Origin: an uncultured Methylococcaceae bacterium | GTDB lineage: Bacteria; Pseudomonadota; Gammaproteobacteria; Methylococcales; Methylococcaceae | Assembly: GCA_903930145.1 (NCBI GenBank) | Contig: CAIYXP010000300.1 | Location: forward strand, 768 to 64,767 | Length of the DNA: 64,000 bases | Reading direction: 5' to 3' | Shown here: piece by piece, positions 1 through 64,000 of the stretch | How the letters are laid out: every line of letters begins with the position of its first letter | Position numbering within the stretch: the stretch's first letter is position 1 | Program-made: the position numbers and the translations under genes | The notes under the pieces: generated by a model | The model's database searches: none | What the model was told of the DNA's origin: nothing | Seen by the model: only the letters and a program-made list of their open reading frames with translations

Positions 1-2
1 TA

Positions 3-1496
3 TTGGATGAAATCCCCCATTGGACGATGCAGGCTTATGCCGTGCGTTTGATCGGGATGATCCGCGCAGTGCAGCCTAATGGGCCGTATCGGCTTGCTGG
101 CTGGTGTTTCGCGGGAAGACTTGCCTACGAAATCGCCACACAACTTATTGGCGAAGACGAAAAGGTGGAATTTGTCGGCCTCATCGAATCGTATAACAAC
201 GACGAGTTCACCATTGTGGAGGAGCAGGATGACATCGCCCTATTGCTGGAAATCATCGGAAACATAGAAGACGACTATCCGGAGGAAATCATTGACGAGA
301 TTAAATCCGATGCGGCGACCATGGACTTCGAGCAATTGGTGCGCAAATGTCAAGATTTATCCTTGTTGCCGCCCCATCTGACGGCCACGGAGTTCCGCAA
401 ATTCCAAGCACACTGGCGTGGCCGTGAATTGGCGGATAACAGCTACTTCGTTTACGGGTTGCCAATACCCGTCCATCTGTTTGCCGCAGAGGAGGAGAGT
501 GTCCAAAACCCGTTTAGGGAGTGGGATCAGGCTATGGATACCTCACAAATACGGATGATTCCTGTCAAAGGCTCGCACATGACCATCATGAAACCGCCTC
601 ATATCAGTTTGCTCGGCAAGGCGCTGTCGCAGGCGATCAAAGAGGCTAGCGGCGATAAAGGCGTTGAGGGCAGATGGTCCCCGTTGATGCCGATACAGAC
701 AGGAAAACCGGGCAGGGTGCCGATATTCTGTGTGCCCGGAGCAGGCGGCAGTGTGTCCGCGTTAACCGGGCTGGCTAACGTTTTGGATTCTGAGATTCCG
801 GTCTATGGCTTGCAGCCGCGCGGGCTGGACGGCGATGCCGTGCCGCACTCAACTGTTCCGGCTGCGGCCCGCTGCTACCTTAAAGCCATCCAAGAGGCAT
901 ATCCCAAGGGGCCTTTGCACCTGCTAGGGCACTCCTTCGGCGGGTGGGTGGTGTTTGAGATGGCGCAACAGCTAATCGCCAGTGGACGCAATGTCGCATC
1001 CATAACTTTGGTCGACACCGAAGTCCCAGACGAGATAGGTTGCGCAATCCGTGAATACAGCGAAGCCGATGTATTTATGAAATTGGTCGAAATATACCAA
1101 CAGTCAGCGGCATGTCCGATACCTATTGACGCAGAAAACTTGACAGGGCTTAACGCCAATGCCCGTCTGATGCTTTTACACGAGTCTCTTGTCCGTGTCG
1201 GGTTGATGCCGAGGCAAACGGAACCTGAAGTTTTACGGGGCACACTGCGTACCTTTGCCACGGCTTTGCGCACACATTATCGCCCAAACGCGGTATATGA
1301 CGGGCCTTTACGTTTGGTGCTTGTGCGCGATCCTGCCCTAGAGGCCGGCATCGACCAACTCCGCAACGAAGGCGTTGCGGAAAATTGGAGGCACTGGGCC
1401 CCAAATCTGACCTACTGGCAAAGTCAAGGAAACCATATGACCGTCCTTAAATCACCCAATGTCGACGCATTGGCCGCCTGGTTACAATTGCAATAA
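3..1496 (+). CDS. C-terminal fragment of an NRPS/PKS megasynthase carrying two tandem thioesterase domains (5' end lies outside the window)
   Basis: The ORF is open to the window edge. TE1 has the nucleophile elbow G-W-C-F-A-G (Cys codon 105-107) and a G-S-H-M motif (His 576-578). TE2 has PIFCVPGAGGS, GHSFGG (Ser 933-935) and a C-terminal GNHMT. Confidence 0.85.
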   Translation: MDEIPHWTMQAYAVRLIGMIRAVQPNGPYRLAGWCFAGRLAYEIATQLIGEDEKVEFVGLIESYNNDEFTIVEEQDDIALLLEIIGNIEDDYPEEIIDEIKSDAATMDFEQLVRKCQDLSLLPPHLTATEFRKFQAHWRGRELADNSYFVYGLPIPVHLFAAEEESVQNPFREWDQAMDTSQIRMIPVKGSHMTIMKPPHISLLGKALSQAIKEASGDKGVEGRWSPLMPIQTGKPGRVPIFCVPGAGGSVSALTGLANVLDSEIPVYGLQPRGLDGDAVPHSTVPAAARCYLKAIQEAYPKGPLHLLGHSFGGWVVFEMAQQLIASGRNVASITLVDTEVPDEIGCAIREYSEADVFMKLVEIYQQSAACPIPIDAENLTGLNANARLMLLHESLVRVGLMPRQTEPEVLRGTLRTFATALRTHYRPNAVYDGPLRLVLVRDPALEAGIDQLRNEGVAENWRHWAPNLTYWQSQGNHMTVLKSPNVDALAAWLQLQ

Positions 1497-1503
1497 TATC
1501 AAT

Positions 1504-2835
1504 ATGGATAGCGGCAATATAAATAACCCAGTTGGCTTAGGCCGCCCATTCTACTTCCTGTGGTGTGGCGAGACGGTGTCGCTCATAGGTACGGCGCTGA
1601 TGGAGTTTGCCCTAGGCGTATGGGTCTACCAACAATCTGGCTCGGTTTTGGATTTTTCAGGCGTGGTTGTCGCCGCTGTGGTGCCAGCATTATTCGTGAT
1701 GCCCTTTGCGGGTGGCATCGTCGACCGCTTCGATCGCCGGTATGTGATGGTGGCGGCGGATATCACTACAGCCATATTGACGCTCGGATTGGCATGGCTA
1801 TTGTGGCGAAACAGTCTTGAGATCAAGCATCTTTATGGCTTCAACGTGTTGGCATCACTAATCGGGGCGTTTCGAATGCCCGCCTATAACGCCTCGGTGA
1901 GCGCACTTCTGCCCAAGGAAAAATTAACCCGCGCCAATGGCTTGATGGGGATTAGCTCTAATCTGTTAAGCATGTTTGCCCCGTTAATGGCAGGCGGGCT
2001 GATGGCGGCGGTAGGATTGCCGGGGATTGTCTCCATCGATTTGTTCGCCTTTTGCCTTGGATCTCTATTGATCTTGAGGGCTTTTTTTTATTTGGACCAA
2101 GAAGGGCGGGGAGCCAAGCATGAGGAAAGTTCATCCGATAACAGTAGTTTATTGATTACATCGAAATATTTTAGGCAGGAACCTGCCATGTTGGGCTTGC
2201 TGTTTTATGTGCTTCTTCAGGATGGCTTACTCACGCTGGTATCGACAATGATCATGCCAATGATTTTGTCGCGTTATTCAGAGGAAGAGTTGGGCATTGT
2301 CTTAACCATAGGAAGCATAGGTGGGCTTCTTGGCTCAGTGTTTCTGGCCACTAGAAGCAATTTTACTCGGTTGATGGTCGGCATCCTTGCTGCTGATGTG
2401 GTGTTGGCTATTTCCATTATGATAGCCGGTGTTAGCACTTCTTTTATAGTCTACTGCACATGCGCCTTTTTCGCCCTGTTCGCATCAGGGTTCTCAGAGG
2501 GATGCAGTCATTCTTTATGGATGAGAAAGATACCGAACCAATACCAAGGCAGAATATTTTCCATGATGGGCGTCCTCATACTTTCAACGACTGCCTCTGT
2601 CACCCTTGTTGGAGGGATTGTTGCGGAAAAATTCTTCGAGCCTGCACTTATGGAAGGGGGGGCTTTGAGCATGACAATGGGTTCTTGGATTGGAACTGGC
2701 AAAGGTCGCGGATTGGGATTGTTGTTCATCATCTGCGGATTTTTGGGTTTCGTTGTGACCTTTAGTGCCTTTGCAACAAAACTACGGCGGCTCGATTTGA
2801 TAGTGCCTGACGTGGCCTTGCCAAGTGAAGATTGA
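1504..2835 (+). CDS. MFS efflux transporter (EntS-like / transmembrane secretion effector family)
   Basis: Polytopic hydrophobic protein of about 12 TM. The N-terminal motif LWCGETVSLIGTALMEFALGVWVY...AGGIVDRFDRR is typical of EntS-type MFS exporters. The ATG at 1504 avoids overlap with the upstream stop; the ORF track starts at 1459. Confidence 0.85.
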   Translation: MDSGNINNPVGLGRPFYFLWCGETVSLIGTALMEFALGVWVYQQSGSVLDFSGVVVAAVVPALFVMPFAGGIVDRFDRRYVMVAADITTAILTLGLAWLLWRNSLEIKHLYGFNVLASLIGAFRMPAYNASVSALLPKEKLTRANGLMGISSNLLSMFAPLMAGGLMAAVGLPGIVSIDLFAFCLGSLLILRAFFYLDQEGRGAKHEESSSDNSSLLITSKYFRQEPAMLGLLFYVLLQDGLLTLVSTMIMPMILSRYSEEELGIVLTIGSIGGLLGSVFLATRSNFTRLMVGILAADVVLAISIMIAGVSTSFIVYCTCAFFALFASGFSEGCSHSLWMRKIPNQYQGRIFSMMGVLILSTTASVTLVGGIVAEKFFEPALMEGGALSMTMGSWIGTGKGRGLGLLFIICGFLGFVVTFSAFATKLRRLDLIVPDVALPSED

Positions 2836-3144
2836 TTGAGTATTTGCAACTGCAGTCAACCTTATAAGATTGATCATCCCGCAGACTGTGCGCGGCGATC
2901 ACATAGATTTACGGTTTTTTGAAAAAGCAGATAATGTTGAACACGCCAGACACTTACCATCGACAGGTATAGCCTAGTAAAAACCGAAAGCAAATTGGGT
3001 AGATTTTTGATGAATAGACTTGCTAAGATCGCACAACGATACCCGATATTCTCGAGCGTGCGCAAAAATACTGACCAGAACTTGTTTCTATATACTCCGA
3101 TAGGTGCGCAATAATGGTCATATGCCATTTGACATATATGCAAT

Positions 3145-3843
3145 ATGCGTTTAATTCATGACAATAAAATGATTACTGTCCGAAATCTGACAAAATCCTA
3201 TCATGTCGGGCCAATAACTGTGCCGGTTCTGAAGGGCATAGACTTCTCCGTCGAGTATGGGGAGTTTGTGGCGATAATGGGTCCATCCGGATCGGGAAAG
3301 TCGACTTTGCTCAATGTATTGGGTATTCTGGATCGTTACGATGAAGGGGAATATATTTTGAATGGAACATTGATCAAGCCTCTTTCGGAAACCGAGGCGG
3401 CCTACTTTCGCAGCCGTTTAATCGGGTTTGTGTTTCAATCATTCAATTTGCTGCCTTTCAAAAGCGCCATCGACAATGTATCCATGCCTCTATATTATCA
3501 AAAGGTCCCACGTAGGCAACGCGATGAAAAGGCACGGCGTTTGTTGGAGCGCATGGGGTTAGCTGACCGCATCCATCACTTGCCGACGGAAATGTCCGGT
3601 GGTCAACGGCAACGCGTGGCCATCGCCCGGGCGCTGGTCAACGAACCCCCCCTGATCTTGGCCGACGAACCCACCGGCAACCTAGACTCGGAAACATCGG
3701 AGGATGTGATGAAGATATTTTCCGAAATCAACGCAGAAGGCAGGACCCTCGTGGTCATCACGCATGACGAGCACATCGCCGCCAGGGCCCGTCGTGTCAT
3801 CCGCCTACAGGATGGACGAATCACTAACCGAAACTTGGGGTAA
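3145..3843 (+). CDS. ABC transporter ATP-binding protein, MacB/LolD-type
   Basis: Walker A GPSGSGKST, signature MSGGQRQRVAIARAL, Walker B LILADEPTGNLD, H-loop ITHD. The ATG at 3166 (MITVRNLTKSY) is an equally plausible start. Confidence 0.95.
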   Translation: MRLIHDNKMITVRNLTKSYHVGPITVPVLKGIDFSVEYGEFVAIMGPSGSGKSTLLNVLGILDRYDEGEYILNGTLIKPLSETEAAYFRSRLIGFVFQSFNLLPFKSAIDNVSMPLYYQKVPRRQRDEKARRLLERMGLADRIHHLPTEMSGGQRQRVAIARALVNEPPLILADEPTGNLDSETSEDVMKIFSEINAEGRTLVVITHDEHIAARARRVIRLQDGRITNRNLG

Positions 3844-3855
3844 GAATAAACGCAT

Positions 3856-5082
3856 ATGTTCGACTTTGACCGCTGGGCCGAAATAGGCCAGTCCCTAAAG
3901 CAACATAAGTTGCGCACAGCCTTGACGGCATTTGGGGTAAGCTGGGGAATCTTCATGCTAATTTTGTTACTCGGCATGGGCAAGGGGCTGGAACGAGGCA
4001 CTATGGCGCTATACCAAGATACGGCGACTAACAGTGTTTGGATCAACGGAGGCAAAACTTCCCAAGATTATAAAGGCTTGACCCCAGGCAGGTTGGTTAA
4101 CTTGGACATCGAGGACATTGCCATGCTTGCGAGGTTGCCGGGCATTGACTTGATAGGACCAACCAAGTTAGTTAATAAAGCCTATAACATGCAATATGGG
4201 CAAAACATCGGATCGTTTCAAATCTACGGAATCGGCGCCGCCAATGCGGGCATACAAAAATTATCCCTGCAAGGCGGGCGACAGATTAACGAGTTGGACG
4301 AGCGTGAGTCTCGCAAAGTGGCTGTGGTTGGCACAAGGGTCGTAGAAGTCCTCATGAAAAATCGAATAGACCCGTTGGGGAGTTCCATCCTTGTCGGGGG
4401 CATTCCATTCACTGTTATTGGGGTTTACAAGAAAGCTCTGGAGGAACAGTCGCCGAATCGAGTGTACATCCCATATGCCACATTGCGTAATGTATTTGAT
4501 TCCAGCCCTTACATTAATCAGATCGCCTTGACCATAGCGCCCGGCCACACTTGGGCATCCATAAGGCCCGAGGCTGTCAAGTTACTGGCACAGCGGCATC
4601 GGTTTGACGCCCAAGACTCGGCGGCTTTGGAAATATACGACATTAGCGCCGAAGTGAAAAAACTGCAATCTCTAATGACCGGCATACGGCTATTCATGGT
4701 CATTGTCGGCGTTGGCACTTTATTGGCCGGTTGTGTCGGTGTCAGCAACACCATGCTGGTTACCGTCAAGGAGCGCACCCGCGAATTTGGCATACGCAAA
4801 GCCATAGGTGCCTCGCCGTCCAGCATTCTATTCATGGTCCTGCATGAGACGTTGGCCATAACTTTGGTTGCCGGGTATCTGGGATTGCTAGCCGGTGTCG
4901 GGGTAATCGAATTGGTTCGCGGCGTTGGCATCGAATCGGATTACTTTCGCGACCCTCAAATCGATTTGCCGATCGCGCTCGGGGCAATCGCTGTCCTGTC
5001 TGTAGCCGGCCTCATTGCCGGATATTTGCCCGCCCGTCAGGCGGTCCGCATCTCTCCCATCGAGGCTCTCAGGCATGAGTAA
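3856..5082 (+). CDS. MacB-type ABC permease (periplasmic core domain plus FtsX 4-TM domain), encoded separately from its ATPase
   Basis: N-terminal TM, a large periplasmic domain, and a C-terminal FtsX-like region (ERTREFGIRKAIGASP...). Its stop overlaps the next start (ATGAGTAA at 5075-5082). Confidence 0.9.
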   Translation: MFDFDRWAEIGQSLKQHKLRTALTAFGVSWGIFMLILLLGMGKGLERGTMALYQDTATNSVWINGGKTSQDYKGLTPGRLVNLDIEDIAMLARLPGIDLIGPTKLVNKAYNMQYGQNIGSFQIYGIGAANAGIQKLSLQGGRQINELDERESRKVAVVGTRVVEVLMKNRIDPLGSSILVGGIPFTVIGVYKKALEEQSPNRVYIPYATLRNVFDSSPYINQIALTIAPGHTWASIRPEAVKLLAQRHRFDAQDSAALEIYDISAEVKKLQSLMTGIRLFMVIVGVGTLLAGCVGVSNTMLVTVKERTREFGIRKAIGASPSSILFMVLHETLAITLVAGYLGLLAGVGVIELVRGVGIESDYFRDPQIDLPIALGAIAVLSVAGLIAGYLPARQAVRISPIEALRHE

Positions 5083-6184
5083 TTTTCGGCGTATTGCCAC
5101 CCGTGTCGGCTGGTTTGCATTGATCCTGGCGCTCTTGACGGGAAGTGGCCTATGGCTGTTTCTTTCCACTGGGGAGGTTCAAAGCCCCAACCTGCAGACG
5201 ACAAAACCAACCCGCCTGACCCTAGAGAAAAAAACCACCGCCACGGGTCAGATATTGCCCAGCAAGAAAGTCAAGATCAAGTCCCAGGCCAACGGCGTAC
5301 TGGAGGAAGTGCTGGCAAAGCCGGGCCAATGGGTCAAGCAAGGAGACTTGCTTGCCCGCATCCGCCTGCGGGCCGACCCGGTGGAAGTCAATGTCGCGCA
5401 GTCGCAAATCAACAAGGCCCGACTGGAGCACCAGCGCGCCGCCGTCGAACTGGACAGGCGCAGCCGACTTCACGACCAGCACCTGATTTCTGACGCGGCA
5501 TTCCAAGACGACAGATTAAAATACGATGTCACCCTAGCGGCATTGGAGCAGGCCGAACGGGATTTAGAGCTACGCCTCAAGGGGGCCTCACAACAGATGA
5601 AAACAGCCTCGACCTTTATTACCGCCACCGTGGACGGCATGGTGTTGGAACGGCCGGTGGAGATCGGCGACTTTATCATCAAAGCCAACGATTTGTCAGA
5701 AGGTACCACCGTCTTCACCATTGCCGACATGCATAGCATTATATTCAAGGGTGAAGCGGAGGAGGCGGATGTGGGGCATCTGCGTGCAGGCATGCCCATT
5801 GTTGTGAACGTCGGGGCCTTGCCGGGGGAAAACTTTGAAGCCACATTGGAGTTCATTGCCCCGGAGGCAAGGAAGACCGACCAAGGCAGGACTACCTTTG
5901 AAGTTCGCGCCCCCATTCACCCCAAGCCAAATGTATTTCTTAGGGCCGGGTATAGCGCAACTGCCAAGATAGTATTTGCTCGGCATGAACAAGTGCTGAC
6001 AATTCCCGAAAGTTATCTGTCGTTCCGCAACCATGAACCTTACGTTCGTGTTGAATTGCCGACTGGCGAGATCATCGAACGGAAGCTGGTCACAGGATTC
6101 TCTGACGGACTAAACATCGAAATAGTTTCCGGCCTCAACGAGCAAGACATCATCGTTTCTCCAAACCCTGTGGCTACACCGTGA
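5075..6184 (+). CDS. Periplasmic adaptor (membrane fusion protein) of the MacA/HlyD family
   Basis: N-terminal TM anchor, a coiled-coil hairpin region (NKARLEHQRAAVELDR...LEQAERDLELRLKG), and lipoyl and beta-barrel segments. The ATG at 5075 is translationally coupled to the permease gene. Confidence 0.9.
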   Translation: MSNFRRIATRVGWFALILALLTGSGLWLFLSTGEVQSPNLQTTKPTRLTLEKKTTATGQILPSKKVKIKSQANGVLEEVLAKPGQWVKQGDLLARIRLRADPVEVNVAQSQINKARLEHQRAAVELDRRSRLHDQHLISDAAFQDDRLKYDVTLAALEQAERDLELRLKGASQQMKTASTFITATVDGMVLERPVEIGDFIIKANDLSEGTTVFTIADMHSIIFKGEAEEADVGHLRAGMPIVVNVGALPGENFEATLEFIAPEARKTDQGRTTFEVRAPIHPKPNVFLRAGYSATAKIVFARHEQVLTIPESYLSFRNHEPYVRVELPTGEIIERKLVTGFSDGLNIEIVSGLNEQDIIVSPNPVATP

Positions 6185-6191
6185 GGCAGGT

Positions 6192-7589
6192 ATGCAATCT
6201 TTAAATCCTCAGCCAGTGTTTCCAAATTTACGTTTGGCAAGCTTGGCATTATTTGTGTTTTTCCTAACGTCTAGCTCTCCACTGGCCGCCACGCAGTATC
6301 CTAAGAATCTGCTAGATGTCTACCACAAAGCAGAAGATGAGGATCCGCAATTGATCAAGGGAAGGGCAAGCCGCTACGCAAACGAGGAAATCCGCAACCA
6401 AACCAAAGCCAAGGCATTGTTGCCTTCAGTGAGTCTGAGCGCCAATGTCACCGGCAATTTTCAGAACATAATATTGTTGCAGCAAGACACTGTCGGAAAC
6501 GGCGGTCACGACCAATTCGTCAGCGGCGGCTATAACGTCACGCTTACCCAGCCTGTGTTTCACTATGACAGGCTGATTGCCATGGATCAAGCCGGGCAGC
6601 GCGTGGAACAGTCCGAGGTGGAACTCGATACGATCCGCCAAGATTTGATCCTGCGGGTCGCGGAACGGTATTTCAACCTTCTGGCTGCCATGGATAACCT
6701 GAGGGTTGCACAAGCGCAGAAAGCCAGCCTAACCCGGCAAAAGGAGCAGACCCACCAACGCTTTGATGTCGGCGAGATTGCCGTTACCGACGTGGCCGAG
6801 GCCGAAGCTGGCAACGACCGGGCGGGGGCTGATGAAATTGAAGCCCAGCAGCAACTGGACGATGCCAAGGCGGCACTGCGCGAAATAACAGGAGAGGATT
6901 ACAGCACCCTGTCCGCGCTTGTCGCCGACATCCCTTTGGCCCAACCGGAGCCGATGGACGAAAATCGCTGGACAGAACAGGCAATGGCACAAAATCCGCG
7001 CATTGTCGCCGCAGCCATTGCCGCGGAGGTGGCCAGCAAGGAGATCAGCCGTCGGTCATCCGAGCATCTGCCGAGTTTGGACCTAGTGGCCGGAAATGGA
7101 TTTTTTTCGACGGGCGGGCAGTTTGGTGCCTACCAGATCTATTCGAACAATGTCGGGATCACCATGAATTTGCCCCTCTACGAAGGAGGGCAGATCAGTT
7201 CCAGAAGCCGCGAGGCCGCCTACCGCCTTGACGAGGTTATGGCCACGCTTAAGCAGGAACAGCGCGCAGTACACCGGCAAACTCTGGATGCGTTTCGTGG
7301 CATAATCACGGGCGTAAGCCGTGTACAAGCGCTCCGTAAGACGATGAGTTCACAAGAGTTGTCGGTGGGGGCGATCAGGGCCAGCATCGAAGTGGGTAGT
7401 CGCACCACACTCGACCTTATCAATGCCGAGCGCGACTGGTATCGAGTCCAGCGCGACTACGCCAAGTCCCGGTACGACTATTTGCTGAACACGCTTCGCC
7501 TCAAACGTTCAGCAGGGATACTTGCGGAGGATGACCTGGTCAAGATTAACTCATTTTTGACGGGCCATGCCCCTGCGGCCCGGCCCTGA
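6192..7589 (+). CDS. TolC-family outer membrane efflux channel
   Basis: Signal peptide, duplicated alpha-helical/beta-barrel repeat architecture, and typical TolC motifs (LLDVY..A...DP, DLINAERDWYRVQRDYAKSRYDYLLNTLRLK). Confidence 0.9.
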   Translation: MQSLNPQPVFPNLRLASLALFVFFLTSSSPLAATQYPKNLLDVYHKAEDEDPQLIKGRASRYANEEIRNQTKAKALLPSVSLSANVTGNFQNIILLQQDTVGNGGHDQFVSGGYNVTLTQPVFHYDRLIAMDQAGQRVEQSEVELDTIRQDLILRVAERYFNLLAAMDNLRVAQAQKASLTRQKEQTHQRFDVGEIAVTDVAEAEAGNDRAGADEIEAQQQLDDAKAALREITGEDYSTLSALVADIPLAQPEPMDENRWTEQAMAQNPRIVAAAIAAEVASKEISRRSSEHLPSLDLVAGNGFFSTGGQFGAYQIYSNNVGITMNLPLYEGGQISSRSREAAYRLDEVMATLKQEQRAVHRQTLDAFRGIITGVSRVQALRKTMSSQELSVGAIRASIEVGSRTTLDLINAERDWYRVQRDYAKSRYDYLLNTLRLKRSAGILAEDDLVKINSFLTGHAPAARP

Positions 7590-7771
7590 ATCCTGTTTCG
7601 TGCCAACTTTGGCTGTTCGAAAAAGCCAAAAACTTGAACGCCGAACTATATACTGCCCTTTCGGGTCGCTGAATATCCTGAAGAGCAATACAGTATTGCC
7701 GTATCAAGACATGTGAATATTCACCATTACATTAACAAAATTTATTATGTAGAATTCAACCATCAAAGATT

Positions 7772-7779
7772 AAAGATTA
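7772..7779. repeat. Target-site duplication copy 1 (AAAGATTA)
   Basis: An identical 8-mer lies immediately outside the other IR at 8494-8501. An 8-bp TSD is the IS66-family norm. Confidence 0.85.
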
Positions 7780-7797
7780 GTAATCGTTCAATCACCC
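7780..7797. repeat. Left terminal inverted repeat GTAATCGTTCAATCACCC
   Basis: Its reverse complement GGGTGATTGAACGATTAC matches 8476-8493 (GGGTAACTGAACGATTAC) at 16 of 18 positions. Confidence 0.85.
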
Positions 7798-7867
7798 CCG
7801 TAAAGACAGGATGTTAGAGAGTGATTTTAAAGGTACAATGGGGAAAGCAAAAACCCGAACGTAATCA

Positions 7868-8332
7868 ATGCACCTAAGCGACCACGATCTGCGGCAAATG
7901 GACGAAGGCTGGCTGGAGAATCTGCCGGAGGACAAGCTGCGCCAAGTGTCGGCGCGAATCCTACAGGATTTGAAGGAAGCGAGGGATCGCCTGAACCAGA
8001 CGCCGGACAACAGTTCGCGCCCGCCCAGCAGCAGGGCGCCCTGGGAAAAAGGTCAAGCGGAGGGGGATGAGCCTGACATCGACGGAGGCGGTGCGGAGGT
8101 GTCTGGCGAAACCGGGCAGTCCGCCGCCGGGGGCGAACCCGCGCAGGGCAAGCCGCCCGCCGGGCCGAAGAAGAAGCAGGGCAAGCAACCCGGGGCCAAA
8201 GGCTTTGGCCGGACGCAGAAGTTTGCCGTCACCGAGCGAAGGCTTGCAGCGGCAGCGTACTGCCCGGTGATGCGCACGCCACACGCTGCTGGATGTCACC
8301 GGCGGTTGCTGCGGGCACGTCATGCGGTCTGA
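7868..8332 (+). pseudogene. Truncated IS66-family transposase (TnpC-like N-terminal fragment)
   Basis: The N-terminus has a leucine-zipper-like segment followed by NSSRPPSS and a basic KKKQGKQPGAKGFGRT stretch, typical of IS66 TnpC N-termini. No DDE catalytic domain follows, and the tail of the ORF looks out of frame or scrambled. Confidence 0.7.
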
Positions 8333-8475
8333 GCCTTGGCGAGCCGGGGCGGATGCGCTGTGGGACCGGGTCGGAATGGCGGCTCGTCGGCCCGAACCTC
8401 GCGGCGGTTATCCGGGCCGCACGTGTAGGCGCTTCGCTTCCCGCTCTGCCGTTGGCCCCAGCGGTTAGCAATATA

Positions 8476-8493
8476 GGGTAACTGAACGATTAC
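8476..8493. repeat. Right terminal inverted repeat (GGGTAACTGAACGATTAC)
   Basis: Pairs with 7780-7797. Read outward-in, both ends begin GTAA, as is usual for IS66-family ends. Confidence 0.85.
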
Positions 8494-8501
8494 AAAGATT
8501 A
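8494..8501. repeat. Target-site duplication copy 2 (AAAGATTA)
   Basis: Identical to 7772-7779 and directly abuts the right IR. Confidence 0.85.
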
Positions 8502-8755
8502 ACATTAGATGCTTTAGGGTAACTAGGTTAACATACACTAAGAGGAGCAGGAAGCGTAGTGATGTACGATGACCGCCGGTAGCCGGATATCCGGATGCCT
8601 TGCCTAAGTCTGCGGTTCCATCGTCTACAGAAACAAAACATTAGGCAACCGAACCGGCGAAGAGTCATCTGTAGTAGCACTTGGCGCGGCGCTTCGTGTA
8701 GAGAAGTGCAATGCATTTATTGATGCGTAAAAATAAACAAACTTAAGAGGTATAG

Positions 8756-10006
8756 ATGTTTAATTTAGCATTTCGAAATGTCTTCCGTAACCGCTGGAGG
8801 TTCATACTCAGCGCCTTTGTAGTAGCGGTGACGAGTTTCCTCCTTGTGTATGCAACAGCACAAATAAGTGGAGTCAGTAATACTTTGGCTAAGGGAATGA
8901 GTGACACTTTGACTGGACATATTCAGATAAAGCCAAAATCTGCCCCGATAGATTTTTTTGAAAATCCCTCGTCTAGGCGCTTGGAACTCATTAGCGCTGA
9001 AGATTTGGATCGAATTATGAAAACCCTTCTAGTCGTAGAAGGCATCGAAGCAGTGACACCGCGCATACGTTTCGGATCGGATATTGGGGATGATGAACGC
9101 TCGGTGCCAGCGCTAGTCATGGCTGTCGATCCTGCGCATGAGGGTCTAGTCGTGCCAGACTTAGGGAAACTTCTAGGCCCCTTGTCAGATAGCGGTTCAG
9201 CACTGATTTCAAAGTATTTAGCTGACAAGCTTAAGAAAGGTAAAGGTGAGGAAGTTGTTGTTCTGACTCATACCTCAAAGGACACAGTCAATGCAGGATT
9301 GTATCGGATAGCTGGCTTTGCCGAAGCGCCAGTACTTATTGACGAATTTATGAATTCTTTATTCATTGTCGATATCAATAGTGCACGAAAAATTCTATAT
9401 ATGAGCGACGGGGCGACTGAGATGGCGATAAGGCTTAAGCCTGGCTACGAAACGCAGATTAAGCGCGTGATAGCCGATATTGAATCGCATCTAAGCCAGC
9501 CACAGCGAGACTATCTTGCAGTATATTCCTATACCGATGTGGCTAAATCTGTTGGTAACATTTCTGGGATTGCGACTGGCATTGGAATTATCCAAGTCGG
9601 TGTCATCATGCTGGTAATGCTGGTAATTATACTTATCGTCACAAAAATGGGTCTTTACGAACGCCGCGTAGAGATTGGGACTCTAATATCCATTGGAATG
9701 ACCCGGGGACGCTTGGTATCATTGTTTATGTCTGAGGTAACCATAAAAGTTTTGATCGGCTATGGAGTCGGCCTTATATTTGCCTTGCTTTTTTTGCAAG
9801 GCATTCGTGAGAATGGTGGGGTCAAGGCTCAAACTCAAGTTGAGCAATACCTTTACGGGGGTAAAATCATGTACCCCATTGTAGATTCAGAAAGAATTTT
9901 ATTTGGATTTCTTCTGGTAATGTTTGCCGCTGTTTTGACTACGGCTGCGACTTGTTGGAAAGCAAGTGGTGAGGAAGTCGTGCAACTATTGACAGGCAAG
10001 AAGTGA
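8756..10006 (+). CDS. FtsX-family ABC permease (LolC/E-like), subunit 1
   Basis: N-terminal FRNVFRNRWRF plus a TM, a large periplasmic domain, and a C-terminal 3-TM FtsX domain (ERRVEIGTLISIGMTRG). An AAGAGG SD lies upstream of the ATG. Confidence 0.88.
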   Translation: MFNLAFRNVFRNRWRFILSAFVVAVTSFLLVYATAQISGVSNTLAKGMSDTLTGHIQIKPKSAPIDFFENPSSRRLELISAEDLDRIMKTLLVVEGIEAVTPRIRFGSDIGDDERSVPALVMAVDPAHEGLVVPDLGKLLGPLSDSGSALISKYLADKLKKGKGEEVVVLTHTSKDTVNAGLYRIAGFAEAPVLIDEFMNSLFIVDINSARKILYMSDGATEMAIRLKPGYETQIKRVIADIESHLSQPQRDYLAVYSYTDVAKSVGNISGIATGIGIIQVGVIMLVMLVIILIVTKMGLYERRVEIGTLISIGMTRGRLVSLFMSEVTIKVLIGYGVGLIFALLFLQGIRENGGVKAQTQVEQYLYGGKIMYPIVDSERILFGFLLVMFAAVLTTAATCWKASGEEVVQLLTGKK

Positions 10007-10013
10007 TACCTCT

Positions 10014-11342
10014 ATGAAAACTAGTAAAGACAGTGCGATAAAGACATCAATTGATAATACAAGTCAGCGTATTGGAAGTTTTTTTATTTCTTTTGGTAAC
10101 ACTTGGAGCTTAGCCTCCAGAAATATTCTGCGGCAGCGTTCAAGAAGCTTTCTACTTGGTCTGTTAATCCTTTTTGCTAGCTTTGTCATAGTGTATTTTT
10201 CGCAGTTTTTGGAAGGGGTATCAAAAAACTTCACCAAAAACCTTATTAGCCTTGCCAGTGGTGATATTTATGTTTCGTCCAAAGTTGATCGTAAAGCGGA
10301 TGGCAACCTTTTTGACCGGGATTACGAATATTTCCACCTATCGCCTCAATTCTTTGACAATCTTGCCAAGCTAGAAGGTTTCTCTTCAGTGAGCCACCGG
10401 ATTGAATTCAATGCCCGCATAGTCACCGATTCGGACACCATTCCGCAAAGAATAATGAGCTTCGATCCGATGCAGGATTCGGCCTTGTTGAATAACTTCA
10501 CCTTCACGACGGGTCAAATGTTCAATCCTGGGGAATACGGCATAATCCTGCCGGAGGATGTGGCGCGCCGCTATGGCGTGACCGTAGGCAACCGGGTCAG
10601 GCTGCTTGCAAAATCCGTAAATAAGCAGATTAACTTGATAGATTTTATTGTGACCGGAATATTCCGCACGAACAATCTTTCCGCCTGGTTCGATACCTAC
10701 GCCTACATCGACCTTAAAGCCGCTCGTGCACTCCTTGACGACACAGGTACGCTGACGCGCCTGAATATCCATCTTGACAAGGGTGCACAACCCAAAGCAT
10801 TTGTCGCTGATCTCGACAAGTTATTGAAAGCCCAAGGTATGTCTAACAACCCTAATCTTGAAGCCACGTACTGGGCGGACGGTGCGGGGTTTTTCTCTGA
10901 ACTCACGATGGCCATGCAACTCGGCTACGTCATCGTCATCGTCATCATAATAACCATGATCGCCGCTAGCCTCGCCTTGGCTGCGGTGATGACTGTCATT
11001 GAGCGCACCAAAGAGATCGCGACGCTCGGTGCGATAGGCGCGACGCCACCGCAAATTCGCCGCATCCTAGTGGGGGAGCAAATCCTGTTGGCAGGTGCTG
11101 CGGCACTGTTGGGAACGACTCTCGCTGGGGTATTGTTCATCGTTACTTCGTATACTGGCATCCCTTTGAATACCCAGGAACTTAGAGGATTCCTAGGTTC
11201 TTCACATTTCTATCCGGCCTTCAACTTTGACGGATTCTTGGCAGGTATGTTGGTTCCCTTGCTTGTGGCCTTCTTGGCAACCTATATATTTGCCAGGCGA
11301 GCATCTAAACTCTCCATAGCTCAAGCTATGGCTGACCCGTAA
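10014..11342 (+). CDS. FtsX-family ABC permease (LolC/E-like), subunit 2
   Basis: Same architecture as subunit 1 (ASRNILRQRSRSF plus TM, periplasmic domain, ERTKEIATLGAIGATP FtsX region). It lies 7 nt after the previous stop. Confidence 0.88.
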   Translation: MKTSKDSAIKTSIDNTSQRIGSFFISFGNTWSLASRNILRQRSRSFLLGLLILFASFVIVYFSQFLEGVSKNFTKNLISLASGDIYVSSKVDRKADGNLFDRDYEYFHLSPQFFDNLAKLEGFSSVSHRIEFNARIVTDSDTIPQRIMSFDPMQDSALLNNFTFTTGQMFNPGEYGIILPEDVARRYGVTVGNRVRLLAKSVNKQINLIDFIVTGIFRTNNLSAWFDTYAYIDLKAARALLDDTGTLTRLNIHLDKGAQPKAFVADLDKLLKAQGMSNNPNLEATYWADGAGFFSELTMAMQLGYVIVIVIIITMIAASLALAAVMTVIERTKEIATLGAIGATPPQIRRILVGEQILLAGAAALLGTTLAGVLFIVTSYTGIPLNTQELRGFLGSSHFYPAFNFDGFLAGMLVPLLVAFLATYIFARRASKLSIAQAMADP

Positions 11343-11372
11343 ATTTATTATTGAATTGATAGGAACATTCGT

Positions 11373-12044
11373 ATGCTTGTCGAACTGAACAACGTCAAGA
11401 AAGAGTACTCTCTCGGGAAAGCCAAAGTACAGGCTTTAAGGGGTATTACCTTGAATATAAACCGTGGGGACTTCATTACCATTGCCGGCCCCTCGGGCAG
11501 TGGCAAAACTACCTTGCTCAATCTCGTAGGTTGTTTAGATACTCCGACCGAAGGGACGGTGTTTTTTGACGGGGTTGACATATCCACACTTGATTTGACG
11601 CAACGTGCGTATCTTCGTAATGAAAAGATTGGGTTCATTTTTCAATCGTTCAACCTGATACCGGTCTTGAACGTGTACGAAAACGTCGAACTCCCTGTGC
11701 GAGTAGGCCGGAGGAAAGCCAGCGGTCGAGAGTTGAAGGATTGGATTATGCATCTGATCGAGGCCGTTGGCCTGGCTGATCGGATCAAACACAAACCGGA
11801 GGAGCTATCCGGCGGGCAAAGGCAGAGGGTGGCTGTTGCTCGCGCCTTGGTCAATAAACCGCACCTTGTCCTAGCAGACGAGCCGACTGGCAATTTGGAT
11901 TCCGAGACGGCGGTGAAAATCCTAGATATTATGCGAAAACTAAACCAGGAGGCCAAGACCACCTTCCTGTTTTCAACCCATGACCAAGAAATCATACAAC
12001 GCTGCGACAGCGTCGTTAGGATCAAGGACGGACATCTGGTCTGA
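11373..12044 (+). CDS. ABC transporter ATP-binding protein (LolD-like)
   Basis: Walker A GPSGSGKTT, Q-loop, signature LSGGQRQRVAVARAL, Walker B LVLADEPTGNLD, H-loop STHD. Confidence 0.95.
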   Translation: MLVELNNVKKEYSLGKAKVQALRGITLNINRGDFITIAGPSGSGKTTLLNLVGCLDTPTEGTVFFDGVDISTLDLTQRAYLRNEKIGFIFQSFNLIPVLNVYENVELPVRVGRRKASGRELKDWIMHLIEAVGLADRIKHKPEELSGGQRQRVAVARALVNKPHLVLADEPTGNLDSETAVKILDIMRKLNQEAKTTFLFSTHDQEIIQRCDSVVRIKDGHLV

Positions 12045-12087
12045 GCGGCTTTAGCCTAGTTAATCAATCGACATCCCATAAACTGGA

Positions 12088-12846
12088 GTGAGTTTTGTGA
12101 AAATTGCCACCTTGATAAGCTTTTGCGTGATTCTTATGCTGTCCTCCTCACCCGCAATATGTGCAGTCGATGCCAAGGAGGTCGAAAGCCTCATGCATAT
12201 TATCGAACAAAGCATGTTTCCGCAGATAGCCGCTTCGTCCGTGAAGATAACCAGCTATAAGGACGCAGTGGAGCAGAAAGTCATCGCCTTTGAGTTGCTG
12301 TCTAGCGGGGATAAGGGGCTTATCGAATTCACGGCCCCCACGGTTGATAAAGGCAAATACATACTTAGTTCCGGCAAGAATCTTTGGATGTATTTCAGCG
12401 ATATTAAACGCTCTATTCGCCTCTCCTACCAAGATAGTTTCATGGGAACGGACGCGAACAATTACGACGTACTTCAACTTAACCTTATCCAAGATTACTC
12501 GGTCGTCGGCTTCGAGGAAACCACGCTTGAAGGCAAGCCCGCCATCAAGCTAGAACTGTCTGCACGTGAAGGGACTGAAGGCTATAAAAAGATCACTAGT
12601 TGGGTGGATCAAAAAGGCCGCCGCCTGCTGCAAAACGATTGTTTTTCCATTTCCGGGGAAAAGATCAAAACCATTAAATACCAAGAAACCAAACTGATTG
12701 ACCGCTACCAAGTGCCGGTGTCCGTTTTGATTGAAAATCACCTCGACAAGAGCCGGACGACGCGCATGGAGTTTGTCAATGTAGAGCCCCGCGATAAGTT
12801 CAATGAGGCGATTTTTACGCTGGGCTATCTAGAGTCGATGAATTGA
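12088..12846 (+). CDS. Secreted LolA-like protein (outer-membrane lipoprotein-sorting protein family)
   Basis: Signal peptide (KIATLISFCVILMLSSSPAICA), then the family-typical core NLWMYFSDIKRSIRLSYQDSFMGTDANNYDVL. The likelier start is the GTG at 12097, 8 nt after the GGAG at 12085-12088. Confidence 0.8.
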   Translation: MSFVKIATLISFCVILMLSSSPAICAVDAKEVESLMHIIEQSMFPQIAASSVKITSYKDAVEQKVIAFELLSSGDKGLIEFTAPTVDKGKYILSSGKNLWMYFSDIKRSIRLSYQDSFMGTDANNYDVLQLNLIQDYSVVGFEETTLEGKPAIKLELSAREGTEGYKKITSWVDQKGRRLLQNDCFSISGEKIKTIKYQETKLIDRYQVPVSVLIENHLDKSRTTRMEFVNVEPRDKFNEAIFTLGYLESMN

Positions 12847-12953
12847 GCCGAACAATGGATTTTGTATTGGGTTGCATCAAATCCGACAGGCTTCAACATT
12901 CAATAAAATGGCTTTCACAGCACATTTAAAAAGCAAGGTCAAACAGATAGGTC

Positions 12954-13805
12954 ATGAGTACTATTGCAGTCATCGGGGCAGGTGTCATGGGGGCGGATGT
13001 CACCCTCAATTTAGCAGCATTCGGCCATTCGGTCATCCTTAAGGATATTGATAAGGGTGTTTTACAAGCATTCAAGGATTCGATTCCCCGGCAGCTTCGC
13101 GGTTACCGCATGTTGGGGTGGATACCGGAGCATGGTTCGGCGGCTGAAGTGGGAGCGCACATCCACCTCACGGATGGCTACGATGGAATCGCGGATGCCG
13201 ACTGGGTCGTTGAAAACGTTACGGAAGACTGGGATACGAAGAAAAGTGTGTATCAAGACTTAGGCAGAATTTGTAAGCCAGAGGTATATTTCGCCGTGAA
13301 CACAAGTTGCATACCAATTACTAAAATTGCTGCTCTGATGCCATGTCCTGACCACGTGGTTGGGGCGCACTTTATGAATCCTGTGCCTCTCATGAAAATT
13401 GTGGAGGTTGTGAGGGGGTATCACACGTCGGATGAAACCTTGGATCAAATGAAAAGGCTGTTGTCATCAATTGGCAAGACAGGGATTGTCGTCAAGGATT
13501 CTGCCGGATTTGTTTCCAACCGACTGTCGCATTTGTTTATGAACGAGGCCGCTTTTCTGGTGCAAGACGGTATCGCCAAGCCCGTCGAGATAGATGCCAT
13601 TTTCAAACAGGGTTATGGGCACAAGATGGGCCCGCTTGAGACCGCCGACCTGATCGGTTTGGATACCGTGGTGAAGTCTTTAGACGTTTTGTATCAATAC
13701 TACCAAGATACCAAGTTTCGTTGTTGCCCACTGTTACGCCAAATGGTTGACGCTGGAGACATAGGCAAAAAAAGTGGAAGGGGGTTTTATGAATACCGCG
13801 CTTAA
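12954..13805 (+). CDS. 3-hydroxyacyl-CoA dehydrogenase family protein (FkbK/ZmaG/Asm13-like)
   Basis: N-terminal Rossmann motif IAVIGAGVMGADV, 3HCDH N- and C-domain signatures (NTSCIPIT, GFVSNRL, GPLETADLIGLD), and its context next to FkbH, ACP and ACAD genes. Confidence 0.9.
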   Translation: MSTIAVIGAGVMGADVTLNLAAFGHSVILKDIDKGVLQAFKDSIPRQLRGYRMLGWIPEHGSAAEVGAHIHLTDGYDGIADADWVVENVTEDWDTKKSVYQDLGRICKPEVYFAVNTSCIPITKIAALMPCPDHVVGAHFMNPVPLMKIVEVVRGYHTSDETLDQMKRLLSSIGKTGIVVKDSAGFVSNRLSHLFMNEAAFLVQDGIAKPVEIDAIFKQGYGHKMGPLETADLIGLDTVVKSLDVLYQYYQDTKFRCCPLLRQMVDAGDIGKKSGRGFYEYRA

Positions 13806-14886
13806 CAATAATGCAAATTTTGATGAAGTAATCCATATTGAATCGGATGCCAAGCTTTTTACCAAAATCGTAAAATGTGTGATTTGGGATTTAGACAATA
13901 CGATTTGGGATGGAATCCTTGTGGAGGGGGACGATGTCCGCTTAAAGCCAGGAATACCGGAAATCCTATCGATTCTGGATTCGCGTGGCATCCTGCACTC
14001 GGTGGCAAGCAAGAACAACTACGACGATGCCATGTCAAAGTTGAAGACGTTCGGCATAGACCATTACTTCCTGTTTCCTCAAATCGGCTGGGATGCCAAA
14101 TCCTTTGGCATTGCGAAAATTCAGAAGGATCTGAATATCGGCATGGATAGCTTGCTGTTCATTGACGACCAGATGTTTGAAGTTGATGAGGTAGCGACAG
14201 CCCATCCTGCAATTAATTGGATAGTGGCTGAAAAATACCAAGGATTACCATCCGACCCAAGGCTTAACCCGAAAGTGGTGGCGGAGGATGCGCACCTACG
14301 ACGGCTTCGTTATCTCGAAGCCATGGTTCGGCAACGGGATGAGGAGGAATTTAACGGAACACCAGAAGAGTTCCTCGTTAGCTTGGACATGAAATTTAGA
14401 ATTGCCACAGCAACCCATGCCGACCTTTTACGCGCAGAGGAACTCACAGTGCGCACGAATCAGCTCAATTCCACCGGGATCACTTATAGTTTCTCGGAAT
14501 TGGCGGCTTACATCAGATCGGAAAGCCACCAGCTTTTGATATGCGAACTGACCGACAAATATGGTTCCTATGGAAAGATTGGGTTGGTTTTGGTGGAAAG
14601 GCAAGCGCGCTGTGACAGGATCAAGCTCCTGTTGATGTCGTGTCGCACGGTGTCCAGAGGGCTTGGGGGGGTGCTCCTCACCTACCTGATGCAGCAGGCG
14701 GCACGGGATGGCAAAGAACTCCTTGCGGATTTCCGGCGAACCGAGCGTAACCGCCAGATGCTCGTCACTTACCAGTTTGGTAATTTCCGGGAGGTTGAAA
14801 GGACTCCCGAAGGACTGATTGTCTTTGCGAACAACCTTGACATTATCCCGGACTACCCCCCCTATATTCAGGTTTTCCTGGACTGA
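13789..14886 (+). CDS. FkbH-like HAD-superfamily (IIIC) glyceryl-ACP-forming enzyme
   Basis: HAD motif I in the FkbH context: VKCVIWDLDNTIWDG. Downstream FIDD motif. The size of about 365 aa is typical. The ATG at 13789 overlaps the upstream gene by 17 nt. Confidence 0.85.
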   Translation: MNTALNNNANFDEVIHIESDAKLFTKIVKCVIWDLDNTIWDGILVEGDDVRLKPGIPEILSILDSRGILHSVASKNNYDDAMSKLKTFGIDHYFLFPQIGWDAKSFGIAKIQKDLNIGMDSLLFIDDQMFEVDEVATAHPAINWIVAEKYQGLPSDPRLNPKVVAEDAHLRRLRYLEAMVRQRDEEEFNGTPEEFLVSLDMKFRIATATHADLLRAEELTVRTNQLNSTGITYSFSELAAYIRSESHQLLICELTDKYGSYGKIGLVLVERQARCDRIKLLLMSCRTVSRGLGGVLLTYLMQQAARDGKELLADFRRTERNRQMLVTYQFGNFREVERTPEGLIVFANNLDIIPDYPPYIQVFLD

Positions 14887-14936
14887 CGGGCAAGGCGTTG
14901 AGGCGACCAGGCAATAATTTAGTGCAATCAAAATGA

Positions 14937-15218
14937 GTGATGACTATGCCGGAACAAGAAGAGCAGCTTTGGCGTACCCAGCTTCGCGAATTTATCGAAG
15001 CCAATATGAACACAGTCGATGACGATGTGGTGCTACGCGACGACGATAATATTTTCGCCAATCGCTATGTGGATTCGATTTTCTCCATGCGCTTGCTCAA
15101 CTTTGTTGAAGCTATAAGCGGCATCATCGTAGCTGATGAGGATATCGTGCTAGCGAATTTCAGCTCGATTGACGCGATGCTTGCATTGATCAGCAGGCAT
15201 CGCGGGGCAGGCCAGTGA
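14937..15218 (+). CDS. Discrete acyl carrier protein (FkbJ/ZmaD-like)
   Basis: A small acidic protein of about 90 aa with a carrier-protein Ser motif (YVDSIFSMRLL), placed between the FkbH-like and acyl-CoA-dehydrogenase-like genes. The start is uncertain (GTG 14937, ATG 14940 or ATG 14946). Confidence 0.75.
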   Translation: MMTMPEQEEQLWRTQLREFIEANMNTVDDDVVLRDDDNIFANRYVDSIFSMRLLNFVEAISGIIVADEDIVLANFSSIDAMLALISRHRGAGQ

Positions 15219-16381
15219 TGACGACTCAGACTATCCACCCTTTGGTTGCATCCGCCAGGGCATTTGCGGAAGAAACCTTGCGTCCACGTGCTGGCGAATT
15301 TGATCAGCAAGAATGCGTTCCTCGTGATGTTCTTCATGAACTGGCGGAGCGCGGCCTGCTCGGTGCAATATTGCCGCGGGAATTTGGTGGCGGCGGCTTG
15401 GATCCGCTTTCCTATGGCCTACTCACAGCCGAGATCGGCAAGGGGTGCAGTTCGACGAGAGCTCTTCTGACGGTGCATGCCAGCTTGGTGGGGGAAACCT
15501 TGGCGAGGATGGGATCGTCGGACCAAAAGCGGCGATGGCTTCCAGACATGGCTGCGGGGAGGAGGCTGGCTTGTTTTGCGCTTTCGGAGCCAGACATCGG
15601 TTCAGAGGCGACCGCAGTCAAGACTAGCTACCGGGCGCAGGGCGGCGAGTTCGTGATCAACGGACAGAAGAAATGGATCACCTACGGTGCGATTGCCGAT
15701 TTGTTTTTGGTGTTCGCTGCCAGCGAGGGCGAGATCAGCGCCTTCATTGTGGATCGCACGATGGAGGGATTGTCGACCAAGCCTATGTCCGGTTTGCTGG
15801 CTAGTCGTGGCGCCCACCTTGCCGAAGTGAAGTTCGATAATGTGGTGGTTCCGAAGGAGAACCTGATTGGTCGGCTAGGCACCGGCTTCACATTCGTTGG
15901 TAACACGGCTCTGTTCTATGGACGTTACAGTGTTGCTTGGGCAGGAGTTGCTATAGCCGAGGCGGCAGTCGAGGAGATGGTGGAATATGCGAGAAACCGG
16001 CAGCAGTTCGGCAAAAAACTGCGGCAGCACCAAATGGTGCAATCGCTCATCGCAGGGGCCGTGGCCAAGCTCCATGCAGGGCGAGCGTTATGCGAGAAGG
16101 TTGGGCAGTTACGTAACCAAGGGGACGACGCAGCCGTGATGGAGGCTAACATCGCTAAATATGTAACATCGAAACTGGCTATGGAGGTGACCTTGACTGC
16201 CGTCCAGGTCTTTGGCGGAAACGGCTGCTGGAATGCCTACCCAGTCGAGCGTCTTTTCAGGGAGGCAAAGATATTAGAGATCATTGAGGGTTCCTCGCAA
16301 ATCCAAGAAATGCTCATTTCCGAACATGCGATTCGCCATTACAGGCGGAGGCAGCATCGTCCGTCGTTCGCCAATGTTTAA
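15218..16381 (+). CDS. Acyl-CoA dehydrogenase family protein (FkbI/ZmaE/Asm15-like)
   Basis: Full-length ACAD fold motifs (CFALSEPDIGSEA, GQKKWITYG, QFGKKL..HQMVQ, QVFGGNG, EIIEGSSQIQ). TGATG stop/start overlap with the ACP gene at 15216-15220. Confidence 0.9.
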   Translation: MTTQTIHPLVASARAFAEETLRPRAGEFDQQECVPRDVLHELAERGLLGAILPREFGGGGLDPLSYGLLTAEIGKGCSSTRALLTVHASLVGETLARMGSSDQKRRWLPDMAAGRRLACFALSEPDIGSEATAVKTSYRAQGGEFVINGQKKWITYGAIADLFLVFAASEGEISAFIVDRTMEGLSTKPMSGLLASRGAHLAEVKFDNVVVPKENLIGRLGTGFTFVGNTALFYGRYSVAWAGVAIAEAAVEEMVEYARNRQQFGKKLRQHQMVQSLIAGAVAKLHAGRALCEKVGQLRNQGDDAAVMEANIAKYVTSKLAMEVTLTAVQVFGGNGCWNAYPVERLFREAKILEIIEGSSQIQEMLISEHAIRHYRRRQHRPSFANV

Positions 16382-16398
16382 CGTTCAATCCCTGCATT

Positions 16399-19300
16399 AT
16401 GCTTATGAACATGTACCAGACTTTGCTTGAATGCTTGAATGCGAGTGCACAGGGCGGGAAGGGTATCCGCTTCATCACGGGTGTGGGGCAAGAAGAGTTC
16501 CTCGCCTACCGGCAGCTTAGAGACGACGCTTTAGGTCGGCTCGCGGGGTTGCGCAAACTCGGAATTCAAGTGGGTGACGAATTGGTTTTCCAATATGCCA
16601 GCCTGAGGGAGTTCATGATCACCTACTGGGCATGTATCGCGGGTGCAATCATACCGGTTCCCTTGGAATTCGCCAGCCAAGCCACCAATGCGGAAAAGGT
16701 TTTCACGGTATGGAAAACCCTCAACAACGCCTGGCTGGCTTCGGATTCCGCCAACCTTGCCGATAGGTTAGAAGCTTTTGCGGCGCAGACTGAGTGGGCG
16801 GAGCAATGGGCGCAGATGCGTGGTCGCCTTGTCTTTCCAACCGATGTGGCCGGTGCTTCGGGAGATTGCCGACCAGCCGATGCAACCCCTTCTGACATCG
16901 CTTTCATCCAGTTTTCGTCTGGTTCCACCAGCGCCCCCAAAGGTGTCGTACTCACCCATGCGAACTTACTGGCAAATATCGACGATATACTTGCCGCAGT
17001 GGACTATACCGAAGCTGACACCTTCCTAAGCTGGAAACCCATCACCCACGATTTTGGCATGATCGCGTTCCACTTGGCGCCCATCGTCGCCGGGAGTGAT
17101 CAAATTCGCATTGCCACCGAAGTGTTCATCTGGAACCCCTCCTTGTGGTTTGCGGCGGCAGACAAGTATCGTGCGTCAATTCTGGGATCGCCGAATTTTG
17201 GCTATCGCCACTTCCTGAAACTTTATCGGAAAGGCAAGAAGAAGCCCTCTTGGGATCTTTCCTGTATCAAAGTCATCCTAAACGGTGCCGAACCAATTTC
17301 CGCCGAACTTTGCGAAGAATTTAGGCGGGAATTGGCCTGTTTTGGGTTGCCACCGCATTGCATCACACCGGGCTACGGGTTGGCGGAAGGTTCGCTGATT
17401 GCCTCGTTATGCCCAATAGACGAGGGTATCCGCACCATGACCGTTGACCGGCATCACCTCCGTGTGGGTGATCGGCTACAGCCAGTGGAGCCGGGATCGC
17501 CTCAGTCCATCACTTTTGTAGACTGTGGCCTGCCCTTCCCGAAGACTGATATCCGTATCACCGGCAAAGGCCGCTTGCCTTTGCCGGAAGATCAAGTCGG
17601 ACACATCGAAATCCGCGGCGATGCGGTTACCTCGGGTTATTACCGCGATCCGCAATCGACGGCAGCCCTGATTGGACCGGGCGGGTGGTTGGATACCCAA
17701 GACCTCGGAGTGCTTAGAGAAGGGCGTTTGTTCGTAGTCGGACGGGTCAAAGAGATGCTCATCATCGGCGGCATCAATTATTTCCCCCATGATATAGAAC
17801 AAGCGATACTGCGGGCTAGGGGCGAGGATCATCTTAACAAATACATTGTTTGCGGTGTCTACAACTCTGAGCAGGGAAGGGAGGAGCCGGTGATCTTTGT
17901 ATACGCCAAGCACACCGGGGAGGGTTTTGCTGCCCTTGCCGCCGAACTGCGGCAGGTAGTCATGGCGACGTTTGCCCTGCCCGTGGTCAATGTCGTCCCG
18001 GTCAAGAAAATCCCCAAGACGACGAGCGGTAAAGTGCAACGGTTCAAGCTAGTCCAAGATTACTTGGACGGTAAGTTCGACGAGGCACTGAATGATGTCG
18101 GGGAAGTCCGCGCCATTCGCATGGCCATAGCCAATATAGAGCTACCTGTAAGCTACACAGATGCTCCGGCGCAAACTGAAGACGGTATCATAGTCCGCAC
18201 CCGTCGTATCGCCGCCCGGCTTTTAGGTCACCCCGACATTGATCAGGATAGCGGTTTTTTCGACCTTGGCTTCTCTTCGCTTTCGCTGATGGTTTTGCGG
18301 GAAAGGCTAGAGGAGGAATTCGGCGTTTCTTTAGAGAGCACCAGTCCGCTTGATTTTCCTAATGTTCGCAGCCTAGCGGCCCACATTGCCCTTCATTTGG
18401 CGGTCGGCGCGCACCCTGCTCCTGTGCGGACATCCTTGCAGGAATCTCTTTTGCCTGAGGCGACCCACCATGAGCCCGTCGCAATCATCGGCATGGGTTG
18501 CCGCTTTCCTGGCGGTGCCGATTCCCCTGAGTCTTTCTGGAATTTGCTCAATTCTGGGATTGATCCAATCGGCGAAATGCCGCCGGACCGCTGGCAATCC
18601 GATCCCCAGGCGCACGCGGATTTGACCACGCGGCAAGGCGGTTTTTTGGATGCCGTGGATCGCTTTGATCCGTTGTTCTTTGGTATTTCTCCGACCGAGG
18701 CCGAAGCGATGGATCCGCAGCAACGTTTGCTGCTGGAAGTCTGCCACGAAACCATTGAGAACGCTGGCCTTAATTCATCGGAACTGGCAGGTTCGAGAAC
18801 CGGCGTGTTCATCGGGATGTCTGGCAGCGAATATGCCGCTGTCGGCAAGGATATGGGGCATTTCACTGGCCCCTACAGCTTCACTGGCACTATGTTTAAC
18901 ACCGCCTGCGGCCGAATTTCCTACACCTTCGGTTTCCAAGGCCCTTGTGTCGCAATAGACACCGCCTGTTCCTCGTCCTTGGTGGCGGTAAATCAAGGGC
19001 TGCACGAATTGCGGTCGAATACGTGCGACCTTGTGGTGGCGGGTGGCGTCAACCTGATTTTAAGAGCGGATGGTCATGTGAGTTTTTCTCAACTAAATGC
19101 CTTATCTTCGACCGGTCGTTGCCGCAGTTTCGACGAGTCCGCCGATGGCTACATTCGCAGCGAGGGTTGTGGCCTTGTTCTGCTCAAACGCCTGAGTGAT
19201 GCGAAGAGGGACGAGGATACCATCCTTGCCGTCATCAGGGGCGGGGCGGTCAACCATAATGGAAAGTCGGGGGGGTTGACAGTCCCAAACGGCTCAGCAC

Positions 19301-22300
19301 AAGAAGCCTTGATTCTCCAAGCTTTGGCGGACGCCGATATTGGGCCTGCTGAGGTGGACTATGTGGAAGCGCATGGTTCTGGAACAAGGCTGGGCGATCC
19401 GCAGGAACTCAACGCGCTTGCGCGGGTTTTCTCAGCCCGCAATGCGCCTTTGCGCGTGGGCAGTGTAAAGTCCAACCTAGGCCATCTTGAAAGTGCTGCG
19501 GGTATCGCAGGCCTCATCAAGCTGGTGCTTTGCCTGCGCCACCAGGCGTTTGCGCCAAACCTACACTTCCGACACCCAAACAGTCTGATTGATTGGGAAA
19601 AAGCCCTTCTCCTCCCGGTTACCGCCCCGCTGGCTTGGGCTGCCGAAGGCAAAACGCGAACGGCAGGCATAAGCTCCTTCGGTATCAGCGGTACCAATGC
19701 GCATCTTCTGCTACAGGAATACCCATGCCCCGTCAAACAGGCAGAGGCAGGTCGAGCTCAGGGTTCTTTTGTTTTCACCCTAAGCGCCAAATCCCCAGAG
19801 GGTCTGCGACTCTCAGCCTTGAAGTTTGCCAATTATCCGAAGTTGGAGACATTGCGTTTTGCTGATTTGTGCCGGACAGTAAACCGTTTGCGTGTTTCGC
19901 ACTCAAACCGCTGGGCCTGTAGCGCAGCCAACGCGGAAGATCTGCGGCAAAAATTGCTCCGGTTTGCAAACCATGCCGATCGGGTTGAAACTGACGGCGA
20001 CATGTGCCCCAGTCGCAAAATTGTGTTTCTCTATACCGGGCAGGGTTCTTACTATCCAGGCATGGGCGAGGCGCTTTATCGGGACAGCCCTGTGTTCAAA
20101 GATGCCTTTGATCAGTGCGATGCTCTGTTCGCCCCCTTGATTGGCTGTTCGTTGCGAGATTATGTTTATGCGCAACTCCGTCGAAGCTCTGATTCTGCTC
20201 AGGCCACCCAGTCGGCCATTTTCGCTGTCGGTTACGCTTTGAGCAGATTTTGGGAAGCGCTCGGCATCCGCCCCAGCGCAGTCATCGGCCACAGCATCGG
20301 CGAATACGCCGCTGCCTGTGAGTCGGGCATAATGAGTCTTGAAAATGCCGTGCAGATGGTTGCCTTGCGCGGAGCGATCATGGAGCAAACCCCGGCTGAC
20401 GGCGCAATGACGGGAATCCTTTCTGACGAAGCCATCGTCCGCAAGCTGTGCGAGGATTGCGGTGGCGGTGTCTATCTCGCAGCCATCAATGGGGATGAAA
20501 ACATCACTGTGTCCGGGCAAAAAGAAAGCGTGGCACGGTTGGTCGCAAGTGCCAAGAAAGCGCGTATCTTCACGGAAGCCTTGCCCATGTCTCACGCCTT
20601 CCATTCGCCGCTGATGGGAGCGAGCGCGGGTAAATTGAAGGATGGCTTGGCGGGAATTCGGTTTAGCGACCCCAAAATTCCTTTGATTTCCACTCAGAGC
20701 GGGCGGGTCTTGTCCTCAGCGGATGAGGCTGGGGCCGACTATTGGAGCGCCCACCTGTGCAACACAGTCCGCTTCAAGGACGCGATGCTGCTCGCATTGG
20801 GCACGGATGCAGCGACCTTTTTGGAAATTGGTGGCACGGCTACACTCAGTGGGTTGGGTGCCCAGATCGGGCGAGGGGATCAGCTTGCGTTTTTGCCTTC
20901 ACTCCGTGAGGGTAGGGATGCTTGGGAGCAGGTGAGCCAGAGCCTTGCCGTGCTATTCCGGCGTGGCTATTCGATCAACTGGGATGCCTACCACAATGGA
21001 GTGTCCTCGTTTATCACAGACTTGCCGAACACTGCCTATCAACGCAACCGCTTCTGGTTCTCGGACAATAGCCCTGCTAGACGGTCTCCCGCACCCGTAC
21101 CTCTAACCTTGGCCTACTCCACAGCATCAGAGGCGGCGGTGTTGTCCGGCGAAGCCACGGCGGCTTCGCCGATGACCTCGGAATCATCGGACTTGCAAGC
21201 CGTCCAACGTGACATCAAAGATATAGTAAGCCGCGTGACGGGCGTCCCGCCGTCGGAGATCGCCGACCAAGCCCATCTTTTCTCCCTCGGCATCGATTCT
21301 CTCATGCTCATGCAGATGGACAAGCAGGTGGTTGCCAAGTATGGCGTCGACATCCCACTCAAGCGATTTTTCACCGATTTGCATACACCTGAGAAGATCG
21401 CCTTGTTCGTCGCAGCGGAAATGCCGGCGGGATTGCGCGCCACCCCATCCACCCCAGCCTTGCTGTCTGCGCCATCGCCCCAGCCTCAGTTGGCTGTGCC
21501 GGGGCAAGCCATAAGCCAACTTGAACATATCGTCCAGACCCAGCTTGAGCTGATGCGGGAACAGATCGCGCTGCTAAACGGTCAGACGACTGCTCACACG
21601 GCCAGCTTGGAGACGAGTAAGGTGGCGGCAAAGCCTGCCGAGGTGGCGCGCCCAAAGACCAACCTTCGCGACATCACGCTGCACGAGGAGGATGTCACTC
21701 CCAGGCAGAGGGTGTTCATAAACCGTCTCATCCAGCGCGTCAACCAATCAACACCTAAATCGAAAAACTACGCCCAGACCTATCGTCGAGGCTTCGCCGA
21801 CTGGATTGCCAGTTTGAATTTCAGTTTGACCACGAAGGAACTGGTCTATCCCGTCGTCTCTGCCCGTTCCAAAGGCTCCCGCTTCTGGGATATTGACGGT
21901 AACGAATACATTGATACCGCCATCGGTTACGGGGTTTCTTTTTTTGGTAACAACCCAGACTTCATCGCCGAAGCGATCCAGGCTCAGCTTGGCCAAGGCA
22001 TCGAACTCGGCCCACAATCAGATTTGGTTGGCGAAGTCGCAGAGCGTATCCGCCGCCTGACTGGGGTGGAGCGGGTGGCCTTTTGCAACACAGGAACCGA
22101 GGCGGTCATGGTAGCCATCCGGCTGGCCCGTGCTGTCACCCGTCGCCTTAAGATCGTGCGTTTCATTACGTCTTTCCACGGTAGTTTCGATGGGGTGCTG
22201 GCGGAAGCAGGCGATGGCGGAACCGTACCAATGGCTCCCGGCATTCCACAGTCTATGGTCGAGGACACCGTCGTCCTGCATTACGGCAGTCCAGAATCCT

Positions 22301-25300
22301 TGGCGACCATCCGTGAGATGGGGGCGGAATTGGCCGCGGTATTGGTGGAGCCGGTACAAAGTCGCAATCCTGGACTGCAACCGCGCGAGTACTTGCAAGA
22401 ATTGCGCAAGATCACAGCGGATGCCGGCATCGCCCTGATTTTCGACGAGATGATCACAGGGTTTAGAATCCATACGGGGGGTGCGCAGGCATATTTCGAT
22501 GTGCGCGCCGACCTTGTGACCTACGGCAAAATCGTTGGGGGCGGCATGCCTGTCGGGGTTGTCGGCGGGAGTGCCCGCTACATGGATGCCATCGACGGGG
22601 GGGTGTGGAATTTCGGCGACACGTCAGGACCTTCGGCGGAAACCACTTTCTTTGCCGGCACGTTCTGCAAACATCCTCTGACCATGGCGGCTTCGCGGGC
22701 CGTGCTGGAAAAACTGGAGACGGAGGGGGCGTTGCTAATTGAGCGGACGAACGATCTGACCCGCCGCTTTACCGAGCGGGCCAATGTTTTTTTCGAGGAA
22801 TCACAGGCGCCTGTCCAAGTAAAGCGTTTTGGTTCGATGTATCGCTTCGAAGCACGTGTTTCACAAGATATCCCTCGTCTATCTCTTGAAATGAACCTGT
22901 TCTTCCGCCTGATGATGCTTGAAGGAGTCTATGTGTGGGAACGACGCACCTGCTTTTTCTCGACGGCCCACACGGAGGCGGACGCTGGTCGCATCCTCGG
23001 TGCGGTCAAAGCTGCCACTGATGAATTGCGCCGGGGCGGTTTCAGTTTCCGTGCTGTCAGTGAGCCGGACGGTGGCGGTTCAAAGATCCGGGGGGGCGAA
23101 TCAGGTTTGACAAGCTCCGGCCCGCGTTTCCTACAGCTTTCCTCCGAGGAACGGCGGATTTACATCTTGAGCCTGATGAAGGGAGGGGAGGCCGCCTACC
23201 ACGTGACGGGTGCTCTCCTGATTAAAGGCCTGTTGGAGCCAGATCGAGTAAGGGATGTCTTCCGCGTACTGACTCGACGCCATGAAGCCATGCGCACACT
23301 CTATAGGGTACAAGATGGTGAGATTCGCCGCCAAGTCGAAAGTGAGGTCGATATCGTCATGGAATGCAGGGATTCGACGGATGGAATAGAGTCCTCGCTG
23401 ATGGGTCAAATGGTACGGCCGTTCGATCCGTCCAAGGCACCCCTGTGGCGGATTGGGCTGATTAGGCGCGGCCTGAACGAAAACGTGTTGGTGCTTGATT
23501 TCCATCACCTGATTGCCGACGGGCGATCCATGTCCATTTTGATTCAAGACTTCATCGCCTTGTGGCAAGGCGAGACTGGCTTACGCGGGATGGAACCCCG
23601 GCCTTATGCAGATTTTGCCGAATGGGAATGTGGATTCGTCGGTAGTGGCGATTACTTGCGCCAGAAAGCCTATTGGCTCAAGGCTTTTGAAGTGCTCCCA
23701 CCGCCTTTGGGCCTTCCGACTGACTCCCCCCGCCCGCCGCAGAACGATTTTGCTGGCGCTTCCCTGAATGCCCCCTTTAAGCAGTCTGTCTTCCCGAAGG
23801 TTCGTGAAATCGCCCGGCAGTTGCAAGTCACCCCGTTCATGGTCTTGCTATCGGCCTATTTCGCCTTACTCCACAAGCTGACCGGTCAAGATGACCTGTG
23901 CGTGGGCATCCCATTCGACCGCCGGGTCAACCGGGATTTCGACCAGACCGTGGGCATGTTCTCGCAAACCCTGATGATCCGTGTTTTGGCAGGCGGCGAC
24001 CTGTCGTTCGGTCATCTTCTTGCGCAGGTGAGGGAGGCGTGCGCCTTAGCCTTTGCCCACCCCGATGTGCCTTTGGATGAATTACTGGAAGAATTGTCCG
24101 TACCCCGGGATTTCAGCCGGAACCCATTGTTCGATACCTTGTTCATTTTCGAAAATGGCAATGACCGGGTGACCAGCACCTCGGATTTGAGCGTCGAGAC
24201 ACTCCCTGTGCCAATTCGAGGCGCGGCCTTTGATTTGACCATCGAAATCACTGAGGAACGGGGTTTGCTGTCTGGTGTTTTGATTTATGCCACCCGCTTG
24301 TTTAGCGAAACCACCATCAAGCGCTGGGCCGGCTATTACGAAGCGCTGTTGGAGCGCGCCATGGACAATCCAGAAATTCGGATCAAGGATTTGGACATGT
24401 TAGTCCAAGGCGAGCGCAACCTGCTATTGTCGGGCTTCAATGATACTGCCAGAGCTTACCCGCCTCAGGAGACCGTTGTAACCCTGTTCAGACGGGCGGC
24501 AGCGTGCCATGCCGACAGGCTTGCAGTTCGGTGCGGGACGAAAAATTGTCTGACATATGCCGAGCTAGACGCAGCTTCCGACGATTTGGCAAAGCGGCTT
24601 GTCAGCCTTGGCATCGGAGCGGGTTCCTTGGTGGGCATCTTATTGCGGCGTGGGCCGGCGATGCCGGTGGCCATGCTCGGAGTGCTCAAAGCTGGAGCGG
24701 CGTATGTGCCCCTAGACCCCGATTACCCTCCGGCCCGCCTACGCTACATGCTGGAGCGTTGTGAAGCCAAGGTAGTGTTGAGCAAGGCAGGGTTCGCCGA
24801 GGAGTTGGGCTTTACAGGCATCGTGCTTGACCCTGACGGAGATACTCCCTCGCCACCAGCGGCTTTGCCCAAGGTTATATCGTCCGACGGATTGGCTTAT
24901 GTGATCTTTACCTCCGGGTCCACGGGCAAACCCAAGGGGGTCATGATTGAGCACCAGGCCGTCGTGAATTTTCTGCACGGCATGAAAGAGGCACTTGATG
25001 TGCCTGATAACATCAGCACACTGGGGCTTACCACCATTTCCTTTGACATCTTTGTTCTTGAAGTTTTCTTGACCTTCGTTCAAGGTGGTACCCTAGTGTT
25101 GGCGACGGAGGCAGAGCAAAACGATCCCAAGGAATTGGTACGGTTGATTAAATCGATGCAAGGCGGGTTAGTGCAGATAACTCCCAGTCGTTTACAAATG
25201 CTACTGTCGGCCTATTCGGCTCAAGAGGCTCTGGCGGGGTTGGGCCTGCTCTTGGTTGGCGGCGAAGCGTTTCCGTCGCACCATCTGGCTGACCTCAAGG

Positions 25301-26814
25301 CTGTGCCGGGTCTGCGCATCTTCAATATGTACGGGCCGACGGAGACGACCGTGTGGTCTTCAGTCAAGGATCTGACCCATGCGGATGCTGTGACCATTGG
25401 TAAACCCATTGCTAACACCCAGGTGTATGTGCTTGGTTCAGATTCGGAAGTGCTGCCTGTGGGTAGCGTTGGCGATTTGTACATTGCCGGCGCTGGGTTG
25501 GCGAGGGGCTATTTGGGTGATGAGGCGCAGACGGCGACGGCTTTCGTGCTCAATGCCTATGCGCTGGGTCAGCGCATGTACCGGACCGGTGATAGGGCGG
25601 CTTGGACTATAAACGGCGAATTGATCTACCAAGGGCGGTGTGATCAACAAATCAAACTGCGCGGTCATCGTATCGAATTGGCGGAAATTGAAAAGATATT
25701 GTTGGAGCATCCATCCGTCCGCAATGCGGCCGTTGCCATACGCGAACTTAGTCCCAGTAACGCCGTGTTGGTGGCCTATTGCCAAGCCACGGATACGCCA
25801 AAGCCGGGGTTCGGAGAGGAACTTCGCGCCCATGGAGCCAGGCATCTGCCCGATTACATGGTGCCGGCAATCATTGTTCCCGTTGAATACCTGCCGATGA
25901 CCCCCAATGGAAAAATCGACCGCAATAATCTGCCGACAACCTTGGCTGAAGTTTCTAGGGAAACCCTGCTAGAGGCTGTTAATACCGAAGGGCTGGCTGG
26001 GGAAATATTGAAGGTTTGGAAGGCCATCCTCGGTGGCGACCGCCCCATCGGCTTTAGAGATAGTTTTTTCGACCTCGGTGGCAATTCCTTGAGCTTGGTG
26101 TTGATGCACAGCGCAATTGCGGAAAAATATCCCGGCACATTGGAGGTGGCGGATATTTTCGCAAACCCCACCATTGCCGCCTTGCAGAACTTTATACAGA
26201 GACAGATTGGCGAAGAATTGAAGCCCGTCGCCTTCCCGGAAGAGTTCACCCGGGTGGTGGGGCTTGACGGGGGGGTAGAGGGTTCGCTCCAAGCCGAAAT
26301 CAGTGGTCAATGGTATGACAAGCTAACTGCGGCGGCCGGCGATGTGAATGCCGAACCCCGCGAGATCGCCTTGGCGCTATATCTATTCTATCTGAACAAG
26401 CTGTTGAATGCCCATCAACTAAGCCTCGCCCTTGCGGATGGGCATCGGGAAGCCAACGCAGTATTAGACATTGACATGCACAATTTGCGCACCGTGGCTG
26501 ATATCTTGCGGACACTGCGAGATCGTCGTCGTCTTGCCGTCGTTAGCCTAGGGAGAAGCCATGCAGCCAGAACGGGGCTGAGTCTTCTATTTGTCTTTGC
26601 CGAGGGCATTGGAAAGATTCAGCGGCAGGGTTTTGACATTGTATTTCACGTTGCTTCTAGTGCGGACAAATTGCACATTGGTGTGGAATATGACGCTAGC
26701 CGCCTTGAAGGTGAACGCATGAAGAGTTTCATTGCCAATTACATCAAATTGTTAAAGGCCGTAGTAGGAGCGGGTCGGCGTGAGCAAATTCCCGCTGTGG
26801 AGACTGAGTCTTAA
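16399..26814 (+). CDS. Hybrid PKS/NRPS initiation megasynthase: FAAL-ACP-KS-AT-ACP-aminotransferase-C-A(Gly-like)-PCP plus a degenerate C-lobe tail
   Basis: Motifs, with coordinates read from the DNA:
- FAAL: FSSGSTSAPKG, about 16912-16950.
- ACP1: Ser about 18277.
- KS: Cys 18967-18969 (DTACSSS), HGSGT, NLGH.
- AT: Ser 20293-20295 (GHSIGE), HAFH 20593-20604.
- ACP2: Ser 21298-21300.
- Class-III PLP aminotransferase: about 21700-23050, Lys 22528-22530.
- C: HHLIADG, 23503-23523.
- A: SGSTGKPKG about 24915; NGKIDR about 25905.
- PCP: Ser 26086-26088.
- C-lobe tail: 26215-26811. Confidence 0.95.
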   Translation: MLMNMYQTLLECLNASAQGGKGIRFITGVGQEEFLAYRQLRDDALGRLAGLRKLGIQVGDELVFQYASLREFMITYWACIAGAIIPVPLEFASQATNAEKVFTVWKTLNNAWLASDSANLADRLEAFAAQTEWAEQWAQMRGRLVFPTDVAGASGDCRPADATPSDIAFIQFSSGSTSAPKGVVLTHANLLANIDDILAAVDYTEADTFLSWKPITHDFGMIAFHLAPIVAGSDQIRIATEVFIWNPSLWFAAADKYRASILGSPNFGYRHFLKLYRKGKKKPSWDLSCIKVILNGAEPISAELCEEFRRELACFGLPPHCITPGYGLAEGSLIASLCPIDEGIRTMTVDRHHLRVGDRLQPVEPGSPQSITFVDCGLPFPKTDIRITGKGRLPLPEDQVGHIEIRGDAVTSGYYRDPQSTAALIGPGGWLDTQDLGVLREGRLFVVGRVKEMLIIGGINYFPHDIEQAILRARGEDHLNKYIVCGVYNSEQGREEPVIFVYAKHTGEGFAALAAELRQVVMATFALPVVNVVPVKKIPKTTSGKVQRFKLVQDYLDGKFDEALNDVGEVRAIRMAIANIELPVSYTDAPAQTEDGIIVRTRRIAARLLGHPDIDQDSGFFDLGFSSLSLMVLRERLEEEFGVSLESTSPLDFPNVRSLAAHIALHLAVGAHPAPVRTSLQESLLPEATHHEPVAIIGMGCRFPGGADSPESFWNLLNSGIDPIGEMPPDRWQSDPQAHADLTTRQGGFLDAVDRFDPLFFGISPTEAEAMDPQQRLLLEVCHETIENAGLNSSELAGSRTGVFIGMSGSEYAAVGKDMGHFTGPYSFTGTMFNTACGRISYTFGFQGPCVAIDTACSSSLVAVNQGLHELRSNTCDLVVAGGVNLILRADGHVSFSQLNALSSTGRCRSFDESADGYIRSEGCGLVLLKRLSDAKRDEDTILAVIRGGAVNHNGKSGGLTVPNGSAQEALILQALADADIGPAEVDYVEAHGSGTRLGDPQELNALARVFSARNAPLRVGSVKSNLGHLESAAGIAGLIKLVLCLRHQAFAPNLHFRHPNSLIDWEKALLLPVTAPLAWAAEGKTRTAGISSFGISGTNAHLLLQEYPCPVKQAEAGRAQGSFVFTLSAKSPEGLRLSALKFANYPKLETLRFADLCRTVNRLRVSHSNRWACSAANAEDLRQKLLRFANHADRVETDGDMCPSRKIVFLYTGQGSYYPGMGEALYRDSPVFKDAFDQCDALFAPLIGCSLRDYVYAQLRRSSDSAQATQSAIFAVGYALSRFWEALGIRPSAVIGHSIGEYAAACESGIMSLENAVQMVALRGAIMEQTPADGAMTGILSDEAIVRKLCEDCGGGVYLAAINGDENITVSGQKESVARLVASAKKARIFTEALPMSHAFHSPLMGASAGKLKDGLAGIRFSDPKIPLISTQSGRVLSSADEAGADYWSAHLCNTVRFKDAMLLALGTDAATFLEIGGTATLSGLGAQIGRGDQLAFLPSLREGRDAWEQVSQSLAVLFRRGYSINWDAYHNGVSSFITDLPNTAYQRNRFWFSDNSPARRSPAPVPLTLAYSTASEAAVLSGEATAASPMTSESSDLQAVQRDIKDIVSRVTGVPPSEIADQAHLFSLGIDSLMLMQMDKQVVAKYGVDIPLKRFFTDLHTPEKIALFVAAEMPAGLRATPSTPALLSAPSPQPQLAVPGQAISQLEHIVQTQLELMREQIALLNGQTTAHTASLETSKVAAKPAEVARPKTNLRDITLHEEDVTPRQRVFINRLIQRVNQSTPKSKNYAQTYRRGFADWIASLNFSLTTKELVYPVVSARSKGSRFWDIDGNEYIDTAIGYGVSFFGNNPDFIAEAIQAQLGQGIELGPQSDLVGEVAERIRRLTGVERVAFCNTGTEAVMVAIRLARAVTRRLKIVRFITSFHGSFDGVLAEAGDGGTVPMAPGIPQSMVEDTVVLHYGSPESLATIREMGAELAAVLVEPVQSRNPGLQPREYLQELRKITADAGIALIFDEMITGFRIHTGGAQAYFDVRADLVTYGKIVGGGMPVGVVGGSARYMDAIDGGVWNFGDTSGPSAETTFFAGTFCKHPLTMAASRAVLEKLETEGALLIERTNDLTRRFTERANVFFEESQAPVQVKRFGSMYRFEARVSQDIPRLSLEMNLFFRLMMLEGVYVWERRTCFFSTAHTEADAGRILGAVKAATDELRRGGFSFRAVSEPDGGGSKIRGGESGLTSSGPRFLQLSSEERRIYILSLMKGGEAAYHVTGALLIKGLLEPDRVRDVFRVLTRRHEAMRTLYRVQDGEIRRQVESEVDIVMECRDSTDGIESSLMGQMVRPFDPSKAPLWRIGLIRRGLNENVLVLDFHHLIADGRSMSILIQDFIALWQGETGLRGMEPRPYADFAEWECGFVGSGDYLRQKAYWLKAFEVLPPPLGLPTDSPRPPQNDFAGASLNAPFKQSVFPKVREIARQLQVTPFMVLLSAYFALLHKLTGQDDLCVGIPFDRRVNRDFDQTVGMFSQTLMIRVLAGGDLSFGHLLAQVREACALAFAHPDVPLDELLEELSVPRDFSRNPLFDTLFIFENGNDRVTSTSDLSVETLPVPIRGAAFDLTIEITEERGLLSGVLIYATRLFSETTIKRWAGYYEALLERAMDNPEIRIKDLDMLVQGERNLLLSGFNDTARAYPPQETVVTLFRRAAACHADRLAVRCGTKNCLTYAELDAASDDLAKRLVSLGIGAGSLVGILLRRGPAMPVAMLGVLKAGAAYVPLDPDYPPARLRYMLERCEAKVVLSKAGFAEELGFTGIVLDPDGDTPSPPAALPKVISSDGLAYVIFTSGSTGKPKGVMIEHQAVVNFLHGMKEALDVPDNISTLGLTTISFDIFVLEVFLTFVQGGTLVLATEAEQNDPKELVRLIKSMQGGLVQITPSRLQMLLSAYSAQEALAGLGLLLVGGEAFPSHHLADLKAVPGLRIFNMYGPTETTVWSSVKDLTHADAVTIGKPIANTQVYVLGSDSEVLPVGSVGDLYIAGAGLARGYLGDEAQTATAFVLNAYALGQRMYRTGDRAAWTINGELIYQGRCDQQIKLRGHRIELAEIEKILLEHPSVRNAAVAIRELSPSNAVLVAYCQATDTPKPGFGEELRAHGARHLPDYMVPAIIVPVEYLPMTPNGKIDRNNLPTTLAEVSRETLLEAVNTEGLAGEILKVWKAILGGDRPIGFRDSFFDLGGNSLSLVLMHSAIAEKYPGTLEVADIFANPTIAALQNFIQRQIGEELKPVAFPEEFTRVVGLDGGVEGSLQAEISGQWYDKLTAAAGDVNAEPREIALALYLFYLNKLLNAHQLSLALADGHREANAVLDIDMHNLRTVADILRTLRDRRRLAVVSLGRSHAARTGLSLLFVFAEGIGKIQRQGFDIVFHVASSADKLHIGVEYDASRLEGERMKSFIANYIKLLKAVVGAGRREQIPAVETES

Positions 26815-26871
26815 GGGCTTGGCCATTATGAACCATCCTGTCCATTACAGTAACTTTAGGGGGATTGATAC

Positions 26872-27474
26872 ATGCGAGATGAAACCATTCAGATCCAGTG
26901 GTACTACCAAGGCAAGCCCGATTACAACTTTGGCCCAGGCGCGACGCTCGCCGAACGGGGGTTGGTGTGGCTGGCGATGGCGGTTGGGATCGGGTTATAC
27001 GCTTATTTCTACTTTCAAGCGGCCTACCCTTGGCAGCACTGGCAGTATGCCCTCGGTGCATTTTTTGGCTTGGATGTCGTCGGCGGGGTTGTCGCCTTCA
27101 GCCTGAATTCCAACAAACGCTTCTATCACGGCCCGGCCATGAAGGACGATTCGGTGGTGACACGATGCTTGAAGCAGCATCCGCTTTTCGCCGCGATCCA
27201 TATCCATCCAATGCTGGTCGGATTCCTTTATCCTGGCGGTCAATCGATAGCGGGTGTGGGCTGGTATCTTGCTCTGTTGGCAAGCACGGTCTTGGTGTCC
27301 GCCACGCCCCTTTACTTGCGGCGTCCCTTAGCCATGCTATTGGTTTTGCTGTCATTGCTGGCAAATTATGGGATTAGCCCTGTACCCGGTTTTGAGTGGC
27401 TGATGCCAGGACTGTTCTTAAAGATCGTCTATGGCCATACGGTGCGTGAAGAGCCTTATCGTCCTTTGGCTTGA
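26872..27474 (+). CDS. Hypothetical polytopic inner-membrane protein (about 200 aa, about 5 TM), unknown family
   Basis: The ORF has a purine-rich SD-like stretch about 8 nt upstream. Strongly hydrophobic segments (LVWLAMAVGIGLYAYFYF, ALGAFFGLDVVGGVVAF, GWYLALLASTVLVSA, LAMLLVLLSLLANYG). It is co-directional inside the cluster. I recognise no motif. Confidence 0.6.
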   Translation: MRDETIQIQWYYQGKPDYNFGPGATLAERGLVWLAMAVGIGLYAYFYFQAAYPWQHWQYALGAFFGLDVVGGVVAFSLNSNKRFYHGPAMKDDSVVTRCLKQHPLFAAIHIHPMLVGFLYPGGQSIAGVGWYLALLASTVLVSATPLYLRRPLAMLLVLLSLLANYGISPVPGFEWLMPGLFLKIVYGHTVREEPYRPLA

Positions 27475-27547
27475 TGAGTAGGCCGATTTGCGATGATTGC
27501 AGCAGACGGTCATTTTGTTCAACTTGATACAAGGGGTAAATGATCTG

Positions 27548-28816
27548 ATGAAACAGATTGCGGTGTTGTTTTCCGGGCAAGGTTCCCAATATGCGGGCAT
27601 GGGAAAACAATTACATGACCGTCATGACGGGGTCAAAAAACTATTTGCCTATGCGTCAGATATTCTGGGGATGGACATGGCGCGCCTGTGTTTTGAGGCG
27701 AAGATTGACGAACTCAGCCGCACAGAGAATACACAGCCCGCGCTGTTGCTATGCAGTGTGGCGGCGTACCGTAGCTTTCGGAGTGTTACTGGCCTAACGC
27801 CTGCTTACTTGGCCGGTCACAGCTTGGGCGAGTTAAGTGCCTTGGTCTGCGCCGGGGCGTTATCCTTTGAAGACGGCTTGCAACTCGCACGACTGCGCGG
27901 CTTGGCCATGTCTCGCTGCAGTGTCGCGGGGGGCATGGGTATGAGCGCGGTGACCAAGGTGGATCGCAGTGTCGTCGAGGAATTGCTGCCGACCATTGAT
28001 GGGTTCGGTTCGGAAATTGTGGCGGCCAACTTCAACGCTCCATCCCAAGTTGTGCTGTCAGGAACTTTGGCAGGGCTTGAGCGGGCCGGGGAGTCGTTGA
28101 AAAAGCTCGGGGCAAACATCATTCCATTGAAGGTCAGCGGCCCGTTCCATAGTCCCTACATGCGCCACGCCGCCGAAGAACTCGCCGCCGGCCTCGCCGC
28201 CGTTACAATCAACCCGTGCCAAATCCCCGTAGTGGCGAATGTCACGGCCCGTCCCCACGGGGACGGCGAGGCCATTGTTGATGCTTTGGTCCGCCAGCTG
28301 ACCTCGCCAGTACTATGGTCGGACACCTTGCAATATCTGCAAGGGCAGGGCGTTGAAGTGTACATCGAAGCTGGGCCGAGGGACGTGCTGAAGCGGTTGG
28401 TGCAGTCAAATATTCCTGATGCGTCGGCTTATGCTGTGGACACGCAAGGGGATGTGGAGTCCATCCAAGTGGCATTGTCCGCCGACATCCGGTCGGCAAA
28501 AGACTGGCCTGGTGTGGTCGCCAAATGCATGGCCATTGCCGTGTGCACCCCTAATAGCAATTGGAACGAGGCGGAATACCAGCAGGGCGTAATCGAGCCT
28601 TATCGGGAACTTAAGGCTTTGCAAGACCAACTTGAACAAATAATGGCCGACCCCGATTCAACTCAGGTCAAACGGGCTTTACAGCTTCTAAGCCGCATTT
28701 TTACCACGAAGGGGACTCCGCCGGAAGAAATGCGCATGCGCTATTTGCAACTTGCGGAGGGATTATTGGATAAGGCTCCCATTGGGGACTACCTCGCTGA
28801 TGTGTCAGCTAACTGA
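27548..28816 (+). CDS. Stand-alone (trans-acting) acyltransferase, FabD/FenF-like, with a C-terminal extension of about 120 aa
   Basis: FSGQGSQYAGMG, GHSLGELSA (Ser 27821-27823), R-x motif region, VSGPFHSPYM. The extension beyond the FabD core spans about 28450-28813. Confidence 0.92.
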   Translation: MKQIAVLFSGQGSQYAGMGKQLHDRHDGVKKLFAYASDILGMDMARLCFEAKIDELSRTENTQPALLLCSVAAYRSFRSVTGLTPAYLAGHSLGELSALVCAGALSFEDGLQLARLRGLAMSRCSVAGGMGMSAVTKVDRSVVEELLPTIDGFGSEIVAANFNAPSQVVLSGTLAGLERAGESLKKLGANIIPLKVSGPFHSPYMRHAAEELAAGLAAVTINPCQIPVVANVTARPHGDGEAIVDALVRQLTSPVLWSDTLQYLQGQGVEVYIEAGPRDVLKRLVQSNIPDASAYAVDTQGDVESIQVALSADIRSAKDWPGVVAKCMAIAVCTPNSNWNEAEYQQGVIEPYRELKALQDQLEQIMADPDSTQVKRALQLLSRIFTTKGTPPEEMRMRYLQLAEGLLDKAPIGDYLADVSAN

Positions 28817-28831
28817 TAGAGGAGTTTGGGC

Positions 28832-31800
28832 ATGACGGCGACCGATCTGGATATTTCGGAACTTGCTCTGGACGATTTGCTGGCTTTGGCGGATGGCGAG
28901 GAGGAAACCATTGACACTGCCTCAGGCGGCAGTCTGTCAAAGCGCATCGCGGTCATTGGCATGGCCGGCAGGATTGGTGGCTGCGAGAATCTTGACGCAT
29001 TTTGGCAAATGCTGCGCTCGGGCGGCAGTGCACTGACCGATTTGGACGAGGCGCGCAAAGCTGATTTGATGGAATTCCTCGATCTCAAAGGTGCACTCCC
29101 TTTGATTGAACCTAGCCATTATTTGCGGGCATCCTTTCTTAAGGAGATTGATAAATTCGACCATCAGTTTTTCGGCATGGCCAAGCAGGAAGCCGACCTG
29201 ACCGACCCCAACCAGCGCCTTTTCATCGAAACGGCTTGGACTGCCTTGGAGCAGGCTGGCTACGGCGGCGAGTCGATCAAGGGCTCGGCTACGGGGGTTT
29301 TTGTCGGGTTTAGCAGCGATTTTGGCGAAAGCTACCGGCGGTTGCTCGGCACCTTGGCACCGGACGCACCGGAAGTCGCGGTGGTCGGCAATATTCAATC
29401 CATCATTGCCAGCCGCATCGCTTACCATTTGGATTTGCGCGGCCCAAGCCTGCTGGTGGACACGGCATGCTCTTCGGGGCTTGTGGCGATGCACGTGGCT
29501 TGTCGCGCCTTGCGCAACGGGGACTGCGACATGGCTTTGGTTGGGGCTGTCAAGATTGACCTAGTTCCGGTTGCGGAAGTACCCGAGGCAGGTGTCGGCA
29601 TCAAGGACATACGCGATACCGCCGCCAGCGATGGCAGAACTCGGACGTTTGACGATGCCTGTGAAGGCACTTCTGCTGCGGAGGGCGTTATCGCCTTTAT
29701 TCTCAAGCCCTTGGACAAGGCCATTGGTGACGGCGACAGCATCCATGCAGTCATTTGCGGTAGTGCCGTCAACCAAGATGGTCGATCTGTCGGCATTACC
29801 GCGCCCAACTCCGCCGCGCAGGAGCAGTTGATCCTGAATGCCCTGCAAGATGCGGGCATACCGGCTGAAACTGTGTCCTACATTGAAGCCCACGGCACGG
29901 CCACTAGTCTTGGCGATCCCATTGAGGTTAACGGCATCCAGCGGGCTTTCAGGCGACATAGCCAGCATCGGCAATTCTGCGCCGTGGGCAGCGTGAAGAC
30001 CAACATCGGGCATATGGATAATGCGGCAGGGTTGGCAGGTGTGGCAAAGGTCATCCTCTCCATGCAGCATGGTGAGTTGCCTCCATCGCTGAATTTCAGC
30101 CGCCCTAATCGCAAGATTTCCTTCGAACATTCGCCTGTTTACGTGAACGACATACTCCGCCCGTGGCGAGTGGGCGAAAACCGCCTTCTGCGCGCCGGGG
30201 TCAATTCCTTCGGACTTAGCGGCACGAACTGCCATCTTATCTTGGAATCCACGCCCGCTGTGAAGGTTCGGGCGGCAGCCTCAACCGGGCCTTACTTGTT
30301 GCCCATCTCGGCTGGCAGCGAAACCGCCTTGCGCGAACTTGTTCGCGCCTACGCACAGTGGCTCGATGCTTACGACGGCTCGCTGGAGAACCTTTGTCAT
30401 ACCGCCGCCGTCGGACGTTTGCACCATACGCATCGGTTGGCCCTGGTTGTTGAAAGCTTGGATGGTCTTAGTCGATTGCTGGGCGAGTTTTTATCAGGGG
30501 AATCTCTGAACCCCGCTGTTGCTTTGGCGGGAAGCTTCCGCCTTGTCAGTGATAGGCAGGAACGGCGCAAACCTGGGGATGTCACAGAGTCTGACCGGGG
30601 GGAACTGAGTCGGCAGGCGGAGGCTTTATGCCTACGTTACAGAGAGGTGGATGTTGGCCGGAATTACGCATTATTGAGCGAAGCCATTGATTTGTATGTC
30701 CGGGGGGCCGATTTCCAATGGGGTCGATGGTATCAGGGAACTGCCCGCCGACGAATCCCCATTCCCACTTATCCATTCGCCCGCACCCGCTGCTGGGTCG
30801 AAACCACCAAAACCGCCCGACAGCTTGCCAGCCGCAACCCAATCGCCAAGCCCATCGCCCATCCTTTGGTAGATCGTTGTCTGGTCAAAACCCTTGGGTT
30901 CAGTGTTTACCAGTCAGTGCTAGGGGCTAGTTCCCATTGGGAACTAGCCGATCACAAAATCGGTGGCGTTTGCGTCCTGCCAGGCACTGCCTACGTGGAA
31001 ATGATCTTAGAAATCGCTGCTCAGATGCATGCTGCCAAGGACTCTGATCTTTGCATCGAACATTTGGTGTTCATCCGCCCCTTGATACTGGACGATCATG
31101 AACGCCGGGAAATTCACATTTTGGTCGAGGGGTTGGGTGAGACTTACAAGCTGCGCATCATCAGCCATTCTCCGACCGGAACTGACGAATGGGACGTTCA
31201 TGCAGAGTCCGTGATGAGGCCTAGCGCTAAGGCTCCCCGCCGGGTCATCGATATTAACGCTTTGCTGGCTCGGCTTCCGCTGCCCTTGGCATTTGCCCGT
31301 CAAGACGATGTGTCGCGTGGCTTGGACATAGGCGACCGATGGAACCTTTCGTTCCTCCAAGGTTGGGCTGGCGAGGCGGATAATGAATTTCTTGTTCATT
31401 TGGCACTTCCCGATGATTTTCGCGGAGAATCCCGGAACTACCACTATCATCCCGCCTTATTAGATACGGCGGTCAATGCCGTCAATCACCTGCTAGGCGA
31501 AGACAGCTTATACTTGCCGCTGTCTTACCGGCGGTTTGAGTGCTATGACGCGCTTCCCACCGAATGCTTTGTCTTGTTGCGGAAAAAAACCTCGGACCCA
31601 CACTCGGTCGAAAGCTTTAGTTTCGATATCGATCTGCTTGACAAGAACGGTTGTGTTCGAAGCAGTATTTTCGATTACACCGTCAAACGGGTTGCCGACA
31701 CCGGTCTTTTGCAACTGGCGGATGGGGTGGAGCCTTTCATGCACGAGGTGCGCTGGGTACAGACTCCGGCCTCGCCTAGTGCGGCGATTCCAGCCGATCC

Positions 31801-33631
31801 TATATGTTTCATTCGCCGCGATACCCCAGAGCAAGCCGCCATCGTGTCCGGGTTGCGGGAGCGGGGCGTACAGGTCGTCGAGCTCGTGCGCGCTGCTGCG
31901 CCTACCGCACCGGATGGCGATCCTTTAAACCATGACGGCTTAAACTATGAGCAGACTTTGGCAATGCTCGAAACCTCGCATTTTGCCGGCGTAATCTACG
32001 CCGTGCCGACACCACTGGCTGAAGAAGATGTCCCGGCTTCGGACACCAAACGGGACATGCATGATTTATTTGATTTCCTTAAGACATTCGTGGGCAAAAT
32101 GGCGCGTAGAGTAGAGTCGGTGCTAGTCCTTGTCCCTGGCGCTTTTTCCGTGCCGGGCCACGAACAGGTTCCTGCACCACAGTGCGCCGCCTTAGCGGCG
32201 ATGGTACGGGTCGCCGCCCTTGAGTTTCCTCATGTGCGTTTTCGTTGCCTTGACACTGATCGCCCGACCGACGGTTCGCTGTTGTTGGCGGAATTGGCAT
32301 CGGTTCTGCCGGACAGCCTGTCGGTCTACCGTGAAGGTGTGCGTTATGGCGAGTGCTTGCAATCCCTGCCCCCGGCAAAACCCGCTGAAATGTCTCTTGG
32401 AAATGATGGAGTTTATGTGATGACGGGTGGAACTGGGAGCCTATGCTTGGAACTGGCCGCTCATTGGGCCGACCGAGGACCAGTGAACCTTGCCTTGATC
32501 GGTTCGAAGCCACTGCCACCCCGCGAAACTTGGCAGGGGCTCGTGGAATCTGGGGGCGACGATAAATTGATCCGCCGCTTGAACAAGCTGATTGATTTGG
32601 AAGGGTCTGGAGCCAAAATCGAATACATTAGTGTGGATGTTGCTGATTTTTCAGCAATGCAGGGGGTTTTTCAGCATCTGCGTGAAGACTATGGCCAGAT
32701 CAACGGCGTGGTGCATGCGGCAGGGCGGGCAGGGGAGGGGTTTTTGATAAACAAAAGTCTGGAACGCTTCGATCAGGTAGTGAGCCCGAAAATCGACGGA
32801 GCGTGGATTCTGCACCAGCTCACCCTCGACGATCCGCTGGAGTTTTTTGTGATGTTTTCCTCCATTGCCACGGTGTTGCGCAATCCAGGGCAAAGCGATT
32901 ATACGGCTGCCAATGCCTACCTCGACTGCTTGGCCCAATTGCGCAGAAGCATGAATCTTCCCGCCCTTTCAATTTGTTGGCCCGCTTGGCGCGAGGTCGG
33001 CATGGCTCTTGACCATGATGCGGTGGACGAAGACGAATTGATCGCCCCCATTGCCACCTCCACCGCCTTGGCTTTGCTCGACACCGCTTTATCGGATGCC
33101 GTCGGGTTGCCGCCCGTACTCATCCTCGGTGCCATCAACCCCCGTGCGCCGCTGGCAGCGCTGGAGGATACGGGCTTGCAACTTTCCGGGCCCATCCGCC
33201 GTCGGCTTGGGCAGAATGCTCGATTGGCCTCGGCTTCGCAGTCCAGTGGCGTTAATCCTGGCGGGGAGGGCGTGGTGTTGAAAGGATTGGACGCGCCAGA
33301 CGACATCGACCATGCCGTGGGGAGGTTGTGGGGGAAGATTTTGGGTGTCCGTGAAGTTGATGTCGATGATGTGTTTTCCGACCTAGGCGGCAATTCAATC
33401 CTTACGACCCAGATGTACCGTGAATTCGAGATTCTGTATCCGGAGGCTATGGAACTGGCCGACCTCTTCACCCGTGTCACGATTCGTGAACAGGCCGATC
33501 ATATCCGTGCTGCACTGGGGCGCAACAAGCCCGCCCCGCACCCGGTGGAAGACGACATCGACAGGGTGTTGGCGATGCTTGCCAAGGGGGAAATGTCGGC
33601 AGAAGAAGCGCAGTCCATTTTGGGCGGTTAA
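28832..33631 (+). CDS. AT-less (trans-AT type) PKS module KS-DH-KR-ACP
   Basis: - KS: Cys 29468-29470 (DTACSSG), His 29891-29893 and 30011-30013. No AT motifs follow the KS.
- DH: HPL, HKIGGVCVLP (about 30860-31000) and LLDTAV.
- KR: GGTGSLCLE (about 32420), S...YTAAN.
- ACP: Ser 33395-33397.
- Start: the ATG at 28832 lies 8 nt after an AGGAG. Confidence 0.95.
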   Translation: MTATDLDISELALDDLLALADGEEETIDTASGGSLSKRIAVIGMAGRIGGCENLDAFWQMLRSGGSALTDLDEARKADLMEFLDLKGALPLIEPSHYLRASFLKEIDKFDHQFFGMAKQEADLTDPNQRLFIETAWTALEQAGYGGESIKGSATGVFVGFSSDFGESYRRLLGTLAPDAPEVAVVGNIQSIIASRIAYHLDLRGPSLLVDTACSSGLVAMHVACRALRNGDCDMALVGAVKIDLVPVAEVPEAGVGIKDIRDTAASDGRTRTFDDACEGTSAAEGVIAFILKPLDKAIGDGDSIHAVICGSAVNQDGRSVGITAPNSAAQEQLILNALQDAGIPAETVSYIEAHGTATSLGDPIEVNGIQRAFRRHSQHRQFCAVGSVKTNIGHMDNAAGLAGVAKVILSMQHGELPPSLNFSRPNRKISFEHSPVYVNDILRPWRVGENRLLRAGVNSFGLSGTNCHLILESTPAVKVRAAASTGPYLLPISAGSETALRELVRAYAQWLDAYDGSLENLCHTAAVGRLHHTHRLALVVESLDGLSRLLGEFLSGESLNPAVALAGSFRLVSDRQERRKPGDVTESDRGELSRQAEALCLRYREVDVGRNYALLSEAIDLYVRGADFQWGRWYQGTARRRIPIPTYPFARTRCWVETTKTARQLASRNPIAKPIAHPLVDRCLVKTLGFSVYQSVLGASSHWELADHKIGGVCVLPGTAYVEMILEIAAQMHAAKDSDLCIEHLVFIRPLILDDHERREIHILVEGLGETYKLRIISHSPTGTDEWDVHAESVMRPSAKAPRRVIDINALLARLPLPLAFARQDDVSRGLDIGDRWNLSFLQGWAGEADNEFLVHLALPDDFRGESRNYHYHPALLDTAVNAVNHLLGEDSLYLPLSYRRFECYDALPTECFVLLRKKTSDPHSVESFSFDIDLLDKNGCVRSSIFDYTVKRVADTGLLQLADGVEPFMHEVRWVQTPASPSAAIPADPICFIRRDTPEQAAIVSGLRERGVQVVELVRAAAPTAPDGDPLNHDGLNYEQTLAMLETSHFAGVIYAVPTPLAEEDVPASDTKRDMHDLFDFLKTFVGKMARRVESVLVLVPGAFSVPGHEQVPAPQCAALAAMVRVAALEFPHVRFRCLDTDRPTDGSLLLAELASVLPDSLSVYREGVRYGECLQSLPPAKPAEMSLGNDGVYVMTGGTGSLCLELAAHWADRGPVNLALIGSKPLPPRETWQGLVESGGDDKLIRRLNKLIDLEGSGAKIEYISVDVADFSAMQGVFQHLREDYGQINGVVHAAGRAGEGFLINKSLERFDQVVSPKIDGAWILHQLTLDDPLEFFVMFSSIATVLRNPGQSDYTAANAYLDCLAQLRRSMNLPALSICWPAWREVGMALDHDAVDEDELIAPIATSTALALLDTALSDAVGLPPVLILGAINPRAPLAALEDTGLQLSGPIRRRLGQNARLASASQSSGVNPGGEGVVLKGLDAPDDIDHAVGRLWGKILGVREVDVDDVFSDLGGNSILTTQMYREFEILYPEAMELADLFTRVTIREQADHIRAALGRNKPAPHPVEDDIDRVLAMLAKGEMSAEEAQSILGG

Positions 33632-33658
33632 GTCGGTACGAACAATAGCGAGACGAGC

Positions 33659-36600
33659 ATGGCATCCATCAAGAAATACATACTAGATCAAGTTGCAAAG
33701 CGCGCCCTCTCCCAAGACGAGGCCAAGCAATTCCTCACTGAATTGGCGGCTTCCGCCGAGTCGCGGGATGAAGACTTCGCCATCATCGGCATGGCGGGAC
33801 GCTTTCCTAGAGCGGAAAACGTCCAACAATTTTGGAACTTGCTGAGGCAGGGGGTCAATTGTATCCGTGATTACCCTGATGCTCGCCGCAAAGACATCGA
33901 GCCCATTTTGCGCAACCCGCATTATGCCGACTTCCTCATAGGTGATTCCTTCAGGCAGGAAGACATTCGCCATGTCCATAAGCCGGCCGGCTATCTGGAT
34001 GAGATCGATAAGTTCGATGCTGGCTTTTTCGGCATTCCGCCTGCGGAGGCGACTTACATGGACCCTTACCAGCGGTTGGCGCTGGAAGTCGCATGGGAGG
34101 CCATTGAGGACGCTGGCTATGGCGGCAAGCGTCTTTACGGTACGTCCACGGGTGTCTTCATCGGCAAGGATGCCACTAACTATTCCTTATACCGCTATTG
34201 TTCGACTCAAGATCCCATGCAGCTTACTGGTTCGTGGGAGAGTATCATTGCCAGCCGGATTTCCTACATATTCGATTTTAGGGGGCCTTGCCTGTTGGTG
34301 GACAGTGCCTGTTCGGCTGGTTTGGTTTCCGTCCACATGGCTTTGCAATCCCTGCAAAACGGTGAATGCGACACAGCCATCGCGGGCGGGATTAATCTTA
34401 GCGTGACTGGCGAACTGTCCAACCGTTATCAAGGCGGCATGAATATGGACTCCGTAGAATCGGAGGACAGCATTATCCGCACCTTCGACGGCAGGGCCAA
34501 TGGCACGGTCTGGGGCGAGGGCATCGGCTTGGTTGTTTTAAAGCGGCTCTCCAAAGCCTTGCAGGATCGTGACCATATTCATGCCGTCATCAAAGGCAGC
34601 GCCATCAATAACGACGGTGCGTCCAACGGGCTGACCGCGCCCAAGGCCGAAGCCCAAGAGGAAGTCATCGTCAGGGCTTGGCAAAAAGCGAGGATAGACC
34701 CGGAAACCTTGTCCTATGTGGAAGCACACGGCACTGGCACGGTGTTGGGCGACCCTATCGAGTTCAAGGGGCTAACCAGCGCCTTCCAACGCTACACCAA
34801 CAAGCGGCAGTTTTGCGCCATCGGCTCGTTAAAGACGAATATGGGGCATCTGGTGGCCGCGTCGGGGGTCGCGTCCCTGTTTAAGGTCGTCAAATCCCTG
34901 CAAGACAGGGAAATGGCCCCCACCATTAATTTCGGCAAGCCAAACCCTTACATCAATTTCCTTGGCAGCCCGTTGTATGTCAATGACACGATACGGCCTT
35001 GGGTCGCCGCGTCCGGCCCGCGACGGGCCGCACTCAGTTCCTTCGGTTTCAGCCACACCAATTGCCATATGGTGGTGGAGGAGGCACCGCCAAAAACCCG
35101 GGCCGCCCCCCGCAAAAAAGCTTACGCTTTAAGCCTGTCGGCCAAGACAGGCTCCGTTTTGGTCAATTATGTCGAGCGTTTGCGGGCCTTTTGCCAAGGC
35201 GAGGGCTGGAACTTGGCCGACTTGTGTTACACCAGCAATATTGGACGGGGTCATTATGCGCACCGGCTGGCCGTGGTGGCAAGTACGGAGCAAGAGCTTC
35301 GGAATTCTTTGACGGCGGCAGCGGAGTCCATCGGCGGCGGGCCGAAGCACGCTTTCGTGTTATATGGACAGCATCAGATCGTGAGTGATCGCAAAAAACT
35401 GAGGGAAGTCGGCGAGATCACCGACAAGGAAAAGAAGAACTTAACAAGTCTGGCTGGCTTCAAACTAGACAAATTCCTCGTTGAAGATGGGGATGCCGCC
35501 CAGTTGTTGGATCTATGCCAGCAATATGTGGAAGGGGCGGACATCGACTGGGAGCGATTTTATGCCGACGAGCCACGCCATCGCCTATCCATGCCCACTT
35601 ATCCGTTTCAGCGTGTGCGCGTATGGGCTGCGCCGAGGATTAGCCGGCTCACTGCCTTCGACCCCCGACTACACCCACTGATAGACCGCGTTGCCGAGCG
35701 ATCTGCCGACGGAAAAACAGTGTTTGAGTCGGTGTTTCAGGTTGAGAGCCATTGGGTGCTGTCCGACCACAAGATTAAAGGCAGATCTGTTGTGCCCGGC
35801 ACCACTTACCTTGAAATGGCCAGGTTTGCAGCCACATACCTGCAAGATTGGCAGGGTTTGGAGTTCCGCGATGTGTTTTTCCTAGTGCCTATGATGGTGG
35901 AAAACGACGAAAGCAGACGGGTGCGGGTTGTGCTTCGGGAAAGCGGTACCGGCTATGAATTTGAAATTGAAAGCGAGGGAACTGACGGAGCATGGATTCG
36001 GCATGTGGAGGGCAGAGTTGGTCCTTTGCACGAAGCCCCCGGCGAGAGGCTGGATATCCAAGCGCTCCAAGCACGGGCCGACGAGTCTATTGAGGATTAC
36101 AAGGGTGAGAGCGACACGGGCGTTTTTCAATTTGGACCCCATTGGGACGCAGTGCGGGCAGCGTGGCGGATCGGGGGTGATGCCATGGCTCGGCTGGTCT
36201 TGCCGGAAGGTCTGCGCCATGAGACTGACCAATTTCTTATCCACCCCTCAATGCTGGACAATGCGGTCAATCTCACCAGCCAAACCATGGGTGCGACATT
36301 TTTGCCCTTCATGTACAAATCCTACCGAGTCTACGCAGGCTTTACGCCGGAGATGCACACCTATCTGCGGCTTAAAACGCAGAAGCTCGGAGGGGAAACC
36401 CTGTCCTACGATGTCATCCTGACCGACGGTGCTGGCCGGGTGATTGGGGAAATCAACGATTATGTCGCCAAGAAGGTGCATAGCTTCGCCTTTGGCGAAT
36501 CCGAAGCCGACTTTGTGGGTGCGGAATGCTTGGGCGTGCGTTGGGTGTTGGCCAACCCCTCCGTGCCGGTCATTCCTACCATCGAAGGCTCCTTGGTGTT

Positions 36601-38422
36601 GATCGGTGCGGACGGTGATGCAGCCCTCTCCGGCCTAGCCGAGGGTTTTGCCATGCACGGTGTGGATTGCCACATCCTTCGCCTTGGGGATGCGAACAGC
36701 AGCAATGGCTTCCGCGCCGATGACCAAGGTTTGTTCGCGCTGGTGAATCATCCGTTCATAGGCGACGCGGCAGGCATCGTTTTCGCCACTGATTTTGCCG
36801 CAAGCGATGGAACCAGCGCGGGCTATCTGACGGATGCCGTGTCTTTTGCCGCAAGGCGCAGGCTGGGTGTGGACGCACTGTTCCGCCTTACCCAGGCCTT
36901 GTTGAATGCCAAGGCCAAACTCCCTTGGGGATTGTGTGTATTGACGGCTGATGCTTTTCATGTGGATGGTAGCGAGCCAACGGCGAACCCCTTGGGAGCC
37001 GTCAGCGCCGCACTAGGGGGAGTGATCGGCATGGAATACCGCCATTTGCCCTGCCGTGTGCTGGACGCTAGCCGCAACGAAGGGGGGGGCTCCCTGGCTT
37101 GGCATATTATGGCGGCAAAACCCGGGTTGCCAGTAGCGCTTCGTGGAGGAGATGTCTTCGTGCGGGAATTGCATACCCTTAAGCCAAATCAGGCGGCCCC
37201 CGTCACTTTCAAGGAAGATGGCGCTTATCTCATCACCGGCGGATTGGGCGGGCTTGGGCTTGCCACGGCTAGCTTCATTGCCAGCCGGGCCAAGGCGAAT
37301 GTCGTGCTGCTTGGCCGGTCTACACTTGCGCATCGGCAAGACTGGGAGTCCTTGGCCCTACAATCGACCGACCCGACCCAAGCGAAGCGCTATTCAACGC
37401 TACTGGAACTCGAGCAACGCCTAGGATCTATAACTTATGTGCAGGCCGATGTGGCAGACCACCAAGCCATGGCGGCGGCGGTGGCGACTATCATGGTAAG
37501 TCATGGTGGCATCAGGGGGGTTTTTCACTTGGCTGGCGTGGCTGGCGAGGGCTTTCTGATGCGCAAGGAATTTAGCCGCTTCGACGGGGTGTTAAGCCCC
37601 AAGTTAGACGGTAGCCGTAACCTGCTTGCCTTGATTCCCGCGCAGGGTTTGGATTTCTGTGTGCTTTATTCCTCTATCACTGCGCTCACTGGCGGCGAAG
37701 GCCAGGGAGATTATGCGGCAGCCAACTCGTTCCTAGACGCTTTGGCGGAGCATCGGGATCGTTTCGGAGGGAAATTGGTCTCCATTAACTGGCCCGGCTG
37801 GAAAGGGGTCGGCATGGCAGCGGACTTTGGCATCCGCGAGGAGGATATGCCTTTTACCCCTCTGTCCGCCGACGAGGCATTTGAACGGCTAGAACGGATT
37901 TTGGCGCAAGGATTGGCGCAGGCTTTGCCTTCCTCGCCCAACGGGGCGGTGTTGGCGGCAGTTCGGGGTGATTTGCCTTTCGTGTTCTCGGCCGAATTAG
38001 ATCGAAGGATTGGCGGTGGGCAGCCTGCCTTGCGCCCCGAAGTTGGAGAAGCCATTAGCGTGCAGATTCGCGGCAAAAGCGAGGATGATTTGACGGAAAC
38101 CGAATCCATCCTGTGTCAGGTCTACGCTGCCGTGTTGGGTCTGACCGAGATTGATGTCTACACAAATTTCCAAGACATGGGCGGTAACTCGATCATCGCC
38201 ACCCACTTGCTGCGGTTGATCGAAGAGAGTTTCCCCGGTTTGGCGGATATTTCAGATGTGTTCTCCTATCCCTCCATCGACGAGATGGCCACCCATATCG
38301 ACGAGAAGAGGGGGGGCAGTCGACCGGCAGCGGAAGCCAAACCGGCTACCGACTGGGAAGGGTTGGTCGATCAAGTGATGGACGGCACGGGCTCCATTGA
38401 TTCGCTGTTGGAAAAGCTGTGA
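33659..38422 (+). CDS. AT-less (trans-AT type) PKS module KS-DH-KR-ACP (paralogue of the preceding module)
   Basis: - KS: Cys 34310-34312 (DSACSAG), His 34727-34729 and 34847-34849.
- DH: HPLIDR, HKIKGRSVVP (about 35672-35800).
- KR: GGLGGLGLA (about 37235), S...YAAAN.
- ACP: Ser 38189-38191. Confidence 0.95.
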   Translation: MASIKKYILDQVAKRALSQDEAKQFLTELAASAESRDEDFAIIGMAGRFPRAENVQQFWNLLRQGVNCIRDYPDARRKDIEPILRNPHYADFLIGDSFRQEDIRHVHKPAGYLDEIDKFDAGFFGIPPAEATYMDPYQRLALEVAWEAIEDAGYGGKRLYGTSTGVFIGKDATNYSLYRYCSTQDPMQLTGSWESIIASRISYIFDFRGPCLLVDSACSAGLVSVHMALQSLQNGECDTAIAGGINLSVTGELSNRYQGGMNMDSVESEDSIIRTFDGRANGTVWGEGIGLVVLKRLSKALQDRDHIHAVIKGSAINNDGASNGLTAPKAEAQEEVIVRAWQKARIDPETLSYVEAHGTGTVLGDPIEFKGLTSAFQRYTNKRQFCAIGSLKTNMGHLVAASGVASLFKVVKSLQDREMAPTINFGKPNPYINFLGSPLYVNDTIRPWVAASGPRRAALSSFGFSHTNCHMVVEEAPPKTRAAPRKKAYALSLSAKTGSVLVNYVERLRAFCQGEGWNLADLCYTSNIGRGHYAHRLAVVASTEQELRNSLTAAAESIGGGPKHAFVLYGQHQIVSDRKKLREVGEITDKEKKNLTSLAGFKLDKFLVEDGDAAQLLDLCQQYVEGADIDWERFYADEPRHRLSMPTYPFQRVRVWAAPRISRLTAFDPRLHPLIDRVAERSADGKTVFESVFQVESHWVLSDHKIKGRSVVPGTTYLEMARFAATYLQDWQGLEFRDVFFLVPMMVENDESRRVRVVLRESGTGYEFEIESEGTDGAWIRHVEGRVGPLHEAPGERLDIQALQARADESIEDYKGESDTGVFQFGPHWDAVRAAWRIGGDAMARLVLPEGLRHETDQFLIHPSMLDNAVNLTSQTMGATFLPFMYKSYRVYAGFTPEMHTYLRLKTQKLGGETLSYDVILTDGAGRVIGEINDYVAKKVHSFAFGESEADFVGAECLGVRWVLANPSVPVIPTIEGSLVLIGADGDAALSGLAEGFAMHGVDCHILRLGDANSSNGFRADDQGLFALVNHPFIGDAAGIVFATDFAASDGTSAGYLTDAVSFAARRRLGVDALFRLTQALLNAKAKLPWGLCVLTADAFHVDGSEPTANPLGAVSAALGGVIGMEYRHLPCRVLDASRNEGGGSLAWHIMAAKPGLPVALRGGDVFVRELHTLKPNQAAPVTFKEDGAYLITGGLGGLGLATASFIASRAKANVVLLGRSTLAHRQDWESLALQSTDPTQAKRYSTLLELEQRLGSITYVQADVADHQAMAAAVATIMVSHGGIRGVFHLAGVAGEGFLMRKEFSRFDGVLSPKLDGSRNLLALIPAQGLDFCVLYSSITALTGGEGQGDYAAANSFLDALAEHRDRFGGKLVSINWPGWKGVGMAADFGIREEDMPFTPLSADEAFERLERILAQGLAQALPSSPNGAVLAAVRGDLPFVFSAELDRRIGGGQPALRPEVGEAISVQIRGKSEDDLTETESILCQVYAAVLGLTEIDVYTNFQDMGGNSIIATHLLRLIEESFPGLADISDVFSYPSIDEMATHIDEKRGGSRPAAEAKPATDWEGLVDQVMDGTGSIDSLLEKL

Positions 38423-38438
38423 AGGCCAAGCAAAGCAT

Positions 38439-41400
38439 ATGAGCGCACAAGGGAACGATATCAAAAAAGAGCTGATCCGCTTTTTGTTGGAACAGGTTAA
38501 GCAACAGCGGCTAGAAAAGGATATGGCGGTCGGTTTTTTGAAATCACTTTCGGAACAGCCGGAACCCGCCGCAGACGATGTTGCCATCATCGGCATGGCC
38601 TGCCGTTTTCCGGGCGCGGATAACAAGGAGGCATTTTGGGACAATTTACTAGCGGGCCGTAGTTCCATCGGACCGTTCCCCCCGCACCGTAGGGCCGATC
38701 TCGGCGGTATCGACGACGGTCGCGTCAAGCTGTTCGAAGGCGGCTTCCTCGACCGTGTGGACGGCTTCGATCACGAATATTTCCGCATCCCGCCCAATGT
38801 GGCGCGCCACATGGATCCTTACCAGCGGCTGTTCATGGAGACTGCGCTGGAAACTTTCGAAGATGCAGGCTACCCGCGCCAAACTTTTTACGGAAAGCCC
38901 ATCGGGGTGTTCGTAGGAAACGACCATACCCACCGGCTGATTAATTCCTACCTCGATTTCATCGAAGAACCGGATTTTAACTCCCTGACTGGTTCGTGGA
39001 CAGGTGTGTTATCTAGTCGAATTTCTTATCTTTTCAATCTGAAAGGGCCTGCCGTCGTGGTGGACACGGCCTGCTCGTCCGGGCTGGTGGCCTTGGATCA
39101 GGCCATCAAGTCCTTGCGTGACAAGGATTGCGAAATGGCTTTGGTGGGTGCCGCCAACCTGTTTTTTCTACCTTCTAAGGGAATTGTCGGCGAAATCGAA
39201 AGCGAAGCCCCGCAGGTGCGTGCATTCGACCGGGATGCCCACGGCACTGTCTGGGGCGAGGGAGTGGCAGCTTTGCTGATAAAGCCTTTGACTCTAGCGT
39301 TGCGGGACGGTGACTCGGTGTATGCAGTGGTCAAGGGTATTGCCGTGAACAATGACGGTGCATCCAACGGACTCACCGCGCCCAATGCCAAAGCTCAGCA
39401 GGAGGTGATCCTCAAGGCTTGGGAGAGGGCGGGCATAAACCCGGAGGAAATTTCCTATATCGAAACCCATGGCACGGGGACGAATCTGGGCGATCCCATT
39501 GAGGTCAAAGGCCTAGTGGAAGCCTTCTCGCGCCATAGCGTCCGCCGACAATTCTGTGGCATCGGTTCGGTTAAGACTAATATTGGCCATACGGTGGGTG
39601 TGGCCGGTCTTGCTTCCCTCATCAAGGTATTGTTGAGCCTTACCCATAACCGCTTAACCCCAAGTATCAATTTCGGCACGCCCAACCCCTTTATCGATTT
39701 CTCCAACAGCCCGGTGTATTTGAACGACCAGGTGCGTGAATGGAATCCGGGTGACAAGCCCCGCTTGGCGGGAGTCAGTTCGTTCAGCTTATGTGGCACG
39801 AATTGCCATGTGGTGTTGCAAGACCCACCTAGGCAGGCTGTTTCCGACGACGGGTTTGGTCAAACGGGGCCTTGGCTATTTCCTGTTTCGGCCCGCACTG
39901 TCGAATTGCTGAATGAGACCCTCCGCCGTTACTTGGCTTTCTTGGATGCGGGCCAAACGTATGCCATGGCCGACCTCTGTTTCACCGCTGCTGTAGGCCG
40001 CGAACACCATGGGGTGCGGGCAGTGTTGGTGGCCGAAGACTTAAACGGCCTGCGCGATTCCATGGCCGATTTACTTACCGCTTTGGAGGAAGGCATCCCC
40101 GCTGGCGACGGTAGTCGGGTGTTTTGCTCCGCCTCGGCAGGTAATAAAGGTTCTGCCGCCGTGGATAGGGAAGGTAAAGAACGGCTTGCCTTGGCCTCCG
40201 GTCAAAGGACGCTACTTTCTTTGGCCCGCCTCGCGGAATCCTATGTGGAAGGTGCCAATATCCCATGGGAAGAGTTATATCGGGGCTCTCGAACTCGGCG
40301 AGTGGGGCTGCCGCCGCAACCCTTCTCACGCGCGCGGTTTTGGGATATTCCTCCAAGTAAGATCGTTGCCGATGTTGGGCAAAAGGCTTCCGAGTCTACC
40401 GCAAACATGGCTGATCGGTTTATTGGACGTGATGAATTCCTAGCCAAGGTCAGGGGCGAACCCACTAGGGTGCGAGGGCTGAAGGAGGGTGAAGATGGCT
40501 TCCCCTATGCCATCGCGGCTTATCTCTGGAGCGAAGTGCTGGGTTATCCAAGCTTGCAATTGGACGACGATTACTATGCCTTGGGCGGTGATTCCATCAC
40601 TGGCATGAAGATCGTCCATCTTTTCAATACACTGTTCGGCTTGGATCTCGGCCCGACGGACATATTGGCTGCCCCCACGCTGCGAGAGTTTGTCAGCAGT
40701 CTGCTTGAAAACCACGACTTTTACCGGGTGCTCCATGCTGCAGGGGGAAGTGCGGACGAAGTGGCGAACATTGTCCGACTGACCCAGGGCACCGTGTACG
40801 ACCTGTCCCGCGCGGAACGGCGCATGTTTCTCCTAGACCAGATGAACCCTGGCTCGACATCCTACAATGTCAATGCCATTGTGTCTATGGCGGAGACGGA
40901 TTTGACCGAGGCCGAGATAATTATCCGGCGCATCATAGACCGCCACGAGATTCTCCGAACAAGCTTCGAATTGCGCGGCGGCGAGCCGGTGAAGGTCGTC
41001 CATCCAAGCGTTCACTTCGTCCTCGAATCCATTGAGACAGGACTTGACATGTCGGAGGAAATCGATCTTCGCAAAGCCATGCAGAAATTTGTGCGCCCCT
41101 TCGATATAGCCCGCCCGCCCCTCCTGCGCGTGGGCTTCGCTCGCACGGAGACGGCTTTTTATATGATGATTGACATGCATCATATTGTCACCGACGGTTC
41201 ATCCATGGGTGTCCTCATCAACGAGTACCTAGCCCACGAAGCAGGGCAGCCACTCGAACCCTTGCCCTTTCAGTATCAGGATTTTGCCGCGTGGCAAAAC
41301 CGTTTGTTTGAGTCCGGTGCCTACCAGCGCCATGCCAACTATTGGGCTTCGCGCTTTAACGGCGAGATACCTGCGTTGGAATTGAAGACCGACTATCCCA

Positions 41401-44400
41401 GGCCGGGCTACCAAGATTTCCGGGGTGCCAAAGAACAGTTCAGCATTCCGGCAGAACTCGCCCAAGATTTGCGCCGGCTGGCGAGGGAGCAAGGCACAAC
41501 CCTGTTTACGGTCTTGCTGGCTACATTTAAAACCTTGCTGCATCGCTTGGGCGGCGGCGACGATTTAGTGGTGGGAAGCCCGGTGGCAGGGCGCAGCCGC
41601 TTGGATCTGCAAGAGCTAATCGGCATGTTCGTGAACACCTTGGCCTTGAGGGATACGGTTGGGCCGGATGATTCCTTCGCCGAGTTTTTAGGCACTGTCA
41701 AGGCCAACACCCTGGCCGCCTTGTCCCATCAGGACTATCCATACGAAGAATTGTTGGAAATCCTCGACATCCCTCGCAACGGTGGTCGCAACCCACTGTT
41801 TGACGTATATTTTGTGTTACAAAACGAAGACATGGGGTTTTCTGCCGGACGGAAGGTGCGTTCCATTCCCTTTGATACCGGCACGGCTAAGTTTGACATG
41901 ACCGTGATTGCCCGCGAAACCGAGGAGGGTATCGATTTGGATTGGGAGTTTGCCACTTCCCTCTACAAAGCATCCACCATCCATCGTTTTGGTATCGCTT
42001 TCCTGCGACTCCTGCGCACGGTCACCAACGACCCCGAAGTGTCGATCCGGCAGATCAGCCTGTTAGGAGACGATGAACGCCGCCTCATCCTTGATACCTA
42101 CAACGACACCGCCACCGCTTATCCTTCTGGTTCAGGCATTCCCGCTCTGATTGAAATGGTTGTTCGTCAACAACCAGAGGCCATTGCTCTGACCATGGAC
42201 GGTGTAAGCCTGACTTACGGCGAACTCAACGCCGAGGCCAACCGCCTCGCACGCCGTATTCAAAAGGAAGGGGGCACCCCGGGGCAGGCCGTAGCCCTGC
42301 TGTATGAGCGTTCACCTGCCATGGTTGTGGCAATCCTCGCGGTGTTGAAAGCGGGTTGTGCTTATGTCCCTTTAGATACTGAAAATCCGCCCGCCCGCGC
42401 TACGGGCATATTGTCCGACAGCCGGGCAGCCTTACTGCTGGTCGGCTCGGGGTTGCCCACACCCAATGGGTGGGAAGGTATTGCCCTTCACCCAGAAAAG
42501 CTGGATCTCCACGGCGTGTCGGCGGAAAACCTTGATCTTGAACTGTCTGGCGAAGCCTTGGCTTACATCATGTACACCTCCGGCTCCACCGGTCAGCCCA
42601 AGGGTGTCTTGATCCGCCACAAGAGTGTCGTCCGTGTGGTGTGCAACGCTAATTACATTGACTTGTTGCCTTCCGACACCTTGTTGCAGCTTTCCAACTA
42701 CGCTTTCGACGGGTCGGTTTTTGACATTTTCGGTGCCTTGCTTAACGGTGCCCACCTAGTTCTCCTGAGCAGGCAGGAAGTTATAGACATGGATGCCGTT
42801 TCCAGCATCATCCAAGAAAACGCAGTGACCGTTTTCTTTGTTACGACTGCATTGTTCAACGCCTTGATCGACAATGCTATCGACAGTTTGTACAGTGTTC
42901 GCCATATCCTTTTCGGCGGAGAGGCAGCCTCGTTGAGGCACGTTTCCAAGGCCCGCCAGTTCCTGGGGCCTGGACGCCTGATTCATGTGTACGGACCTAC
43001 AGAAACTACGATTTTTGCAACAGCCCAAATTATTGACCACCTTGATGAAGCGATGGGGGCCGTTCCCATCGGTAAAGCCATTTCCAATACCCAGCTTTAT
43101 GTTCTGGATTCTAGCTTTATGCCAGTCCCCCACGGGGTCGAAGGCGAACTGTACATCGGTGGCGACGGTGTGGCCTTGGGCTATCTGAACCGAGACGACC
43201 TGACTGCGGAACGCTTCGCCTCTAACCCTTTCCGCGAAGGCGAACGGGTTTATCGCACAGGGGATTTGGTCAAGTGGCTGGAAGACGGCTCGCTGCATTT
43301 TCTAGGGCGGCGTGACCACCAAGTCAAAATCCGGGGCTTCCGTATCGAATTAGGGGAAATCGAAGCTTCGATCCTACGCCATCCCCTAGTCAAGGAATGC
43401 TTGGTCACCGCCGACGCGGATGCTACGGGTCGGAAGACGCTTTGTGCATATATAGTACCCAAGCAGCTTGAACTCTTCAGCGTTCAAAACTTACGCAGTT
43501 TCCTTGGCAGCAACTTGCCTGATTACATGGTTCCGTCGAGCATGATTGTCCTGTCAGCTTTTGTGCTGACACCCAACGGCAAGGTGGATAGGCGGCTATT
43601 GCCGACTCCGGTGGTGGAGTCTGCCCAGATCGTGGCGGCCCGCAATCCACGCGAAGCTGCCATGGCGCAGGTATGGGCCGAGGTGTTAAATTGCCGGGAA
43701 GTGGGGATTCACGACAATTTCTTCGCCATTGGTGGCGATTCCATCAAAGCTATTCAACTGACCGCACGCTTGCAAGCCCAGGGATTCGGTTTGCGGGTGC
43801 CCTTATTATTCCAACACCAAACCATCGCCGAACTCGAACCCTATTTAACCGACGGGATGGCGGATGGCGCGGAGCAGGGCGAGGTCACTGGTGGTTTGCA
43901 ACTAAACCCGATTCAGCTTTGGTTTCTCAGTTCCGAGCCCGCCCAGATTCATTATTTCAATCAGTCTATTGTCGTGGCGCTGGATACGCTGCCATCCGCC
44001 GCCGAAGTTCTCGATGCAGTGGCAGCCCTGTGTGCCCACCATGACGCTTTGCGAGCCGTTTTCTGGCGGGAGGGAGACGGTTTTAAGTCCGAGATAAGGG
44101 GGTTTTCGGCTCAGGCATACCGCCTGTTCGAATGGCAGGCCGTATCGGTCGATCCCGCCGAACTCGCCAGTGACCCGTCCATGGTCGAACTTCAGTCTTC
44201 CCTGGATTTGGATAATGGTCCGCTGATGGCCGTTGGCTTGATCCATACGCCAACCGGAGGGGGAGGGGTGTGTATCTCGATACACCATCTCGTGGTGGAC
44301 GTAGTGTCTTGGAATGTGTTATTGGCGGATTTCCAGGCTTGCTTGGAAGCGGGAGCCAAGGGCGAAGCCCCCGTATTGCCCTTGAAGACCACATCCGTCA

Positions 44401-45287
44401 TAGCTTGGAATGAGTGGCTGTTTGAGTATGCGCAATCCACCGAGGTCATGCAAAGCCTGCCTTATTGGAAAAAGCTGGCTGAACGGTTCTATGTCCAAAT
44501 CTGCCCCGACCCGCCCCTCGCGGGCACTTTAGCAGAAGGTCTGACCGCAAGCCTGATATTGGATGCCAAGGTTTCGGACTCGGTGGCACGCGAGGCAAAC
44601 CGAGCCTTTGGCACAGAACCCCAGCATCTGCTCCTATGCGCCTTGGGCTTAGCCTTGTCGGAATGGAGGGGGCAGGGCGATTACCTGTTGAATCTGGAAG
44701 GACACGGACGCGATGGATTGCGCAATCTGCCCGACGTGGGGCGCACCGTGGGTTGGTTTACGGCTGCCTACCCCTTCGCTTTGTCCGCGTCATTGGATTT
44801 GGGCGAGGCTTTGAAGCAGGTGAAAGAATCTTTGCGGACTGTGCCGGGCAAGGGCATGGACTACGGGCTACTGGTCTATCTGACGCGAGAACTTGCAGCA
44901 ACGGACCGAGCATGTTTAAAGTCATTGACACCGCAAATTGGGTTCAATTTCCTCGGCAATCTCGACACTCTGCCTGGCTTGGACGATGGCGTGCATGTCT
45001 TGGGCAGGGCAGTCACCGCCAGCCCCGCCTTGCGGTTGGCGCTGCCCTTGGACATTGTGGCATCGTTGCGTGGTGGGCGGATCGAACTGGAAGCCCTTTT
45101 CGACTCGACCCGCCTAGCCCCGTCCGAGGTAGATAGTTTCCTAGCCGTTTATCGGGAAAAGCTGGTGTTGTTAACCGCTCATTGCCTAGCCCAGCAGACT
45201 GTCGAAAAAACGGCGAGCGACTTTACCACCACCAAGCTCACCCAAGAAGAATTGAGCGATATTTTTGAAGACCTTGAGTTCATTTAA
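38439..45287 (+). CDS. Hybrid PKS/NRPS: KS-carrier protein-C-A(Ile/Val-like)-PCP-E
   Basis: - KS: Cys 39072-39074, with HGTGT and NIGH intact. No AT, KR or DH.
- Carrier: Ser 40593-40595 (GGDSI).
- C: HHIVTDG, from 41177.
- A: SGSTGQPKG about 42580; NGKVDR about 43575.
- PCP: Ser 43740-43742.
- E domain: HHLVVDVVSW from 44283, EGHGRD, RTVGWFT, FNFLG. Confidence 0.95.
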   Translation: MSAQGNDIKKELIRFLLEQVKQQRLEKDMAVGFLKSLSEQPEPAADDVAIIGMACRFPGADNKEAFWDNLLAGRSSIGPFPPHRRADLGGIDDGRVKLFEGGFLDRVDGFDHEYFRIPPNVARHMDPYQRLFMETALETFEDAGYPRQTFYGKPIGVFVGNDHTHRLINSYLDFIEEPDFNSLTGSWTGVLSSRISYLFNLKGPAVVVDTACSSGLVALDQAIKSLRDKDCEMALVGAANLFFLPSKGIVGEIESEAPQVRAFDRDAHGTVWGEGVAALLIKPLTLALRDGDSVYAVVKGIAVNNDGASNGLTAPNAKAQQEVILKAWERAGINPEEISYIETHGTGTNLGDPIEVKGLVEAFSRHSVRRQFCGIGSVKTNIGHTVGVAGLASLIKVLLSLTHNRLTPSINFGTPNPFIDFSNSPVYLNDQVREWNPGDKPRLAGVSSFSLCGTNCHVVLQDPPRQAVSDDGFGQTGPWLFPVSARTVELLNETLRRYLAFLDAGQTYAMADLCFTAAVGREHHGVRAVLVAEDLNGLRDSMADLLTALEEGIPAGDGSRVFCSASAGNKGSAAVDREGKERLALASGQRTLLSLARLAESYVEGANIPWEELYRGSRTRRVGLPPQPFSRARFWDIPPSKIVADVGQKASESTANMADRFIGRDEFLAKVRGEPTRVRGLKEGEDGFPYAIAAYLWSEVLGYPSLQLDDDYYALGGDSITGMKIVHLFNTLFGLDLGPTDILAAPTLREFVSSLLENHDFYRVLHAAGGSADEVANIVRLTQGTVYDLSRAERRMFLLDQMNPGSTSYNVNAIVSMAETDLTEAEIIIRRIIDRHEILRTSFELRGGEPVKVVHPSVHFVLESIETGLDMSEEIDLRKAMQKFVRPFDIARPPLLRVGFARTETAFYMMIDMHHIVTDGSSMGVLINEYLAHEAGQPLEPLPFQYQDFAAWQNRLFESGAYQRHANYWASRFNGEIPALELKTDYPRPGYQDFRGAKEQFSIPAELAQDLRRLAREQGTTLFTVLLATFKTLLHRLGGGDDLVVGSPVAGRSRLDLQELIGMFVNTLALRDTVGPDDSFAEFLGTVKANTLAALSHQDYPYEELLEILDIPRNGGRNPLFDVYFVLQNEDMGFSAGRKVRSIPFDTGTAKFDMTVIARETEEGIDLDWEFATSLYKASTIHRFGIAFLRLLRTVTNDPEVSIRQISLLGDDERRLILDTYNDTATAYPSGSGIPALIEMVVRQQPEAIALTMDGVSLTYGELNAEANRLARRIQKEGGTPGQAVALLYERSPAMVVAILAVLKAGCAYVPLDTENPPARATGILSDSRAALLLVGSGLPTPNGWEGIALHPEKLDLHGVSAENLDLELSGEALAYIMYTSGSTGQPKGVLIRHKSVVRVVCNANYIDLLPSDTLLQLSNYAFDGSVFDIFGALLNGAHLVLLSRQEVIDMDAVSSIIQENAVTVFFVTTALFNALIDNAIDSLYSVRHILFGGEAASLRHVSKARQFLGPGRLIHVYGPTETTIFATAQIIDHLDEAMGAVPIGKAISNTQLYVLDSSFMPVPHGVEGELYIGGDGVALGYLNRDDLTAERFASNPFREGERVYRTGDLVKWLEDGSLHFLGRRDHQVKIRGFRIELGEIEASILRHPLVKECLVTADADATGRKTLCAYIVPKQLELFSVQNLRSFLGSNLPDYMVPSSMIVLSAFVLTPNGKVDRRLLPTPVVESAQIVAARNPREAAMAQVWAEVLNCREVGIHDNFFAIGGDSIKAIQLTARLQAQGFGLRVPLLFQHQTIAELEPYLTDGMADGAEQGEVTGGLQLNPIQLWFLSSEPAQIHYFNQSIVVALDTLPSAAEVLDAVAALCAHHDALRAVFWREGDGFKSEIRGFSAQAYRLFEWQAVSVDPAELASDPSMVELQSSLDLDNGPLMAVGLIHTPTGGGGVCISIHHLVVDVVSWNVLLADFQACLEAGAKGEAPVLPLKTTSVIAWNEWLFEYAQSTEVMQSLPYWKKLAERFYVQICPDPPLAGTLAEGLTASLILDAKVSDSVAREANRAFGTEPQHLLLCALGLALSEWRGQGDYLLNLEGHGRDGLRNLPDVGRTVGWFTAAYPFALSASLDLGEALKQVKESLRTVPGKGMDYGLLVYLTRELAATDRACLKSLTPQIGFNFLGNLDTLPGLDDGVHVLGRAVTASPALRLALPLDIVASLRGGRIELEALFDSTRLAPSEVDSFLAVYREKLVLLTAHCLAQQTVEKTASDFTTTKLTQEELSDIFEDLEFI

Positions 45288-45346
45288 ACCAAGCCGACCC
45301 GCTGACAGTGGGTCGGCAAGCTGCCCGCCAGGAAACGAGTGAGAAT

Positions 45347-48300
45347 ATGTTGAGCAAAGAGAATATTCAAGACATTTACGGTTTGGCTCCGATGCAGGAA
45401 GGCATGCTCATCCACTATGCCCGGGACGCGACGACCGAAGCTTATGTGGAGCAATTCAGCTTCGTCATTGAAGGGGAGATTGACTATCCAGTCTTACAAA
45501 AAAGCTTGGATGCCTTGGTGATAAAATACGATGTATTACGCACCATCTTCAGTTTCCGCAAAACCGACCTGCCCAGGCAGGTGGTGCTCAAGGCACGCAG
45601 GCCGCAACTACTTTGCGAGGATTATTCGGTTTACGAGCCGCAAGCGGCGGAAGACGCCGTGGAAGAATTTAAACGGCGCGATAAGGCCAAAGGTTTCGAC
45701 CTGTCCAAGGACATCTTGCTGCGCGTGTCTTTACTCAAGGTCGGCGGACAACGCCACCACATGATTATGACCTTCCACCACATCATCCTTGATGGCTGGT
45801 GTATGGGGCTGATTTTCCAAGATTTGTTTGCCTTTTATGACCGGATTTCAGCCAACCCACTGCTTGAACCCAAGGATCGGGAAGCTTATTCTTACCGCCA
45901 GTTTATTGCTTGGGTGGGGGAGCAGGACAAGGCGGCGGCGGCACAATATTGGAGCCATTACCTTGAAGGCTACCAAGCGGAAGTCGGGCCGCCCTATTTT
46001 GACCTCCGCCATGACGGCCAAACCGAACATGCCGTGCACATCTTCTCCCTTGGGCAGGAAATCAGCGAGGGACTGGAGTCTTTAGCCAAGTCGCGGCTGC
46101 TCACCGTCAGTAGTGTGTTTCAAACCGCTTGGGGGATATTGCTCCAGAAATACCAAAACACTGATGATGTAGTCTTCGGCTCGGTGGTTTCAGGACGGCC
46201 TGCATCATTGCCGGGCGTTGAAAGCATGGTGGGCTTGTTCATCAACACTCAGCCTTTACGGGTTGCTTGCAGTTCGGGGGAATCTTTCGGCAGCGTGGCG
46301 GCCAGAGTTCAGCAAGGAAGTTTTCAATCGGTGGGTTATGAATATTATCCCTTGTTTGAAATCCAGTCCAAGTCGGCCTTGAAAAACCGATTGCTCAATC
46401 ACATCGTGGCCTTTGAAAACTACCCGTTGTCTGAACAACTTCGCCAGTTCGGAGAATCCAGCCAAGGGCTTCGAATCACGGATGTGAAGGTGTTTGAGCA
46501 GACCAACTACGATTTCAACGTCATTGTCTATCCAGGTCGGGACATCGGGGTTAATTTCACCTATAACAGAAAGCGCTACGACGATGCCTGCATCGCTGGC
46601 TTGGAGCGAGGCTTGCACCATTTGCTTGCCCAGATCGTAGAGGATCCTGATGCCCCAGTGAGTTCCCTAGGGATTTGCTCGCCACTTGATTCGGCCCTGA
46701 TCCTAAACACCTATAATGCCACCGCGACGGACTATCCTTCCTGTCGCAGCCTTCTCGAATTATTTGTGGAAACCGCCTCCGCCCGACCCGATGCCGCCGC
46801 CCTACGCTATCGCAACAAGGTGTTTAGTTATCTGGAATTGCAACAGCATGCCATGGCTGTCGGCGGTGAACTGCGCGAGCGCGGGATCGGCTTTGGCAGC
46901 ACCGTGGCGCTGATGACGCCGAATCGCCCCGAGATGGTCGTCGCCATCTTGGCGATCCTGTCTTGTGGGGCTGCTTATGTGCCCATCGAACCCGGAACCG
47001 TGCCTGATAGGGTCAAATTCCTGTTGGAAGATTCCGGCGCAAGCTTGGTCTGCACCCTGGCCCCTTATGCGGAGTCATTTCCCCCGGATGTCGCCGTCCA
47101 TATTCTTAACCTAAGCCACGATTCCCCGGCGAAACCCCTTGAACCTTGGCACCAGCCAGTAGACTCCTCAGTCGCTGCTTATGTCATGTATACCTCGGGT
47201 TCGACCGGGAGGCCCAAGGCCTGCGTTGTCAGCCATCGGAACATCGTCCGTTTGGTGCGGGGAACTGACTACGTGGAATTTGGGTCGGCCCACCGTATTT
47301 TACAAACGGGTTCGCCGGCCTTTGATGCCAGCACCTTTGAAATCTGGGGGGCGCTGCTCAACGGCGCGGAACTTTGCCAAGCCGACGAGGCTGACATTCT
47401 CGATCCGGCCCGGCTTCGGCCATTATTGCAGGATATGCATATCACCATGCTCTGGCTGACCTCGGCACTGTTCAACCAGCATTGCGAAGCGGACCCTGGT
47501 ATGTTCCGGCCCTTGCGCTACCTGTTGGTGGGGGGGGATGTGCTCTCGCCCCGGCATATCGATCGGGCGCGCACCGCCAACCCTGGCCTGAAGATTATCA
47601 ACGGCTACGGGCCTACGGAGAACACCACATTCTCCACCACGTTCCCCGTCGAACGCGCCTATGAAACTCGCATCCCCATCGGACGGCCCATCAAAAATTC
47701 AACGGCCTATGTGCTGGACGTAGGGCTAAACCTACTGCCTCCCGGTGCTTATGGCGAACTTTGCGTAGGTGGCGACGGCGTTGCCTCAAGATACCTCAAT
47801 CGCCCAGAATTGAGCGCGGAAAAATTCATCGATGATCCGTTCCGTCCCGGCGGACGCCTTTATCGGACGGGTGATGTTGCGCGCTGGCTCCCGGATGGTA
47901 CTCTTGACCTATTGGGACGTACAGATTTTCAAGTTAAAATTCGCGGTTTTAGGGTCGAACTGGGCGAAATCGAACGGACTTTATGCACCTTGCCCGGTGT
48001 CATTGAGGTCGTGGTCATTGTGCGCGACGGCTTAGGAGGCAAGCAGTTGTGCGCCTACCATGTAAGCGATAGGGATATAGCGAACCAAGATTTGCGCAGT
48101 GGTTTGGCGACCCGCTTGCCAGGTTACATGGTGCCAGCCTTCTACCTCCGATTGGACAGACTGCCGCTCACAGCCAATGGAAAGGTGGATCGACGGGCGT
48201 TGCCACCCATCGACATTGGTGTGACCTCAAGCCAAGGGTTCACGGAACCGCGCAATGTCACCGAGTTGCGCATTGCCGGGATTTGCGAGGAGGTGCTGGG

Positions 48301-48574
48301 CATTAGCGAAATTGGGGTCTATGACAATTTTTTTGATGTCGGGGCCAATTCCCTCAACCTCATCACCATCAATAACCGCCTAAGGGATGCCTTTGCCAAG
48401 GACATTCCCGTCACGGCGCTGTTCGAGCACACCAGCGTGGCGCAGTTGGCTGAATACATTGGTGCGGACGCGGAACGCGAGCAGGAGAAGATCGAGCGTG
48501 AAAACGAAGAATTGGAACAGGCCAAAGGCGTGTTGCTGAAAACCAGAAACCTGATGCGGAACCTAGACGAGTAA
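45347..48574 (+). CDS. NRPS module C(DCL-like)-A(Val-like)-PCP
   Basis: N-terminus NIQDIYGLAPMQEGML. C motif HHIILDGWC (from 45776). A-domain motifs SGSTGRPKA, NGYGPTENT, YRTGDVARW, KIRGFRVELGEIE, NGKVDRR. PCP Ser 48350-48352. TAATG stop/start overlap with the next gene at 48572-48576. Confidence 0.95.
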   Translation: MLSKENIQDIYGLAPMQEGMLIHYARDATTEAYVEQFSFVIEGEIDYPVLQKSLDALVIKYDVLRTIFSFRKTDLPRQVVLKARRPQLLCEDYSVYEPQAAEDAVEEFKRRDKAKGFDLSKDILLRVSLLKVGGQRHHMIMTFHHIILDGWCMGLIFQDLFAFYDRISANPLLEPKDREAYSYRQFIAWVGEQDKAAAAQYWSHYLEGYQAEVGPPYFDLRHDGQTEHAVHIFSLGQEISEGLESLAKSRLLTVSSVFQTAWGILLQKYQNTDDVVFGSVVSGRPASLPGVESMVGLFINTQPLRVACSSGESFGSVAARVQQGSFQSVGYEYYPLFEIQSKSALKNRLLNHIVAFENYPLSEQLRQFGESSQGLRITDVKVFEQTNYDFNVIVYPGRDIGVNFTYNRKRYDDACIAGLERGLHHLLAQIVEDPDAPVSSLGICSPLDSALILNTYNATATDYPSCRSLLELFVETASARPDAAALRYRNKVFSYLELQQHAMAVGGELRERGIGFGSTVALMTPNRPEMVVAILAILSCGAAYVPIEPGTVPDRVKFLLEDSGASLVCTLAPYAESFPPDVAVHILNLSHDSPAKPLEPWHQPVDSSVAAYVMYTSGSTGRPKACVVSHRNIVRLVRGTDYVEFGSAHRILQTGSPAFDASTFEIWGALLNGAELCQADEADILDPARLRPLLQDMHITMLWLTSALFNQHCEADPGMFRPLRYLLVGGDVLSPRHIDRARTANPGLKIINGYGPTENTTFSTTFPVERAYETRIPIGRPIKNSTAYVLDVGLNLLPPGAYGELCVGGDGVASRYLNRPELSAEKFIDDPFRPGGRLYRTGDVARWLPDGTLDLLGRTDFQVKIRGFRVELGEIERTLCTLPGVIEVVVIVRDGLGGKQLCAYHVSDRDIANQDLRSGLATRLPGYMVPAFYLRLDRLPLTANGKVDRRALPPIDIGVTSSQGFTEPRNVTELRIAGICEEVLGISEIGVYDNFFDVGANSLNLITINNRLRDAFAKDIPVTALFEHTSVAQLAEYIGADAEREQEKIERENEELEQAKGVLLKTRNLMRNLDE

Positions 48575-51500
48575 TGAAAATTCAAACGACGCGCACCGGC
48601 CTTGAGATCGCCGTTATCGGCCTGTCTGGGCGTTTCCCCGGCGCTTTGAATCTGGCTGAATTTTGGGGCAATCTTGTATCGGGCACCAATTCAATCTCCC
48701 TTCTGAGTGATGAGGAGTTGAGGGGGGCGGGGGTTCACCCCGAACTGATTGCCCAGAAGAACTTCGTTAAGGCAAAAGGGATTTTCCCAGACTTGGAGTA
48801 TTTCGATGCGGATTTCTTCGAGTATACCCCGAGGGACGCTGCGTTGATGGATCCACAGGTTCGTGCCTTACACCAAGGGGTCTATCACGCATTGGAAGAT
48901 GCAGGCTATGCTTCCGAGCAATACAAAGGCTCTATCGGCTTGTTCCTTGGGGCTTCAGGCAATTTCCTGTGGGAAATGTCCACTTTCTTGGAGGCGAAAG
49001 ACAGCGGTTCGGCCCAATTCGCCACCTTGCAATTGAACGATAAAGACTTCGTTGCAACCCGCATTGCCTACAAGCTCAATCTACGTGGCCCTAGCGTGGC
49101 GATTCATTGCGCCTGCTCCACATCCCTTTACGCCATTGATGTAGCGTGCCGCAATCTGTTGACCGGTTCCTGTTCCATGGCGGTTTGCGGTGGAAGCGGG
49201 CTCACGCTTCCCGTTCGCAATGGTTATTTATACGAAACCGGGATGATCAAATCCGCCGACGGGTCTTGCCGCCCTTTTTCTGATGATGCCAACGGTACTG
49301 TCGAAGGCAACGGGATGGGTCTGGTGGTGCTCAAACCTTTAGAAGATGCCTTGCGCGATCGGGATCGGGTTTATGCTGTGATCCGGGCCACGGCAGCTAA
49401 CAACGACGGTGCCCGCAAGGTGGGATATAACGCGCCTAGCGTGGAAGGCCAGGCCGAAGTCATCCGGCGTGCCTTGCACATTGCAGATGTGCAGCCGGAA
49501 AGCGTGACCTACGTGGAGGCGCATGGCACCGGCACGGCGTTGGGCGACCCGGTCGAAGTAGAGGGGCTGAAGAAGGCTTTTCGTAGCGATGAGACGGGGT
49601 TTTGCGGAATCGGTTCTTTGAAATCAAACATTGGGCACCTCGACACCGCTGCCGGCATTTCATCCTTCATTAAGACCGTGCTTGCCTTGGAGAAGCGACT
49701 GATTCCGCCAAGCATCCATTTTCGCGACGCCAATCCGAATATTGATTTCTCCCATAGCCCGTTTTATGTGATCACCGAAGCGACACCTTGGGAGAACCAG
49801 CCAGCCCCGGGGCGGCCTGACCACGTCCTCCCATTGCGCGCCGGGGTAAGTTCCTTTGGCATCGGCGGCACCAATGTGCATGTGGTATTGGAAGAAGCTC
49901 CGGCACAGCCAGAATCTGATAATGGCCGCGAGTGGAAGCTGTTATGCCTGTCGGCCCGCGATGAAGCAGCCTTGGGCCGTTTGCAAAACGCGGTGGCGGA
50001 ATTCGTGAACAGCAACCCCGGCATGAATGTCGCCGATCTCGCCTACACGTTTCACAGCGGTCGCCGAAGCCTTCCCGTCCGCGCGGTGCTGGCTTACCGC
50101 GATGTCCAGGATTTACAGGGAGCTTTGGGCAATCAGGTCTCGCCGCTGCCTTACTTCAAGGCTCCGCAAGCACCCGTGCGCATGGCCTTCTTGTTTTCCG
50201 GTCAAGGCACCCAGTACCCGGGCATGGGGATTGGGCTATATTCAAGCGAGCCCGCCTTTAAAGAACAGGTGGATCGCTGCCTGGAGATTTGCGACAGTCT
50301 GGATTTGCCGGAAATCCGTCAGCTACTCCTTGAACCCACGGAAAGCGATGCCGACTTAGTCAAGCAGACCGAATTTGCGCAGCCTGGCTTGTTCATTGTT
50401 GAGTACGCGCTGGCTCGACTGCTGATGGATTGGGGTATTGTGCCGACAGCGATGATCGGACACAGCCTCGGCGAATACGTGGCCGCCTGCATTGCCGGTG
50501 TGTTTTCGCTGGAACGGGCTTTGGACCTGGTGGTTCGTCGAGGGAGGCTCATGGGGTATATGTCGCCTGGATCAATGCTCGCCGTGTCCGCTCCCGAAGC
50601 GGGTCTGGCTTTGCCGGCTGGCATCGATTTGGCTGCCGTTAATAGCCCGTTTCAATGCACGGTTTCAGGGCCCACAGAAGCTATCGAAGCATACGAAAAT
50701 GATTTGAGGGAACAGTCCATCGGCACCCGACGTCTCCAGACCTCGCATGCCTTCCATTCCGCCATGATGGAGCCAGCACTGGAATCGTTCATGCAAGTGG
50801 TCAGCGCCATGCGCCTTGATGCGCCAAAAATACCCTATCTCTCCAACGTTTCTGGAACTTGGATAACGGCGGAGCAGGCACAGGACCCGGCGTATTACGT
50901 TAGGCATTTGCGTGAAACAGTCAGGTTTGCGGAGGGCGCGAAAAGGATATTGGAAGACACGGGTTTGGTATTTGCTGAACTGGGGCCGGGCAATGTTCTT
51001 TGCACTTTCCTCAAGCAGAACTCGGCGGTGACCCATGCCGTGCCGACGGTGTCTTTGATGCGCCATGGGAAAGCCACCGAAACCGATGCCCAACACTTGG
51101 TACATGGTTTGGGCACGTTGTGGGGCTTTGGAGTCGCGCCAGACTGGAAGCGTTACTACCGCCCCCAACAACGGTTCAAACTGAACGCGCCTCTCTATCC
51201 CTTTGAAAGACGACATTTTCCTGTGGGTGAGAGAGATATTTACAGCCTTCTGGCACAGAGCAACACGACCCCCACGGCTCATAGCTTGGCGCTGGCGGCC
51301 GAAAGGCGAACCTTGTTGAATACGCTTGGTTGGCAAGCGTCTGCCTTGCCCCCCGCAGTGGAGTCAAGTGCTGTCGAGCCATGCCTGCTGTTTGGGCGAA
51401 ACTCTCGTGCCGGCAAGACGGTTTCCTTGGTCGAGGGGCTGCGTTTGATCCAAGTCCGCGCCGGCATGACCTTCACCAAGCGAGGATATGCTGAATATCA

Positions 51501-54500
51501 AATGAATTTTGGAGAATTATTGGATTACCGGCGGCTGGCTAGGTTCTTGAAGCATGGCGATGGCGTGCCTGGACTGCTGATCTGGGTGGTCGACGGGGGC
51601 GACCTGAAATTGTCCGACGAATTCACTGGGCCTTTGCTTCGTCTCGCCATCGCTTTGCGAGATGAATGCCCCGGTCAGGCGTTCCGTTGCATCGTTTTGA
51701 TCCCCGGCGGCACCCCGCAACGATTCCAGAACCACCCAGACGAGGGTTTCGAGCCCGATGGCTTGGCGCGAGGACTGCGTGCCGCTTGCCTCAATTTCGA
51801 TGTACGCTGTGTCGGGTTTGATCAAGCATGCAGTGAAGAGTCCTTGGGGGAACTGGTAGGTAGAGAAATCTTCGACTCAGATCAATCTATTAGCCTTACG
51901 GCCTATCAAGGCAATCAACGCTGGGTGTACCGCCCCCAGCCGGGGTTTGCTGCCGCATCCCATCCGTCCAACCGTTTTCGCGGTCAAAATCTGGGTCTGC
52001 TTGCCCCCGACACCTTTCCGCTGGACGAATTGGCCGCCCTAATCGGAGAGTCTAGCGGAGCCCGCATCCTGCCGCTGACGTGGAAGGTGCCGCAGGCACC
52101 GGTTTCTGCTCAGTCTGCGATTGATGCGGACACCGCCTCGCTGAGCGGATATTTGCGCAAAATCCAAATGACCTATCTTGCACAATATGGACTGGAGGAT
52201 TTTGGACATTGCCATGCGCTAATGGACGAACTATCCACCGCCTTGGTTGCCGATTATATCCACACGCAAATGCCCTTGGTTCCGGGGCAACGCTTTGACA
52301 GGGAGGGCTTGAAGCAGAGTTTGCGGATTGTTCCGCACCAAGAAAAATACCTCGACTACTTTATCGACATGCTCGCCGAAGACGGACTGATCGTCGCCAG
52401 GGGCGAGGCTTACGAAATATTGCATGGACCCGGTTCCTTGCGGCCAATTGGCAAGATCAAACAGGAACTGGAATCGGCAAGCCCTTTGTTTTCCGGGCAG
52501 GTAAGATTGTTGGAGCATTGTGTGACCGCTTTTGACAAGGCGCTGCCCGGAGCGATACCCTCCATCGAAGTGCTTTACCCGGAAGGTCGCAACGAACTAT
52601 TGCGCGCCACCTATGAAGGATCGATCCAAGAAAAGGAGGACGAGTACATACGGATGATGTTCGAGAAATTAAGCGGCAAAATCATCCAAGACGCCCGTGG
52701 CAAGCGCTTGCGCATTCTTGAGGTCGGCGGAGGTTACGGCAACGTGATGCGTCGTATCGTTCCCTTGCTGCGCGACGCCGATGTAGAGTACTACTTCACC
52801 GACATTGGCAAGACTTTCTTGGAAGACGCGAAATCCTTTGCCATAGAAGAAGGCTATCGCTTTCTGCGCTTCGGCGTGCTTGACATTACCCAAGACTCCA
52901 TCGAACAGGGGTTGGAGACAAACGCCTTCGATGTGGTGTTTGCTTTCAACGTCGTCCACGCTACCCGCAATCTTGGCATCACCCTCGGTAATATGCAGCG
53001 CTTGCTCAAACCAGGGGGCGTGTTGGGGTTGTTGGAACGCACCAAGGTTCGGCGTTATGTCGATTTAATCTGGGGCTTAGCGGATGGCTGGTGGCATTTC
53101 GACGAACCGGAACGCTCTAGGTCTCCACTCTTAGATTTAGGGCGATGGGAAGAAACCATCCGCCGGCTTGGCTTCACGGAGGTGATGACCTATCCCGATA
53201 CACAGGAAATCCGCGACCGGTTGGATGTGGGCCTGTTAATCGCCAGAAATGAAATGATAGCGGTGAACCTAACCGCGAAAACTCCCTCCATCCCGGCCAA
53301 GGAAGTGGGTTGGCAGCTTTCCATGCCGGTATGCTTAGATCTGATTGACGGGTTATTGTTGATCGAACCAACCCCTGTTCGCCCCGAGTCCAATTTCCCG
53401 TCCATCGGCGGCGACCCTGCCGACCCTTGCCATGACTACGCAGGATATGTAGAGGCTATGATTGCTTGGCTTGGTGCGCATCGACCCGGCTTCGTCAGCG
53501 TTTGGTCCTCTGGCTCTGCGGCGGCGCATCCATCGGATGAAATGGCCCGAATCAAGGCTGCTGCACAGCTTGATACGTGGGGTGGCTGGCTACTTGGCAA
53601 CAGCGGTTCGTGGTCCCGAGTCTATCTCCCGCTGGATGTTGGCGAGTCTGCCCTTCTAACGCATTCCGTCATCTGCGAAGCATTGCGCGCCATCGAAAGC
53701 GGCTTGGCTCATGCCGTGATCCATCCCGAGCGGCAGGACTCGTTCTCGCCCCCCCGTCAGGATGCGTATGCATGGCGTGCCACAGCCAAGGATAACCAGA
53801 AACATGAAAGCCTTCCCGAAGACGAAGGCTTTACTCCAGATGTGCCGAAAGACGGGTGCATCCGCCTACTACAAACGCTGTGGAGCGAATTGTTTGGTTT
53901 GGAAAAGATTGGCTTGGACGACGACTTTTTCGCGCTCGGCGGAGATTCCCTCAAGGTCGCGCAGTTGACGACCGAGCTTGAGAAGCATGGAATCCGCCTA
54001 CTATCTAACGAGGTGTTCGCCCGTCCGACTATCCGCAGCCTTGCCGAATACATTTTGACCCAGCGCATTGACGAGCACGACAGGGTGCAGACACCCGAAG
54101 ATATCGTCAGGCATTATCGGGAAAACCTCAGGCTTGATGCCGCCTACCAGACCTACGAGTTGGATGGGCAGGAATATCGGATTCTCTTCGTGGAAGACAG
54201 CGCACTCGCCGGCGGCGGCAAACCGGAACAGTCGATGGACAACCTCAAAGTGTTGGCACGAATCCAACCCCATTATATATTGCCATTGTCCTGTTTCTCC
54301 GGCATCTCTGCCAGCGGGGAGACTGATAGTTTCTGGGGCGCTATAGGCATTACCGAAAATGCAGGGCCTGAAATCATCGAATCACTCGCACAACAGGCAG
54401 CCAGCCAAATGGCGGAAGCCAACCGCGCCATCTGCGCTGGCCCGGTCGATGCCCGCTATACCCTTACACCGTTCCAGAAAATGTATCAGAAGGAGTCACA

Positions 54501-55740
54501 GCTCGCCCTATACCTCATTGAAATGGATGAGACCTTAGACTTGAAATTACTTGACCAAGCATTTACAGCCCTCGTCAAAACCCAAGGCTTGTTCAGGACA
54601 GAATTGCGTCGGCGGCTAGGAAGGGCCAAATGGGTGGAACACGCGCCGCCCGATAATCTAAGTATCCCTTTGATGGATTTGTCCGGCTATAGCCCTGTCG
54701 TACAAGCCCAGTTATTCGAGCGGATCATGGCCTTAGAATACGGACTGGACTTGCCTAGGGAAGCTGGAATACGCTTCAGAGTGCAACTGATTATTTTCAA
54801 CCGTCGCCGCTATACGCTCATGTTTAACGTGGATCACGCCATTTTTGACAACATGAGTGGACAGATTTTGCGCAACCAGTTCATCGGTCATTATCGTGCC
54901 CTGCTTTCAGGGAAGATTGCCGGGTTAAGCCCAGTCAAAAGCTATCGTCAATACTTGGAGCAACGGCGCGAAGGGCCTCAAGGTATTAATGAAAAACGCC
55001 TCATCCAACGGTTTGACTTGGAACGTTACGGGAAGGCAAGGGACGCTGTTGAACAACGCATCCTTGCGCATCGACAGAAAAACATCGGCAGATGCCGTTA
55101 TTCGCTGAATCTGACACAGTTCCAATTGGCAGACGACGACGAAGCCACTTGGGAACTGAGCATGATAGTCCTGTGCTTAGTATTGGAGAGGTTCCTTGGA
55201 CAAAAGGAGATTCCTTTAAAGCTTCTTTACCAAGGCCGAAAATACCAAGACCAGTCCTATTTCGACACCATCGGCCTATTCATCGACGTAGTTCCGCTGA
55301 TGCTGCAAGTTGATCGCGACAATCCGACAGCCATGATCAATGGGATCAGAGCAAAGCTTCAGTTGCTCAAACAACACAATATAAGCTTCACCAATCTACT
55401 GTTTAATCCATTGATGTGGCTAAAATGGGGCAATGTGATCTCGTTGACGGGATCAAAGAAATTGTCAAGACGCGACCCCATGATACTGTTGAATTATGTG
55501 GGAAAGGCCGAGAAGGAGTATCAGAAGATCATCGAATTTGCATCGGAAAACTTGGAAAATTTAGGCGGAAAGATGGATTACGCGAGTTTTTACAGCATTG
55601 TCACCGTTGTGGACGGTCATATCAATTTCGATGTCTTTTGCAGCTTCGAACGAAATATGGATGTCTTGTTGCGTTTGTTTGAGGAGGAGGCTCGCTACTT
55701 GGCGGTCGGTGGGCTAGGCGGCGGAAATGACCGTCAATGA
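48574..55740 (+). CDS. Terminal PKS: KS-AT-(structural KR-like region)-methyltransferase-(degenerate KR-like region)-ACP-terminal condensation-like domain
   Basis: - KS: Cys 49114-49116 (HCACSTS), HGTGT, NIGH.
- AT: Ser 50464-50466 (GHSLGE), HAFH 50746-50757.
- SAM-MT motif I: LEVGGGYG, 52717-52740.
- ACP: Ser 53947-53949.
- C-like domain: DHAIFDN at 54832-54852 in place of HHxxxDG. Confidence 0.93.
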   Translation: MKIQTTRTGLEIAVIGLSGRFPGALNLAEFWGNLVSGTNSISLLSDEELRGAGVHPELIAQKNFVKAKGIFPDLEYFDADFFEYTPRDAALMDPQVRALHQGVYHALEDAGYASEQYKGSIGLFLGASGNFLWEMSTFLEAKDSGSAQFATLQLNDKDFVATRIAYKLNLRGPSVAIHCACSTSLYAIDVACRNLLTGSCSMAVCGGSGLTLPVRNGYLYETGMIKSADGSCRPFSDDANGTVEGNGMGLVVLKPLEDALRDRDRVYAVIRATAANNDGARKVGYNAPSVEGQAEVIRRALHIADVQPESVTYVEAHGTGTALGDPVEVEGLKKAFRSDETGFCGIGSLKSNIGHLDTAAGISSFIKTVLALEKRLIPPSIHFRDANPNIDFSHSPFYVITEATPWENQPAPGRPDHVLPLRAGVSSFGIGGTNVHVVLEEAPAQPESDNGREWKLLCLSARDEAALGRLQNAVAEFVNSNPGMNVADLAYTFHSGRRSLPVRAVLAYRDVQDLQGALGNQVSPLPYFKAPQAPVRMAFLFSGQGTQYPGMGIGLYSSEPAFKEQVDRCLEICDSLDLPEIRQLLLEPTESDADLVKQTEFAQPGLFIVEYALARLLMDWGIVPTAMIGHSLGEYVAACIAGVFSLERALDLVVRRGRLMGYMSPGSMLAVSAPEAGLALPAGIDLAAVNSPFQCTVSGPTEAIEAYENDLREQSIGTRRLQTSHAFHSAMMEPALESFMQVVSAMRLDAPKIPYLSNVSGTWITAEQAQDPAYYVRHLRETVRFAEGAKRILEDTGLVFAELGPGNVLCTFLKQNSAVTHAVPTVSLMRHGKATETDAQHLVHGLGTLWGFGVAPDWKRYYRPQQRFKLNAPLYPFERRHFPVGERDIYSLLAQSNTTPTAHSLALAAERRTLLNTLGWQASALPPAVESSAVEPCLLFGRNSRAGKTVSLVEGLRLIQVRAGMTFTKRGYAEYQMNFGELLDYRRLARFLKHGDGVPGLLIWVVDGGDLKLSDEFTGPLLRLAIALRDECPGQAFRCIVLIPGGTPQRFQNHPDEGFEPDGLARGLRAACLNFDVRCVGFDQACSEESLGELVGREIFDSDQSISLTAYQGNQRWVYRPQPGFAAASHPSNRFRGQNLGLLAPDTFPLDELAALIGESSGARILPLTWKVPQAPVSAQSAIDADTASLSGYLRKIQMTYLAQYGLEDFGHCHALMDELSTALVADYIHTQMPLVPGQRFDREGLKQSLRIVPHQEKYLDYFIDMLAEDGLIVARGEAYEILHGPGSLRPIGKIKQELESASPLFSGQVRLLEHCVTAFDKALPGAIPSIEVLYPEGRNELLRATYEGSIQEKEDEYIRMMFEKLSGKIIQDARGKRLRILEVGGGYGNVMRRIVPLLRDADVEYYFTDIGKTFLEDAKSFAIEEGYRFLRFGVLDITQDSIEQGLETNAFDVVFAFNVVHATRNLGITLGNMQRLLKPGGVLGLLERTKVRRYVDLIWGLADGWWHFDEPERSRSPLLDLGRWEETIRRLGFTEVMTYPDTQEIRDRLDVGLLIARNEMIAVNLTAKTPSIPAKEVGWQLSMPVCLDLIDGLLLIEPTPVRPESNFPSIGGDPADPCHDYAGYVEAMIAWLGAHRPGFVSVWSSGSAAAHPSDEMARIKAAAQLDTWGGWLLGNSGSWSRVYLPLDVGESALLTHSVICEALRAIESGLAHAVIHPERQDSFSPPRQDAYAWRATAKDNQKHESLPEDEGFTPDVPKDGCIRLLQTLWSELFGLEKIGLDDDFFALGGDSLKVAQLTTELEKHGIRLLSNEVFARPTIRSLAEYILTQRIDEHDRVQTPEDIVRHYRENLRLDAAYQTYELDGQEYRILFVEDSALAGGGKPEQSMDNLKVLARIQPHYILPLSCFSGISASGETDSFWGAIGITENAGPEIIESLAQQAASQMAEANRAICAGPVDARYTLTPFQKMYQKESQLALYLIEMDETLDLKLLDQAFTALVKTQGLFRTELRRRLGRAKWVEHAPPDNLSIPLMDLSGYSPVVQAQLFERIMALEYGLDLPREAGIRFRVQLIIFNRRRYTLMFNVDHAIFDNMSGQILRNQFIGHYRALLSGKIAGLSPVKSYRQYLEQRREGPQGINEKRLIQRFDLERYGKARDAVEQRILAHRQKNIGRCRYSLNLTQFQLADDDEATWELSMIVLCLVLERFLGQKEIPLKLLYQGRKYQDQSYFDTIGLFIDVVPLMLQVDRDNPTAMINGIRAKLQLLKQHNISFTNLLFNPLMWLKWGNVISLTGSKKLSRRDPMILLNYVGKAEKEYQKIIEFASENLENLGGKMDYASFYSIVTVVDGHINFDVFCSFERNMDVLLRLFEEEARYLAVGGLGGGNDRQ

Positions 55741-55771
55741 CTGCGTGGCTCGTTGTCAAGCATAAAAAAAT

Positions 55772-57100
55772 ATGAAACTGTTTTGGCTAAAACCCAGTTT
55801 ACGTAAAATAAGCGATTTATTCGCTATCCTGTCTATTTGCCTTGCCGTGAACATCGCCCAGGCATTTCCGCCTGTTGATGCTGTTGAAAAAAAGTGGTAC
55901 TCGGGCATCAAGGTGGACGGCAGCTTGCAGACTACACTCGGTATCGACGAACCCAATGTGGGTTCAATATTCGCATCCAAAGACACTCGTTCACAAGTGG
56001 ATTTTTCCACCCGTCGGTTCAACGCCCTGTTAAGGGTACGGCAGCCTGGGAAATTCCTCGCCTTGTTCGATGGCATGTTGGAAAACGACCAAGACACCGG
56101 ACAAGATCTGCACCAAGGCTTGGTCAACCAGCTTTACCTTGCTTACGATGTTACCGATGTGCTGCGGGTCAGGGTTGGGAAACAGCGTACATTATGGGGC
56201 CATGGTTTTGCATACATACCGACGGATTTCATCAACCCACCCCTTGACCCCACTGCATTGAACTTGATAAGACCCGGGGTGAAGGCGATTTCCTTCGACT
56301 ACTCTTTTTCAAAATTCACATTGTCGGGAATTTTGACGAAGGACAGTGGCAAAGTGATTGGTGGAGAAGGCTTAAAATTGACCAGCAGCGCCATCTCCGG
56401 GTTGGATTTTTATTTGATCTATTACCATTCTGATATTGTCGGTCATGCCGGCGGGGCTTCGTTCGCTGTGGATCCCTCTGTAATATGGTTCCCGAAATGG
56501 CCTAGCTTTGTTATTTACGGATCACTTGGAATCAACGAAAAATCGCGCTACCCGGAAGTCCTGAATGCCACATACACCGTCAATGGCAGTAATTTATACT
56601 ACCCTGCCGTAGGTCCGACCGGCAAAACGGGCCCTTATCTGTCATTTCTAGCGGCGATGAGTTACGAGTTCGTCAAGGCGAGGCTTAGCCTGTCCGCCGA
56701 ATATTACTATATAGGCGATGCCTACCCGCCGGGTGACCGAGATAAAATCATGAATGCATTGTCTAGCCCCAATATTTACGTGAGTCAACCCAGTTCACTT
56801 TGGCTCAACAACCTAACCGCCTTTGGCAGGAACCAACAGCAATATCTTTCGCTTTCTCTAAGCCATCGTTCAGTTACGGAAGGCGTGAATCACTTCCTTG
56901 ACACTTTCGGTTATGAACTTGGGCTGTTGCAAGGGTTGAACGATTCTTCTAACTTTATGACTGCCGCGATAAAATCCAATTATTGGAGCAACACGGAGAT
57001 AACCCTTCGTTCTTTCCAGCCGTTTGGAAATAGCAAATCCGAGTTCGGGTCTATGCCATTCAATTGGAATCTCCAATTGCTGGTCAAAGTGGGATTTTAG
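55772..57100 (+). CDS. Putative outer-membrane beta-barrel protein (unknown family)
   Basis: Signal peptide ending AVNIAQA. Alternating amphipathic beta-strand pattern, aromatic-rich, with a C-terminal ...LLVKVGF ending in Phe as in OMP beta-signals. I could not place the family by eye. Confidence 0.6.
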   Translation: MKLFWLKPSLRKISDLFAILSICLAVNIAQAFPPVDAVEKKWYSGIKVDGSLQTTLGIDEPNVGSIFASKDTRSQVDFSTRRFNALLRVRQPGKFLALFDGMLENDQDTGQDLHQGLVNQLYLAYDVTDVLRVRVGKQRTLWGHGFAYIPTDFINPPLDPTALNLIRPGVKAISFDYSFSKFTLSGILTKDSGKVIGGEGLKLTSSAISGLDFYLIYYHSDIVGHAGGASFAVDPSVIWFPKWPSFVIYGSLGINEKSRYPEVLNATYTVNGSNLYYPAVGPTGKTGPYLSFLAAMSYEFVKARLSLSAEYYYIGDAYPPGDRDKIMNALSSPNIYVSQPSSLWLNNLTAFGRNQQQYLSLSLSHRSVTEGVNHFLDTFGYELGLLQGLNDSSNFMTAAIKSNYWSNTEITLRSFQPFGNSKSEFGSMPFNWNLQLLVKVGF

Positions 57101-57145
57101 CCGAATCCCGCAGCAGTTTTTCCTTGCAGCCGACCGGATTCGTGT

Positions 57146-57928
57146 TTGAATCGATGGCGTCTGCTGGGGTGTTGGTGCGTTTCTGTTGTCGAGGTAAGTT
57201 TGGATAAAATATATTTGTTCGCAATACCCTATGCTGGCGGTTCAGCAGCAGTAATTTATGGGAAGTGGGCCCGCTACCTTCAAAAGCACTTCATAGTCAT
57301 GCCTTTGGAAATGGCCGGGCACGGACGGCGCATGAGCGAACAGTTCCACGAAAACATGGATGAAGTGGTTGCCGACCTGTTCAATATGGTTCGCCCCATA
57401 GCTAAAAATCATCCCTATGTCATTTATGGTCATAGCATGGGTTGCATCATCACTTACGAATTGGTCAAAAAATTACAGATTGCCGGCTATCCTCCGCCGC
57501 AAACCATTTTTCTTTCTGGGCGCAATCCGCCTGATCATGCTTACGCAAGTAACTCACTCCATCTTCTAGCGGATAATATATTTCTACAGGAAATCAGAAA
57601 GATAGGTGGGACACCCGATGAATTCTTCGAAATGAAGAGTCTTGTCGATGCATTTCTCCCGATTATCCGTAGCGATTACCGCATTATCGAGCATTATGTA
57701 TTTTCACCGCCCATTCATGTTATGGACACTGATTTGGTTTTCCTCCATAGCGACCAAGATGTTCTTGTAAGCGAGCCGACAATCCATGAATGGCAGCGTT
57801 ATTGCTCGGGACGTTTTGAAGTAGAGAAGTTTCAAGGGGGTCACTTTTTCATTAATGACTATACTGAGACGATTTGCGAACTGATCGGTAGATCACTCTC
57901 TATTCCCTTATCTAAGACGGTATTATGA
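57146..57928 (+). CDS. Type II (editing) thioesterase
   Basis: LFAIPYAGGSA, GHSMGCIITYE, C-terminal GGHFF. The true start may be the TTG at 57200, 5 nt after the GAGG at 57191-57194. Confidence 0.9.
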   Translation: MNRWRLLGCWCVSVVEVSLDKIYLFAIPYAGGSAAVIYGKWARYLQKHFIVMPLEMAGHGRRMSEQFHENMDEVVADLFNMVRPIAKNHPYVIYGHSMGCIITYELVKKLQIAGYPPPQTIFLSGRNPPDHAYASNSLHLLADNIFLQEIRKIGGTPDEFFEMKSLVDAFLPIIRSDYRIIEHYVFSPPIHVMDTDLVFLHSDQDVLVSEPTIHEWQRYCSGRFEVEKFQGGHFFINDYTETICELIGRSLSIPLSKTVL

Positions 57929-58307
57929 CGATACAAGAAGGAATTATATGCCGGTTTTTCTGTGGGATGTCTAATTTGCCCGGCGGGCGACATTATCATT
58001 GTGCGCTTACATGTCATATCAATTGCGCATAATTAAAATTATGTCAAATTGGGCGACATGGGGGGCGAAATTGGGGGACACGACTCTATCTTTCCGGCCA
58101 TCGAACACTTTCCGACATCAAGACTTGGTAGTTCTCCCAGCCTGTAATTATTTGCCGACGTCGGCACTTGGAGGATTAATCTCCATTGGCAGATCAAACA
58201 TCACCAGACAGGCGGCCAAATCCTTGGGCAGTGCTGTACAGATGGCAAAACGCAGAGCGTGACTGCTTACGATTAGGTCGGTTTTTATTAGCCTATTTGA
58301 ATATCAA

Positions 58308-61300
58308 TCATTGGGCCTTCCACCCCGGCTTGATTTCATCAAGCAGAGTATTGATCTTGTCAACGACATCTTCTGGCACACTTCCCCCTTCGCCGATTTC
58401 AATACTGACTCGAATAAGCAATTTCTGCCCTGCCTTCAGGGTTATCAGCTCGTCAATGCGCTCGGAGAAATCTTGGATTTCATGGGTTTCTAATTCGGCG
58501 GTGGCTATCTTTGTGCCGTATGCCACGGGCTTGATGATTTTGATCCCGGGTGGTTCTTTAGGTACTCGTATCTTCAAGGTACTGGCACCCCCAAGGTCAC
58601 AGGGCCAGGGGGACGAATCTAAAGTCCTCTCTAATAATCCAAGCTGGAAGGCTTCTTCCAGCGCCCGTTTTACGATGACCCATGGAAGCGGTTTGCCTCC
58701 CCCTTTTAACGCAGATAGTGCCGCATGAATAAGGTGCCCTGTGGTCTCACTATCTTTCCAAGCTTGCCCCAAGCTTGCAGGCAACAGATCGGTTGCCGGG
58801 ATTGGGGTTGGCGGTGCTAGGACAATAGCCTGTTCGTTCAAGAACCCACTCGGAACATCCTCCCCCAATACACTGATGGTGCCACTGACTAGCCAAAGTC
58901 GGTTAGTCTTGACTGCCTCGGTCACCGCAGATTTAATCGCTTCTAGCGTTGCAGCCGGAATCAGCAGGTTTTCGGAATATCCGCCTTTGTCCACGGGTTC
59001 AAAGTGTGTCCCGGAGAAATAGGTTTCCAACCGGGCCAATTTCATCGAATCGCCAGACCACAAACCGGGCAGCATTCCCGGCGCAAGCAGTGCAGGATCA
59101 AGATCAACCAGCGTAGCGGCATCGGACAGCAACACTTCCAAGCTCGATTCGGCTAGGGTGTGTTCATCGGGGCGGCATTTCCAGAATGTCCGCACCGATT
59201 TGTCAGAACGGGTTACCCTCAGCACGAAGTCGCCAGATTCGCAGCCTAGCAACAGCGTTTCCAATATGGCATTTCGGTTCAGCATCTTAGGCAACTTTGC
59301 GGTTGCTGCGAAGGAGCCAACCAAGTCTTTGACGAAGCGGGATTTCTCCCCTTCTTCCCAAAGGTCATAGGGTCCACCCGGCAGTAGCGCCTCGGCATTG
59401 ACCGCCGTGCTTTCAATGCGCACCCGCGTGTCGGCTGCGATTTTTGAAAATAAGGGCGTGTTATCGACGGTGATTCGATAGGCTGCCACCTCGTTCTTTT
59501 TGTCAACGGTCACGACAATGCAATAAGCCATCACGATTTGGGACACCATCTCATTACTGGCGACACGCAGACTGGCTTCCAACATGGCGGTGCGGGCGGT
59601 GTCGATATCGTTGCGGTCCTTCAGCATTTCCCTGACTTTTTCCCAACCCAGAAAGTCCCTCACCTTTTCGCGGGCAATGTCCATGGCTTCAAGGGAAGGC
59701 ACGGCCAGCACAACTGCGTTGCGATTATTCGCACGCGGCTTGTCAGGCCCGGTCGTTTCGTCCAAGAACCGCCTTGCTTCGGCACTGGGCTTACCCGCTT
59801 CTGATGCAGCCTTCGGTTTGAGGATCGCGTAATGGAATTCGCCGTCATCCTCGATTTCCGAAGGTTTACTGGGCAGCTTATGCAATTTAATGCCATAACC
59901 GCTGGCACCTTCCCATAGCTTGGCAGCCTTGGCGATTTGGTTTTCCAACACTTCCTCCAGCACCGTCTGGCTGATATGCTGACGGGCATCATGATGCATT
60001 TGCTTGAGGTTGGGCTTCGAGCCTAAACGCCATACCCGAGGCAGACCTGCCTCACGTTCATTGGTGAAGGTGTCGTCGAGATACCAGGATCGATCAGCCC
60101 AGCGCAGCAACCCCTTATCCAACTCGATCTTGTCTGGCGCACCGCCGCCCAGTAACATCAGCATTTCACGGGTTGCCGCCCGTTGCCCAATGGGTTGCGA
60201 ATGCAGGAAGGTGGCAATGACGGCCTGTTCGATTTCCCGGTGTTTCAATCCGCCCAAGTCTTCTTGTGCCTGCCTCGCGTGTTTGAGTTCGGCCTCCAGA
60301 ATGGCCGTCCAGTTTTGTTTCCTGCCCTCGTATTGCTCCAACTGGGCAATCGTCGTCAGTTCACGGGTCGCCACGCTCAGGCCGTCCTCGTTGGCGGCAC
60401 TCAAGAAAACTTGCGTCCCGATGATGGGGGCCGTGTCTTGCCATTGCTCGGCATCGCGCAATGCCGATGCCAAGGTTTTCAGAATGCCGCGAGTTTGCTG
60501 GAAACCTTCCAGCCCAGTCCATTTTCCGTAGAGAACATTCACCAAATCAGGATGGAAGGGATAGGAATCCATAAAGCGTTTTTCCTCCGGGGAGGGATTT
60601 TTGGCGGTTTGACTGTCCACCGCCTTGATGCCATTCAATGTGGCGTAGACCTGCTCCGGCCATTTCGTGCGATCAGTATAGCTTTCCAATTCAAACAACC
60701 GTCGCCGCAGAATTTCCGGCACGTCATGCTGCTCCACTGGTTGGATGCCTTCATCGGCCACCCGCTTGAATTCGTCATACAACTCCCTGCTGATCTTGCG
60801 GCCCAGTTCATCCATCTTCTTGGTGTCGGATGCCAGCAGCGAAGCCACCAGACAACATTGAGGAACTTTCGATACGGCTTGGGTCAGGTGGTGCAAAAAT
60901 ACAGACATTCGCCCCTCCCATGCCTTATCCTGATCGACCATGGTGCGGACGAACATGAGCACTTCGTCAAATAGAATTAATATCGCTGGCACGTCTTGCC
61001 TTGCCAGTTGCAGGACTTCTTCCAAGACATTGGTGGCGGGTGGTTGGGGGCGCTCTTCGCCTGACTCCTTCATCAGCTTCATTGCCGCCGCACCACCCAA
61101 TTGCCACGCCAACACACTCCAAGGCATTTTCAACCGGGCGACATTGCCTAATGGGTCGCGAACCTCCATGCCCATTTCGGCATCCAAGCGGTCAAACACT
61201 ACGGCGGCGATACGCGCCCTCGGCAAGGGGACTTCACAATGCGTCTTGAACTGCTGCACGGCGGGGATTTCAGGCAATGCCTCCGGGTTTTGGCACAGAT

Positions 61301-61595
61301 GGACTAGGGTAATGAGGGAATGGGTCTTGCCTCCGCCGAACGTCATATGCAATTGGCGAACCGCCTTTTCCGATTTCCCCGCCAGCCGCCGCATCACATC
61401 GCGGGCAAGGTCGCGGAGTTTGGTCGTGGGGTAGGTCAGCGCGAAGAAATCCTTCGGGTCGTGGTAGACCGATGGATGCTTGCCCATCATCACATCGTAC
61501 AAATCGGCGGCGAATTGTTTCTGCGACAATTCTTCGTTGCGGATATCCGCCCTGAGGTTAACAACCTTGTGCCAAGGTGAAATCGACTTTGCCAC
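58308..61595 (-). CDS. DUF499-type P-loop ATPase (about 1095 aa), defence-island-associated
   Basis: N-terminus PWHKVVNLRADI...FAADLYDVMMGK...YHDPKDFFALTYPT, then Walker A TFGGGKTHS (plus-strand 61323-61343) and Walker B ILILFDEV. GTG start at 61593-61595, 3 nt downstream of the DUF1156 gene stop. Confidence 0.8.
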   Translation of the reverse strand: MAKSISPWHKVVNLRADIRNEELSQKQFAADLYDVMMGKHPSVYHDPKDFFALTYPTTKLRDLARDVMRRLAGKSEKAVRQLHMTFGGGKTHSLITLVHLCQNPEALPEIPAVQQFKTHCEVPLPRARIAAVVFDRLDAEMGMEVRDPLGNVARLKMPWSVLAWQLGGAAAMKLMKESGEERPQPPATNVLEEVLQLARQDVPAILILFDEVLMFVRTMVDQDKAWEGRMSVFLHHLTQAVSKVPQCCLVASLLASDTKKMDELGRKISRELYDEFKRVADEGIQPVEQHDVPEILRRRLFELESYTDRTKWPEQVYATLNGIKAVDSQTAKNPSPEEKRFMDSYPFHPDLVNVLYGKWTGLEGFQQTRGILKTLASALRDAEQWQDTAPIIGTQVFLSAANEDGLSVATRELTTIAQLEQYEGRKQNWTAILEAELKHARQAQEDLGGLKHREIEQAVIATFLHSQPIGQRAATREMLMLLGGGAPDKIELDKGLLRWADRSWYLDDTFTNEREAGLPRVWRLGSKPNLKQMHHDARQHISQTVLEEVLENQIAKAAKLWEGASGYGIKLHKLPSKPSEIEDDGEFHYAILKPKAASEAGKPSAEARRFLDETTGPDKPRANNRNAVVLAVPSLEAMDIAREKVRDFLGWEKVREMLKDRNDIDTARTAMLEASLRVASNEMVSQIVMAYCIVVTVDKKNEVAAYRITVDNTPLFSKIAADTRVRIESTAVNAEALLPGGPYDLWEEGEKSRFVKDLVGSFAATAKLPKMLNRNAILETLLLGCESGDFVLRVTRSDKSVRTFWKCRPDEHTLAESSLEVLLSDAATLVDLDPALLAPGMLPGLWSGDSMKLARLETYFSGTHFEPVDKGGYSENLLIPAATLEAIKSAVTEAVKTNRLWLVSGTISVLGEDVPSGFLNEQAIVLAPPTPIPATDLLPASLGQAWKDSETTGHLIHAALSALKGGGKPLPWVIVKRALEEAFQLGLLERTLDSSPWPCDLGGASTLKIRVPKEPPGIKIIKPVAYGTKIATAELETHEIQDFSERIDELITLKAGQKLLIRVSIEIGEGGSVPEDVVDKINTLLDEIKPGWKAQ

Positions 61596-61598
61596 GTT

Positions 61599-64000
61599 TT
61601 ATTCTCCTGTTCCGTCAAATGGCAGTGTTTCTTGCGGTCTACCGCCCAAAATTTTTACATGGTTGGATAAGCGTTCCAACGTGGCGCGCTCATTGTCACC
61701 CGCTGGCGCAAGCTCAATGAGAGCCTGTAACAATTGCACGAAGATACGGCTGCGGCGCAAGCCCCTGGCATCAAGGTATTCATTGACGTGGATGACATCG
61801 CCCGCTTGCCAAAGGAGCATGAGTTTGTGAATCTGGTCGATGAGGGGCGAAGGGCGGCCCCCCGCCGAATCCTGACCAAGGTTCTTGTGTTTGCGCTTGA
61901 TCCAAGGATTGAGTTTGAATTGCCCACCGCTGCCAGTCGGTTCGGATGCTTCGTCGTCTTCCTCGTTGGTTTCATCGTCGGCAGTGGACGAGCCGGAACG
62001 GACTAACAACTCGTATTGATCGGTCAACTCGCGCTCGGACAATCCACACGACACCGCATAGAGGATGCATGCGCCCGCTGGGGCATCCTTCATGCCGAAA
62101 TCGTAGCGGTGCAGCAAATAGTAGCTAGTCACATTGTCAAGCGCGTGGTCGATGGTGTCATTGTCCGCCGCGTCCCCGGTCAGCACCCTGCCAACGACAA
62201 AATCCACCACGATGCGCCGCACATGGCGCAAAAACTCATTGACACCCATCAACGCACCCGACTCAGAGGCTTTTCTCACAGCCGGATAACGGCTGTAAGA
62301 CTCCAAGGCCGGGCCAGTCGCCGCCCATACGAAGTCTGGACCATGAATGCCTGCATCCCAAAAGTCACGCAGCTTCTGCACGATATTAGTTTCCATCTCT
62401 TGCAACACTTGAGCATCCCAACCGGCTTTGGTCATCGGATTACGCTTCTTACAGACCATCCAAATGGAGGAGGAAAGCGCGGCTGAACCAAAGGCACGGG
62501 TGCGGTTGCCCATTTCGGTTTGAATCGGCCAACTGGCATCGACGACAAAACCCGCCTTGATGATGGCTGAAACCAAGGTTTCCCAAGCATCCGGGTGTTT
62601 ATGGGCAAACACAACAACCAAGCGTCCATCGGCTTTCAATGCGGAATGACAGGCCACAAAGGCCCGCGCCATGCCTTCTTCATAGTTGCGCTTCGATGCC
62701 TCTTTACTCCCGCCAAACCGTGACGAATCGTCAATCAATTCCCCGTCGTTGGTTTCATGATTCCATTTCGGTGACAGTGGCTCGGAAAAAGCCGCGTCGA
62801 ATTCCGGGGACAATCCATATAAGGTACGTCTTAGCCAGACATAGAAAAAGTCCATTAGATCGGAATAGGGGATGGCATCGTAATAGGGTGGGTCGGTTAT
62901 TACCACATCGAACTCACCATTTAGTGAGTTTGTCGCACTGCAATTCATTATACTTGATGGTGGTGCATTTTTTATTGCCGTGCAAACATGTTGCACAAGA
63001 AGAGCAACCCATTCCAATTGGTTTGGATAACCCCCAGCAGTAACGCTAAGGGGGAATACTTCCGCGAAATCCCAAACTATCGGAAAGGCGTATCTTTGAA
63101 ATGTACCACCAACGGAGTCACGCGAAACGTCAAAATGACAATTTGCACTATTGCGCTCAACTAGACGGTCGAGTGCTGCTGCTAAATAGGTTGAAATAGC
63201 TATTTTCCAGTTATAAGAGTATTTATGGTTCTCCAAATATTTTCTTATTTCCCTTGTAGCCTGTATAAATACAGCAAGGGATAACAACTGCCTTGGCGTA
63301 AATAGTTTATGCCATTGGTCAAAGCCATAGAGTGGCACACGAAAGCCAAGTGCATCGGCACCAGCTAATGGCTCACTCGGCAACCCAAACGGCACATCGG
63401 CAAACACAGGCTCCAATTCGGCTTGTGCAGCTTCCGCCATCTCCAACTCATGGGGGGTGGGCAAACGATATTCCTTGCCACCGGGACTATCCATCACCAC
63501 CGTTGTCATGGTCGAACCGAGTTTCCCGGCTCGGCCTTCCAAGCGAATATCCTCCATGGTCATGATCGTCCCGCAACAGGGACAGCTCGCCCCGGAACGG
63601 CTCATCGTCCCAGCCCCAAGCTTCTTGTCATGCTCGCGCTTGGTCGCGGTATTGCCGGCAACCTGTTTCACGGCTGAGTCTATGCCAAATATCACCCCCC
63701 ACCGTTCAACATCCGGTGTCATCGTCAGTAATACCCGTTTATTGTCCTTCTTGCACAACCAGCGGGTTTTCAGCAGCGGCAACACGGCGCGGCAGGATTT
63801 GCATTTGACGGTACGCGCCCACAAATAGGCTACCGTGGGCTTGGCAATCCAGCGCGGATTTTTGGGGTTTTCCAAGTAATCCTTGGCAAAACCGGCATTA
63901 AGCAATTCGATTTGAGGCTCGCCTAGCTCGTTGAGCGGTACGAGTTTCAACGATCCAGTTTGGAGGGATGTTTCTATGTTCAATATTCCACCCCCACCCT
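61599..64000 (-). CDS. DUF1156-type DNA methyltransferase (N6-A/N4-C class), N-terminus beyond the window edge
   Basis: The reading frame stays open to position 64000. Zn-ribbon-like CxxC...CPCCG. Catalytic motif IV VVITDPPYYDAIPYSDL (DPPY at plus-strand 62883-62894). Large size and pairing with a DUF499 gene. Confidence 0.8.
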   Translation of the reverse strand, partial: GGGGILNIETSLQTGSLKLVPLNELGEPQIELLNAGFAKDYLENPKNPRWIAKPTVAYLWARTVKCKSCRAVLPLLKTRWLCKKDNKRVLLTMTPDVERWGVIFGIDSAVKQVAGNTATKREHDKKLGAGTMSRSGASCPCCGTIMTMEDIRLEGRAGKLGSTMTTVVMDSPGGKEYRLPTPHELEMAEAAQAELEPVFADVPFGLPSEPLAGADALGFRVPLYGFDQWHKLFTPRQLLSLAVFIQATREIRKYLENHKYSYNWKIAISTYLAAALDRLVERNSANCHFDVSRDSVGGTFQRYAFPIVWDFAEVFPLSVTAGGYPNQLEWVALLVQHVCTAIKNAPPSSIMNCSATNSLNGEFDVVITDPPYYDAIPYSDLMDFFYVWLRRTLYGLSPEFDAAFSEPLSPKWNHETNDGELIDDSSRFGGSKEASKRNYEEGMARAFVACHSALKADGRLVVVFAHKHPDAWETLVSAIIKAGFVVDASWPIQTEMGNRTRAFGSAALSSSIWMVCKKRNPMTKAGWDAQVLQEMETNIVQKLRDFWDAGIHGPDFVWAATGPALESYSRYPAVRKASESGALMGVNEFLRHVRRIVVDFVVGRVLTGDAADNDTIDHALDNVTSYYLLHRYDFGMKDAPAGACILYAVSCGLSERELTDQYELLVRSGSSTADDETNEEDDEASEPTGSGGQFKLNPWIKRKHKNLGQDSAGGRPSPLIDQIHKLMLLWQAGDVIHVNEYLDARGLRRSRIFVQLLQALIELAPAGDNERATLERLSNHVKILGGRPQETLPFDGTGE

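Follow-up and report, generated by a model that had tools for sequence, protein, structure and literature searches.

Gene organization of the cluster

The window, the whole 64,000-nt stretch that was analysed, carries one gene cluster of about 49 kb for a fatty-acid-tailed peptide-polyketide at positions 8756–57928, and all features described below lie on the plus strand. The ORF listing and the sequence give 14 genes at 12954–57928, including that of a 93-aa carrier protein. Neighboring genes in this interval are separated by at most 57 nt or overlap throughout. This agrees with the tight co-directional packing described in the first-pass annotation, and both of the overlapping stop/start codons it named, TGATG at 15216–15220 and TAATG at 48572–48576, are present. 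The left border that it placed at 12954 has to be moved to 8756, as the upstream exporter genes co-travel with the cluster in relatives. Domain order was obtained from Pfam scans of the proteins cut into overlapping 600-aa pieces, and these reproduce the previously deduced module order domain by domain. Motif reading finds in place the catalytic residues whose loss would have undone that order: the Cys/His/His triad is intact in all five KS domains, and the internal C domains contain HHxxxDG. Pfam and motifs also bear out the mixed cis/trans-AT logic, with AT-less KS modules, cis-ATs and a discrete AT in one line. The glycolate cassette, type II thioesterase (TE), outer-membrane protein and membrane protein listed earlier are all there, as judged from Pfam, NCBIfam, a fold model and the sequence. 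The reported lack of a type I TE holds as well; Pfam scans find no TE domain fused to a synthase in 12954–57928.

ORF A and lipid priming

ORF A (16399–26814, 3471 aa) was assigned from Pfam pieces, NCBIfam, motifs and the A-domain code. It starts with a FAAL domain (16480–18078, also recognized by the NCBIfam FAAL model) and a first ACP (18202–18387), followed by KS1 with its triad intact (18472–19569), a malonyl-type AT1 (20023–20949, with supporting motifs), a second ACP (21211–21408) and a class-III aminotransferase (21847–22869, an NCBIfam GSA-type transaminase). A C domain with its motif (23134–24426), an A domain for Gly (24487–25914, code DILQLGMVWK) and a PCP (26005–26187) complete the Pfam-matched domains, and a C-domain remnant of about 200 aa (26188–26811) ends the protein. 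The FAAL-ACP-KS-AT-ACP-aminotransferase string, seen by both Pfam and NCBIfam, supports the iturin-style beta-amino fatty acid priming proposed at first. Reading the line by colinearity, on which our whole assembly scheme is based, FAAL would put a fatty acid onto the ACP, KS1 and AT1 would add malonate, the embedded transaminase would convert the beta-keto group to the beta-amine, and the C and A domains would then add Gly.

The string FAAL-ACP-KS-AT-ACP-aminotransferase-C-A-PCP is identical to that of MycA/ItuA (mycosubtilin/iturin) and of cystomanamide CymA-type priming. JGI labels close homologues of ORF A as 'iturin family lipopeptide synthetase A'. One protein of Cystobacter fuscus is 40% identical across 94% of ORF A, and we take it to be part of the cystomanamide cluster. 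The resemblance to iturins stops after priming. In iturins only NRPS modules follow and a type I TE closes the ring on the beta-amine, whereas here Gly comes first among the amino acids, followed by three AT-less PKS modules, two NRPS modules and one cis-AT PKS module, and the line has a C-like end.

AT-less PKS modules and NRPS modules

Downstream of ORF A lies a gene for a 200-aa polytopic membrane protein (26872–27474) with several hydrophobic stretches, which matches no Pfam or NCBIfam family. It is 74% identical and in the same place in the nearest relative (L020) and is absent from the Massilia, Saccharophagus and Spirillospora loci, as for a lineage-specific accessory gene. The next gene (27497–28816) encodes a discrete, trans-acting AT of the malonyl FabD type. 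It scores 303.5 bits against the NCBIfam fabD equivalog (cut-off 260.9), its top PDB matches are FabD, DisD and PksC, and it carries the motifs GHSLG and GPFHS. ORF B (28826–33631) comprises by Pfam KS2 (28940–30097), DH (30860–31705), KR (32408–32995) and ACP (33317–33505), with a C/H(GTAT)/H triad in KS2 and HxxxGxxxxP in DH. ORF C (33659–38422; Pfam, motifs) repeats this AT-less arrangement with KS3 (33770–34933), DH (35672–36481), KR (37220–37804) and ACP (38111–38299). These two KS-DH-KR-ACP modules, fed by the FabD-like AT, would elaborate the carbonyl of Gly to a 2,4-dienoyl unit. Oxazolomycin can be likened to this arrangement by description alone: there too AT-less KS domains and a discrete AT carry Gly into a conjugated diene, and both pathways have an FkbH cassette and a type II TE without a type I TE. 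Unlike the window, the oxazolomycin pathway has a dedicated second AT for its ACP-linked unit, an O-methyltransferase and an oxazole-forming start, and it is without fatty-acid/transaminase priming.

ORF D (38397–45287; Pfam, motifs, A code) contains KS4 (38574–39674), ACP (40524–40694), C (40791–42089), an A domain for Ile (42156–43583, code DGFFLGVIFK), PCP (43665–43838) and E (43896–45242). The E domain scores above the TIGR01720 cut-off and shows HHLVVDV. The triad of KS4 is complete, therefore a non-elongating role cannot be argued from sequence; KS4-ACP may either add one unreduced C2 unit or merely pass the chain on. The remaining C-A-PCP-E would add Ile and then epimerise it. ORF E (45308–48574), with C (45368–46699, HHIILDG), an A domain for Val (46769–48184, code DAFWLGGTFK) and PCP (48269–48460), identified by Pfam and the A code, would add Val. 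The codes of the three A domains uphold the specificities first read as Gly, Ile and Val; across relatives the Gly code is invariant, while the other two vary.

Glycolate cassette and AT specificity

The four genes preceding ORF A encode a 3-hydroxyacyl-CoA dehydrogenase homologue (FkbK/ZmaG-like, 12954–13805; Pfam 3HCDH_N and 3HCDH, NCBIfam), an FkbH-like glyceryl-ACP loader (13774–14886; TIGR01686, 233 bits with the cut-off at 147), a free-standing carrier protein (FkbJ/ZmaD-like, 14937–15218) and an acyl-CoA dehydrogenase homologue (FkbI/ZmaE-like, 15215–16381; all three Acyl-CoA_dh Pfam domains). The carrier protein matches the ACP model weakly and is recognized from its sequence, with the Ser in YVDSIF; its place within the cassette is conserved in relatives. 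The same four kinds of gene form one block in FkbGHIJK and in zwittermicin ZmaD/E/G/N. Together they would make hydroxymalonyl-ACP rather than the product of the methoxymalonyl-ACP pathway, since the cassette has no O-methyltransferase. The unit may enter somewhere along the line, and the last module is our first guess. Each of the three ATs (AT1, AT5 and the discrete one) has malonyl-type motifs, with GHSxG and HAFH in both cis-ATs, so that none of them is singled out for the glycolate unit. Overall, AT5 is closest to the hydroxymalonyl-specific AT of ZmaA (structure 4qbu), but it has GHSLG/HAFHS where ZmaA has GYSFG/GAAHS.

Predicted exporter genes and outer-membrane barrel

The left end of the cluster is formed by an FtsX-type ABC permease (8756–10006; Pfam FtsX), a second, MacB/LolC-like permease (10014–11342; MacB_PCD and FtsX), an ABC ATPase (11373–12044; Pfam ABC_tran) and a LolA-like periplasmic carrier (12088–12846; PF17131, E 1.9e-39). 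Synteny in relatives supports the assignment of the two permeases and the ATPase. The first permease co-travels with the cluster at 45–83% identity in relatives L003/L006, L011–L014, L019 and L020, the ATPase is 63–92% identical in unchanged position, and the LolA-like gene adjoins the exporter genes in every Gram-negative relative. No match to the exporter genes is found in the sampled parts of actinomycete loci. Near the right end, 55772–57100 encodes a 442-aa predicted outer-membrane beta-barrel, indicated by a signal peptide, a C-terminal Phe, the AF2 model and Foldseek. It matches no Pfam or NCBIfam family; 19 homologues are found among 5.8 billion proteins, none of them named, and GKQRxLWGxG...DFINPPLDP is invariant in the family. 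The AF2 model has a barrel fold (pLDDT 78) with AlgE as its top Foldseek match, and AlgE and the Occ channels are closest to this predicted monomeric barrel. In L011–L014 the barrel gene directly follows the LolA-like gene. Across the differing gene orders of relatives, the cluster keeps both the exporter genes and the barrel with it.

The set resembles the LolCDE-LolA pathway and MacB-type pumps through its pair of FtsX/MacB_PCD permeases, its single ABC ATPase and its periplasmic protein of the LolA-like kind. In contrast to LolCDE-LolA, it is dedicated to a secondary-metabolite cluster and has no LolB-like protein. From synteny and fold we infer an exporter role. In a Gram-negative host the FtsX/FtsX/ABC pump would extract the product, the LolA-like carrier would receive it, and the AlgE-like barrel, the predicted outer-membrane end of the route, would pass it to or through the outer membrane.

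Distribution and relation to characterised pathways

The combination is found well beyond this sequence. Many cultured bacteria with sequenced genomes, from three phyla, have the same genes in the same order at 40–72% identity. The stretch running from cassette to TE keeps its genes in order in Massilia sp. W12 (CP147776, 1.39–1.45 Mb), Saccharophagus degradans, Spirillospora albida and several MAGs, and in part in Streptomyces anulatus; Tumebacillus and others have full-length homologues of the largest cluster genes. The novelty lies in a widespread, apparently unstudied family and not in this window. Region 8756–57928 probably encodes a member of this cross-phylum hybrid NRPS / mixed cis- and trans-AT PKS family, making an N-terminally lipidated peptide-polyketide by the proposed scheme.

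We consider it unlikely that a pathway already published or listed in MIBiG is orthologous to this cluster. Carriers do belong to well-studied genera (Streptomyces, Micromonospora/Verrucosispora, Saccharothrix, Paenibacillus), which makes it likelier that a compound has been assigned to the cluster, and the literature search covered open-access text only. That full-text search, on feature combinations and carrier genera, returned nothing fitting, in line with the first-pass annotation, which could match no characterised pathway. The nearest literature candidate, solanimycin, was rejected on its different structure and logic. No product-specific name occurs among the best homologues of the ORF A or ORF D proteins, about 240 in number, the labels being either the iturin one cited above or generic, and the structure matches of the cluster domains include no PDB chain from this pathway.

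ORF F and chain release

ORF F (48574–55740) contains by Pfam KS5 (48604–49722), AT5 (50188–51027), a methyltransferase (52222–53226) and ACP (53866–54054), with a KR-prefix-like remnant of about 280 aa between AT5 and the methyltransferase. After a linker of about 110 aa comes a terminal C-like release domain (C*, 54508–55701). The methyltransferase matches the CurJ C-MT (5thy) with E 3.5e-51, and its His and Glu align with what we believe is the CurJ catalytic dyad; by sequence it is a C-methyltransferase. KS5-AT5-cMT-ACP would thus add a C-methylated, unreduced C2 unit.

In C* the HHxxxDG motif reads DHAIFDN, with the first His substituted but the second one and the Asp retained, and FN(L/V)DH(A/S)IFDNMSGQ is invariant in relatives. 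Its clade, with the motif (D/S/N/H)HxI(F/Y)Dx, comprises at least 104 clusters at 50% identity, nearly always at the extreme C-terminus of NRPS/PKS proteins; the best PDB match of C* has E 2.5e-9. We know of no studied member. Like the terminal condensation-like release domains (C_T in fungi; examples cited for crocacin, FK520 and C-1027 in bacteria), C* is last in the line and of the condensation fold family, but unlike them it stands behind a PKS ACP with the extra linker. C-terminal C domains act as release catalysts (PMC5640695). Membership of C* in a large clade of bacterial C-terminal release domains would account for the absence of a type I TE, and we regard C*, rather than a type I TE, as the likely releasing catalyst.

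As the nucleophile we put forward the beta-amine only tentatively; its attack would close a macrolactam of roughly 19–21 atoms. A Janthinobacterium sp. palsa_998 MAG and Tumebacillus algifaecis lack the aminotransferase and keep C* or downstream genes, therefore the beta-amine is not a universal nucleophile. The product had been called probably cyclised; with the C-like domain retained in these two relatives, this is still a guess. Release by water or an external nucleophile is rather doubtful. Attack of the Val amide nitrogen on the beta-keto thioester of the last ACP, catalysed by C* as proposed for JamQ, seems unlikely; it would leave a linear product with the beta-amine free, ending in an N-acyl 3-methyl pyrrolidine-2,4-dione. 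In every line end sampled, C-A-PCP precedes an unreduced KS-AT-(cMT)-ACP, the classic precursor of such a ring, and the Val amide nitrogen is available even in relatives without the aminotransferase. A C-like enzyme has been proposed for N-acyl pyrrolinone closure (PMC13643306). However, that role of JamQ is no more than a proposal, and for the dolastatin 15 pathway a TE has been proposed instead. In the C* clade, 86 of 149 members follow A-PCP and not a PKS module, therefore the clade overall is not one of tetramate cyclases.

It is quite improbable that the stand-alone TE (57146–57928; GHSMG, Pfam Thioesterase E 3.8e-40) releases the chain by hydrolysis, with C* either structural or joining the chain to a nucleophile that the FkbH-loaded carrier protein bears; the glycerate-derived unit would then be acceptor and not extender. 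The TE gene does accompany the cluster wherever that region is sampled, actinomycetes included; C domains normally depend on an acceptor bound to a carrier, the FkbH partner is the sole free-standing carrier protein in the cluster, and no AT has a non-malonyl signature. Yet clade members of C* end many lines, the cassette also has both of the oxidoreductases by which the hydroxymalonyl extender route is defined, and the size and family of the TE are those of editing type II TEs. With C* as the preferred release catalyst, the stand-alone TE probably has an editing role.

Gene order and domain organization

The assembly line lies at 12954-57928 and comprises 14 plus-strand ORFs, 13 from the ORF listing and a separate gene for a 93-aa carrier protein. 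Its genes either overlap or are separated by gaps of at most 57 nt. The two packing overlaps reported by the first-pass annotation, TGATG at 15216-15220 and TAATG at 48572-48576, are exact in the sequence. The domain order was read by Pfam scans of overlapping 600-aa pieces and reproduces the one claimed. A cassette of four genes (12954..16381, +) opens the line and encodes a 3-hydroxyacyl-CoA dehydrogenase (3HCDH) homologue, a HAD/FkbH protein, the 93-aa carrier protein and an acyl-CoA dehydrogenase (ACAD) homologue. ORF A (16399..26814, +) follows with AMP-binding-ACP-KS-AT-ACP-aminotransferase-C-A-PCP. A 200-aa protein without family and a discrete AT (27497..28816) separate it from ORF B (28826..33631, +) and ORF C (33659..38422, +), both KS-DH-KR-ACP. 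ORF D (38397..45287, +) is KS-ACP-C-A-PCP-C(E), ORF E (45308..48574, +) is C-A-PCP and ORF F (48574..55740, +) is KS-AT-methyltransferase-ACP-C. The line closes with a 442-aa protein without family (55772..57100) and a stand-alone thioesterase (57146..57928). The reported lack of a type I thioesterase holds, as Pfam finds none fused to any synthase within 12954-57928. The observations of the annotation are correct and its interpretation is mostly so; the cluster, however, reaches 8756 on the left, beyond 12954, and its architecture is not unique.

Conservation of the cluster

The same genes occur in the same order in Saccharophagus degradans, Spirillospora albida, Streptomyces anulatus and Massilia sp. 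W12. The neighbourhood reads FkbH, ACP, ACAD, A, AT, B, C, D, E, F in S. degradans and TE, regulator, 3HCDH, FkbH, ACP, ACAD, A, AT, B, C in Spirillospora albida. That of Streptomyces anulatus is AT, B, C, D, E, KS-AT-ACP-C, TE and lacks the C-methyltransferase, and Massilia sp. W12 (CP147776, about 1.39-1.45 Mb) has the gene order of the window. Full-length homologues of ORF D (KS-ACP-C-A-PCP-E) are found at 40–71% identity in several genera: Saccharophagus degradans, Aliikangiella, Pleionea, Tumebacillus, Numidum, Oceanobacillus, Shouchella and Paenibacillus, and also Micromonospora/Verrucosispora, Saccharothrix, Spirillospora, Streptosporangium and many Streptomyces. For ORF A, such homologues come from Massilia sp. 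W12, at 52%, as well as from Pleionea, S. degradans, Actinokineospora and Spirillospora. In all of these relatives, module 2 keeps its Gly code; the two later codes vary. The aminotransferase is missing from two lineages, Tumebacillus algifaecis and the Janthinobacterium sp. palsa_998 MAG. Only the nearest relative shares the 200-aa membrane protein (74% identity). That every module is conserved across three phyla suggests a product whose function is worth keeping. The window, part of a metagenome contig, is one more member of this family with a lineage-specific membrane protein, not a singular discovery.

Priming module

ORF A carries both parts of the iturin-style beta-amino fatty acid priming proposed earlier. 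The FAAL and its ACP are seen as AMP-binding and PP-binding domains in Pfam; the top NCBIfam match of the FAAL is fatty acyl-AMP ligase with 323 bits, below the full-length cut-off of that model. On the same protein, KS-AT-ACP is followed by an embedded class-III (GSA-type) aminotransferase and C-A-PCP, according to the Pfam order and transaminase models. The KS triad and the HAFH motif of the AT are present. The closest named relative is the MycA/ItuA-type module, for the priming half only. Iturin continues as an all-NRPS line with a type I TE cyclising on the beta-amine; here, both features are absent, PKS modules follow and no TE is fused.

The last ~200 aa of ORF A (26188-26811, +), after the PCP, resemble no more of a condensation domain than its C-terminal part (Pfam E 8e-4) and lack HHxxxDG. 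The alignment of ORF A with the S. degradans locus runs through this fragment, which may serve in docking to the first AT-less KS.

Catalytic residues and module functions

The key catalytic residues, checked by alignment or motif, are present in the KS, AT, C, E and DH domains. The Cys/His/His triad is present in each of the five KS domains, with KS2 reading HGTAT and KS5 HCACST. Both cis-ATs (AT1 in ORF A and AT5 in ORF F) show GHSxG and HAFH, the internal C domains HHxxxDG, and both DH domains HxxxGxxxxP with the downstream Asp motif. The E domain of ORF D reads HHLVVDV and scores above the TIGR01720 cut-off. The 'LDD' strings found by pattern search are not the KR stereochemistry motif. 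For the A domains, alignment to GrsA gives DILQLGMVWK, DGFFLGVIFK and DAFWLGGTFK; the GrsA reference sequence returned its own known code in the alignment. We take these three to be the published Gly, Ile and Val codes, in agreement with the Gly, Ile/Val and Val specificities assigned before.

ORFs B, C and D each contain a KS with a KAsynt_C_assoc/RhiE-like linker and no Acyl_transf_1 in Pfam. With these three AT-less modules and a discrete AT in the cluster, the mixed cis/trans-AT logic holds. In ORF F, the best solved relative of the methyltransferase is the CurJ C-MT (E 3.5e-51), ahead of those of DisA and the citrinin PKS, and the domain is a C-methyltransferase. His and Glu are conserved at what we take to be the positions of the CurJ catalytic dyad. 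An O-methyltransferase leading to a methoxy-pyrrolinone was rejected, since the matches are to these C-MTs. Between AT5 and the C-MT, about 280–350 aa of ORF F (aa ~870–1215; 51180-52220, +) have no confident family, the single hit being weak and to a 'KR prefix domain' (E 1e-4). This segment may be what is left of a structural KR subdomain.

Extender units

The glycolate-extender cassette noted before is present with all its parts. Its FkbH domain scores 233 bits against a TIGR01686 cut-off of 147, and a dedicated ACP and 3HCDH-type and ACAD-type oxidoreductases accompany it. There is no O-methyltransferase, the in-line C-MT being the sole methyltransferase. By its gene content, the cassette is complete for hydroxymalonyl-ACP. 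An epoxyketone-type logic, which pairs an ACAD with a cMT terminal module, was set aside because the ACAD lies inside the complete FkbH cassette.

Among solved structures, AT1 comes closest to the CurL malonyl AT. The discrete AT scores above the NCBIfam fabD equivalog cut-off, its best structures are FabD, DisD and PksC, and its position is conserved in relatives; both ATs look malonyl-specific. A ZmaF/ClbG-like transferase for an ACP-linked unit was rejected for the discrete AT, which passes the fabD cut-off and ranks FabD first. An exact-sequence look-up of this AT gave no match, probably owing to a different start codon call. AT5 has the hydroxymalonyl-specific ZmaA AT as its best structure, at 255 bits versus 199 for CurL. 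However, ZmaA aligns with GYSFG and GAAHS where AT5 has the malonyl-type GHSLG and HAFHS, so a hydroxymalonyl assignment of AT5 was downgraded. The HAFH of AT5 is kept in proteobacterial relatives. Our first guess for the entry of the glycolate unit is the last module and our second the KS4-ACP module of ORF D; as a third guess, the unit could serve as acceptor for the terminal C-like domain.

In S. degradans (L018), the priming-module AT has QPFHS rather than HAFHS, and no 3HCDH gene is seen beside the cassette. The extender logic may vary within the family.

Terminal C-like domain and its proposed role in chain release

The last 488 aa of ORF F match Condensation with 72.6 bits in Pfam, and this terminal C-like domain (C*, 54508-55701) is the last domain, with no module downstream. 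It reads DHAIFDN against the canonical HHxxxDG; His (H2088 of ORF F) and Asp are kept and the first His is replaced. Eleven relatives show no variation in the surrounding FN(L/V)DH(A/S)IFDNMSGQ. Between the ACP and C* lie ~110 additional aa, and the best solved relative of C* matches at only E 2.5e-9. A search with C* among 1.84 billion representative proteins yields 104 clusters at E<=1e-30, rising to 660 at E<=1e-10. In nearly all of the best 149 homologues, the domain ends 2–100 aa from the C-terminus. Their motif is (D/S/N/H)HxI(F/Y)Dx, and the domain is preceded by A-PCP in 86 and by KS-AT-(MT)-ACP in 18. This placement, motif and upstream context in the best 149 point to the signature of a chain-terminating domain, and as such C* would account for the lack of a type I TE. 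The clade is presumably comparable to the fungal C_T domains. Comparable bacterial C-terminal C domains are cited for crocacin, FK520 and C-1027 (PMC5640695).

The obvious candidate for the releasing nucleophile would be the beta-amine; relatives without the aminotransferase still carry C*, which counts against it. Alternatively, the Val amide nitrogen may attack to give an N-acyl pyrrolidine-2,4-dione, a type of closure proposed for JamQ (PMC13643306). Water or an external amine would be a further candidate. The legionellol and dolastatin 15 papers were used for precedents only. This large bacterial clade of terminal C-like domains may explain release in many TE-less assembly lines.

Putative exporter and predicted outer-membrane barrel

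Four genes at 8756..12846 (FtsX, FtsX, ABC, LolA-like) directly precede the cassette. The 442-aa protein encoded beyond ORF F has 19 homologues among 5.8 billion clusters, none of them named. On eight different contigs, its gene always neighbours the thioesterase and a PKS whose last domains are MT-ACP-C. The order PKS, FtsX, FtsX, ABC, LolA-like, barrel, TE is shared by four gammaproteobacterial loci, one of them from the isolate Alteromonas sp. a30; a betaproteobacterial MAG has the exporter genes after the TE and before the FkbH cassette. Massilia sp. W12 and the 72%-identical nearest relative show FtsX, FtsX, ABC, LolA-like, cassette, ORF A, as in the window. Since the exporter genes move with the cluster across these loci, the four genes belong to it.

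Pfam identifies FtsX/MacB permeases, an ABC ATPase and a LolA-fold carrier, which are co-inherited with the cluster. The AlphaFold model of the 442-aa protein, from the 19-sequence alignment, has pLDDT 78, with a signal helix leading into an all-beta barrel. Foldseek places AlgE (alginate exporter) and Occ channels first, with TM ~0.5. The family has a C-terminal Phe and an invariant GKQRxLWGxG...DFINPPLDP, modelled as a low-confidence loop. The predicted barrel is syntenic with the cluster and is not LolB-like. In our reading, based on synteny and fold, a MacB/LolCDE-like extractor, the LolA-like carrier and the outer-membrane barrel would form a private envelope route. Such a cluster-linked Lol-like exporter with an unnamed barrel bears on how lipidic metabolites cross the Gram-negative envelope.

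Relation to known products

Beyond the priming half, the line brings trans-AT logic together with the FkbH cassette, the C-MT module and the terminal C-like domain. Solanimycin was rejected as the known product, being a hexaene with Gly-Dha5. Oxazolomycin has several features in common with this cluster, among them trans-AT logic and the FkbH cassette, and differs in its start, second AT and O-methylation. The open-access full texts searched contain no paper on this module order, and nothing relevant on the carrier genera or on combinations of FAAL, FkbH and trans-AT. Orphan hybrid clusters are common. That the family has already been linked to a compound seems unlikely to us.

We tentatively suggest, at well below even confidence, that these lipidated peptide-polyketides form a class not described so far, whose modules have each been retained in Proteobacteria, Actinobacteria and Firmicutes. 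Off-loading would be by a bacterial counterpart of the fungal C_T domain acting on a PKS-bound beta-keto thioester. In Gram-negatives, a private Lol-like route ending in a new outer-membrane barrel family would take the product across the periplasm, and the product would be a specialised envelope or surface lipid and not a freely secreted antibiotic. If truly unstudied, the family offers natural-product chemists a defined target in cultured strains, namely Massilia sp. W12, Saccharophagus degradans, Alteromonas sp. a30, Streptomyces anulatus, Spirillospora albida and Tumebacillus algifaecis.

Flanking genes

At the left window edge, 3-1496 (+) encodes the C-terminal end of another synthetase that extends beyond this edge, indicating a second, separate NRPS-type cluster directly upstream. 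It has two tandem thioesterase-like regions, the first with GWCFAG (Cys for the usual Ser) and the second with GHSFGG. Genes for an MFS transporter, a MacB-type ABC ATPase and permease, an HlyD-type adaptor and a TolC-like outer-membrane factor follow in a row (1459-7589, +). They are probably the exporter of the upstream synthetase and not of the cluster studied here. The upstream ABC gene of the window (ABC1) matched only the ABC2 gene in the relatives' loci, at lower identity, and the other upstream transport genes had no match in the loci sampled. No phosphopantetheinyl transferase gene is found in the window; several relatives have one by the thioesterase or the exporter. ORFs of 154 aa (7868-8332, +) and 180 aa (58186-58728, +) at the cluster borders have no family match. 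On the right, two minus-strand genes (58308-63983) match the Hma anti-phage defence system and place a defence locus on the border of the cluster. The AAA+ ATPase HmaC is matched by one of them at E 1.9e-77, and the DNA adenine methylase HmaB at E 3.7e-79 by the second gene, which appears to run off the right window edge.

What the first reader, a model, noticed from the sequence alone, without database searches (positions are those of the whole stretch)
12954..16381. FkbH-type glycolate (hydroxymalonyl/methoxymalonyl-ACP) cassette with no dedicated O-methyltransferase and no obviously matching AT
The four genes are a 3-hydroxyacyl-CoA-DH-like gene, an FkbH-like gene (DLDNTIWDG), a discrete ACP and an acyl-CoA-DH-like gene. 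Together they reproduce the FkbK/H/J/I (FK520), Asm13-16 (ansamitocin) and ZmaG/N/D/E (zwittermicin) set that builds hydroxymalonyl-ACP from a glycolytic intermediate. No FkbG/Asm17-type O-MT gene is present. Both cis-ATs carry the malonyl-type HAFH motif (20593-20604, 50746-50757). The unit is therefore probably delivered to one of the three AT-less modules by the discrete AT, as with ZmaF. Any methylation would have to come from the MT domain embedded in the last PKS (52717-52740). Which module takes the glycolate unit is not predictable from the sequence.
Basis: partly seen in the sequence, partly recalled or inferred. Interest (0 to 1): 0.65.

Follow-up and report, generated by a model that had tools for sequence, protein, structure and literature searches.

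The report
Hydroxymalonyl-ACP cassette feeding a lipid-starter module

Summary
Window 12954-16381 encodes a 3-hydroxyacyl-CoA-dehydrogenase-like gene, an FkbH gene, an ACP and an acyl-CoA-dehydrogenase-like gene. They are 48%, 56%, 33% and 55% identical to ZmaG, ZmaN, ZmaD and ZmaE, the zwittermicin hydroxymalonyl-ACP set. No small-molecule O-methyltransferase gene is in the window. Both cis-ATs read HAFH at the stated coordinates.

- ZmaF is aminomalonyl-ACP-specific. Zwittermicin takes hydroxymalonyl-ACP through a cis-AT (ZmaA-AT).
- The embedded MT is a C-methyltransferase type, so the unit most likely stays a free hydroxyl.
- The discrete AT belongs to a conserved block (AT plus two KS-DH-KR-ACP genes). 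That block also occurs in clusters with no cassette within 10 kb.
- The cassette is directly upstream of a FAAL-ACP-KS-AT-ACP-aminotransferase gene in 13 of 31 genome loci and one metagenome contig.
- The AT of that module forms its own clade. It has F-x-E where CoA-using ATs carry basic residues. Five non-clade controls lack the cassette.
- A Chania relative with no cassette detected carries a dead AT at this position.

Most likely the cassette feeds the first module and yields a 3-amino-2-hydroxy fatty acyl starter. This is inferred, not shown.

The parts
12954..13805 (+). 3-hydroxyacyl-CoA-dehydrogenase-like gene (ZmaG/FkbK type). By homology it oxidises glyceryl-ACP to 2-hydroxy-3-oxopropionyl-ACP.
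   Evidence: Pfam 3HCDH_N and 3HCDH. 48% identical to ZmaG. 45-67% identical orthologs lie in the same position in most of the 31 genome loci.
13774..14886 (+). FkbH-like HAD-IIIC phosphatase/glyceryl transferase (ZmaN type). Alternative start at ATG 13789.
   Evidence: TIGR01686 233.3 bits against a cutoff of 146.65. 56% identical to ZmaN. D39-x-D41-x-T43 (nt 13888-13914) and S289-C290-R291 (nt 14638-14646) are invariant in 34 homologs.
14937..15218 (+). Dedicated carrier protein for the extender unit (ZmaD/FkbJ type), with phosphopantetheine Ser47 at nt 15075-15077.
   Evidence: Aligns with the cassette ACPs of 33 loci, including ZmaD (33% identity; weaker match to ZmaH). The motif G-[YF]-V-x-S-[IL]-F-[AS]-M is conserved. 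There are no significant Pfam hits.
15215..16381 (+). Acyl-CoA-dehydrogenase-like gene (ZmaE/FkbI type). By homology it performs the final oxidation to hydroxymalonyl-ACP.
   Evidence: Pfam Acyl-CoA_dh_N, _M and _1. 55% identical to ZmaE (hydroxymalonyl branch) against 35% to ZmaI (aminomalonyl branch).
16399..26814 (+). First synthetase: FAAL-ACP-KS-AT-ACP-aminotransferase-C-A-PCP. Proposed user of the cassette product.
   Evidence: Pfam domain order. Orthologs follow the cassette directly in L001-4, L006-10, L013-15, L021 and L037.
19999..20958 (+). cis-AT of the first synthetase (AT1). Motifs GHSIG and R-I-F-T-E-ALPMS-HAFH. Proposed hydroxymalonyl-ACP-specific AT.
   Evidence: Motif alignment. 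It belongs to a separate F-x-E/N clade. Clade members with readable context carry the cassette; five non-clade controls do not.
27497..28816 (+). Discrete FabD-like AT (about 420-aa family with a C-terminal extension). Proposed malonyl donor for the three AT-less modules.
   Evidence: TIGR00128 303.5 bits. Best solved-structure hits are FabD, DisD and PksC. It lies directly before two KS-DH-KR-ACP genes in L040, L041, L042 and L047.
28826..38422 (+). Two AT-less modules, each KS-DH-KR-ACP (28826-33631 and 33659-38422).
   Evidence: Pfam. They are collinear with the genes after the discrete AT in four other clusters.
38397..48574 (+). A third AT-less KS-ACP fused to C-A-PCP-C (38397-45287), followed by a C-A-PCP gene (45308-48574).
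   Evidence: Pfam; carrier-protein serine motifs.
48574..55740 (+). Last synthetase: KS-AT-C-methyltransferase-ACP-C. AT6 has ordinary malonyl-type motifs (GHSLG, G-T-R-R, HAFH).
   Evidence: Pfam. AT motifs. The MT region matches the C-MT domains of CurJ, DisA, citrinin PKS and LovB.
8756..12846 (+). Lol-like exporter set: two FtsX-type permeases, an ABC ATPase and a LolA-like protein. Probably part of the same cluster.
   Evidence: Pfam. The same four genes lie directly upstream of the cassette in L001, L002, L003 and L010; L004 is truncated and shows only the ABC and LolA genes.
55772..57928 (+). A 442-aa protein of unknown family, then a type II thioesterase. This is the likely downstream end of the cluster.
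   Evidence: No family hit for the 442-aa protein; Thioesterase Pfam hit for the second gene. Both have homologs in L001 (46% and 57%), placed upstream of the exporter genes there.

Best explanation
The four genes make hydroxymalonyl-ACP from a glycolytic intermediate.
- FkbH dephosphorylates 1,3-bisphosphoglycerate and loads glycerate onto the dedicated ACP.
- The two dehydrogenases oxidise C3 to a carboxylate.
- The unit is not O-methylated.

The unit is then taken by the cis-AT of the first synthetase (AT1), not by the discrete AT.
- The FAAL-loaded fatty acyl chain is condensed with hydroxymalonyl.
- The in-line aminotransferase converts the resulting 2-hydroxy-3-oxoacyl thioester into a 3-amino-2-hydroxy fatty acyl starter.
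- This starter enters the peptide-polyketide line.

The discrete AT supplies malonyl to the three AT-less modules, and AT6 takes malonyl-CoA for a C-methylated last unit.

What is shown: gene content, homology, motifs and comparative context. What is inferred: every chemical step, and the assignment of the unit to AT1.
For: 1. Cassette identity. FkbH scores above the curated cutoff. The four proteins are 48, 56, 33 and 55% identical to ZmaG, ZmaN, ZmaD and ZmaE. The ACAD is much closer to ZmaE than to ZmaI, 55% against 35%. The HAD motif and Cys290 are invariant.

2. Linkage. In 13 of 31 genome loci with an FkbH relative, and in metagenome contig L037, the cassette lies directly upstream of a FAAL-ACP-KS-AT-ACP-AMT gene. 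These loci come from beta- and gammaproteobacteria and from Bacillota.

3. AT1 signature. AT1 and all 11 genome orthologs that reach the AT carry R-[IVA]-F-[TPVI]-E before H-[AP]-F-H, with no basic residue at the 'RXR' positions. Park et al. propose that hydrophobic residues there mark ATs that use ACP-linked extenders (PMC4207774). These ATs form one clade in a neighbour-joining tree.

4. Prediction test.
- P0044 (F-T-E) has the full cassette upstream.
- The S. degradans AT1 is F-T-E, and a cassette ACAD cluster lists a longest contig of the same length (710,543 bp) as the contig carrying this locus.
- P0012 (F-V-N) has the dehydrogenase and the ACP upstream.
- Five KS-AT-ACP-AMT modules outside the clade, including ralsolamycin RmyA, have basic residues and no cassette within 10 kb.

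5. Apparent co-loss. The Chania multitudinisentens cluster keeps the aminotransferase, the discrete AT and the same downstream modules, but shows no cassette. A thiolase lies upstream, and no ortholog is among the 120 best ACAD hits. Its AT1 is decayed: GQGS is lost, GHSIG has become GCGMG, and about 95 residues including HAFH are deleted.

6. The discrete AT is independent of the cassette. The block AT + KS-DH-KR-ACP + KS-DH-KR-ACP is collinear in L042 and L047, which show no cassette gene within 10 kb.

7. The embedded MT is a C-MT type.
Against: - AT1 reads GHSIG and HAFH, the classic malonyl-CoA signature. The validated hydroxymalonyl AT (ZmaA-AT) reads GYSFG and GAAH, and the other cassette-adjacent cis-ATs (L017-19) have a small residue in place of Phe. 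The objection is partly offset because aminomalonyl-specific ZmaF keeps Phe (GPFH).
- AT1 has Glu at position -6, not a hydrophobic residue, so it fits Park's rule only in part.
- The F-x-E ATs are one clade. Their association with the cassette could therefore reflect shared ancestry of whole clusters rather than function.
- The discrete AT is also conserved in at least 17 cassette-bearing contigs. It also lacks the conserved Arg, and it is a distant full-length relative of ZmaF at 33% identity.
- Absence of the cassette in Chania, L042 and L047 rests on 10-kb flanks and on a top-120 hit list.
- No chemistry was tested.
Confidence: 0.58

Rival explanations
1. The discrete AT takes hydroxymalonyl from the cassette ACP and loads it onto one of the three AT-less modules, most plausibly the non-reducing KS-ACP at 38397. 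Both cis-ATs take malonyl-CoA.
For: - Both cis-ATs read HAFH.
- The discrete AT has N-I-I and a one-residue deletion where FabD has K-R.
- It aligns over its full length, including the C-terminal extension, with the ACP-dependent ZmaF at 33% identity, and it falls in the same tree clade.
- It co-occurs with the cassette ACAD on at least 17 contigs.
Against: - It reads GHSLG, not the GYS of ZmaF and ZmaA-AT.
- Orthologs with the same lid (N-I-I in L042), or with a basic residue (K-L-I in L047), sit in clusters with no cassette gene within 10 kb, always directly before two KS-DH-KR-ACP genes.
- Chania keeps the discrete AT although no cassette was detected there.
- A single discrete AT would have to serve three modules, and two of them dehydrate, which is awkward for an alpha-hydroxy unit.
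- The model does not explain the dead AT1 in Chania or the F-x-E signature.
Confidence: 0.2
2. The cassette product is not a chain extender here. Glyceryl- or hydroxymalonyl-ACP would serve as a nucleophile or capping unit, for example in chain release by the C-terminal condensation-like domain of the last synthetase.
For: - The last synthetase ends in a divergent C domain. Its best solved-structure matches are weak (E about 1e-9). There is no in-line TE.
- FkbH-loaded glycerate is used for tetronate and ester formation in other pathways (own knowledge).
Against: - Pathways that use glyceryl-ACP directly lack the two dehydrogenases (own knowledge). Here both are present, conserved and of the ZmaG/ZmaE type.
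- The tightest conserved neighbour of the cassette is the first synthetase, not the last.
Confidence: 0.1
3. AT6, in the last module KS-AT-MT-ACP-C, takes hydroxymalonyl-ACP.
For: In the neighbour-joining tree, AT6 lies next to the clade holding ZmaA-AT and the L017-19 cassette-adjacent ATs.
Against: - AT6 has GHSLG, basic residues (G-T-R-R) and HAFH, like malonyl-CoA-specific ZmaK-AT, which is equally close in the tree.
- The adjacent MT is a C-MT type that needs an enolisable alpha-CH2 or CH.
- AT6 is 34 kb from the cassette.
Confidence: 0.05

Closest known systems
Zwittermicin A hydroxymalonyl-ACP pathway (ZmaN, ZmaD, ZmaG, ZmaE, with the ZmaA cis-AT), Bacillus cereus/thuringiensis
   Same: - The same four protein types, with no O-methyltransferase.
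- 56, 33, 48 and 55% identity.
- The unit is taken by a cis-AT, not by the discrete AT (PMC4207774). This is also my reading here.
   Different: - Gene order differs. Here the set is a compact four-gene operon; in zma the genes are scattered.
- ZmaA-AT reads GYSFG / M-C-M / GAAH. AT1 here reads GHSIG / F-T-E / HAFH and belongs to a different clade.
- The acceptor module here is a FAAL-primed KS-AT-ACP-aminotransferase module rather than an NRPS-fed reducing module.
- There is no aminomalonyl branch here.
Methoxymalonyl-ACP pathways (FkbG-K of FK520, Asm13-17 of ansamitocin, OzmB-G with the trans-AT OzmC of oxazolomycin)
   Same: An FkbH, ACP, 3-hydroxyacyl-CoA-DH-like and ACAD-like core. In oxazolomycin the context is a trans-AT PKS with a dedicated discrete AT (PMC6164871).
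   Different: - There is no FkbG/Asm17/OzmF-type O-MT gene in the window.
- The only embedded MT is a C-MT type.
- The single discrete AT behaves as the partner of the AT-less modules even in clusters without a cassette.
Lipo-initiation modules FAAL-ACP-KS-AT-ACP-aminotransferase (mycosubtilin MycA, puwainaphycin, ralsolamycin RmyA)
   Same: - The same domain order in the first synthetase.
- RmyA is 36% identical over 2,200 residues.
- These modules make a beta-amino fatty acyl starter (PMC4989320; PMC4219810).
   Different: - RmyA is described as carrying monooxygenase domains next to its aminotransferase domains (PMC4989320). That the 2-hydroxyl of such starters comes from these domains is my own reading.
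- The window's first synthetase has no monooxygenase domain and instead has the hydroxymalonyl cassette upstream.
- RmyA's AT is ordinary (S-H-R / HAFH) and has no cassette nearby.
Xenocoumacin/amicoumacin-type hydroxymalonyl cassettes (Xenorhabdus, Photorhabdus)
   Same: Xenorhabdus and Photorhabdus proteins are among the best ACAD hits at 61-63% identity. That these pathways use unmethylated hydroxymalonyl-ACP is own knowledge; it was not checked here.
   Different: Their clusters were not inspected here. By own knowledge they lack the FAAL-aminotransferase starter module.

Membership tests
FkbH/ZmaN-type hydroxymalonyl-ACP extender pathway | FkbH-like HAD-IIIC phosphatase/glyceryl transferase with a DxDxT motif and a conserved cysteine | tested here: met
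   TIGR01686 233.3 bits against a cutoff of 146.65. D39, D41, T43 and S289-C290-R291 are invariant in 34 homologs. 56% identical to ZmaN. That Cys290 is the catalytic cysteine is inferred from its invariance only.
FkbH/ZmaN-type hydroxymalonyl-ACP extender pathway | Dedicated stand-alone ACP with a phosphopantetheine serine | tested here: met
   33% identical to ZmaD. The conserved G-[YF]-V-x-S motif includes Ser47. No Pfam PP-binding hit at E<=0.001, as is common for this divergent ACP group. NCBIfam gives only weak ACP hits.
FkbH/ZmaN-type hydroxymalonyl-ACP extender pathway | A 3-hydroxyacyl-CoA-dehydrogenase-like and an acyl-CoA-dehydrogenase-like oxidoreductase of the ZmaG/ZmaE (FkbK/FkbI) type | tested here: met
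   Pfam hits. 48% to ZmaG. 55% to ZmaE against 35% to the aminomalonyl-branch ZmaI.
FkbH/ZmaN-type hydroxymalonyl-ACP extender pathway | Formation of hydroxymalonyl-ACP from 1,3-bisphosphoglycerate | not testable with these tools
   This needs in vitro reconstitution with mass spectrometry of the ACP.
Methoxymalonyl-ACP pathway (FkbG/Asm17/OzmF) | Dedicated SAM-dependent O-methyltransferase acting on hydroxymalonyl-ACP | tested here: not met
   No such gene is among the assigned ORFs of the window. The embedded MT matches C-MT domains only. The other MT is a DNA methylase of the HmaB type.
ACP-dependent cis-AT (ZmaA-AT / methoxymalonyl-AT type), tested on AT1 | Non-basic, hydrophobic residues at the RXR positions (-8 to -6 before the YASH motif) | tested here: inconclusive
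   AT1 and its orthologs read F-[TPVI]-E. Position -8 is hydrophobic, no basic residue is present, but position -6 is acidic.
ACP-dependent cis-AT (ZmaA-AT / methoxymalonyl-AT type), tested on AT1 | Altered GHSxG (GYS in the Zma ATs) and a small third residue in the YASH motif (GAAH, xAGH) | tested here: not met
   AT1 reads GHSIG and HAFH; its orthologs read H-[AP]-F-H. AT1 is therefore not a member of the ZmaA-AT clade. It may still work like one.
ACP-dependent cis-AT (ZmaA-AT / methoxymalonyl-AT type), tested on AT1 | Transfer of hydroxymalonyl from the donor ACP to the module ACP | not testable with these tools
   This needs AT loading assays.
ACP-dependent discrete AT (ZmaF / OzmC type), tested on the discrete AT at 27497 | Consistent genomic association with an ACP-linked extender pathway | tested here: not met
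   Orthologs at 43-51% identity lie in clusters with no cassette gene within 10 kb (L040, L042, L047), always directly before two KS-DH-KR-ACP genes.
ACP-dependent discrete AT (ZmaF / OzmC type), tested on the discrete AT at 27497 | ZmaF-like active-site motifs (GYSLG; hydrophobic RXR) | tested here: inconclusive
   It reads GHSLG, not GYS. N-I-I is hydrophobic, but this trait varies within the family: K-L-I in L047, A-V-F in L041, F-F-I in L040.
PKS C-methyltransferase domain (embedded MT of the last synthetase) | Sequence similarity to characterised C-MT domains rather than O-MT domains | tested here: met
   All seven solved-structure hits are C-methylating enzymes or domains. The best are CurJ 5THY (E 3.5e-48), DisA, citrinin PKS and LovB. 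The catalytic residues were not inspected.

The most novel reading that the evidence does not exclude
A previously unrecognised clade of cis-AT domains carries the textbook malonyl signature (GHSIG, H-[AP]-F-H) but selects hydroxymalonyl-ACP. Paired with a FAAL-KS-ACP-aminotransferase module, it would give an oxygenase-independent route to 3-amino-2-hydroxy fatty acyl starters. The pairing occurs in an orphan, widely distributed family of lipopeptide-polyketide clusters found in beta- and gammaproteobacteria and in Paenibacillus. Motif-based specificity predictors would call this AT malonyl and so mis-predict the product.
Probability: 0.5. Interest if true: 0.6.

Novelty: new variant of a known kind. 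Interest (0 to 1): 0.45.

Why it matters
- Hydroxymalonyl-ACP is a rare extender unit. It places a free hydroxyl on a polyketide backbone and is sought after for pathway engineering.
- If AT1 is its acceptor, the HAFH motif is not a reliable marker of malonyl specificity, and a new AT clade for ACP-linked units becomes available.
- It would also be a second, oxygenase-free way to build the alpha-hydroxy-beta-amino fatty acid head group. My own reading is that lipopeptides such as ralsolamycin and puwainaphycin make this group with a monooxygenase domain.
- The cluster family has cultivable members (Saccharophagus degradans, Alteromonas sp. a30, Paenibacillus tyrfis, Massilia sp. W12). No product for it turned up in the literature searched, so the prediction can be tested directly.

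Tried and rejected
- Protein search with the AT-ACP-aminotransferase region. It returned only proteins up to about 1,750 aa and none of the 3,400-aa orthologs. Full clusters of the closest relatives could therefore not be retrieved. The hits still served as motif controls.
- Downstream ends of the cassette-bearing clusters (for example Paenibacillus tyrfis L006). Whether any cluster has the cassette and an F-x-E AT1 but no discrete AT stays open.
- The FabD model score of the discrete AT as evidence for malonyl specificity. Rejected as a discriminator, because the record also annotates ZmaF as an ACP S-malonyltransferase.
- Park's RXR rule applied to the discrete AT. Rejected as decisive, because the trait varies among orthologs irrespective of the cassette.
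- Solved structures for FkbH. Only the HAD half matches (3SLR and MDP-1). No FkbH structure is available to place the cysteine.
- Literature searches for a product of this cluster family, or for hydroxymalonyl combined with a FAAL-aminotransferase module. Nothing was found in the open-access library.
- The 200-aa and 442-aa proteins as possible hidden methyltransferases. They have no significant Pfam or NCBIfam hits.
- P0049/L038. The contig ends 254 bp upstream of the gene, so it is uninformative.
- Adenylation-domain specificities and the full product structure were not attempted.

Full report
**1. What is in the window**

The window is a metagenome scaffold; identical proteins occur on ENA ERZ18659389 scaffolds and on a 67,897-bp contig. 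From 8756 to 57928, all on the + strand, it carries one hybrid gene cluster.

| Coordinates | Content |
|---|---|
| 8756-12846 | Two FtsX-type permeases, an ABC ATPase and a LolA-like protein |
| 12954-16381 | The four-gene cassette of the finding |
| 16399-26814 | First synthetase: FAAL-ACP-KS-AT-ACP-aminotransferase-C-A-PCP |
| 26872-27474 | 200-aa protein of unknown family |
| 27497-28816 | Discrete FabD-like AT |
| 28826-38422 | Two KS-DH-KR-ACP genes |
| 38397-45287 | KS-ACP-C-A-PCP-C |
| 45308-48574 | C-A-PCP |
| 48574-55740 | KS-AT-MT-ACP-C |
| 55772-57100 | 442-aa protein of unknown family |
| 57146-57928 | Type II thioesterase |

Upstream lie the thioesterase end of another synthetase and efflux genes (3-7589). 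Downstream, on the opposite strand, lies an Hma-type defence locus.

**2.

- The cassette genes match 3-hydroxyacyl-CoA dehydrogenase, the FkbH domain (233 bits against a cutoff of 147) and acyl-CoA dehydrogenase.
- The small ORF between them is a divergent carrier protein. It aligns with the cassette ACPs of 33 other loci and keeps the serine.
- FkbH keeps the HAD motif D39-x-D41-x-T43 and an invariant S-C-R at residues 289-291.
- I fetched the zwittermicin cluster from a Bacillus thuringiensis plasmid. Against it the four proteins are 48% (ZmaG), 56% (ZmaN), 33% (ZmaD) and 55% (ZmaE) identical.
- The dehydrogenase of the aminomalonyl branch, ZmaI, is only 35% identical. The cassette is therefore of the hydroxymalonyl type.
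- HAFH is encoded at both stated coordinates, and 52717-52740 is the SAM-binding motif of the embedded MT.
- No stand-alone small-molecule methyltransferase and no further AT is present.

**3.

- ZmaF is not a precedent for hydroxymalonyl delivery. It is aminomalonyl-ACP-specific, and hydroxymalonyl-ACP is recognised by the cis-AT of ZmaA (PMC4207774; PMC6164871).
- The embedded MT of the last synthetase finds only C-methylating enzymes among solved structures, led by CurJ at E 3.5e-48. O-methylation by that domain is unlikely, and the unit most probably stays a free hydroxyl, as in zwittermicin.

**4. Which AT takes the unit**

I compared 31 genome loci that encode an FkbH relative and 14 further loci.

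*Linkage to the first synthetase.* The gene order dehydrogenase-FkbH-ACP-dehydrogenase is conserved across phyla. In 13 genome loci and one metagenome contig, the next gene is an ortholog of the first synthetase. These loci come from beta- and gammaproteobacteria, Paenibacillus tyrfis and a Bacillota MAG.

*The AT1 signature.* The AT of that synthetase (AT1) reads R-[IVA]-F-[TPVI]-E-x5-H-[AP]-F-H in every ortholog that reaches the AT. CoA-using ATs carry basic residues at these positions. Examples are K-T-T in malonyl-specific ZmaK-AT, R-V-R in DEBS, and G-T-R-R in the window's AT6. Park et al. proposed that non-basic, hydrophobic residues at this site mark ATs that take ACP-linked extenders: M-C-M in ZmaA-AT and I-A-I in ZmaF. 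The other cis-ATs next to a full cassette in my set fit the same rule (I-S-M, I-C-Q, Y-C-Q).

*Phylogeny.* In a neighbour-joining tree the F-x-E/N ATs form one clade. It is separate from the ZmaA-AT clade, from AT6 and from the discrete ATs.

*A prediction test among KS-AT-ACP-aminotransferase proteins from a database search:*
- The F-T-E protein P0044 has the full cassette upstream.
- The F-V-N protein P0012 has the dehydrogenase and the ACP upstream.
- The S. degradans AT1 is F-T-E. A cassette ACAD cluster lists a longest contig of the same length (710,543 bp) as the contig that carries this locus.
- Five modules outside the clade have basic residues and no cassette within 10 kb. One is ralsolamycin RmyA, which is reported to carry monooxygenase domains.

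**5. The discrete AT behaves differently**

- It belongs to a family of about 420-aa ATs.
- In Chania multitudinisentens, S. degradans, Ruminiclostridium cellobioparum and a Bacillus species, it lies directly before two KS-DH-KR-ACP genes that are collinear with the window's.
- The Ruminiclostridium, Bacillus and Chania loci show no cassette gene within 10 kb. None of them appears among the 120 best ACAD hits either.
- Its lid residues are hydrophobic here (N-I-I) but vary within the family, including K-L-I. The motif therefore says little for this protein.
- The simplest reading is that the discrete AT is the malonyl donor of the AT-less modules.

**6. A natural experiment in Chania**

The Chania cluster keeps the KS, two ACPs, the aminotransferase, C-A-PCP, the discrete AT and the downstream modules. 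It has a thiolase where the cassette should be. Its AT1 is a remnant: the GQGS motif is gone, the catalytic serine is replaced (GHSIG to GCGMG), and about 95 residues are deleted, including the carboxylate-binding arginine and HAFH. The apparent loss of the cassette together with decay of AT1, while the discrete AT survives, is what the AT1 model predicts.

**7. Proposed mechanism and its limits**

The proposed steps are:
- FkbH loads glycerate from 1,3-bisphosphoglycerate onto the ACP.
- The two dehydrogenases make hydroxymalonyl-ACP.
- AT1 moves it to the second ACP of the first synthetase.
- The KS condenses it with the FAAL-loaded fatty acyl chain.
- The aminotransferase turns the 3-keto group into an amine.
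- The 3-amino-2-hydroxy acyl chain passes to the first C domain.

All chemical steps are inferred from homology.

The main objections are:
- AT1 carries the malonyl signature HAFH with its phenylalanine, although aminomalonyl-specific ZmaF also keeps it (GPFH).
- Position -6 is acidic, not hydrophobic.
- The F-x-E ATs are a single clade, so the association may reflect ancestry.
- The discrete AT is also conserved in many cassette-bearing clusters, and it is a distant full-length relative of ZmaF.
- The absences rest on 10-kb flanks.

**8. Comparison with known systems and novelty**

The cassette is a member of the known hydroxymalonyl-ACP pathway family; all sequence-level features were tested and met. 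It is not a methoxymalonyl system, because no O-MT is present. AT1 is not a member of the ZmaA-AT clade, although it may work like one.

The new element is the pairing of the cassette with a FAAL-KS-AT-ACP-aminotransferase starter module, together with an AT clade that standard motif rules would call malonyl. I found no description of this pairing, or of a product for this cluster family, in the searchable literature. That library is incomplete.

I rate this a new variant of a known kind, of moderate interest, and directly testable in cultivable relatives.

Noticed in passing
window 27497-38422; L040, L041, L042, L047: The discrete AT and the two following KS-DH-KR-ACP genes form a three-gene block. 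It is collinear in otherwise different hybrid clusters from Chania, Saccharophagus, Ruminiclostridium and Bacillus, as if it were a transferable diene-forming unit.
   Followed up: partly
L040 (Chania multitudinisentens RB-25, CP007044.2) 3240-4000: The ortholog of the first synthetase lacks the FAAL domain and carries a decayed AT: no GQGS, GCGMG instead of GHSIG, and about 95 residues deleted. A thiolase gene lies upstream where the cassette lies in the window.
   Followed up: partly
window 8756-12846: A Lol-like set (two FtsX permeases, an ABC ATPase and a LolA-like protein) lies directly upstream of the cassette. The same arrangement is seen in L001-L003 and L010, and in part in L004. This suggests export or outer-membrane delivery of a lipidated product.
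   Followed up: partly
window 58308-63983 (minus strand): An HmaC-like AAA+ ATPase (DUF499) and an HmaB-like DNA adenine methylase, parts of an Hma-type defence system, flank the cluster. The methylase ORF reaches almost to the window end (63983).
   Followed up: partly
window 3-7589: The thioesterase-containing C-terminus of another synthetase runs in from the left edge of the window. It is followed by an MFS transporter and a MacAB/HlyD/TolC-type efflux set. A second biosynthetic cluster probably lies just upstream.
   Followed up: no
window 26872-27474 and 55772-57100: Two conserved-looking genes (200 aa and 442 aa) inside the cluster have no significant Pfam or NCBIfam hits. The 442-aa protein has a 46% identical homolog next to the type II thioesterase in L001.
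   Followed up: partly
L034/L035 (metagenome contigs carrying P0012): A variant cluster has only the dehydrogenase and the ACP of the cassette upstream of a FAAL-PKS gene and a separate KS-AT(F-V-N, YPFHT)-ACP-aminotransferase gene. FkbH and the ACAD are not within the 25 kb seen.
   Followed up: no
window 38397-48574: The fourth synthetase ends in a C domain and the next gene begins with another C domain, so two condensation-type domains follow one PCP. The last synthetase also ends in a divergent C domain instead of a thioesterase.
   Followed up: no

What the first reader, a model, noticed from the sequence alone, without database searches (positions are those of the whole stretch)
16399..23100. 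Iturin/mycosubtilin-type beta-amino fatty acid initiation, here with an integrated AT
The N-terminal 2200 aa read FAAL-ACP-KS-AT-ACP followed by a class-III PLP aminotransferase domain (Lys codon 22528-22530) and then a C domain. This is the logic known from MycA/ItuA: fatty acid activation, one malonyl extension, transamination of the beta-keto group, and hand-over to the NRPS. That logic is otherwise associated mainly with Bacillus iturins and some cyanobacterial lipopeptides. Here it sits in a diderm context (TolC, LolA-like genes). It also carries its own HAFH-type AT even though a FenF-like discrete AT is encoded as well.
Basis: partly seen in the sequence, partly recalled or inferred. 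Interest (0 to 1): 0.7.

Follow-up and report, generated by a model that had tools for sequence, protein, structure and literature searches.

The report
Mycosubtilin-type beta-amino acyl starter module
The gene really does encode a mycosubtilin-like module that activates an acid, extends it by two carbons and converts the keto group to an amine. This design, with its built-in acyltransferase, is common in Gram-negative bacteria, so the only unusual point is a conserved neighbouring gene set for a hydroxylated building block.

Summary
ORF 16399-26814 (3471 aa) reads FAAL-ACP-KS-AT-ACP-AMT-C-A-PCP. The PLP lysine is K2044, at nt 22528-22530 as stated. The best solved-structure match of the AMT is the MycA aminotransferase domain (E 2e-143, 56% identity).

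The novelty claims do not hold. AMT relatives occur in at least 584 species genomes across many phyla. Characterised diderm examples exist (cystomanamide, ralsolamycin). The integrated AT is the usual form; the AT-less Bacillus type is the exception. The discrete AT is explained by three AT-less trans-AT-type KS modules downstream.

A four-gene hydroxymalonyl-ACP cassette (FkbK/FkbH/ACP/FkbI-like, 12954-16381) abuts the gene. It is conserved in the orphan cis/trans-AT PKS-NRPS cluster family to which the window belongs (Proteobacteria, Firmicutes, Actinobacteria). In that family the AMT is optional. AT1 has a clade-specific F-x-E in place of the basic carrier-recognition motif.

Whether module 1 uses malonyl-CoA or hydroxymalonyl-ACP is unresolved. 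Hydroxymalonyl would give a 3-amino-2-hydroxy acid without an oxygenase domain. The acid substrate is also untyped: the nearest structures are StsA (a keto-acid activator) and McyG. Verdict: new member of a known kind, modest interest.

The parts
12954..13805 (+). FkbK/ZmaG-like 3-hydroxyacyl-CoA dehydrogenase (hydroxymalonyl-ACP cassette)
   Evidence: Pfam 3HCDH_N and 3HCDH, E 3e-50 and 1e-32. Conserved next to the megasynthase in relatives. In Saccharophagus it has moved to the 3' end of the cluster.
13774..14886 (+). FkbH-like glyceryl-ACP-forming enzyme (HAD-IIIC plus FkbH domain)
   Evidence: NCBIfam TIGR01686 FkbH domain, 233 bits against a cut-off of 146.65. DxDxT motif IWDLDNT is visible in the translation. 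54-61% identical copies sit at the same position in the relatives.
14937..15218 (+). Free-standing acyl carrier protein of the cassette
   Evidence: 93-aa ORF with a DSI serine motif. HMM support is weak only (AmcB ACP, E 2e-4). The homologue in L088 has a weak PF00550 hit. The position is conserved, at 48-65% identity.
15215..16381 (+). FkbI/ZmaE-like acyl-CoA (acyl-ACP) dehydrogenase
   Evidence: Pfam Acyl-CoA_dh_N, _M and _1. Its stop is 18 nt before the megasynthase start. Conserved in the relatives.
16399..18078 (+). FAAL-type acyl-AMP ligase loading domain (aa 1-560)
   Evidence: Best NCBIfam model is PRK09192 fatty acyl-AMP ligase, 323 bits, below its cut-off of 600. PDB matches: StsA 288 bits, McyG 253, Legionella and E. 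coli FAALs about 210. The spacing from GYGLAE to GLP is 51 aa, against 23 aa in the NRPS A domain of the same protein, which is a FAAL-type insertion.
18202..18387 (+). ACP1 (aa 602-663)
   Evidence: Pfam PP-binding. Serine in GFSSLS at aa 624-629.
18472..19569 (+). Elongating ketosynthase (aa 692-1057)
   Evidence: Pfam ketoacyl-synt and Ketoacyl-synt_C. DTACSSS, EAHGSGT and KSNLGH are all present.
20023..20943 (+). Integrated acyltransferase AT1 (aa 1209-1515): GHSIGE, (I)F-T-E ALPMS HAFH
   Evidence: Pfam Acyl_transf_1, E 1e-54. Best PDB match is CurL at 217 bits; ZmaA-AT scores 128 bits. This segment is absent from the Bacillus cereus MycA-like protein P0113.
21184..21393 (+). ACP2 (about aa 1596-1665)
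   Evidence: Pfam carrier-domain hit at 1596-1649. Serine in GIDSLM at aa 1631-1636.
21751..23046 (+). MycA-type class-III PLP aminotransferase domain (aa 1785-2216). PLP Lys K2044 is at nt 22528-22530
   Evidence: PDB 6KFM, 6KFR and 6KFU (MycA AMT), E 2e-143, 481 bits, aligned over the full length. 56% identity to MycA, and the Lys is invariant in 82 of 82 sequences. The whole segment aa about 1729-2246 is missing from the otherwise colinear orthologues P0034, P0036 and P0057.
23134..26193 (+). NRPS module C-A-PCP (aa 2246-3265) that accepts the beta-amino acyl chain. The A domain is probably glycine-specific
   Evidence: Pfam Condensation, AMP-binding, AMP-binding_C and PP-binding. HHLIADG and GGNSLS are present. 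The hand-derived specificity residues D-I-L-Q-L-G-M-V-W-K resemble the glycine code. This rests plus my own memory of the residue positions, so it is an inference.
27497..28816 (+). Discrete FabD-like acyltransferase serving the AT-less modules
   Evidence: TIGR00128 FabD, 303 bits against a cut-off of 260.9. Best PDB matches are bacterial FabD and DisD. It lies directly downstream of the megasynthase in all family members.
28826..45287 (+). Three AT-less (trans-AT-type) PKS modules: KS-DH-KR-ACP, KS-DH-KR-ACP, and KS-ACP fused to C-A-PCP-C
   Evidence: Pfam. All three KS domains keep Cys/His/His. Synteny is conserved in relatives.
45308..55740 (+). C-A-PCP, then the terminal KS-AT-MT-ACP-C module
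   Evidence: Pfam. AT5 has the canonical G-T-R RLQTS HAFH. Orthologues occur in Saccharophagus, Massilia, Paenibacillus and Tumebacillus.
8756..12846 (+). FtsX-FtsX-ABC-LolA-like export genes that travel with this cluster family
   Evidence: Pfam. The same four genes lie upstream of the cassette in L086 and L087 and at the 3' end in Saccharophagus.
55772..57928 (+). Predicted outer-membrane beta-barrel protein (442 aa), followed by a type II thioesterase
   Evidence: The 442-aa protein has a signal peptide and a C-terminal Phe. It is 32% identical to the 432-aa protein next to the LolA-like gene in Saccharophagus. It has no Pfam or PDB hit. The second gene has a Thioesterase Pfam hit.

Best explanation
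ORF 16399-26814 is the initiation megasynthase of an uncharacterised hybrid cis/trans-AT PKS-NRPS cluster from a metagenome-assembled diderm bacterium, probably a gammaproteobacterium.

Proposed mechanism:
1. The FAAL-type domain adenylates a carboxylic acid and loads it on ACP1 without a CoA intermediate. The acid is presumed to be a fatty acid, but its chain length and type are not determined.
2. The KS condenses it with a C2 extender that the integrated AT1 has placed on ACP2.
3. The MycA-type PLP aminotransferase domain converts the beta-keto group to a beta-amine.
4. The C domain joins the 3-aminoacyl chain to the amino acid loaded by the A-PCP, probably glycine.
5. The chain passes to three AT-less KS modules served by the discrete FabD-like AT, then to two NRPS modules and a terminal KS-AT-MT-ACP-C module.

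The extender used by AT1 is most simply malonyl-CoA, because AT1 has GHSIGE and HAFH and is most like CurL. The conserved hydroxymalonyl-ACP cassette next door means hydroxymalonyl cannot be excluded.

Shown here: domain order, catalytic residues, homology to MycA, conservation of the cluster. Inferred: every chemical step, the substrate and the product.
For: -
- The AMT matches the MycA AMT structures at E 2e-143 over the full length, with 56% identity. The PLP Lys and the FDEMITGF Asp motif are conserved.
- The N-terminal domain's best NCBIfam models are FAAL and FadD families. It has a 28-aa FAAL-type insertion relative to the NRPS A domain in the same protein, and no Asp235-type FDxS motif.
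- The KS has Cys/His/His, both ACPs have their serines, and the C domain has HHxxxDG.
- Cystobacter fuscus P0053 is colinear at 40% identity over aa 8-3284. Whether P0053 is the cystomanamide ctmA product was not checked.
- Bacillus-type MycA homologues lack only the AT segment.
- AT1 is closest to the malonyl-specific CurL, and ZmaA-AT is a much weaker match. In an AT tree, AT1 nests among malonyl-type cis-ATs.
- The discrete AT passes the FabD equivalog cut-off, and three KS modules lack an AT.
- The whole gene order is conserved in Chromatiales, Aliikangiella, Saccharophagus, Paenibacillus, Streptomyces and Actinokineospora; the Lysobacterales MAG locus (L004) runs out after the discrete AT.
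Against: - No product is known for any member of this cluster family. All chemistry is therefore by homology.
- The best solved-structure matches of the loading domain are StsA, which activates alpha-ketoisocaproate, and McyG, which activates phenylpropanoids. Long-chain FAALs score lower. The FAAL NCBIfam score is also below that model's curated cut-off.
- AT1 lacks the basic residues 8 and 6 positions before HAFH that CoA-using ATs normally have. It reads F-T-E instead.
- A complete hydroxymalonyl-ACP cassette sits 18 nt upstream. The malonyl assignment may therefore be wrong.
- The AMT is dispensable in close orthologues. The amine is thus not essential to the scaffold.
Confidence: 0.75

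Rival explanations
1. The architecture is the same, but AT1 takes hydroxymalonyl from the free ACP made by the FkbK/FkbH/ACP/FkbI cassette. The KS then makes a 2-hydroxy-3-oxoacyl-ACP, and the AMT turns it into a 3-amino-2-hydroxy acyl starter. The alpha-hydroxyl would come from the extender unit. In puwainaphycin and ralsolamycin synthetases it comes from a monooxygenase domain instead.
For: - The cassette abuts the gene and is conserved at that spot in every AMT-bearing family member examined. In Saccharophagus FkbK has moved to the 3' end of the cluster.
- In the AMT tree, the window falls in a clade made only of cassette-bearing loci.
- AT1 is the only one of the three ATs with a non-canonical carrier-recognition triplet. 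It is F-x-E in all family members, whereas AT5 is canonical and the discrete AT is FabD-like. Park et al. link loss of the basic RXR motif to ACP-tethered extenders (PMC4207774).
- In two unrelated AMT clades (L060 Thiotrichaceae, L062 Rhodospirillaceae), an Fkb cassette is nested between KS-AT(GYSxG) and ACP-AMT-C-A genes. Those ATs have QAFH or AAFH, so Phe at that position does not exclude the substrate.
- The ORF has no oxygenase domain, unlike PuwE and RmyA.
Against: - AT1 keeps GHSIG and HAFH rather than the GYSxG and GAAH of ZmaA-AT.
- It is most similar to malonyl-specific CurL and nests in malonyl-type cis-ATs, not with the GYS group.
- The same AT1 type occurs without a cassette nearby. 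In Tumebacillus none was found within 10 kb upstream or at the 3' end. In a Solibacillus NRPS cluster none was found within the 10-kb flanks fetched.
- AMT-less orthologues keep the cassette. The cassette is therefore not tied to the AMT.
- The F-x-E signature is a single clade-level change, so the correlation counts as one evolutionary event.
Confidence: 0.33
2. The loading domain is an acyl-AMP ligase for a small or unusual acid (alpha-keto, aryl or short branched) rather than a long-chain fatty acid. The module would then build a beta-amino acid residue, not a lipid tail.
For: - The top PDB matches are StsA (alpha-ketoisocaproate, 288 bits) and McyG (253 bits), ahead of bona fide FAALs at 184-214 bits.
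- The FAAL NCBIfam hit is below its cut-off.
- Streptomyces family members replace FAAL-ACP with a loading AT whose carboxylate-binding Arg is replaced by Trp. That AT would load a monoacyl thioester of unknown size.
Against: - The best family-level models are all fatty-acid ligases.
- There is no KR after the loading domain, unlike the A-KR-T module of StsA.
- The cluster carries LolA-like, FtsX/ABC and outer-membrane barrel export genes, which would fit a lipidic product. This last point is an inference.
- Cystobacter fuscus P0053 is colinear. Whether it is the cystomanamide (3-amino-9-methyldecanoate) synthetase CtmA was not checked.
Confidence: 0.2
3. The hydroxymalonyl unit is used elsewhere in the assembly line, and module 1 uses plain malonyl-CoA. 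Candidate sites are one of the AT-less modules via the discrete AT, or the terminal KS-AT-MT module, where the MT domain could O-methylate it.
For: - AT1 has malonyl-type motifs and relatives.
- No standalone O-methyltransferase accompanies the cassette, but the last module has an embedded MT.
- The discrete AT has GPFH, like the aminomalonyl-specific ZmaF, and a variable residue at the position of FabD Arg190.
- The cassette is retained in AMT-less orthologues.
Against: - The discrete AT passes the FabD equivalog cut-off and is closest to FabD structures.
- AT5 has the canonical malonyl-CoA signature throughout the family.
- No second discrete AT was found in the window or in the relatives' flanks.
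Confidence: 0.4

Closest known systems
MycA / ItuA / BamA initiation module of the iturin family (Bacillus)
   Same: The order is FAAL-ACP-KS-ACP-AMT-C-A-PCP. The AMT is 56% identical to the crystallised MycA AMT, with the PLP lysine conserved. The proposed chemistry is the same: acyl activation, one C2 extension, beta-transamination, hand-over to an NRPS.
   Different: The Bacillus-type proteins have no AT. Window aa 1187-1509 have no counterpart in P0113, and from my own knowledge of the literature FenF acts on them in trans. In iturins the downstream line is purely NRPS and ends in a TE. Here it is trans-AT PKS plus NRPS, ending in KS-AT-MT-ACP-C. The first amino acid is probably Gly here. 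An Fkb cassette is present here.
Cystobacter fuscus P0053, possibly the cystomanamide synthetase CtmA, and other proteobacterial, Bacteroidota and actinobacterial FAAL-ACP-KS-AT-ACP-AMT-C-A-PCP proteins
   Same: The architecture is identical, including the integrated AT. P0053 is colinear at 40% identity over aa 8-3284. Cystomanamides carry 3-amino-9-methyldecanoic acid (PMC9581180). This shows that the integrated-AT form in diderms is already known.
   Different: P0053 and most others have a basic R-x-R type triplet before HAFH, whereas the window family has F-x-E. The cystomanamide line continues as NRPS, and its FkbH is an in-line domain that delivers glycerate. It is not a hydroxymalonyl cassette. 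Whether P0053 is CtmA itself was not verified.
PuwE (puwainaphycin) and RmyA (ralsolamycin): makers of 3-amino-2-hydroxy fatty acids
   Same: A PKS module is followed by a class-III aminotransferase domain and an NRPS module. An FAAL provides the starter.
   Different: Those enzymes carry a luciferase-like or flavin monooxygenase domain next to the AMT for the 2-hydroxyl. The window ORF has none. If it makes a 2-hydroxyl at all, it would have to come from hydroxymalonyl-ACP.
Zwittermicin ZmaN/ZmaD/ZmaG/ZmaE with ZmaA-AT, and FK520 FkbH-K: the hydroxy/methoxymalonyl-ACP pathway
   Same: The enzyme set is the same: FkbH-like, ACP, 3-hydroxyacyl-CoA dehydrogenase-like and acyl-CoA dehydrogenase-like.
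   Different: The window has no AT with the ZmaA-type GYSxG/GAAH signature and no FkbG-type O-methyltransferase gene. The acceptor module is unknown.

Membership tests
MycA-type beta-aminoacyl initiation module | N-terminal acyl-AMP ligase (FAAL-type, with the FAAL insertion) rather than an amino-acid A domain | tested here: met
   The best NCBIfam models are FAAL and FadD families. The PDB matches include E. coli and Legionella FAALs, FadD32 and McyG. GLAE-to-GLP spacing is 51 aa against 23 aa in the NRPS A domain. Caveats: the score is below the PRK09192 cut-off, and the top PDB hit is the keto-acid activator StsA.
MycA-type beta-aminoacyl initiation module | Carrier domain, elongating KS and a second carrier domain between the ligase and the aminotransferase | tested here: met
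   Pfam order. Serines in GFSSLS and GIDSLM, and KS Cys/His/His.
MycA-type beta-aminoacyl initiation module | In-line class-III PLP aminotransferase domain homologous to the MycA AMT, with the catalytic lysine | tested here: met
   6KFM, E 2e-143, 481 bits, against about 205 bits for GSA aminomutases. K2044 is aligned and is invariant in 82 of 82 sequences.
MycA-type beta-aminoacyl initiation module | C-A-PCP module directly after the AMT | tested here: met
   Pfam. HHLIADG and GGNSLS are present.
MycA-type beta-aminoacyl initiation module | Produces a 3-amino fatty acyl thioester | not testable with these tools
   This needs enzyme assays or the natural product. No product is reported for the cluster family.
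Iturin (Bacillus) sub-type | No integrated AT; malonyl loaded in trans by FenF | tested here: not met
   An integrated AT is present at aa 1209-1515. Bacillus cereus P0113 lacks exactly this segment.
Hydroxymalonyl-ACP extender pathway (FkbH/ZmaN type) | FkbH-like enzyme, dedicated ACP, 3-hydroxyacyl-CoA-DH-like and acyl-CoA-DH-like genes together | tested here: met
   TIGR01686 is above its cut-off. 3HCDH and Acyl-CoA_dh Pfam hits are present, along with a 93-aa ACP-like ORF. The ACP has only weak HMM support.
Hydroxymalonyl-ACP extender pathway (FkbH/ZmaN type) | A partner AT with the signature of ACP-tethered extender use (GYSxG; hydrophobic residues in place of RXR; small residue in the YASH motif) | tested here: inconclusive
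   AT1 is GHSIG, F-T-E, HAFH. AT5 is GHSLG, G-T-R, HAFH. The discrete AT is GHSLG, N-I-I, GPFH. The criteria are from PMC4207774. Only the loss of basic residues in AT1 fits.
Hydroxymalonyl-ACP extender pathway (FkbH/ZmaN type) | FkbG-type O-methyltransferase (for methoxymalonyl) | tested here: not met
   There is no standalone methyltransferase among the window ORFs. The only MT is the domain inside the last PKS.
trans-AT PKS | KS modules without an AT, plus a discrete FabD-like AT in the cluster | tested here: met
   The three KS-bearing ORFs in 28826-45287 have no Acyl_transf_1 hit. The discrete AT is at 27497-28816. The cluster is a cis/trans hybrid because modules 1 and 7 have their own ATs.

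The most novel reading that the evidence does not exclude
This widespread orphan cluster family makes a 3-amino-2-hydroxy acyl starter by a route not yet described. AT1, which has lost the CoA-type basic motif (F-x-E), would load hydroxymalonyl from the cassette ACP, and the in-line MycA-type aminotransferase would aminate the resulting 2-hydroxy-3-oxoacyl-ACP. This would replace the aminotransferase-plus-monooxygenase solution of puwainaphycin and ralsolamycin synthetases. The Fkb cassettes nested inside AMT modules in L060 and L062 would be independent instances of the same logic.
Probability: 0.3. Interest if true: 0.6.

Novelty: new member of a known kind. Interest (0 to 1): 0.3.

Why it matters
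MycA-type beta-amino acyl initiation with a built-in AT is abundant in Gram-negative and other bacteria, and it already has characterised examples.

Two things add some value. First, the window belongs to a conserved, product-less hybrid cis/trans-AT PKS-NRPS cluster family found in cultured strains (Saccharophagus degradans, Paenibacillus hamazuiensis, Aliikangiella maris, Massilia, Streptomyces, Tumebacillus). In this family the aminotransferase domain is present or cleanly absent between close orthologues, which makes it a natural experiment for domain insertion in megasynthases.

Second, the conserved hydroxymalonyl-ACP cassette next to an AMT module suggests a possible oxygenase-free route to alpha-hydroxy-beta-amino acids, a pharmacophore of protease inhibitors. 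This can be tested directly in those cultured strains.

Tried and rejected
1. Organism identification. The window protein is 100% identical to a metagenome contig (ENA ERZ18659389) but is not in the GTDB representative set. The listing of cluster members gave no names.

2. Coupling of AMT and Fkb cassette as evidence that they act on the same unit. Rejected, because the AMT-less orthologues P0034 and P0036 keep the cassette.

3. F-x-E in AT1 as a marker of cassette use. Weakened, because Tumebacillus (no cassette within 10 kb upstream or at the 3' end) and a Solibacillus NRPS cluster (no cassette within the 10-kb flanks fetched) carry the same AT type.

4. Similarity of AT1 or the discrete AT to the hydroxymalonyl-specific ZmaA-AT structure. 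Both are closer to malonyl-specific enzymes.

5. The 442-aa and 200-aa proteins without Pfam hits as candidate hydroxymalonyl transferases. The 442-aa protein looks like an outer-membrane barrel of the exporter. The 200-aa ORF is not conserved in relatives.

6. Contexts of short F-x-E AT proteins. P0110 and P0104 lie on contigs too short to decide.

7. Literature searches for a characterised product or for hydroxymalonyl plus AMT plus FAAL logic found nothing.

8. A domain scan of one L062 interval failed on stop codons and was repeated without it.

Full report
**Observation.** The window has a single 3471-aa ORF at 16399-26814 on the + strand. Pfam places the following, in order:
- an AMP-binding domain, about aa 1-560
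- PP-binding, 602-663
- KS, 692-1057
- Acyl_transf_1, 1209-1515
- a second carrier domain, about 1596-1649
- Aminotran_3, 1817-2157
- Condensation, 2246-2676
- AMP-binding plus AMP-binding_C, 2697-3172
- a third PP-binding domain

All E-values lie between 1e-15 and 1e-128. The catalytic motifs are intact: SSGSTSAPKG and PKTTSGKVQR in the ligase, GFSSLS, DTACSSS/EAHGSGT/KSNLGH, GHSIGE and HAFH, GIDSLM, FDEMITGF and YGKIVGGG, HHLIADG, and GGNSLS.

**Typing of the two diagnostic domains.**

*Aminotransferase.* Its best match among solved structures is the aminotransferase domain of mycosubtilin synthase subunit A (6KFM, 6KFR, 6KFU). The E-value is 2e-143 at 481 bits, aligned end to end. The next class, glutamate-1-semialdehyde aminomutases, scores about 205 bits. 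Identity to MycA is 56%, and the PLP lysine column is K in all 82 aligned AMT domains. The refutation test 'fails to align to class-III aminotransferases or lacks the lysine' is therefore not triggered.

*N-terminal adenylating domain.* Its best NCBIfam models are fatty acyl-AMP ligase and FadD families (PRK09192, 323 bits, below that model's cut-off of 600). It has a stretch of about 28 extra residues between the GYGLAE and GLP motifs, compared with the NRPS A domain of the same protein. This is the position of the FAAL insertion. It is not an amino-acid A domain.

Its closest solved relatives, however, are StsA and McyG. StsA scores 288 bits and is the alpha-ketoisocaproate-activating initiation domain of a cereulide-like synthetase (PMC11253843). 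McyG scores 253 bits. Both come ahead of the Legionella and E. coli FAALs (about 210 bits) and FadD32. The substrate 'fatty acid' is therefore plausible, not shown.

**The novelty claims.** They include Lysobacterales, Chromatiales, Kangiellaceae, Burkholderia, Pseudoalteromonas, Chitinophaga, Acidobacteriota, Chloroflexota, Actinomycetota, Bacillota and many cyanobacteria.

More than 2200 proteins match the N-terminal 2240 aa at E <= 1e-50. Among the listed hits with an aminotransferase domain, all but five (P0107, P0108, P0112, P0113, P0115; the named ones are Melghirimyces, Paenibacillus and Bacillus) also carry the AT Pfam domain. Pairwise alignment shows that Bacillus cereus P0113 lacks exactly window aa 1187-1509, which is the AT. 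Cystobacter fuscus P0053 is colinear over aa 8-3284.

Published diderm examples exist. Cystomanamides of Cystobacter fuscus carry 3-amino-9-methyldecanoic acid (PMC9581180). RmyA of Ralstonia is explicitly compared with MycA (PMC4989320). The integrated AT and the diderm setting are thus the rule rather than the exception.

The discrete AT at 27497-28816 passes the FabD equivalog cut-off and is closest to FabD and DisD structures. Its presence is explained by the three KS-containing ORFs at 28826-45287, which have no AT domain. The cluster is a cis/trans-AT hybrid.

Four genes lie directly upstream, the last ending 18 nt before the megasynthase start:
- a 3-hydroxyacyl-CoA-dehydrogenase-like gene, 12954-13805
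- an FkbH-domain gene, 13774-14886 (TIGR01686, 233 bits against a cut-off of 146.65)
- a 93-aa ACP-like ORF, 14937-15218
- an acyl-CoA-dehydrogenase-like gene, 15215-16381

From established knowledge of the FK520 and zwittermicin pathways, this is the enzyme set for hydroxymalonyl-ACP. There is no FkbG-type O-methyltransferase gene.

In the closest AMT relatives from GTDB genomes, the same cassette sits directly upstream and a discrete AT directly downstream. This holds for a Bacillota MAG, Lysobacterales and Chromatiales MAGs, Aliikangiella maris, two Streptomyces and an Actinokineospora. No other locus among the 80 shows this arrangement. The downstream KS-DH-KR modules are also syntenic. 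Saccharophagus degradans and Paenibacillus hamazuiensis show the same cluster. In Saccharophagus the FkbK-like gene and the exporter genes have moved to the 3' end.

In an NJ tree of AMT domains, the window lies in a clade composed only of cassette-bearing loci. Its sub-branches follow the phyla. The terminal KS-AT-MT-ACP-C protein has orthologues in the same organisms. The window therefore belongs to a conserved cluster family. I found no described product for it.

**Variation inside the family.**
- The orthologues P0034 and P0036 have the same exporter genes, cassette, discrete AT and trans-AT modules but lack the aminotransferase. They align to window aa 5-1728 and 2247-3469, so aa about 1729-2246 behaves as a clean optional insert.
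- Tumebacillus lacks both the AMT and, as far as 10 kb upstream and the 3' end show, the cassette.
- In one metagenomic member the gene is split just before the AMT.
- Streptomyces members replace FAAL-ACP with a loading AT in which the carboxylate-binding Arg is Trp, which implies a monoacyl starter.

**Which module uses hydroxymalonyl?** This could not be settled. The criteria of Park et al. for ATs that take ACP-tethered extenders are GYSxG, hydrophobic residues replacing the basic RXR triplet 8-6 residues before the YASH motif, and GAAH or GPFH (PMC4207774).

The three ATs read as follows:

| AT | Ser motif | Triplet before YASH motif | YASH-type motif | Source |
|---|---|---|---|---|
| AT1 | GHSIG | (I)F-T-E | HAFH | |
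| AT5 | GHSLG | (I)G-T-R | HAFH | |
| Discrete AT | GHSLG | (A)N-I-I | GPFH | |

AT5's pattern is canonical throughout the family. The discrete AT is FabD-like.

F-x-[E/D/Q] is found in essentially all of the nearest 50 or so homologues. More distant FAAL-AMT proteins almost always keep a basic residue there. This fits a change of donor carrier.

Against that, several points weaken the link:
- It is one clade-level change.
- AT1 nests among malonyl-type cis-ATs rather than with GYS-type ATs.
- AT1 is most similar to CurL.
- The same AT type occurs in the cassette-less Tumebacillus cluster, and in a Solibacillus NRPS cluster with no cassette in the 10-kb flanks fetched.

In favour of a functional link between Fkb cassettes and AMT modules in general, two loci from other AMT clades are informative. 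L060 (Thiotrichaceae) and L062 (Rhodospirillaceae) have the cassette nested between a KS-AT(GYSxG) gene and an ACP-AMT-C-A gene. Their ATs have QAFH or AAFH, so Phe in that motif does not exclude the substrate.

Known producers of 3-amino-2-hydroxy fatty acids, PuwE and RmyA, use an AMT plus a monooxygenase domain. The window ORF has no such domain.

My estimates are about 0.33 that AT1 uses hydroxymalonyl-ACP and about 0.4 that the unit enters elsewhere. The remainder is undetermined.

**Mechanism proposed.** The steps are: acyl adenylation and loading on ACP1, KS-catalysed C2 extension on ACP2, PLP-dependent amination of C-3, and condensation with the amino acid on the PCP. My hand reading of the specificity residues gives D-I-L-Q-L-G-M-V-W-K, which resembles a glycine code. 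This is an inference and from memory of the positions.

Then follow two KS-DH-KR extensions, a KS-ACP extension, two amino acids, and a final KS-AT-MT-ACP extension released by a terminal C-like domain. All KS domains keep Cys/His/His. The FtsX-FtsX-ABC-LolA-like genes (8756-12846) and the 442-aa signal-peptide protein ending in Phe (55772-57100) travel with the family in diderm members. They probably export a lipidic product, which is an inference.

**Verdict.** The finding is real and correctly read at the domain level. It is a further member of a well-populated, already characterised kind of initiation module. Its supposed peculiarities (diderm host, integrated AT, extra discrete AT) are ordinary. 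The open and mildly interesting points are the conserved hydroxymalonyl-ACP cassette with an atypical AT1, the optional AMT in an orphan cluster family, and the untyped acid substrate.

Noticed in passing
window 3-7589: The window starts inside another synthetase gene whose C-terminus carries two thioesterase stretches (tandem TE). It is followed by an MFS transporter, an ABC/MacB/HlyD set and a TolC-type OEP. That cluster's conserved exporter is the FtsX-FtsX-ABC-LolA-like set.
   Followed up: partly
window 7868-8332: A 154-aa ORF with a weak DUF6444 hit (E 6e-4, below cut-off) lies in the gap between the two clusters. It may be a mobile-element remnant marking the boundary.
   Followed up: no
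window 26872-27474: A 200-aa ORF with no family hit lies between the megasynthase and the discrete AT. It is absent at this position in all relatives, where the AT follows the megasynthase directly.
   Followed up: partly
window 58308-63983 (- strand): Two genes match the Hma anti-phage defence system. HmaC (AAA+ ATPase/DUF499) scores E 2e-77 and HmaB (DNA adenine methylase) scores E 4e-79. The system runs off the window end.
   Followed up: partly
window 55772-57100; L092 21310-22608: A conserved 432-442-aa protein with a signal peptide and a C-terminal Phe has no Pfam or PDB match. It lies next to the LolA-like/FtsX/ABC genes in Saccharophagus. It is likely an uncharacterised outer-membrane barrel dedicated to export of the cluster product.
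   Followed up: partly
L086, L087 (P0034, P0036); L085, L091 (Tumebacillus): Close orthologues of the megasynthase lack the roughly 518-aa linker-plus-AMT segment but are otherwise colinear. The aminotransferase is thus a cleanly optional domain within one cluster family.
   Followed up: yes
L060 1-14602; L062 1590-19042: In two unrelated MAG loci an Fkb-type cassette is inserted between a KS-AT gene, whose AT has the ZmaA-like GYSxG motif, and an ACP-AMT-C-A gene. This suggests hydroxymalonyl extension followed by beta-transamination.
   Followed up: partly
L008, L010 (Streptomyces) about 5500-6900: Streptomyces versions of the cluster replace FAAL-ACP with a loading AT-ACP. In L010 the AT reads GYSLG, has Trp in place of the carboxylate-binding Arg, and has VACH.
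   Followed up: partly
window 26209-26811 (ORF aa about 3271-3471) and 43915-46700: The megasynthase has a C-terminal extension of about 200 aa after its PCP, with no Pfam hit, conserved at 30-34% identity in proteobacterial relatives. The next NRPS-bearing ORF ends in a C domain, and the following ORF starts with another C domain.
   Followed up: no
window 16399-18078: The FAAL-type loading domain is more similar to the keto-acid-activating initiation domain of StsA (6ULW, 6ULX) than to canonical FAAL structures. This implies that StsA's domain belongs to the FAAL-like lineage.
   Followed up: partly
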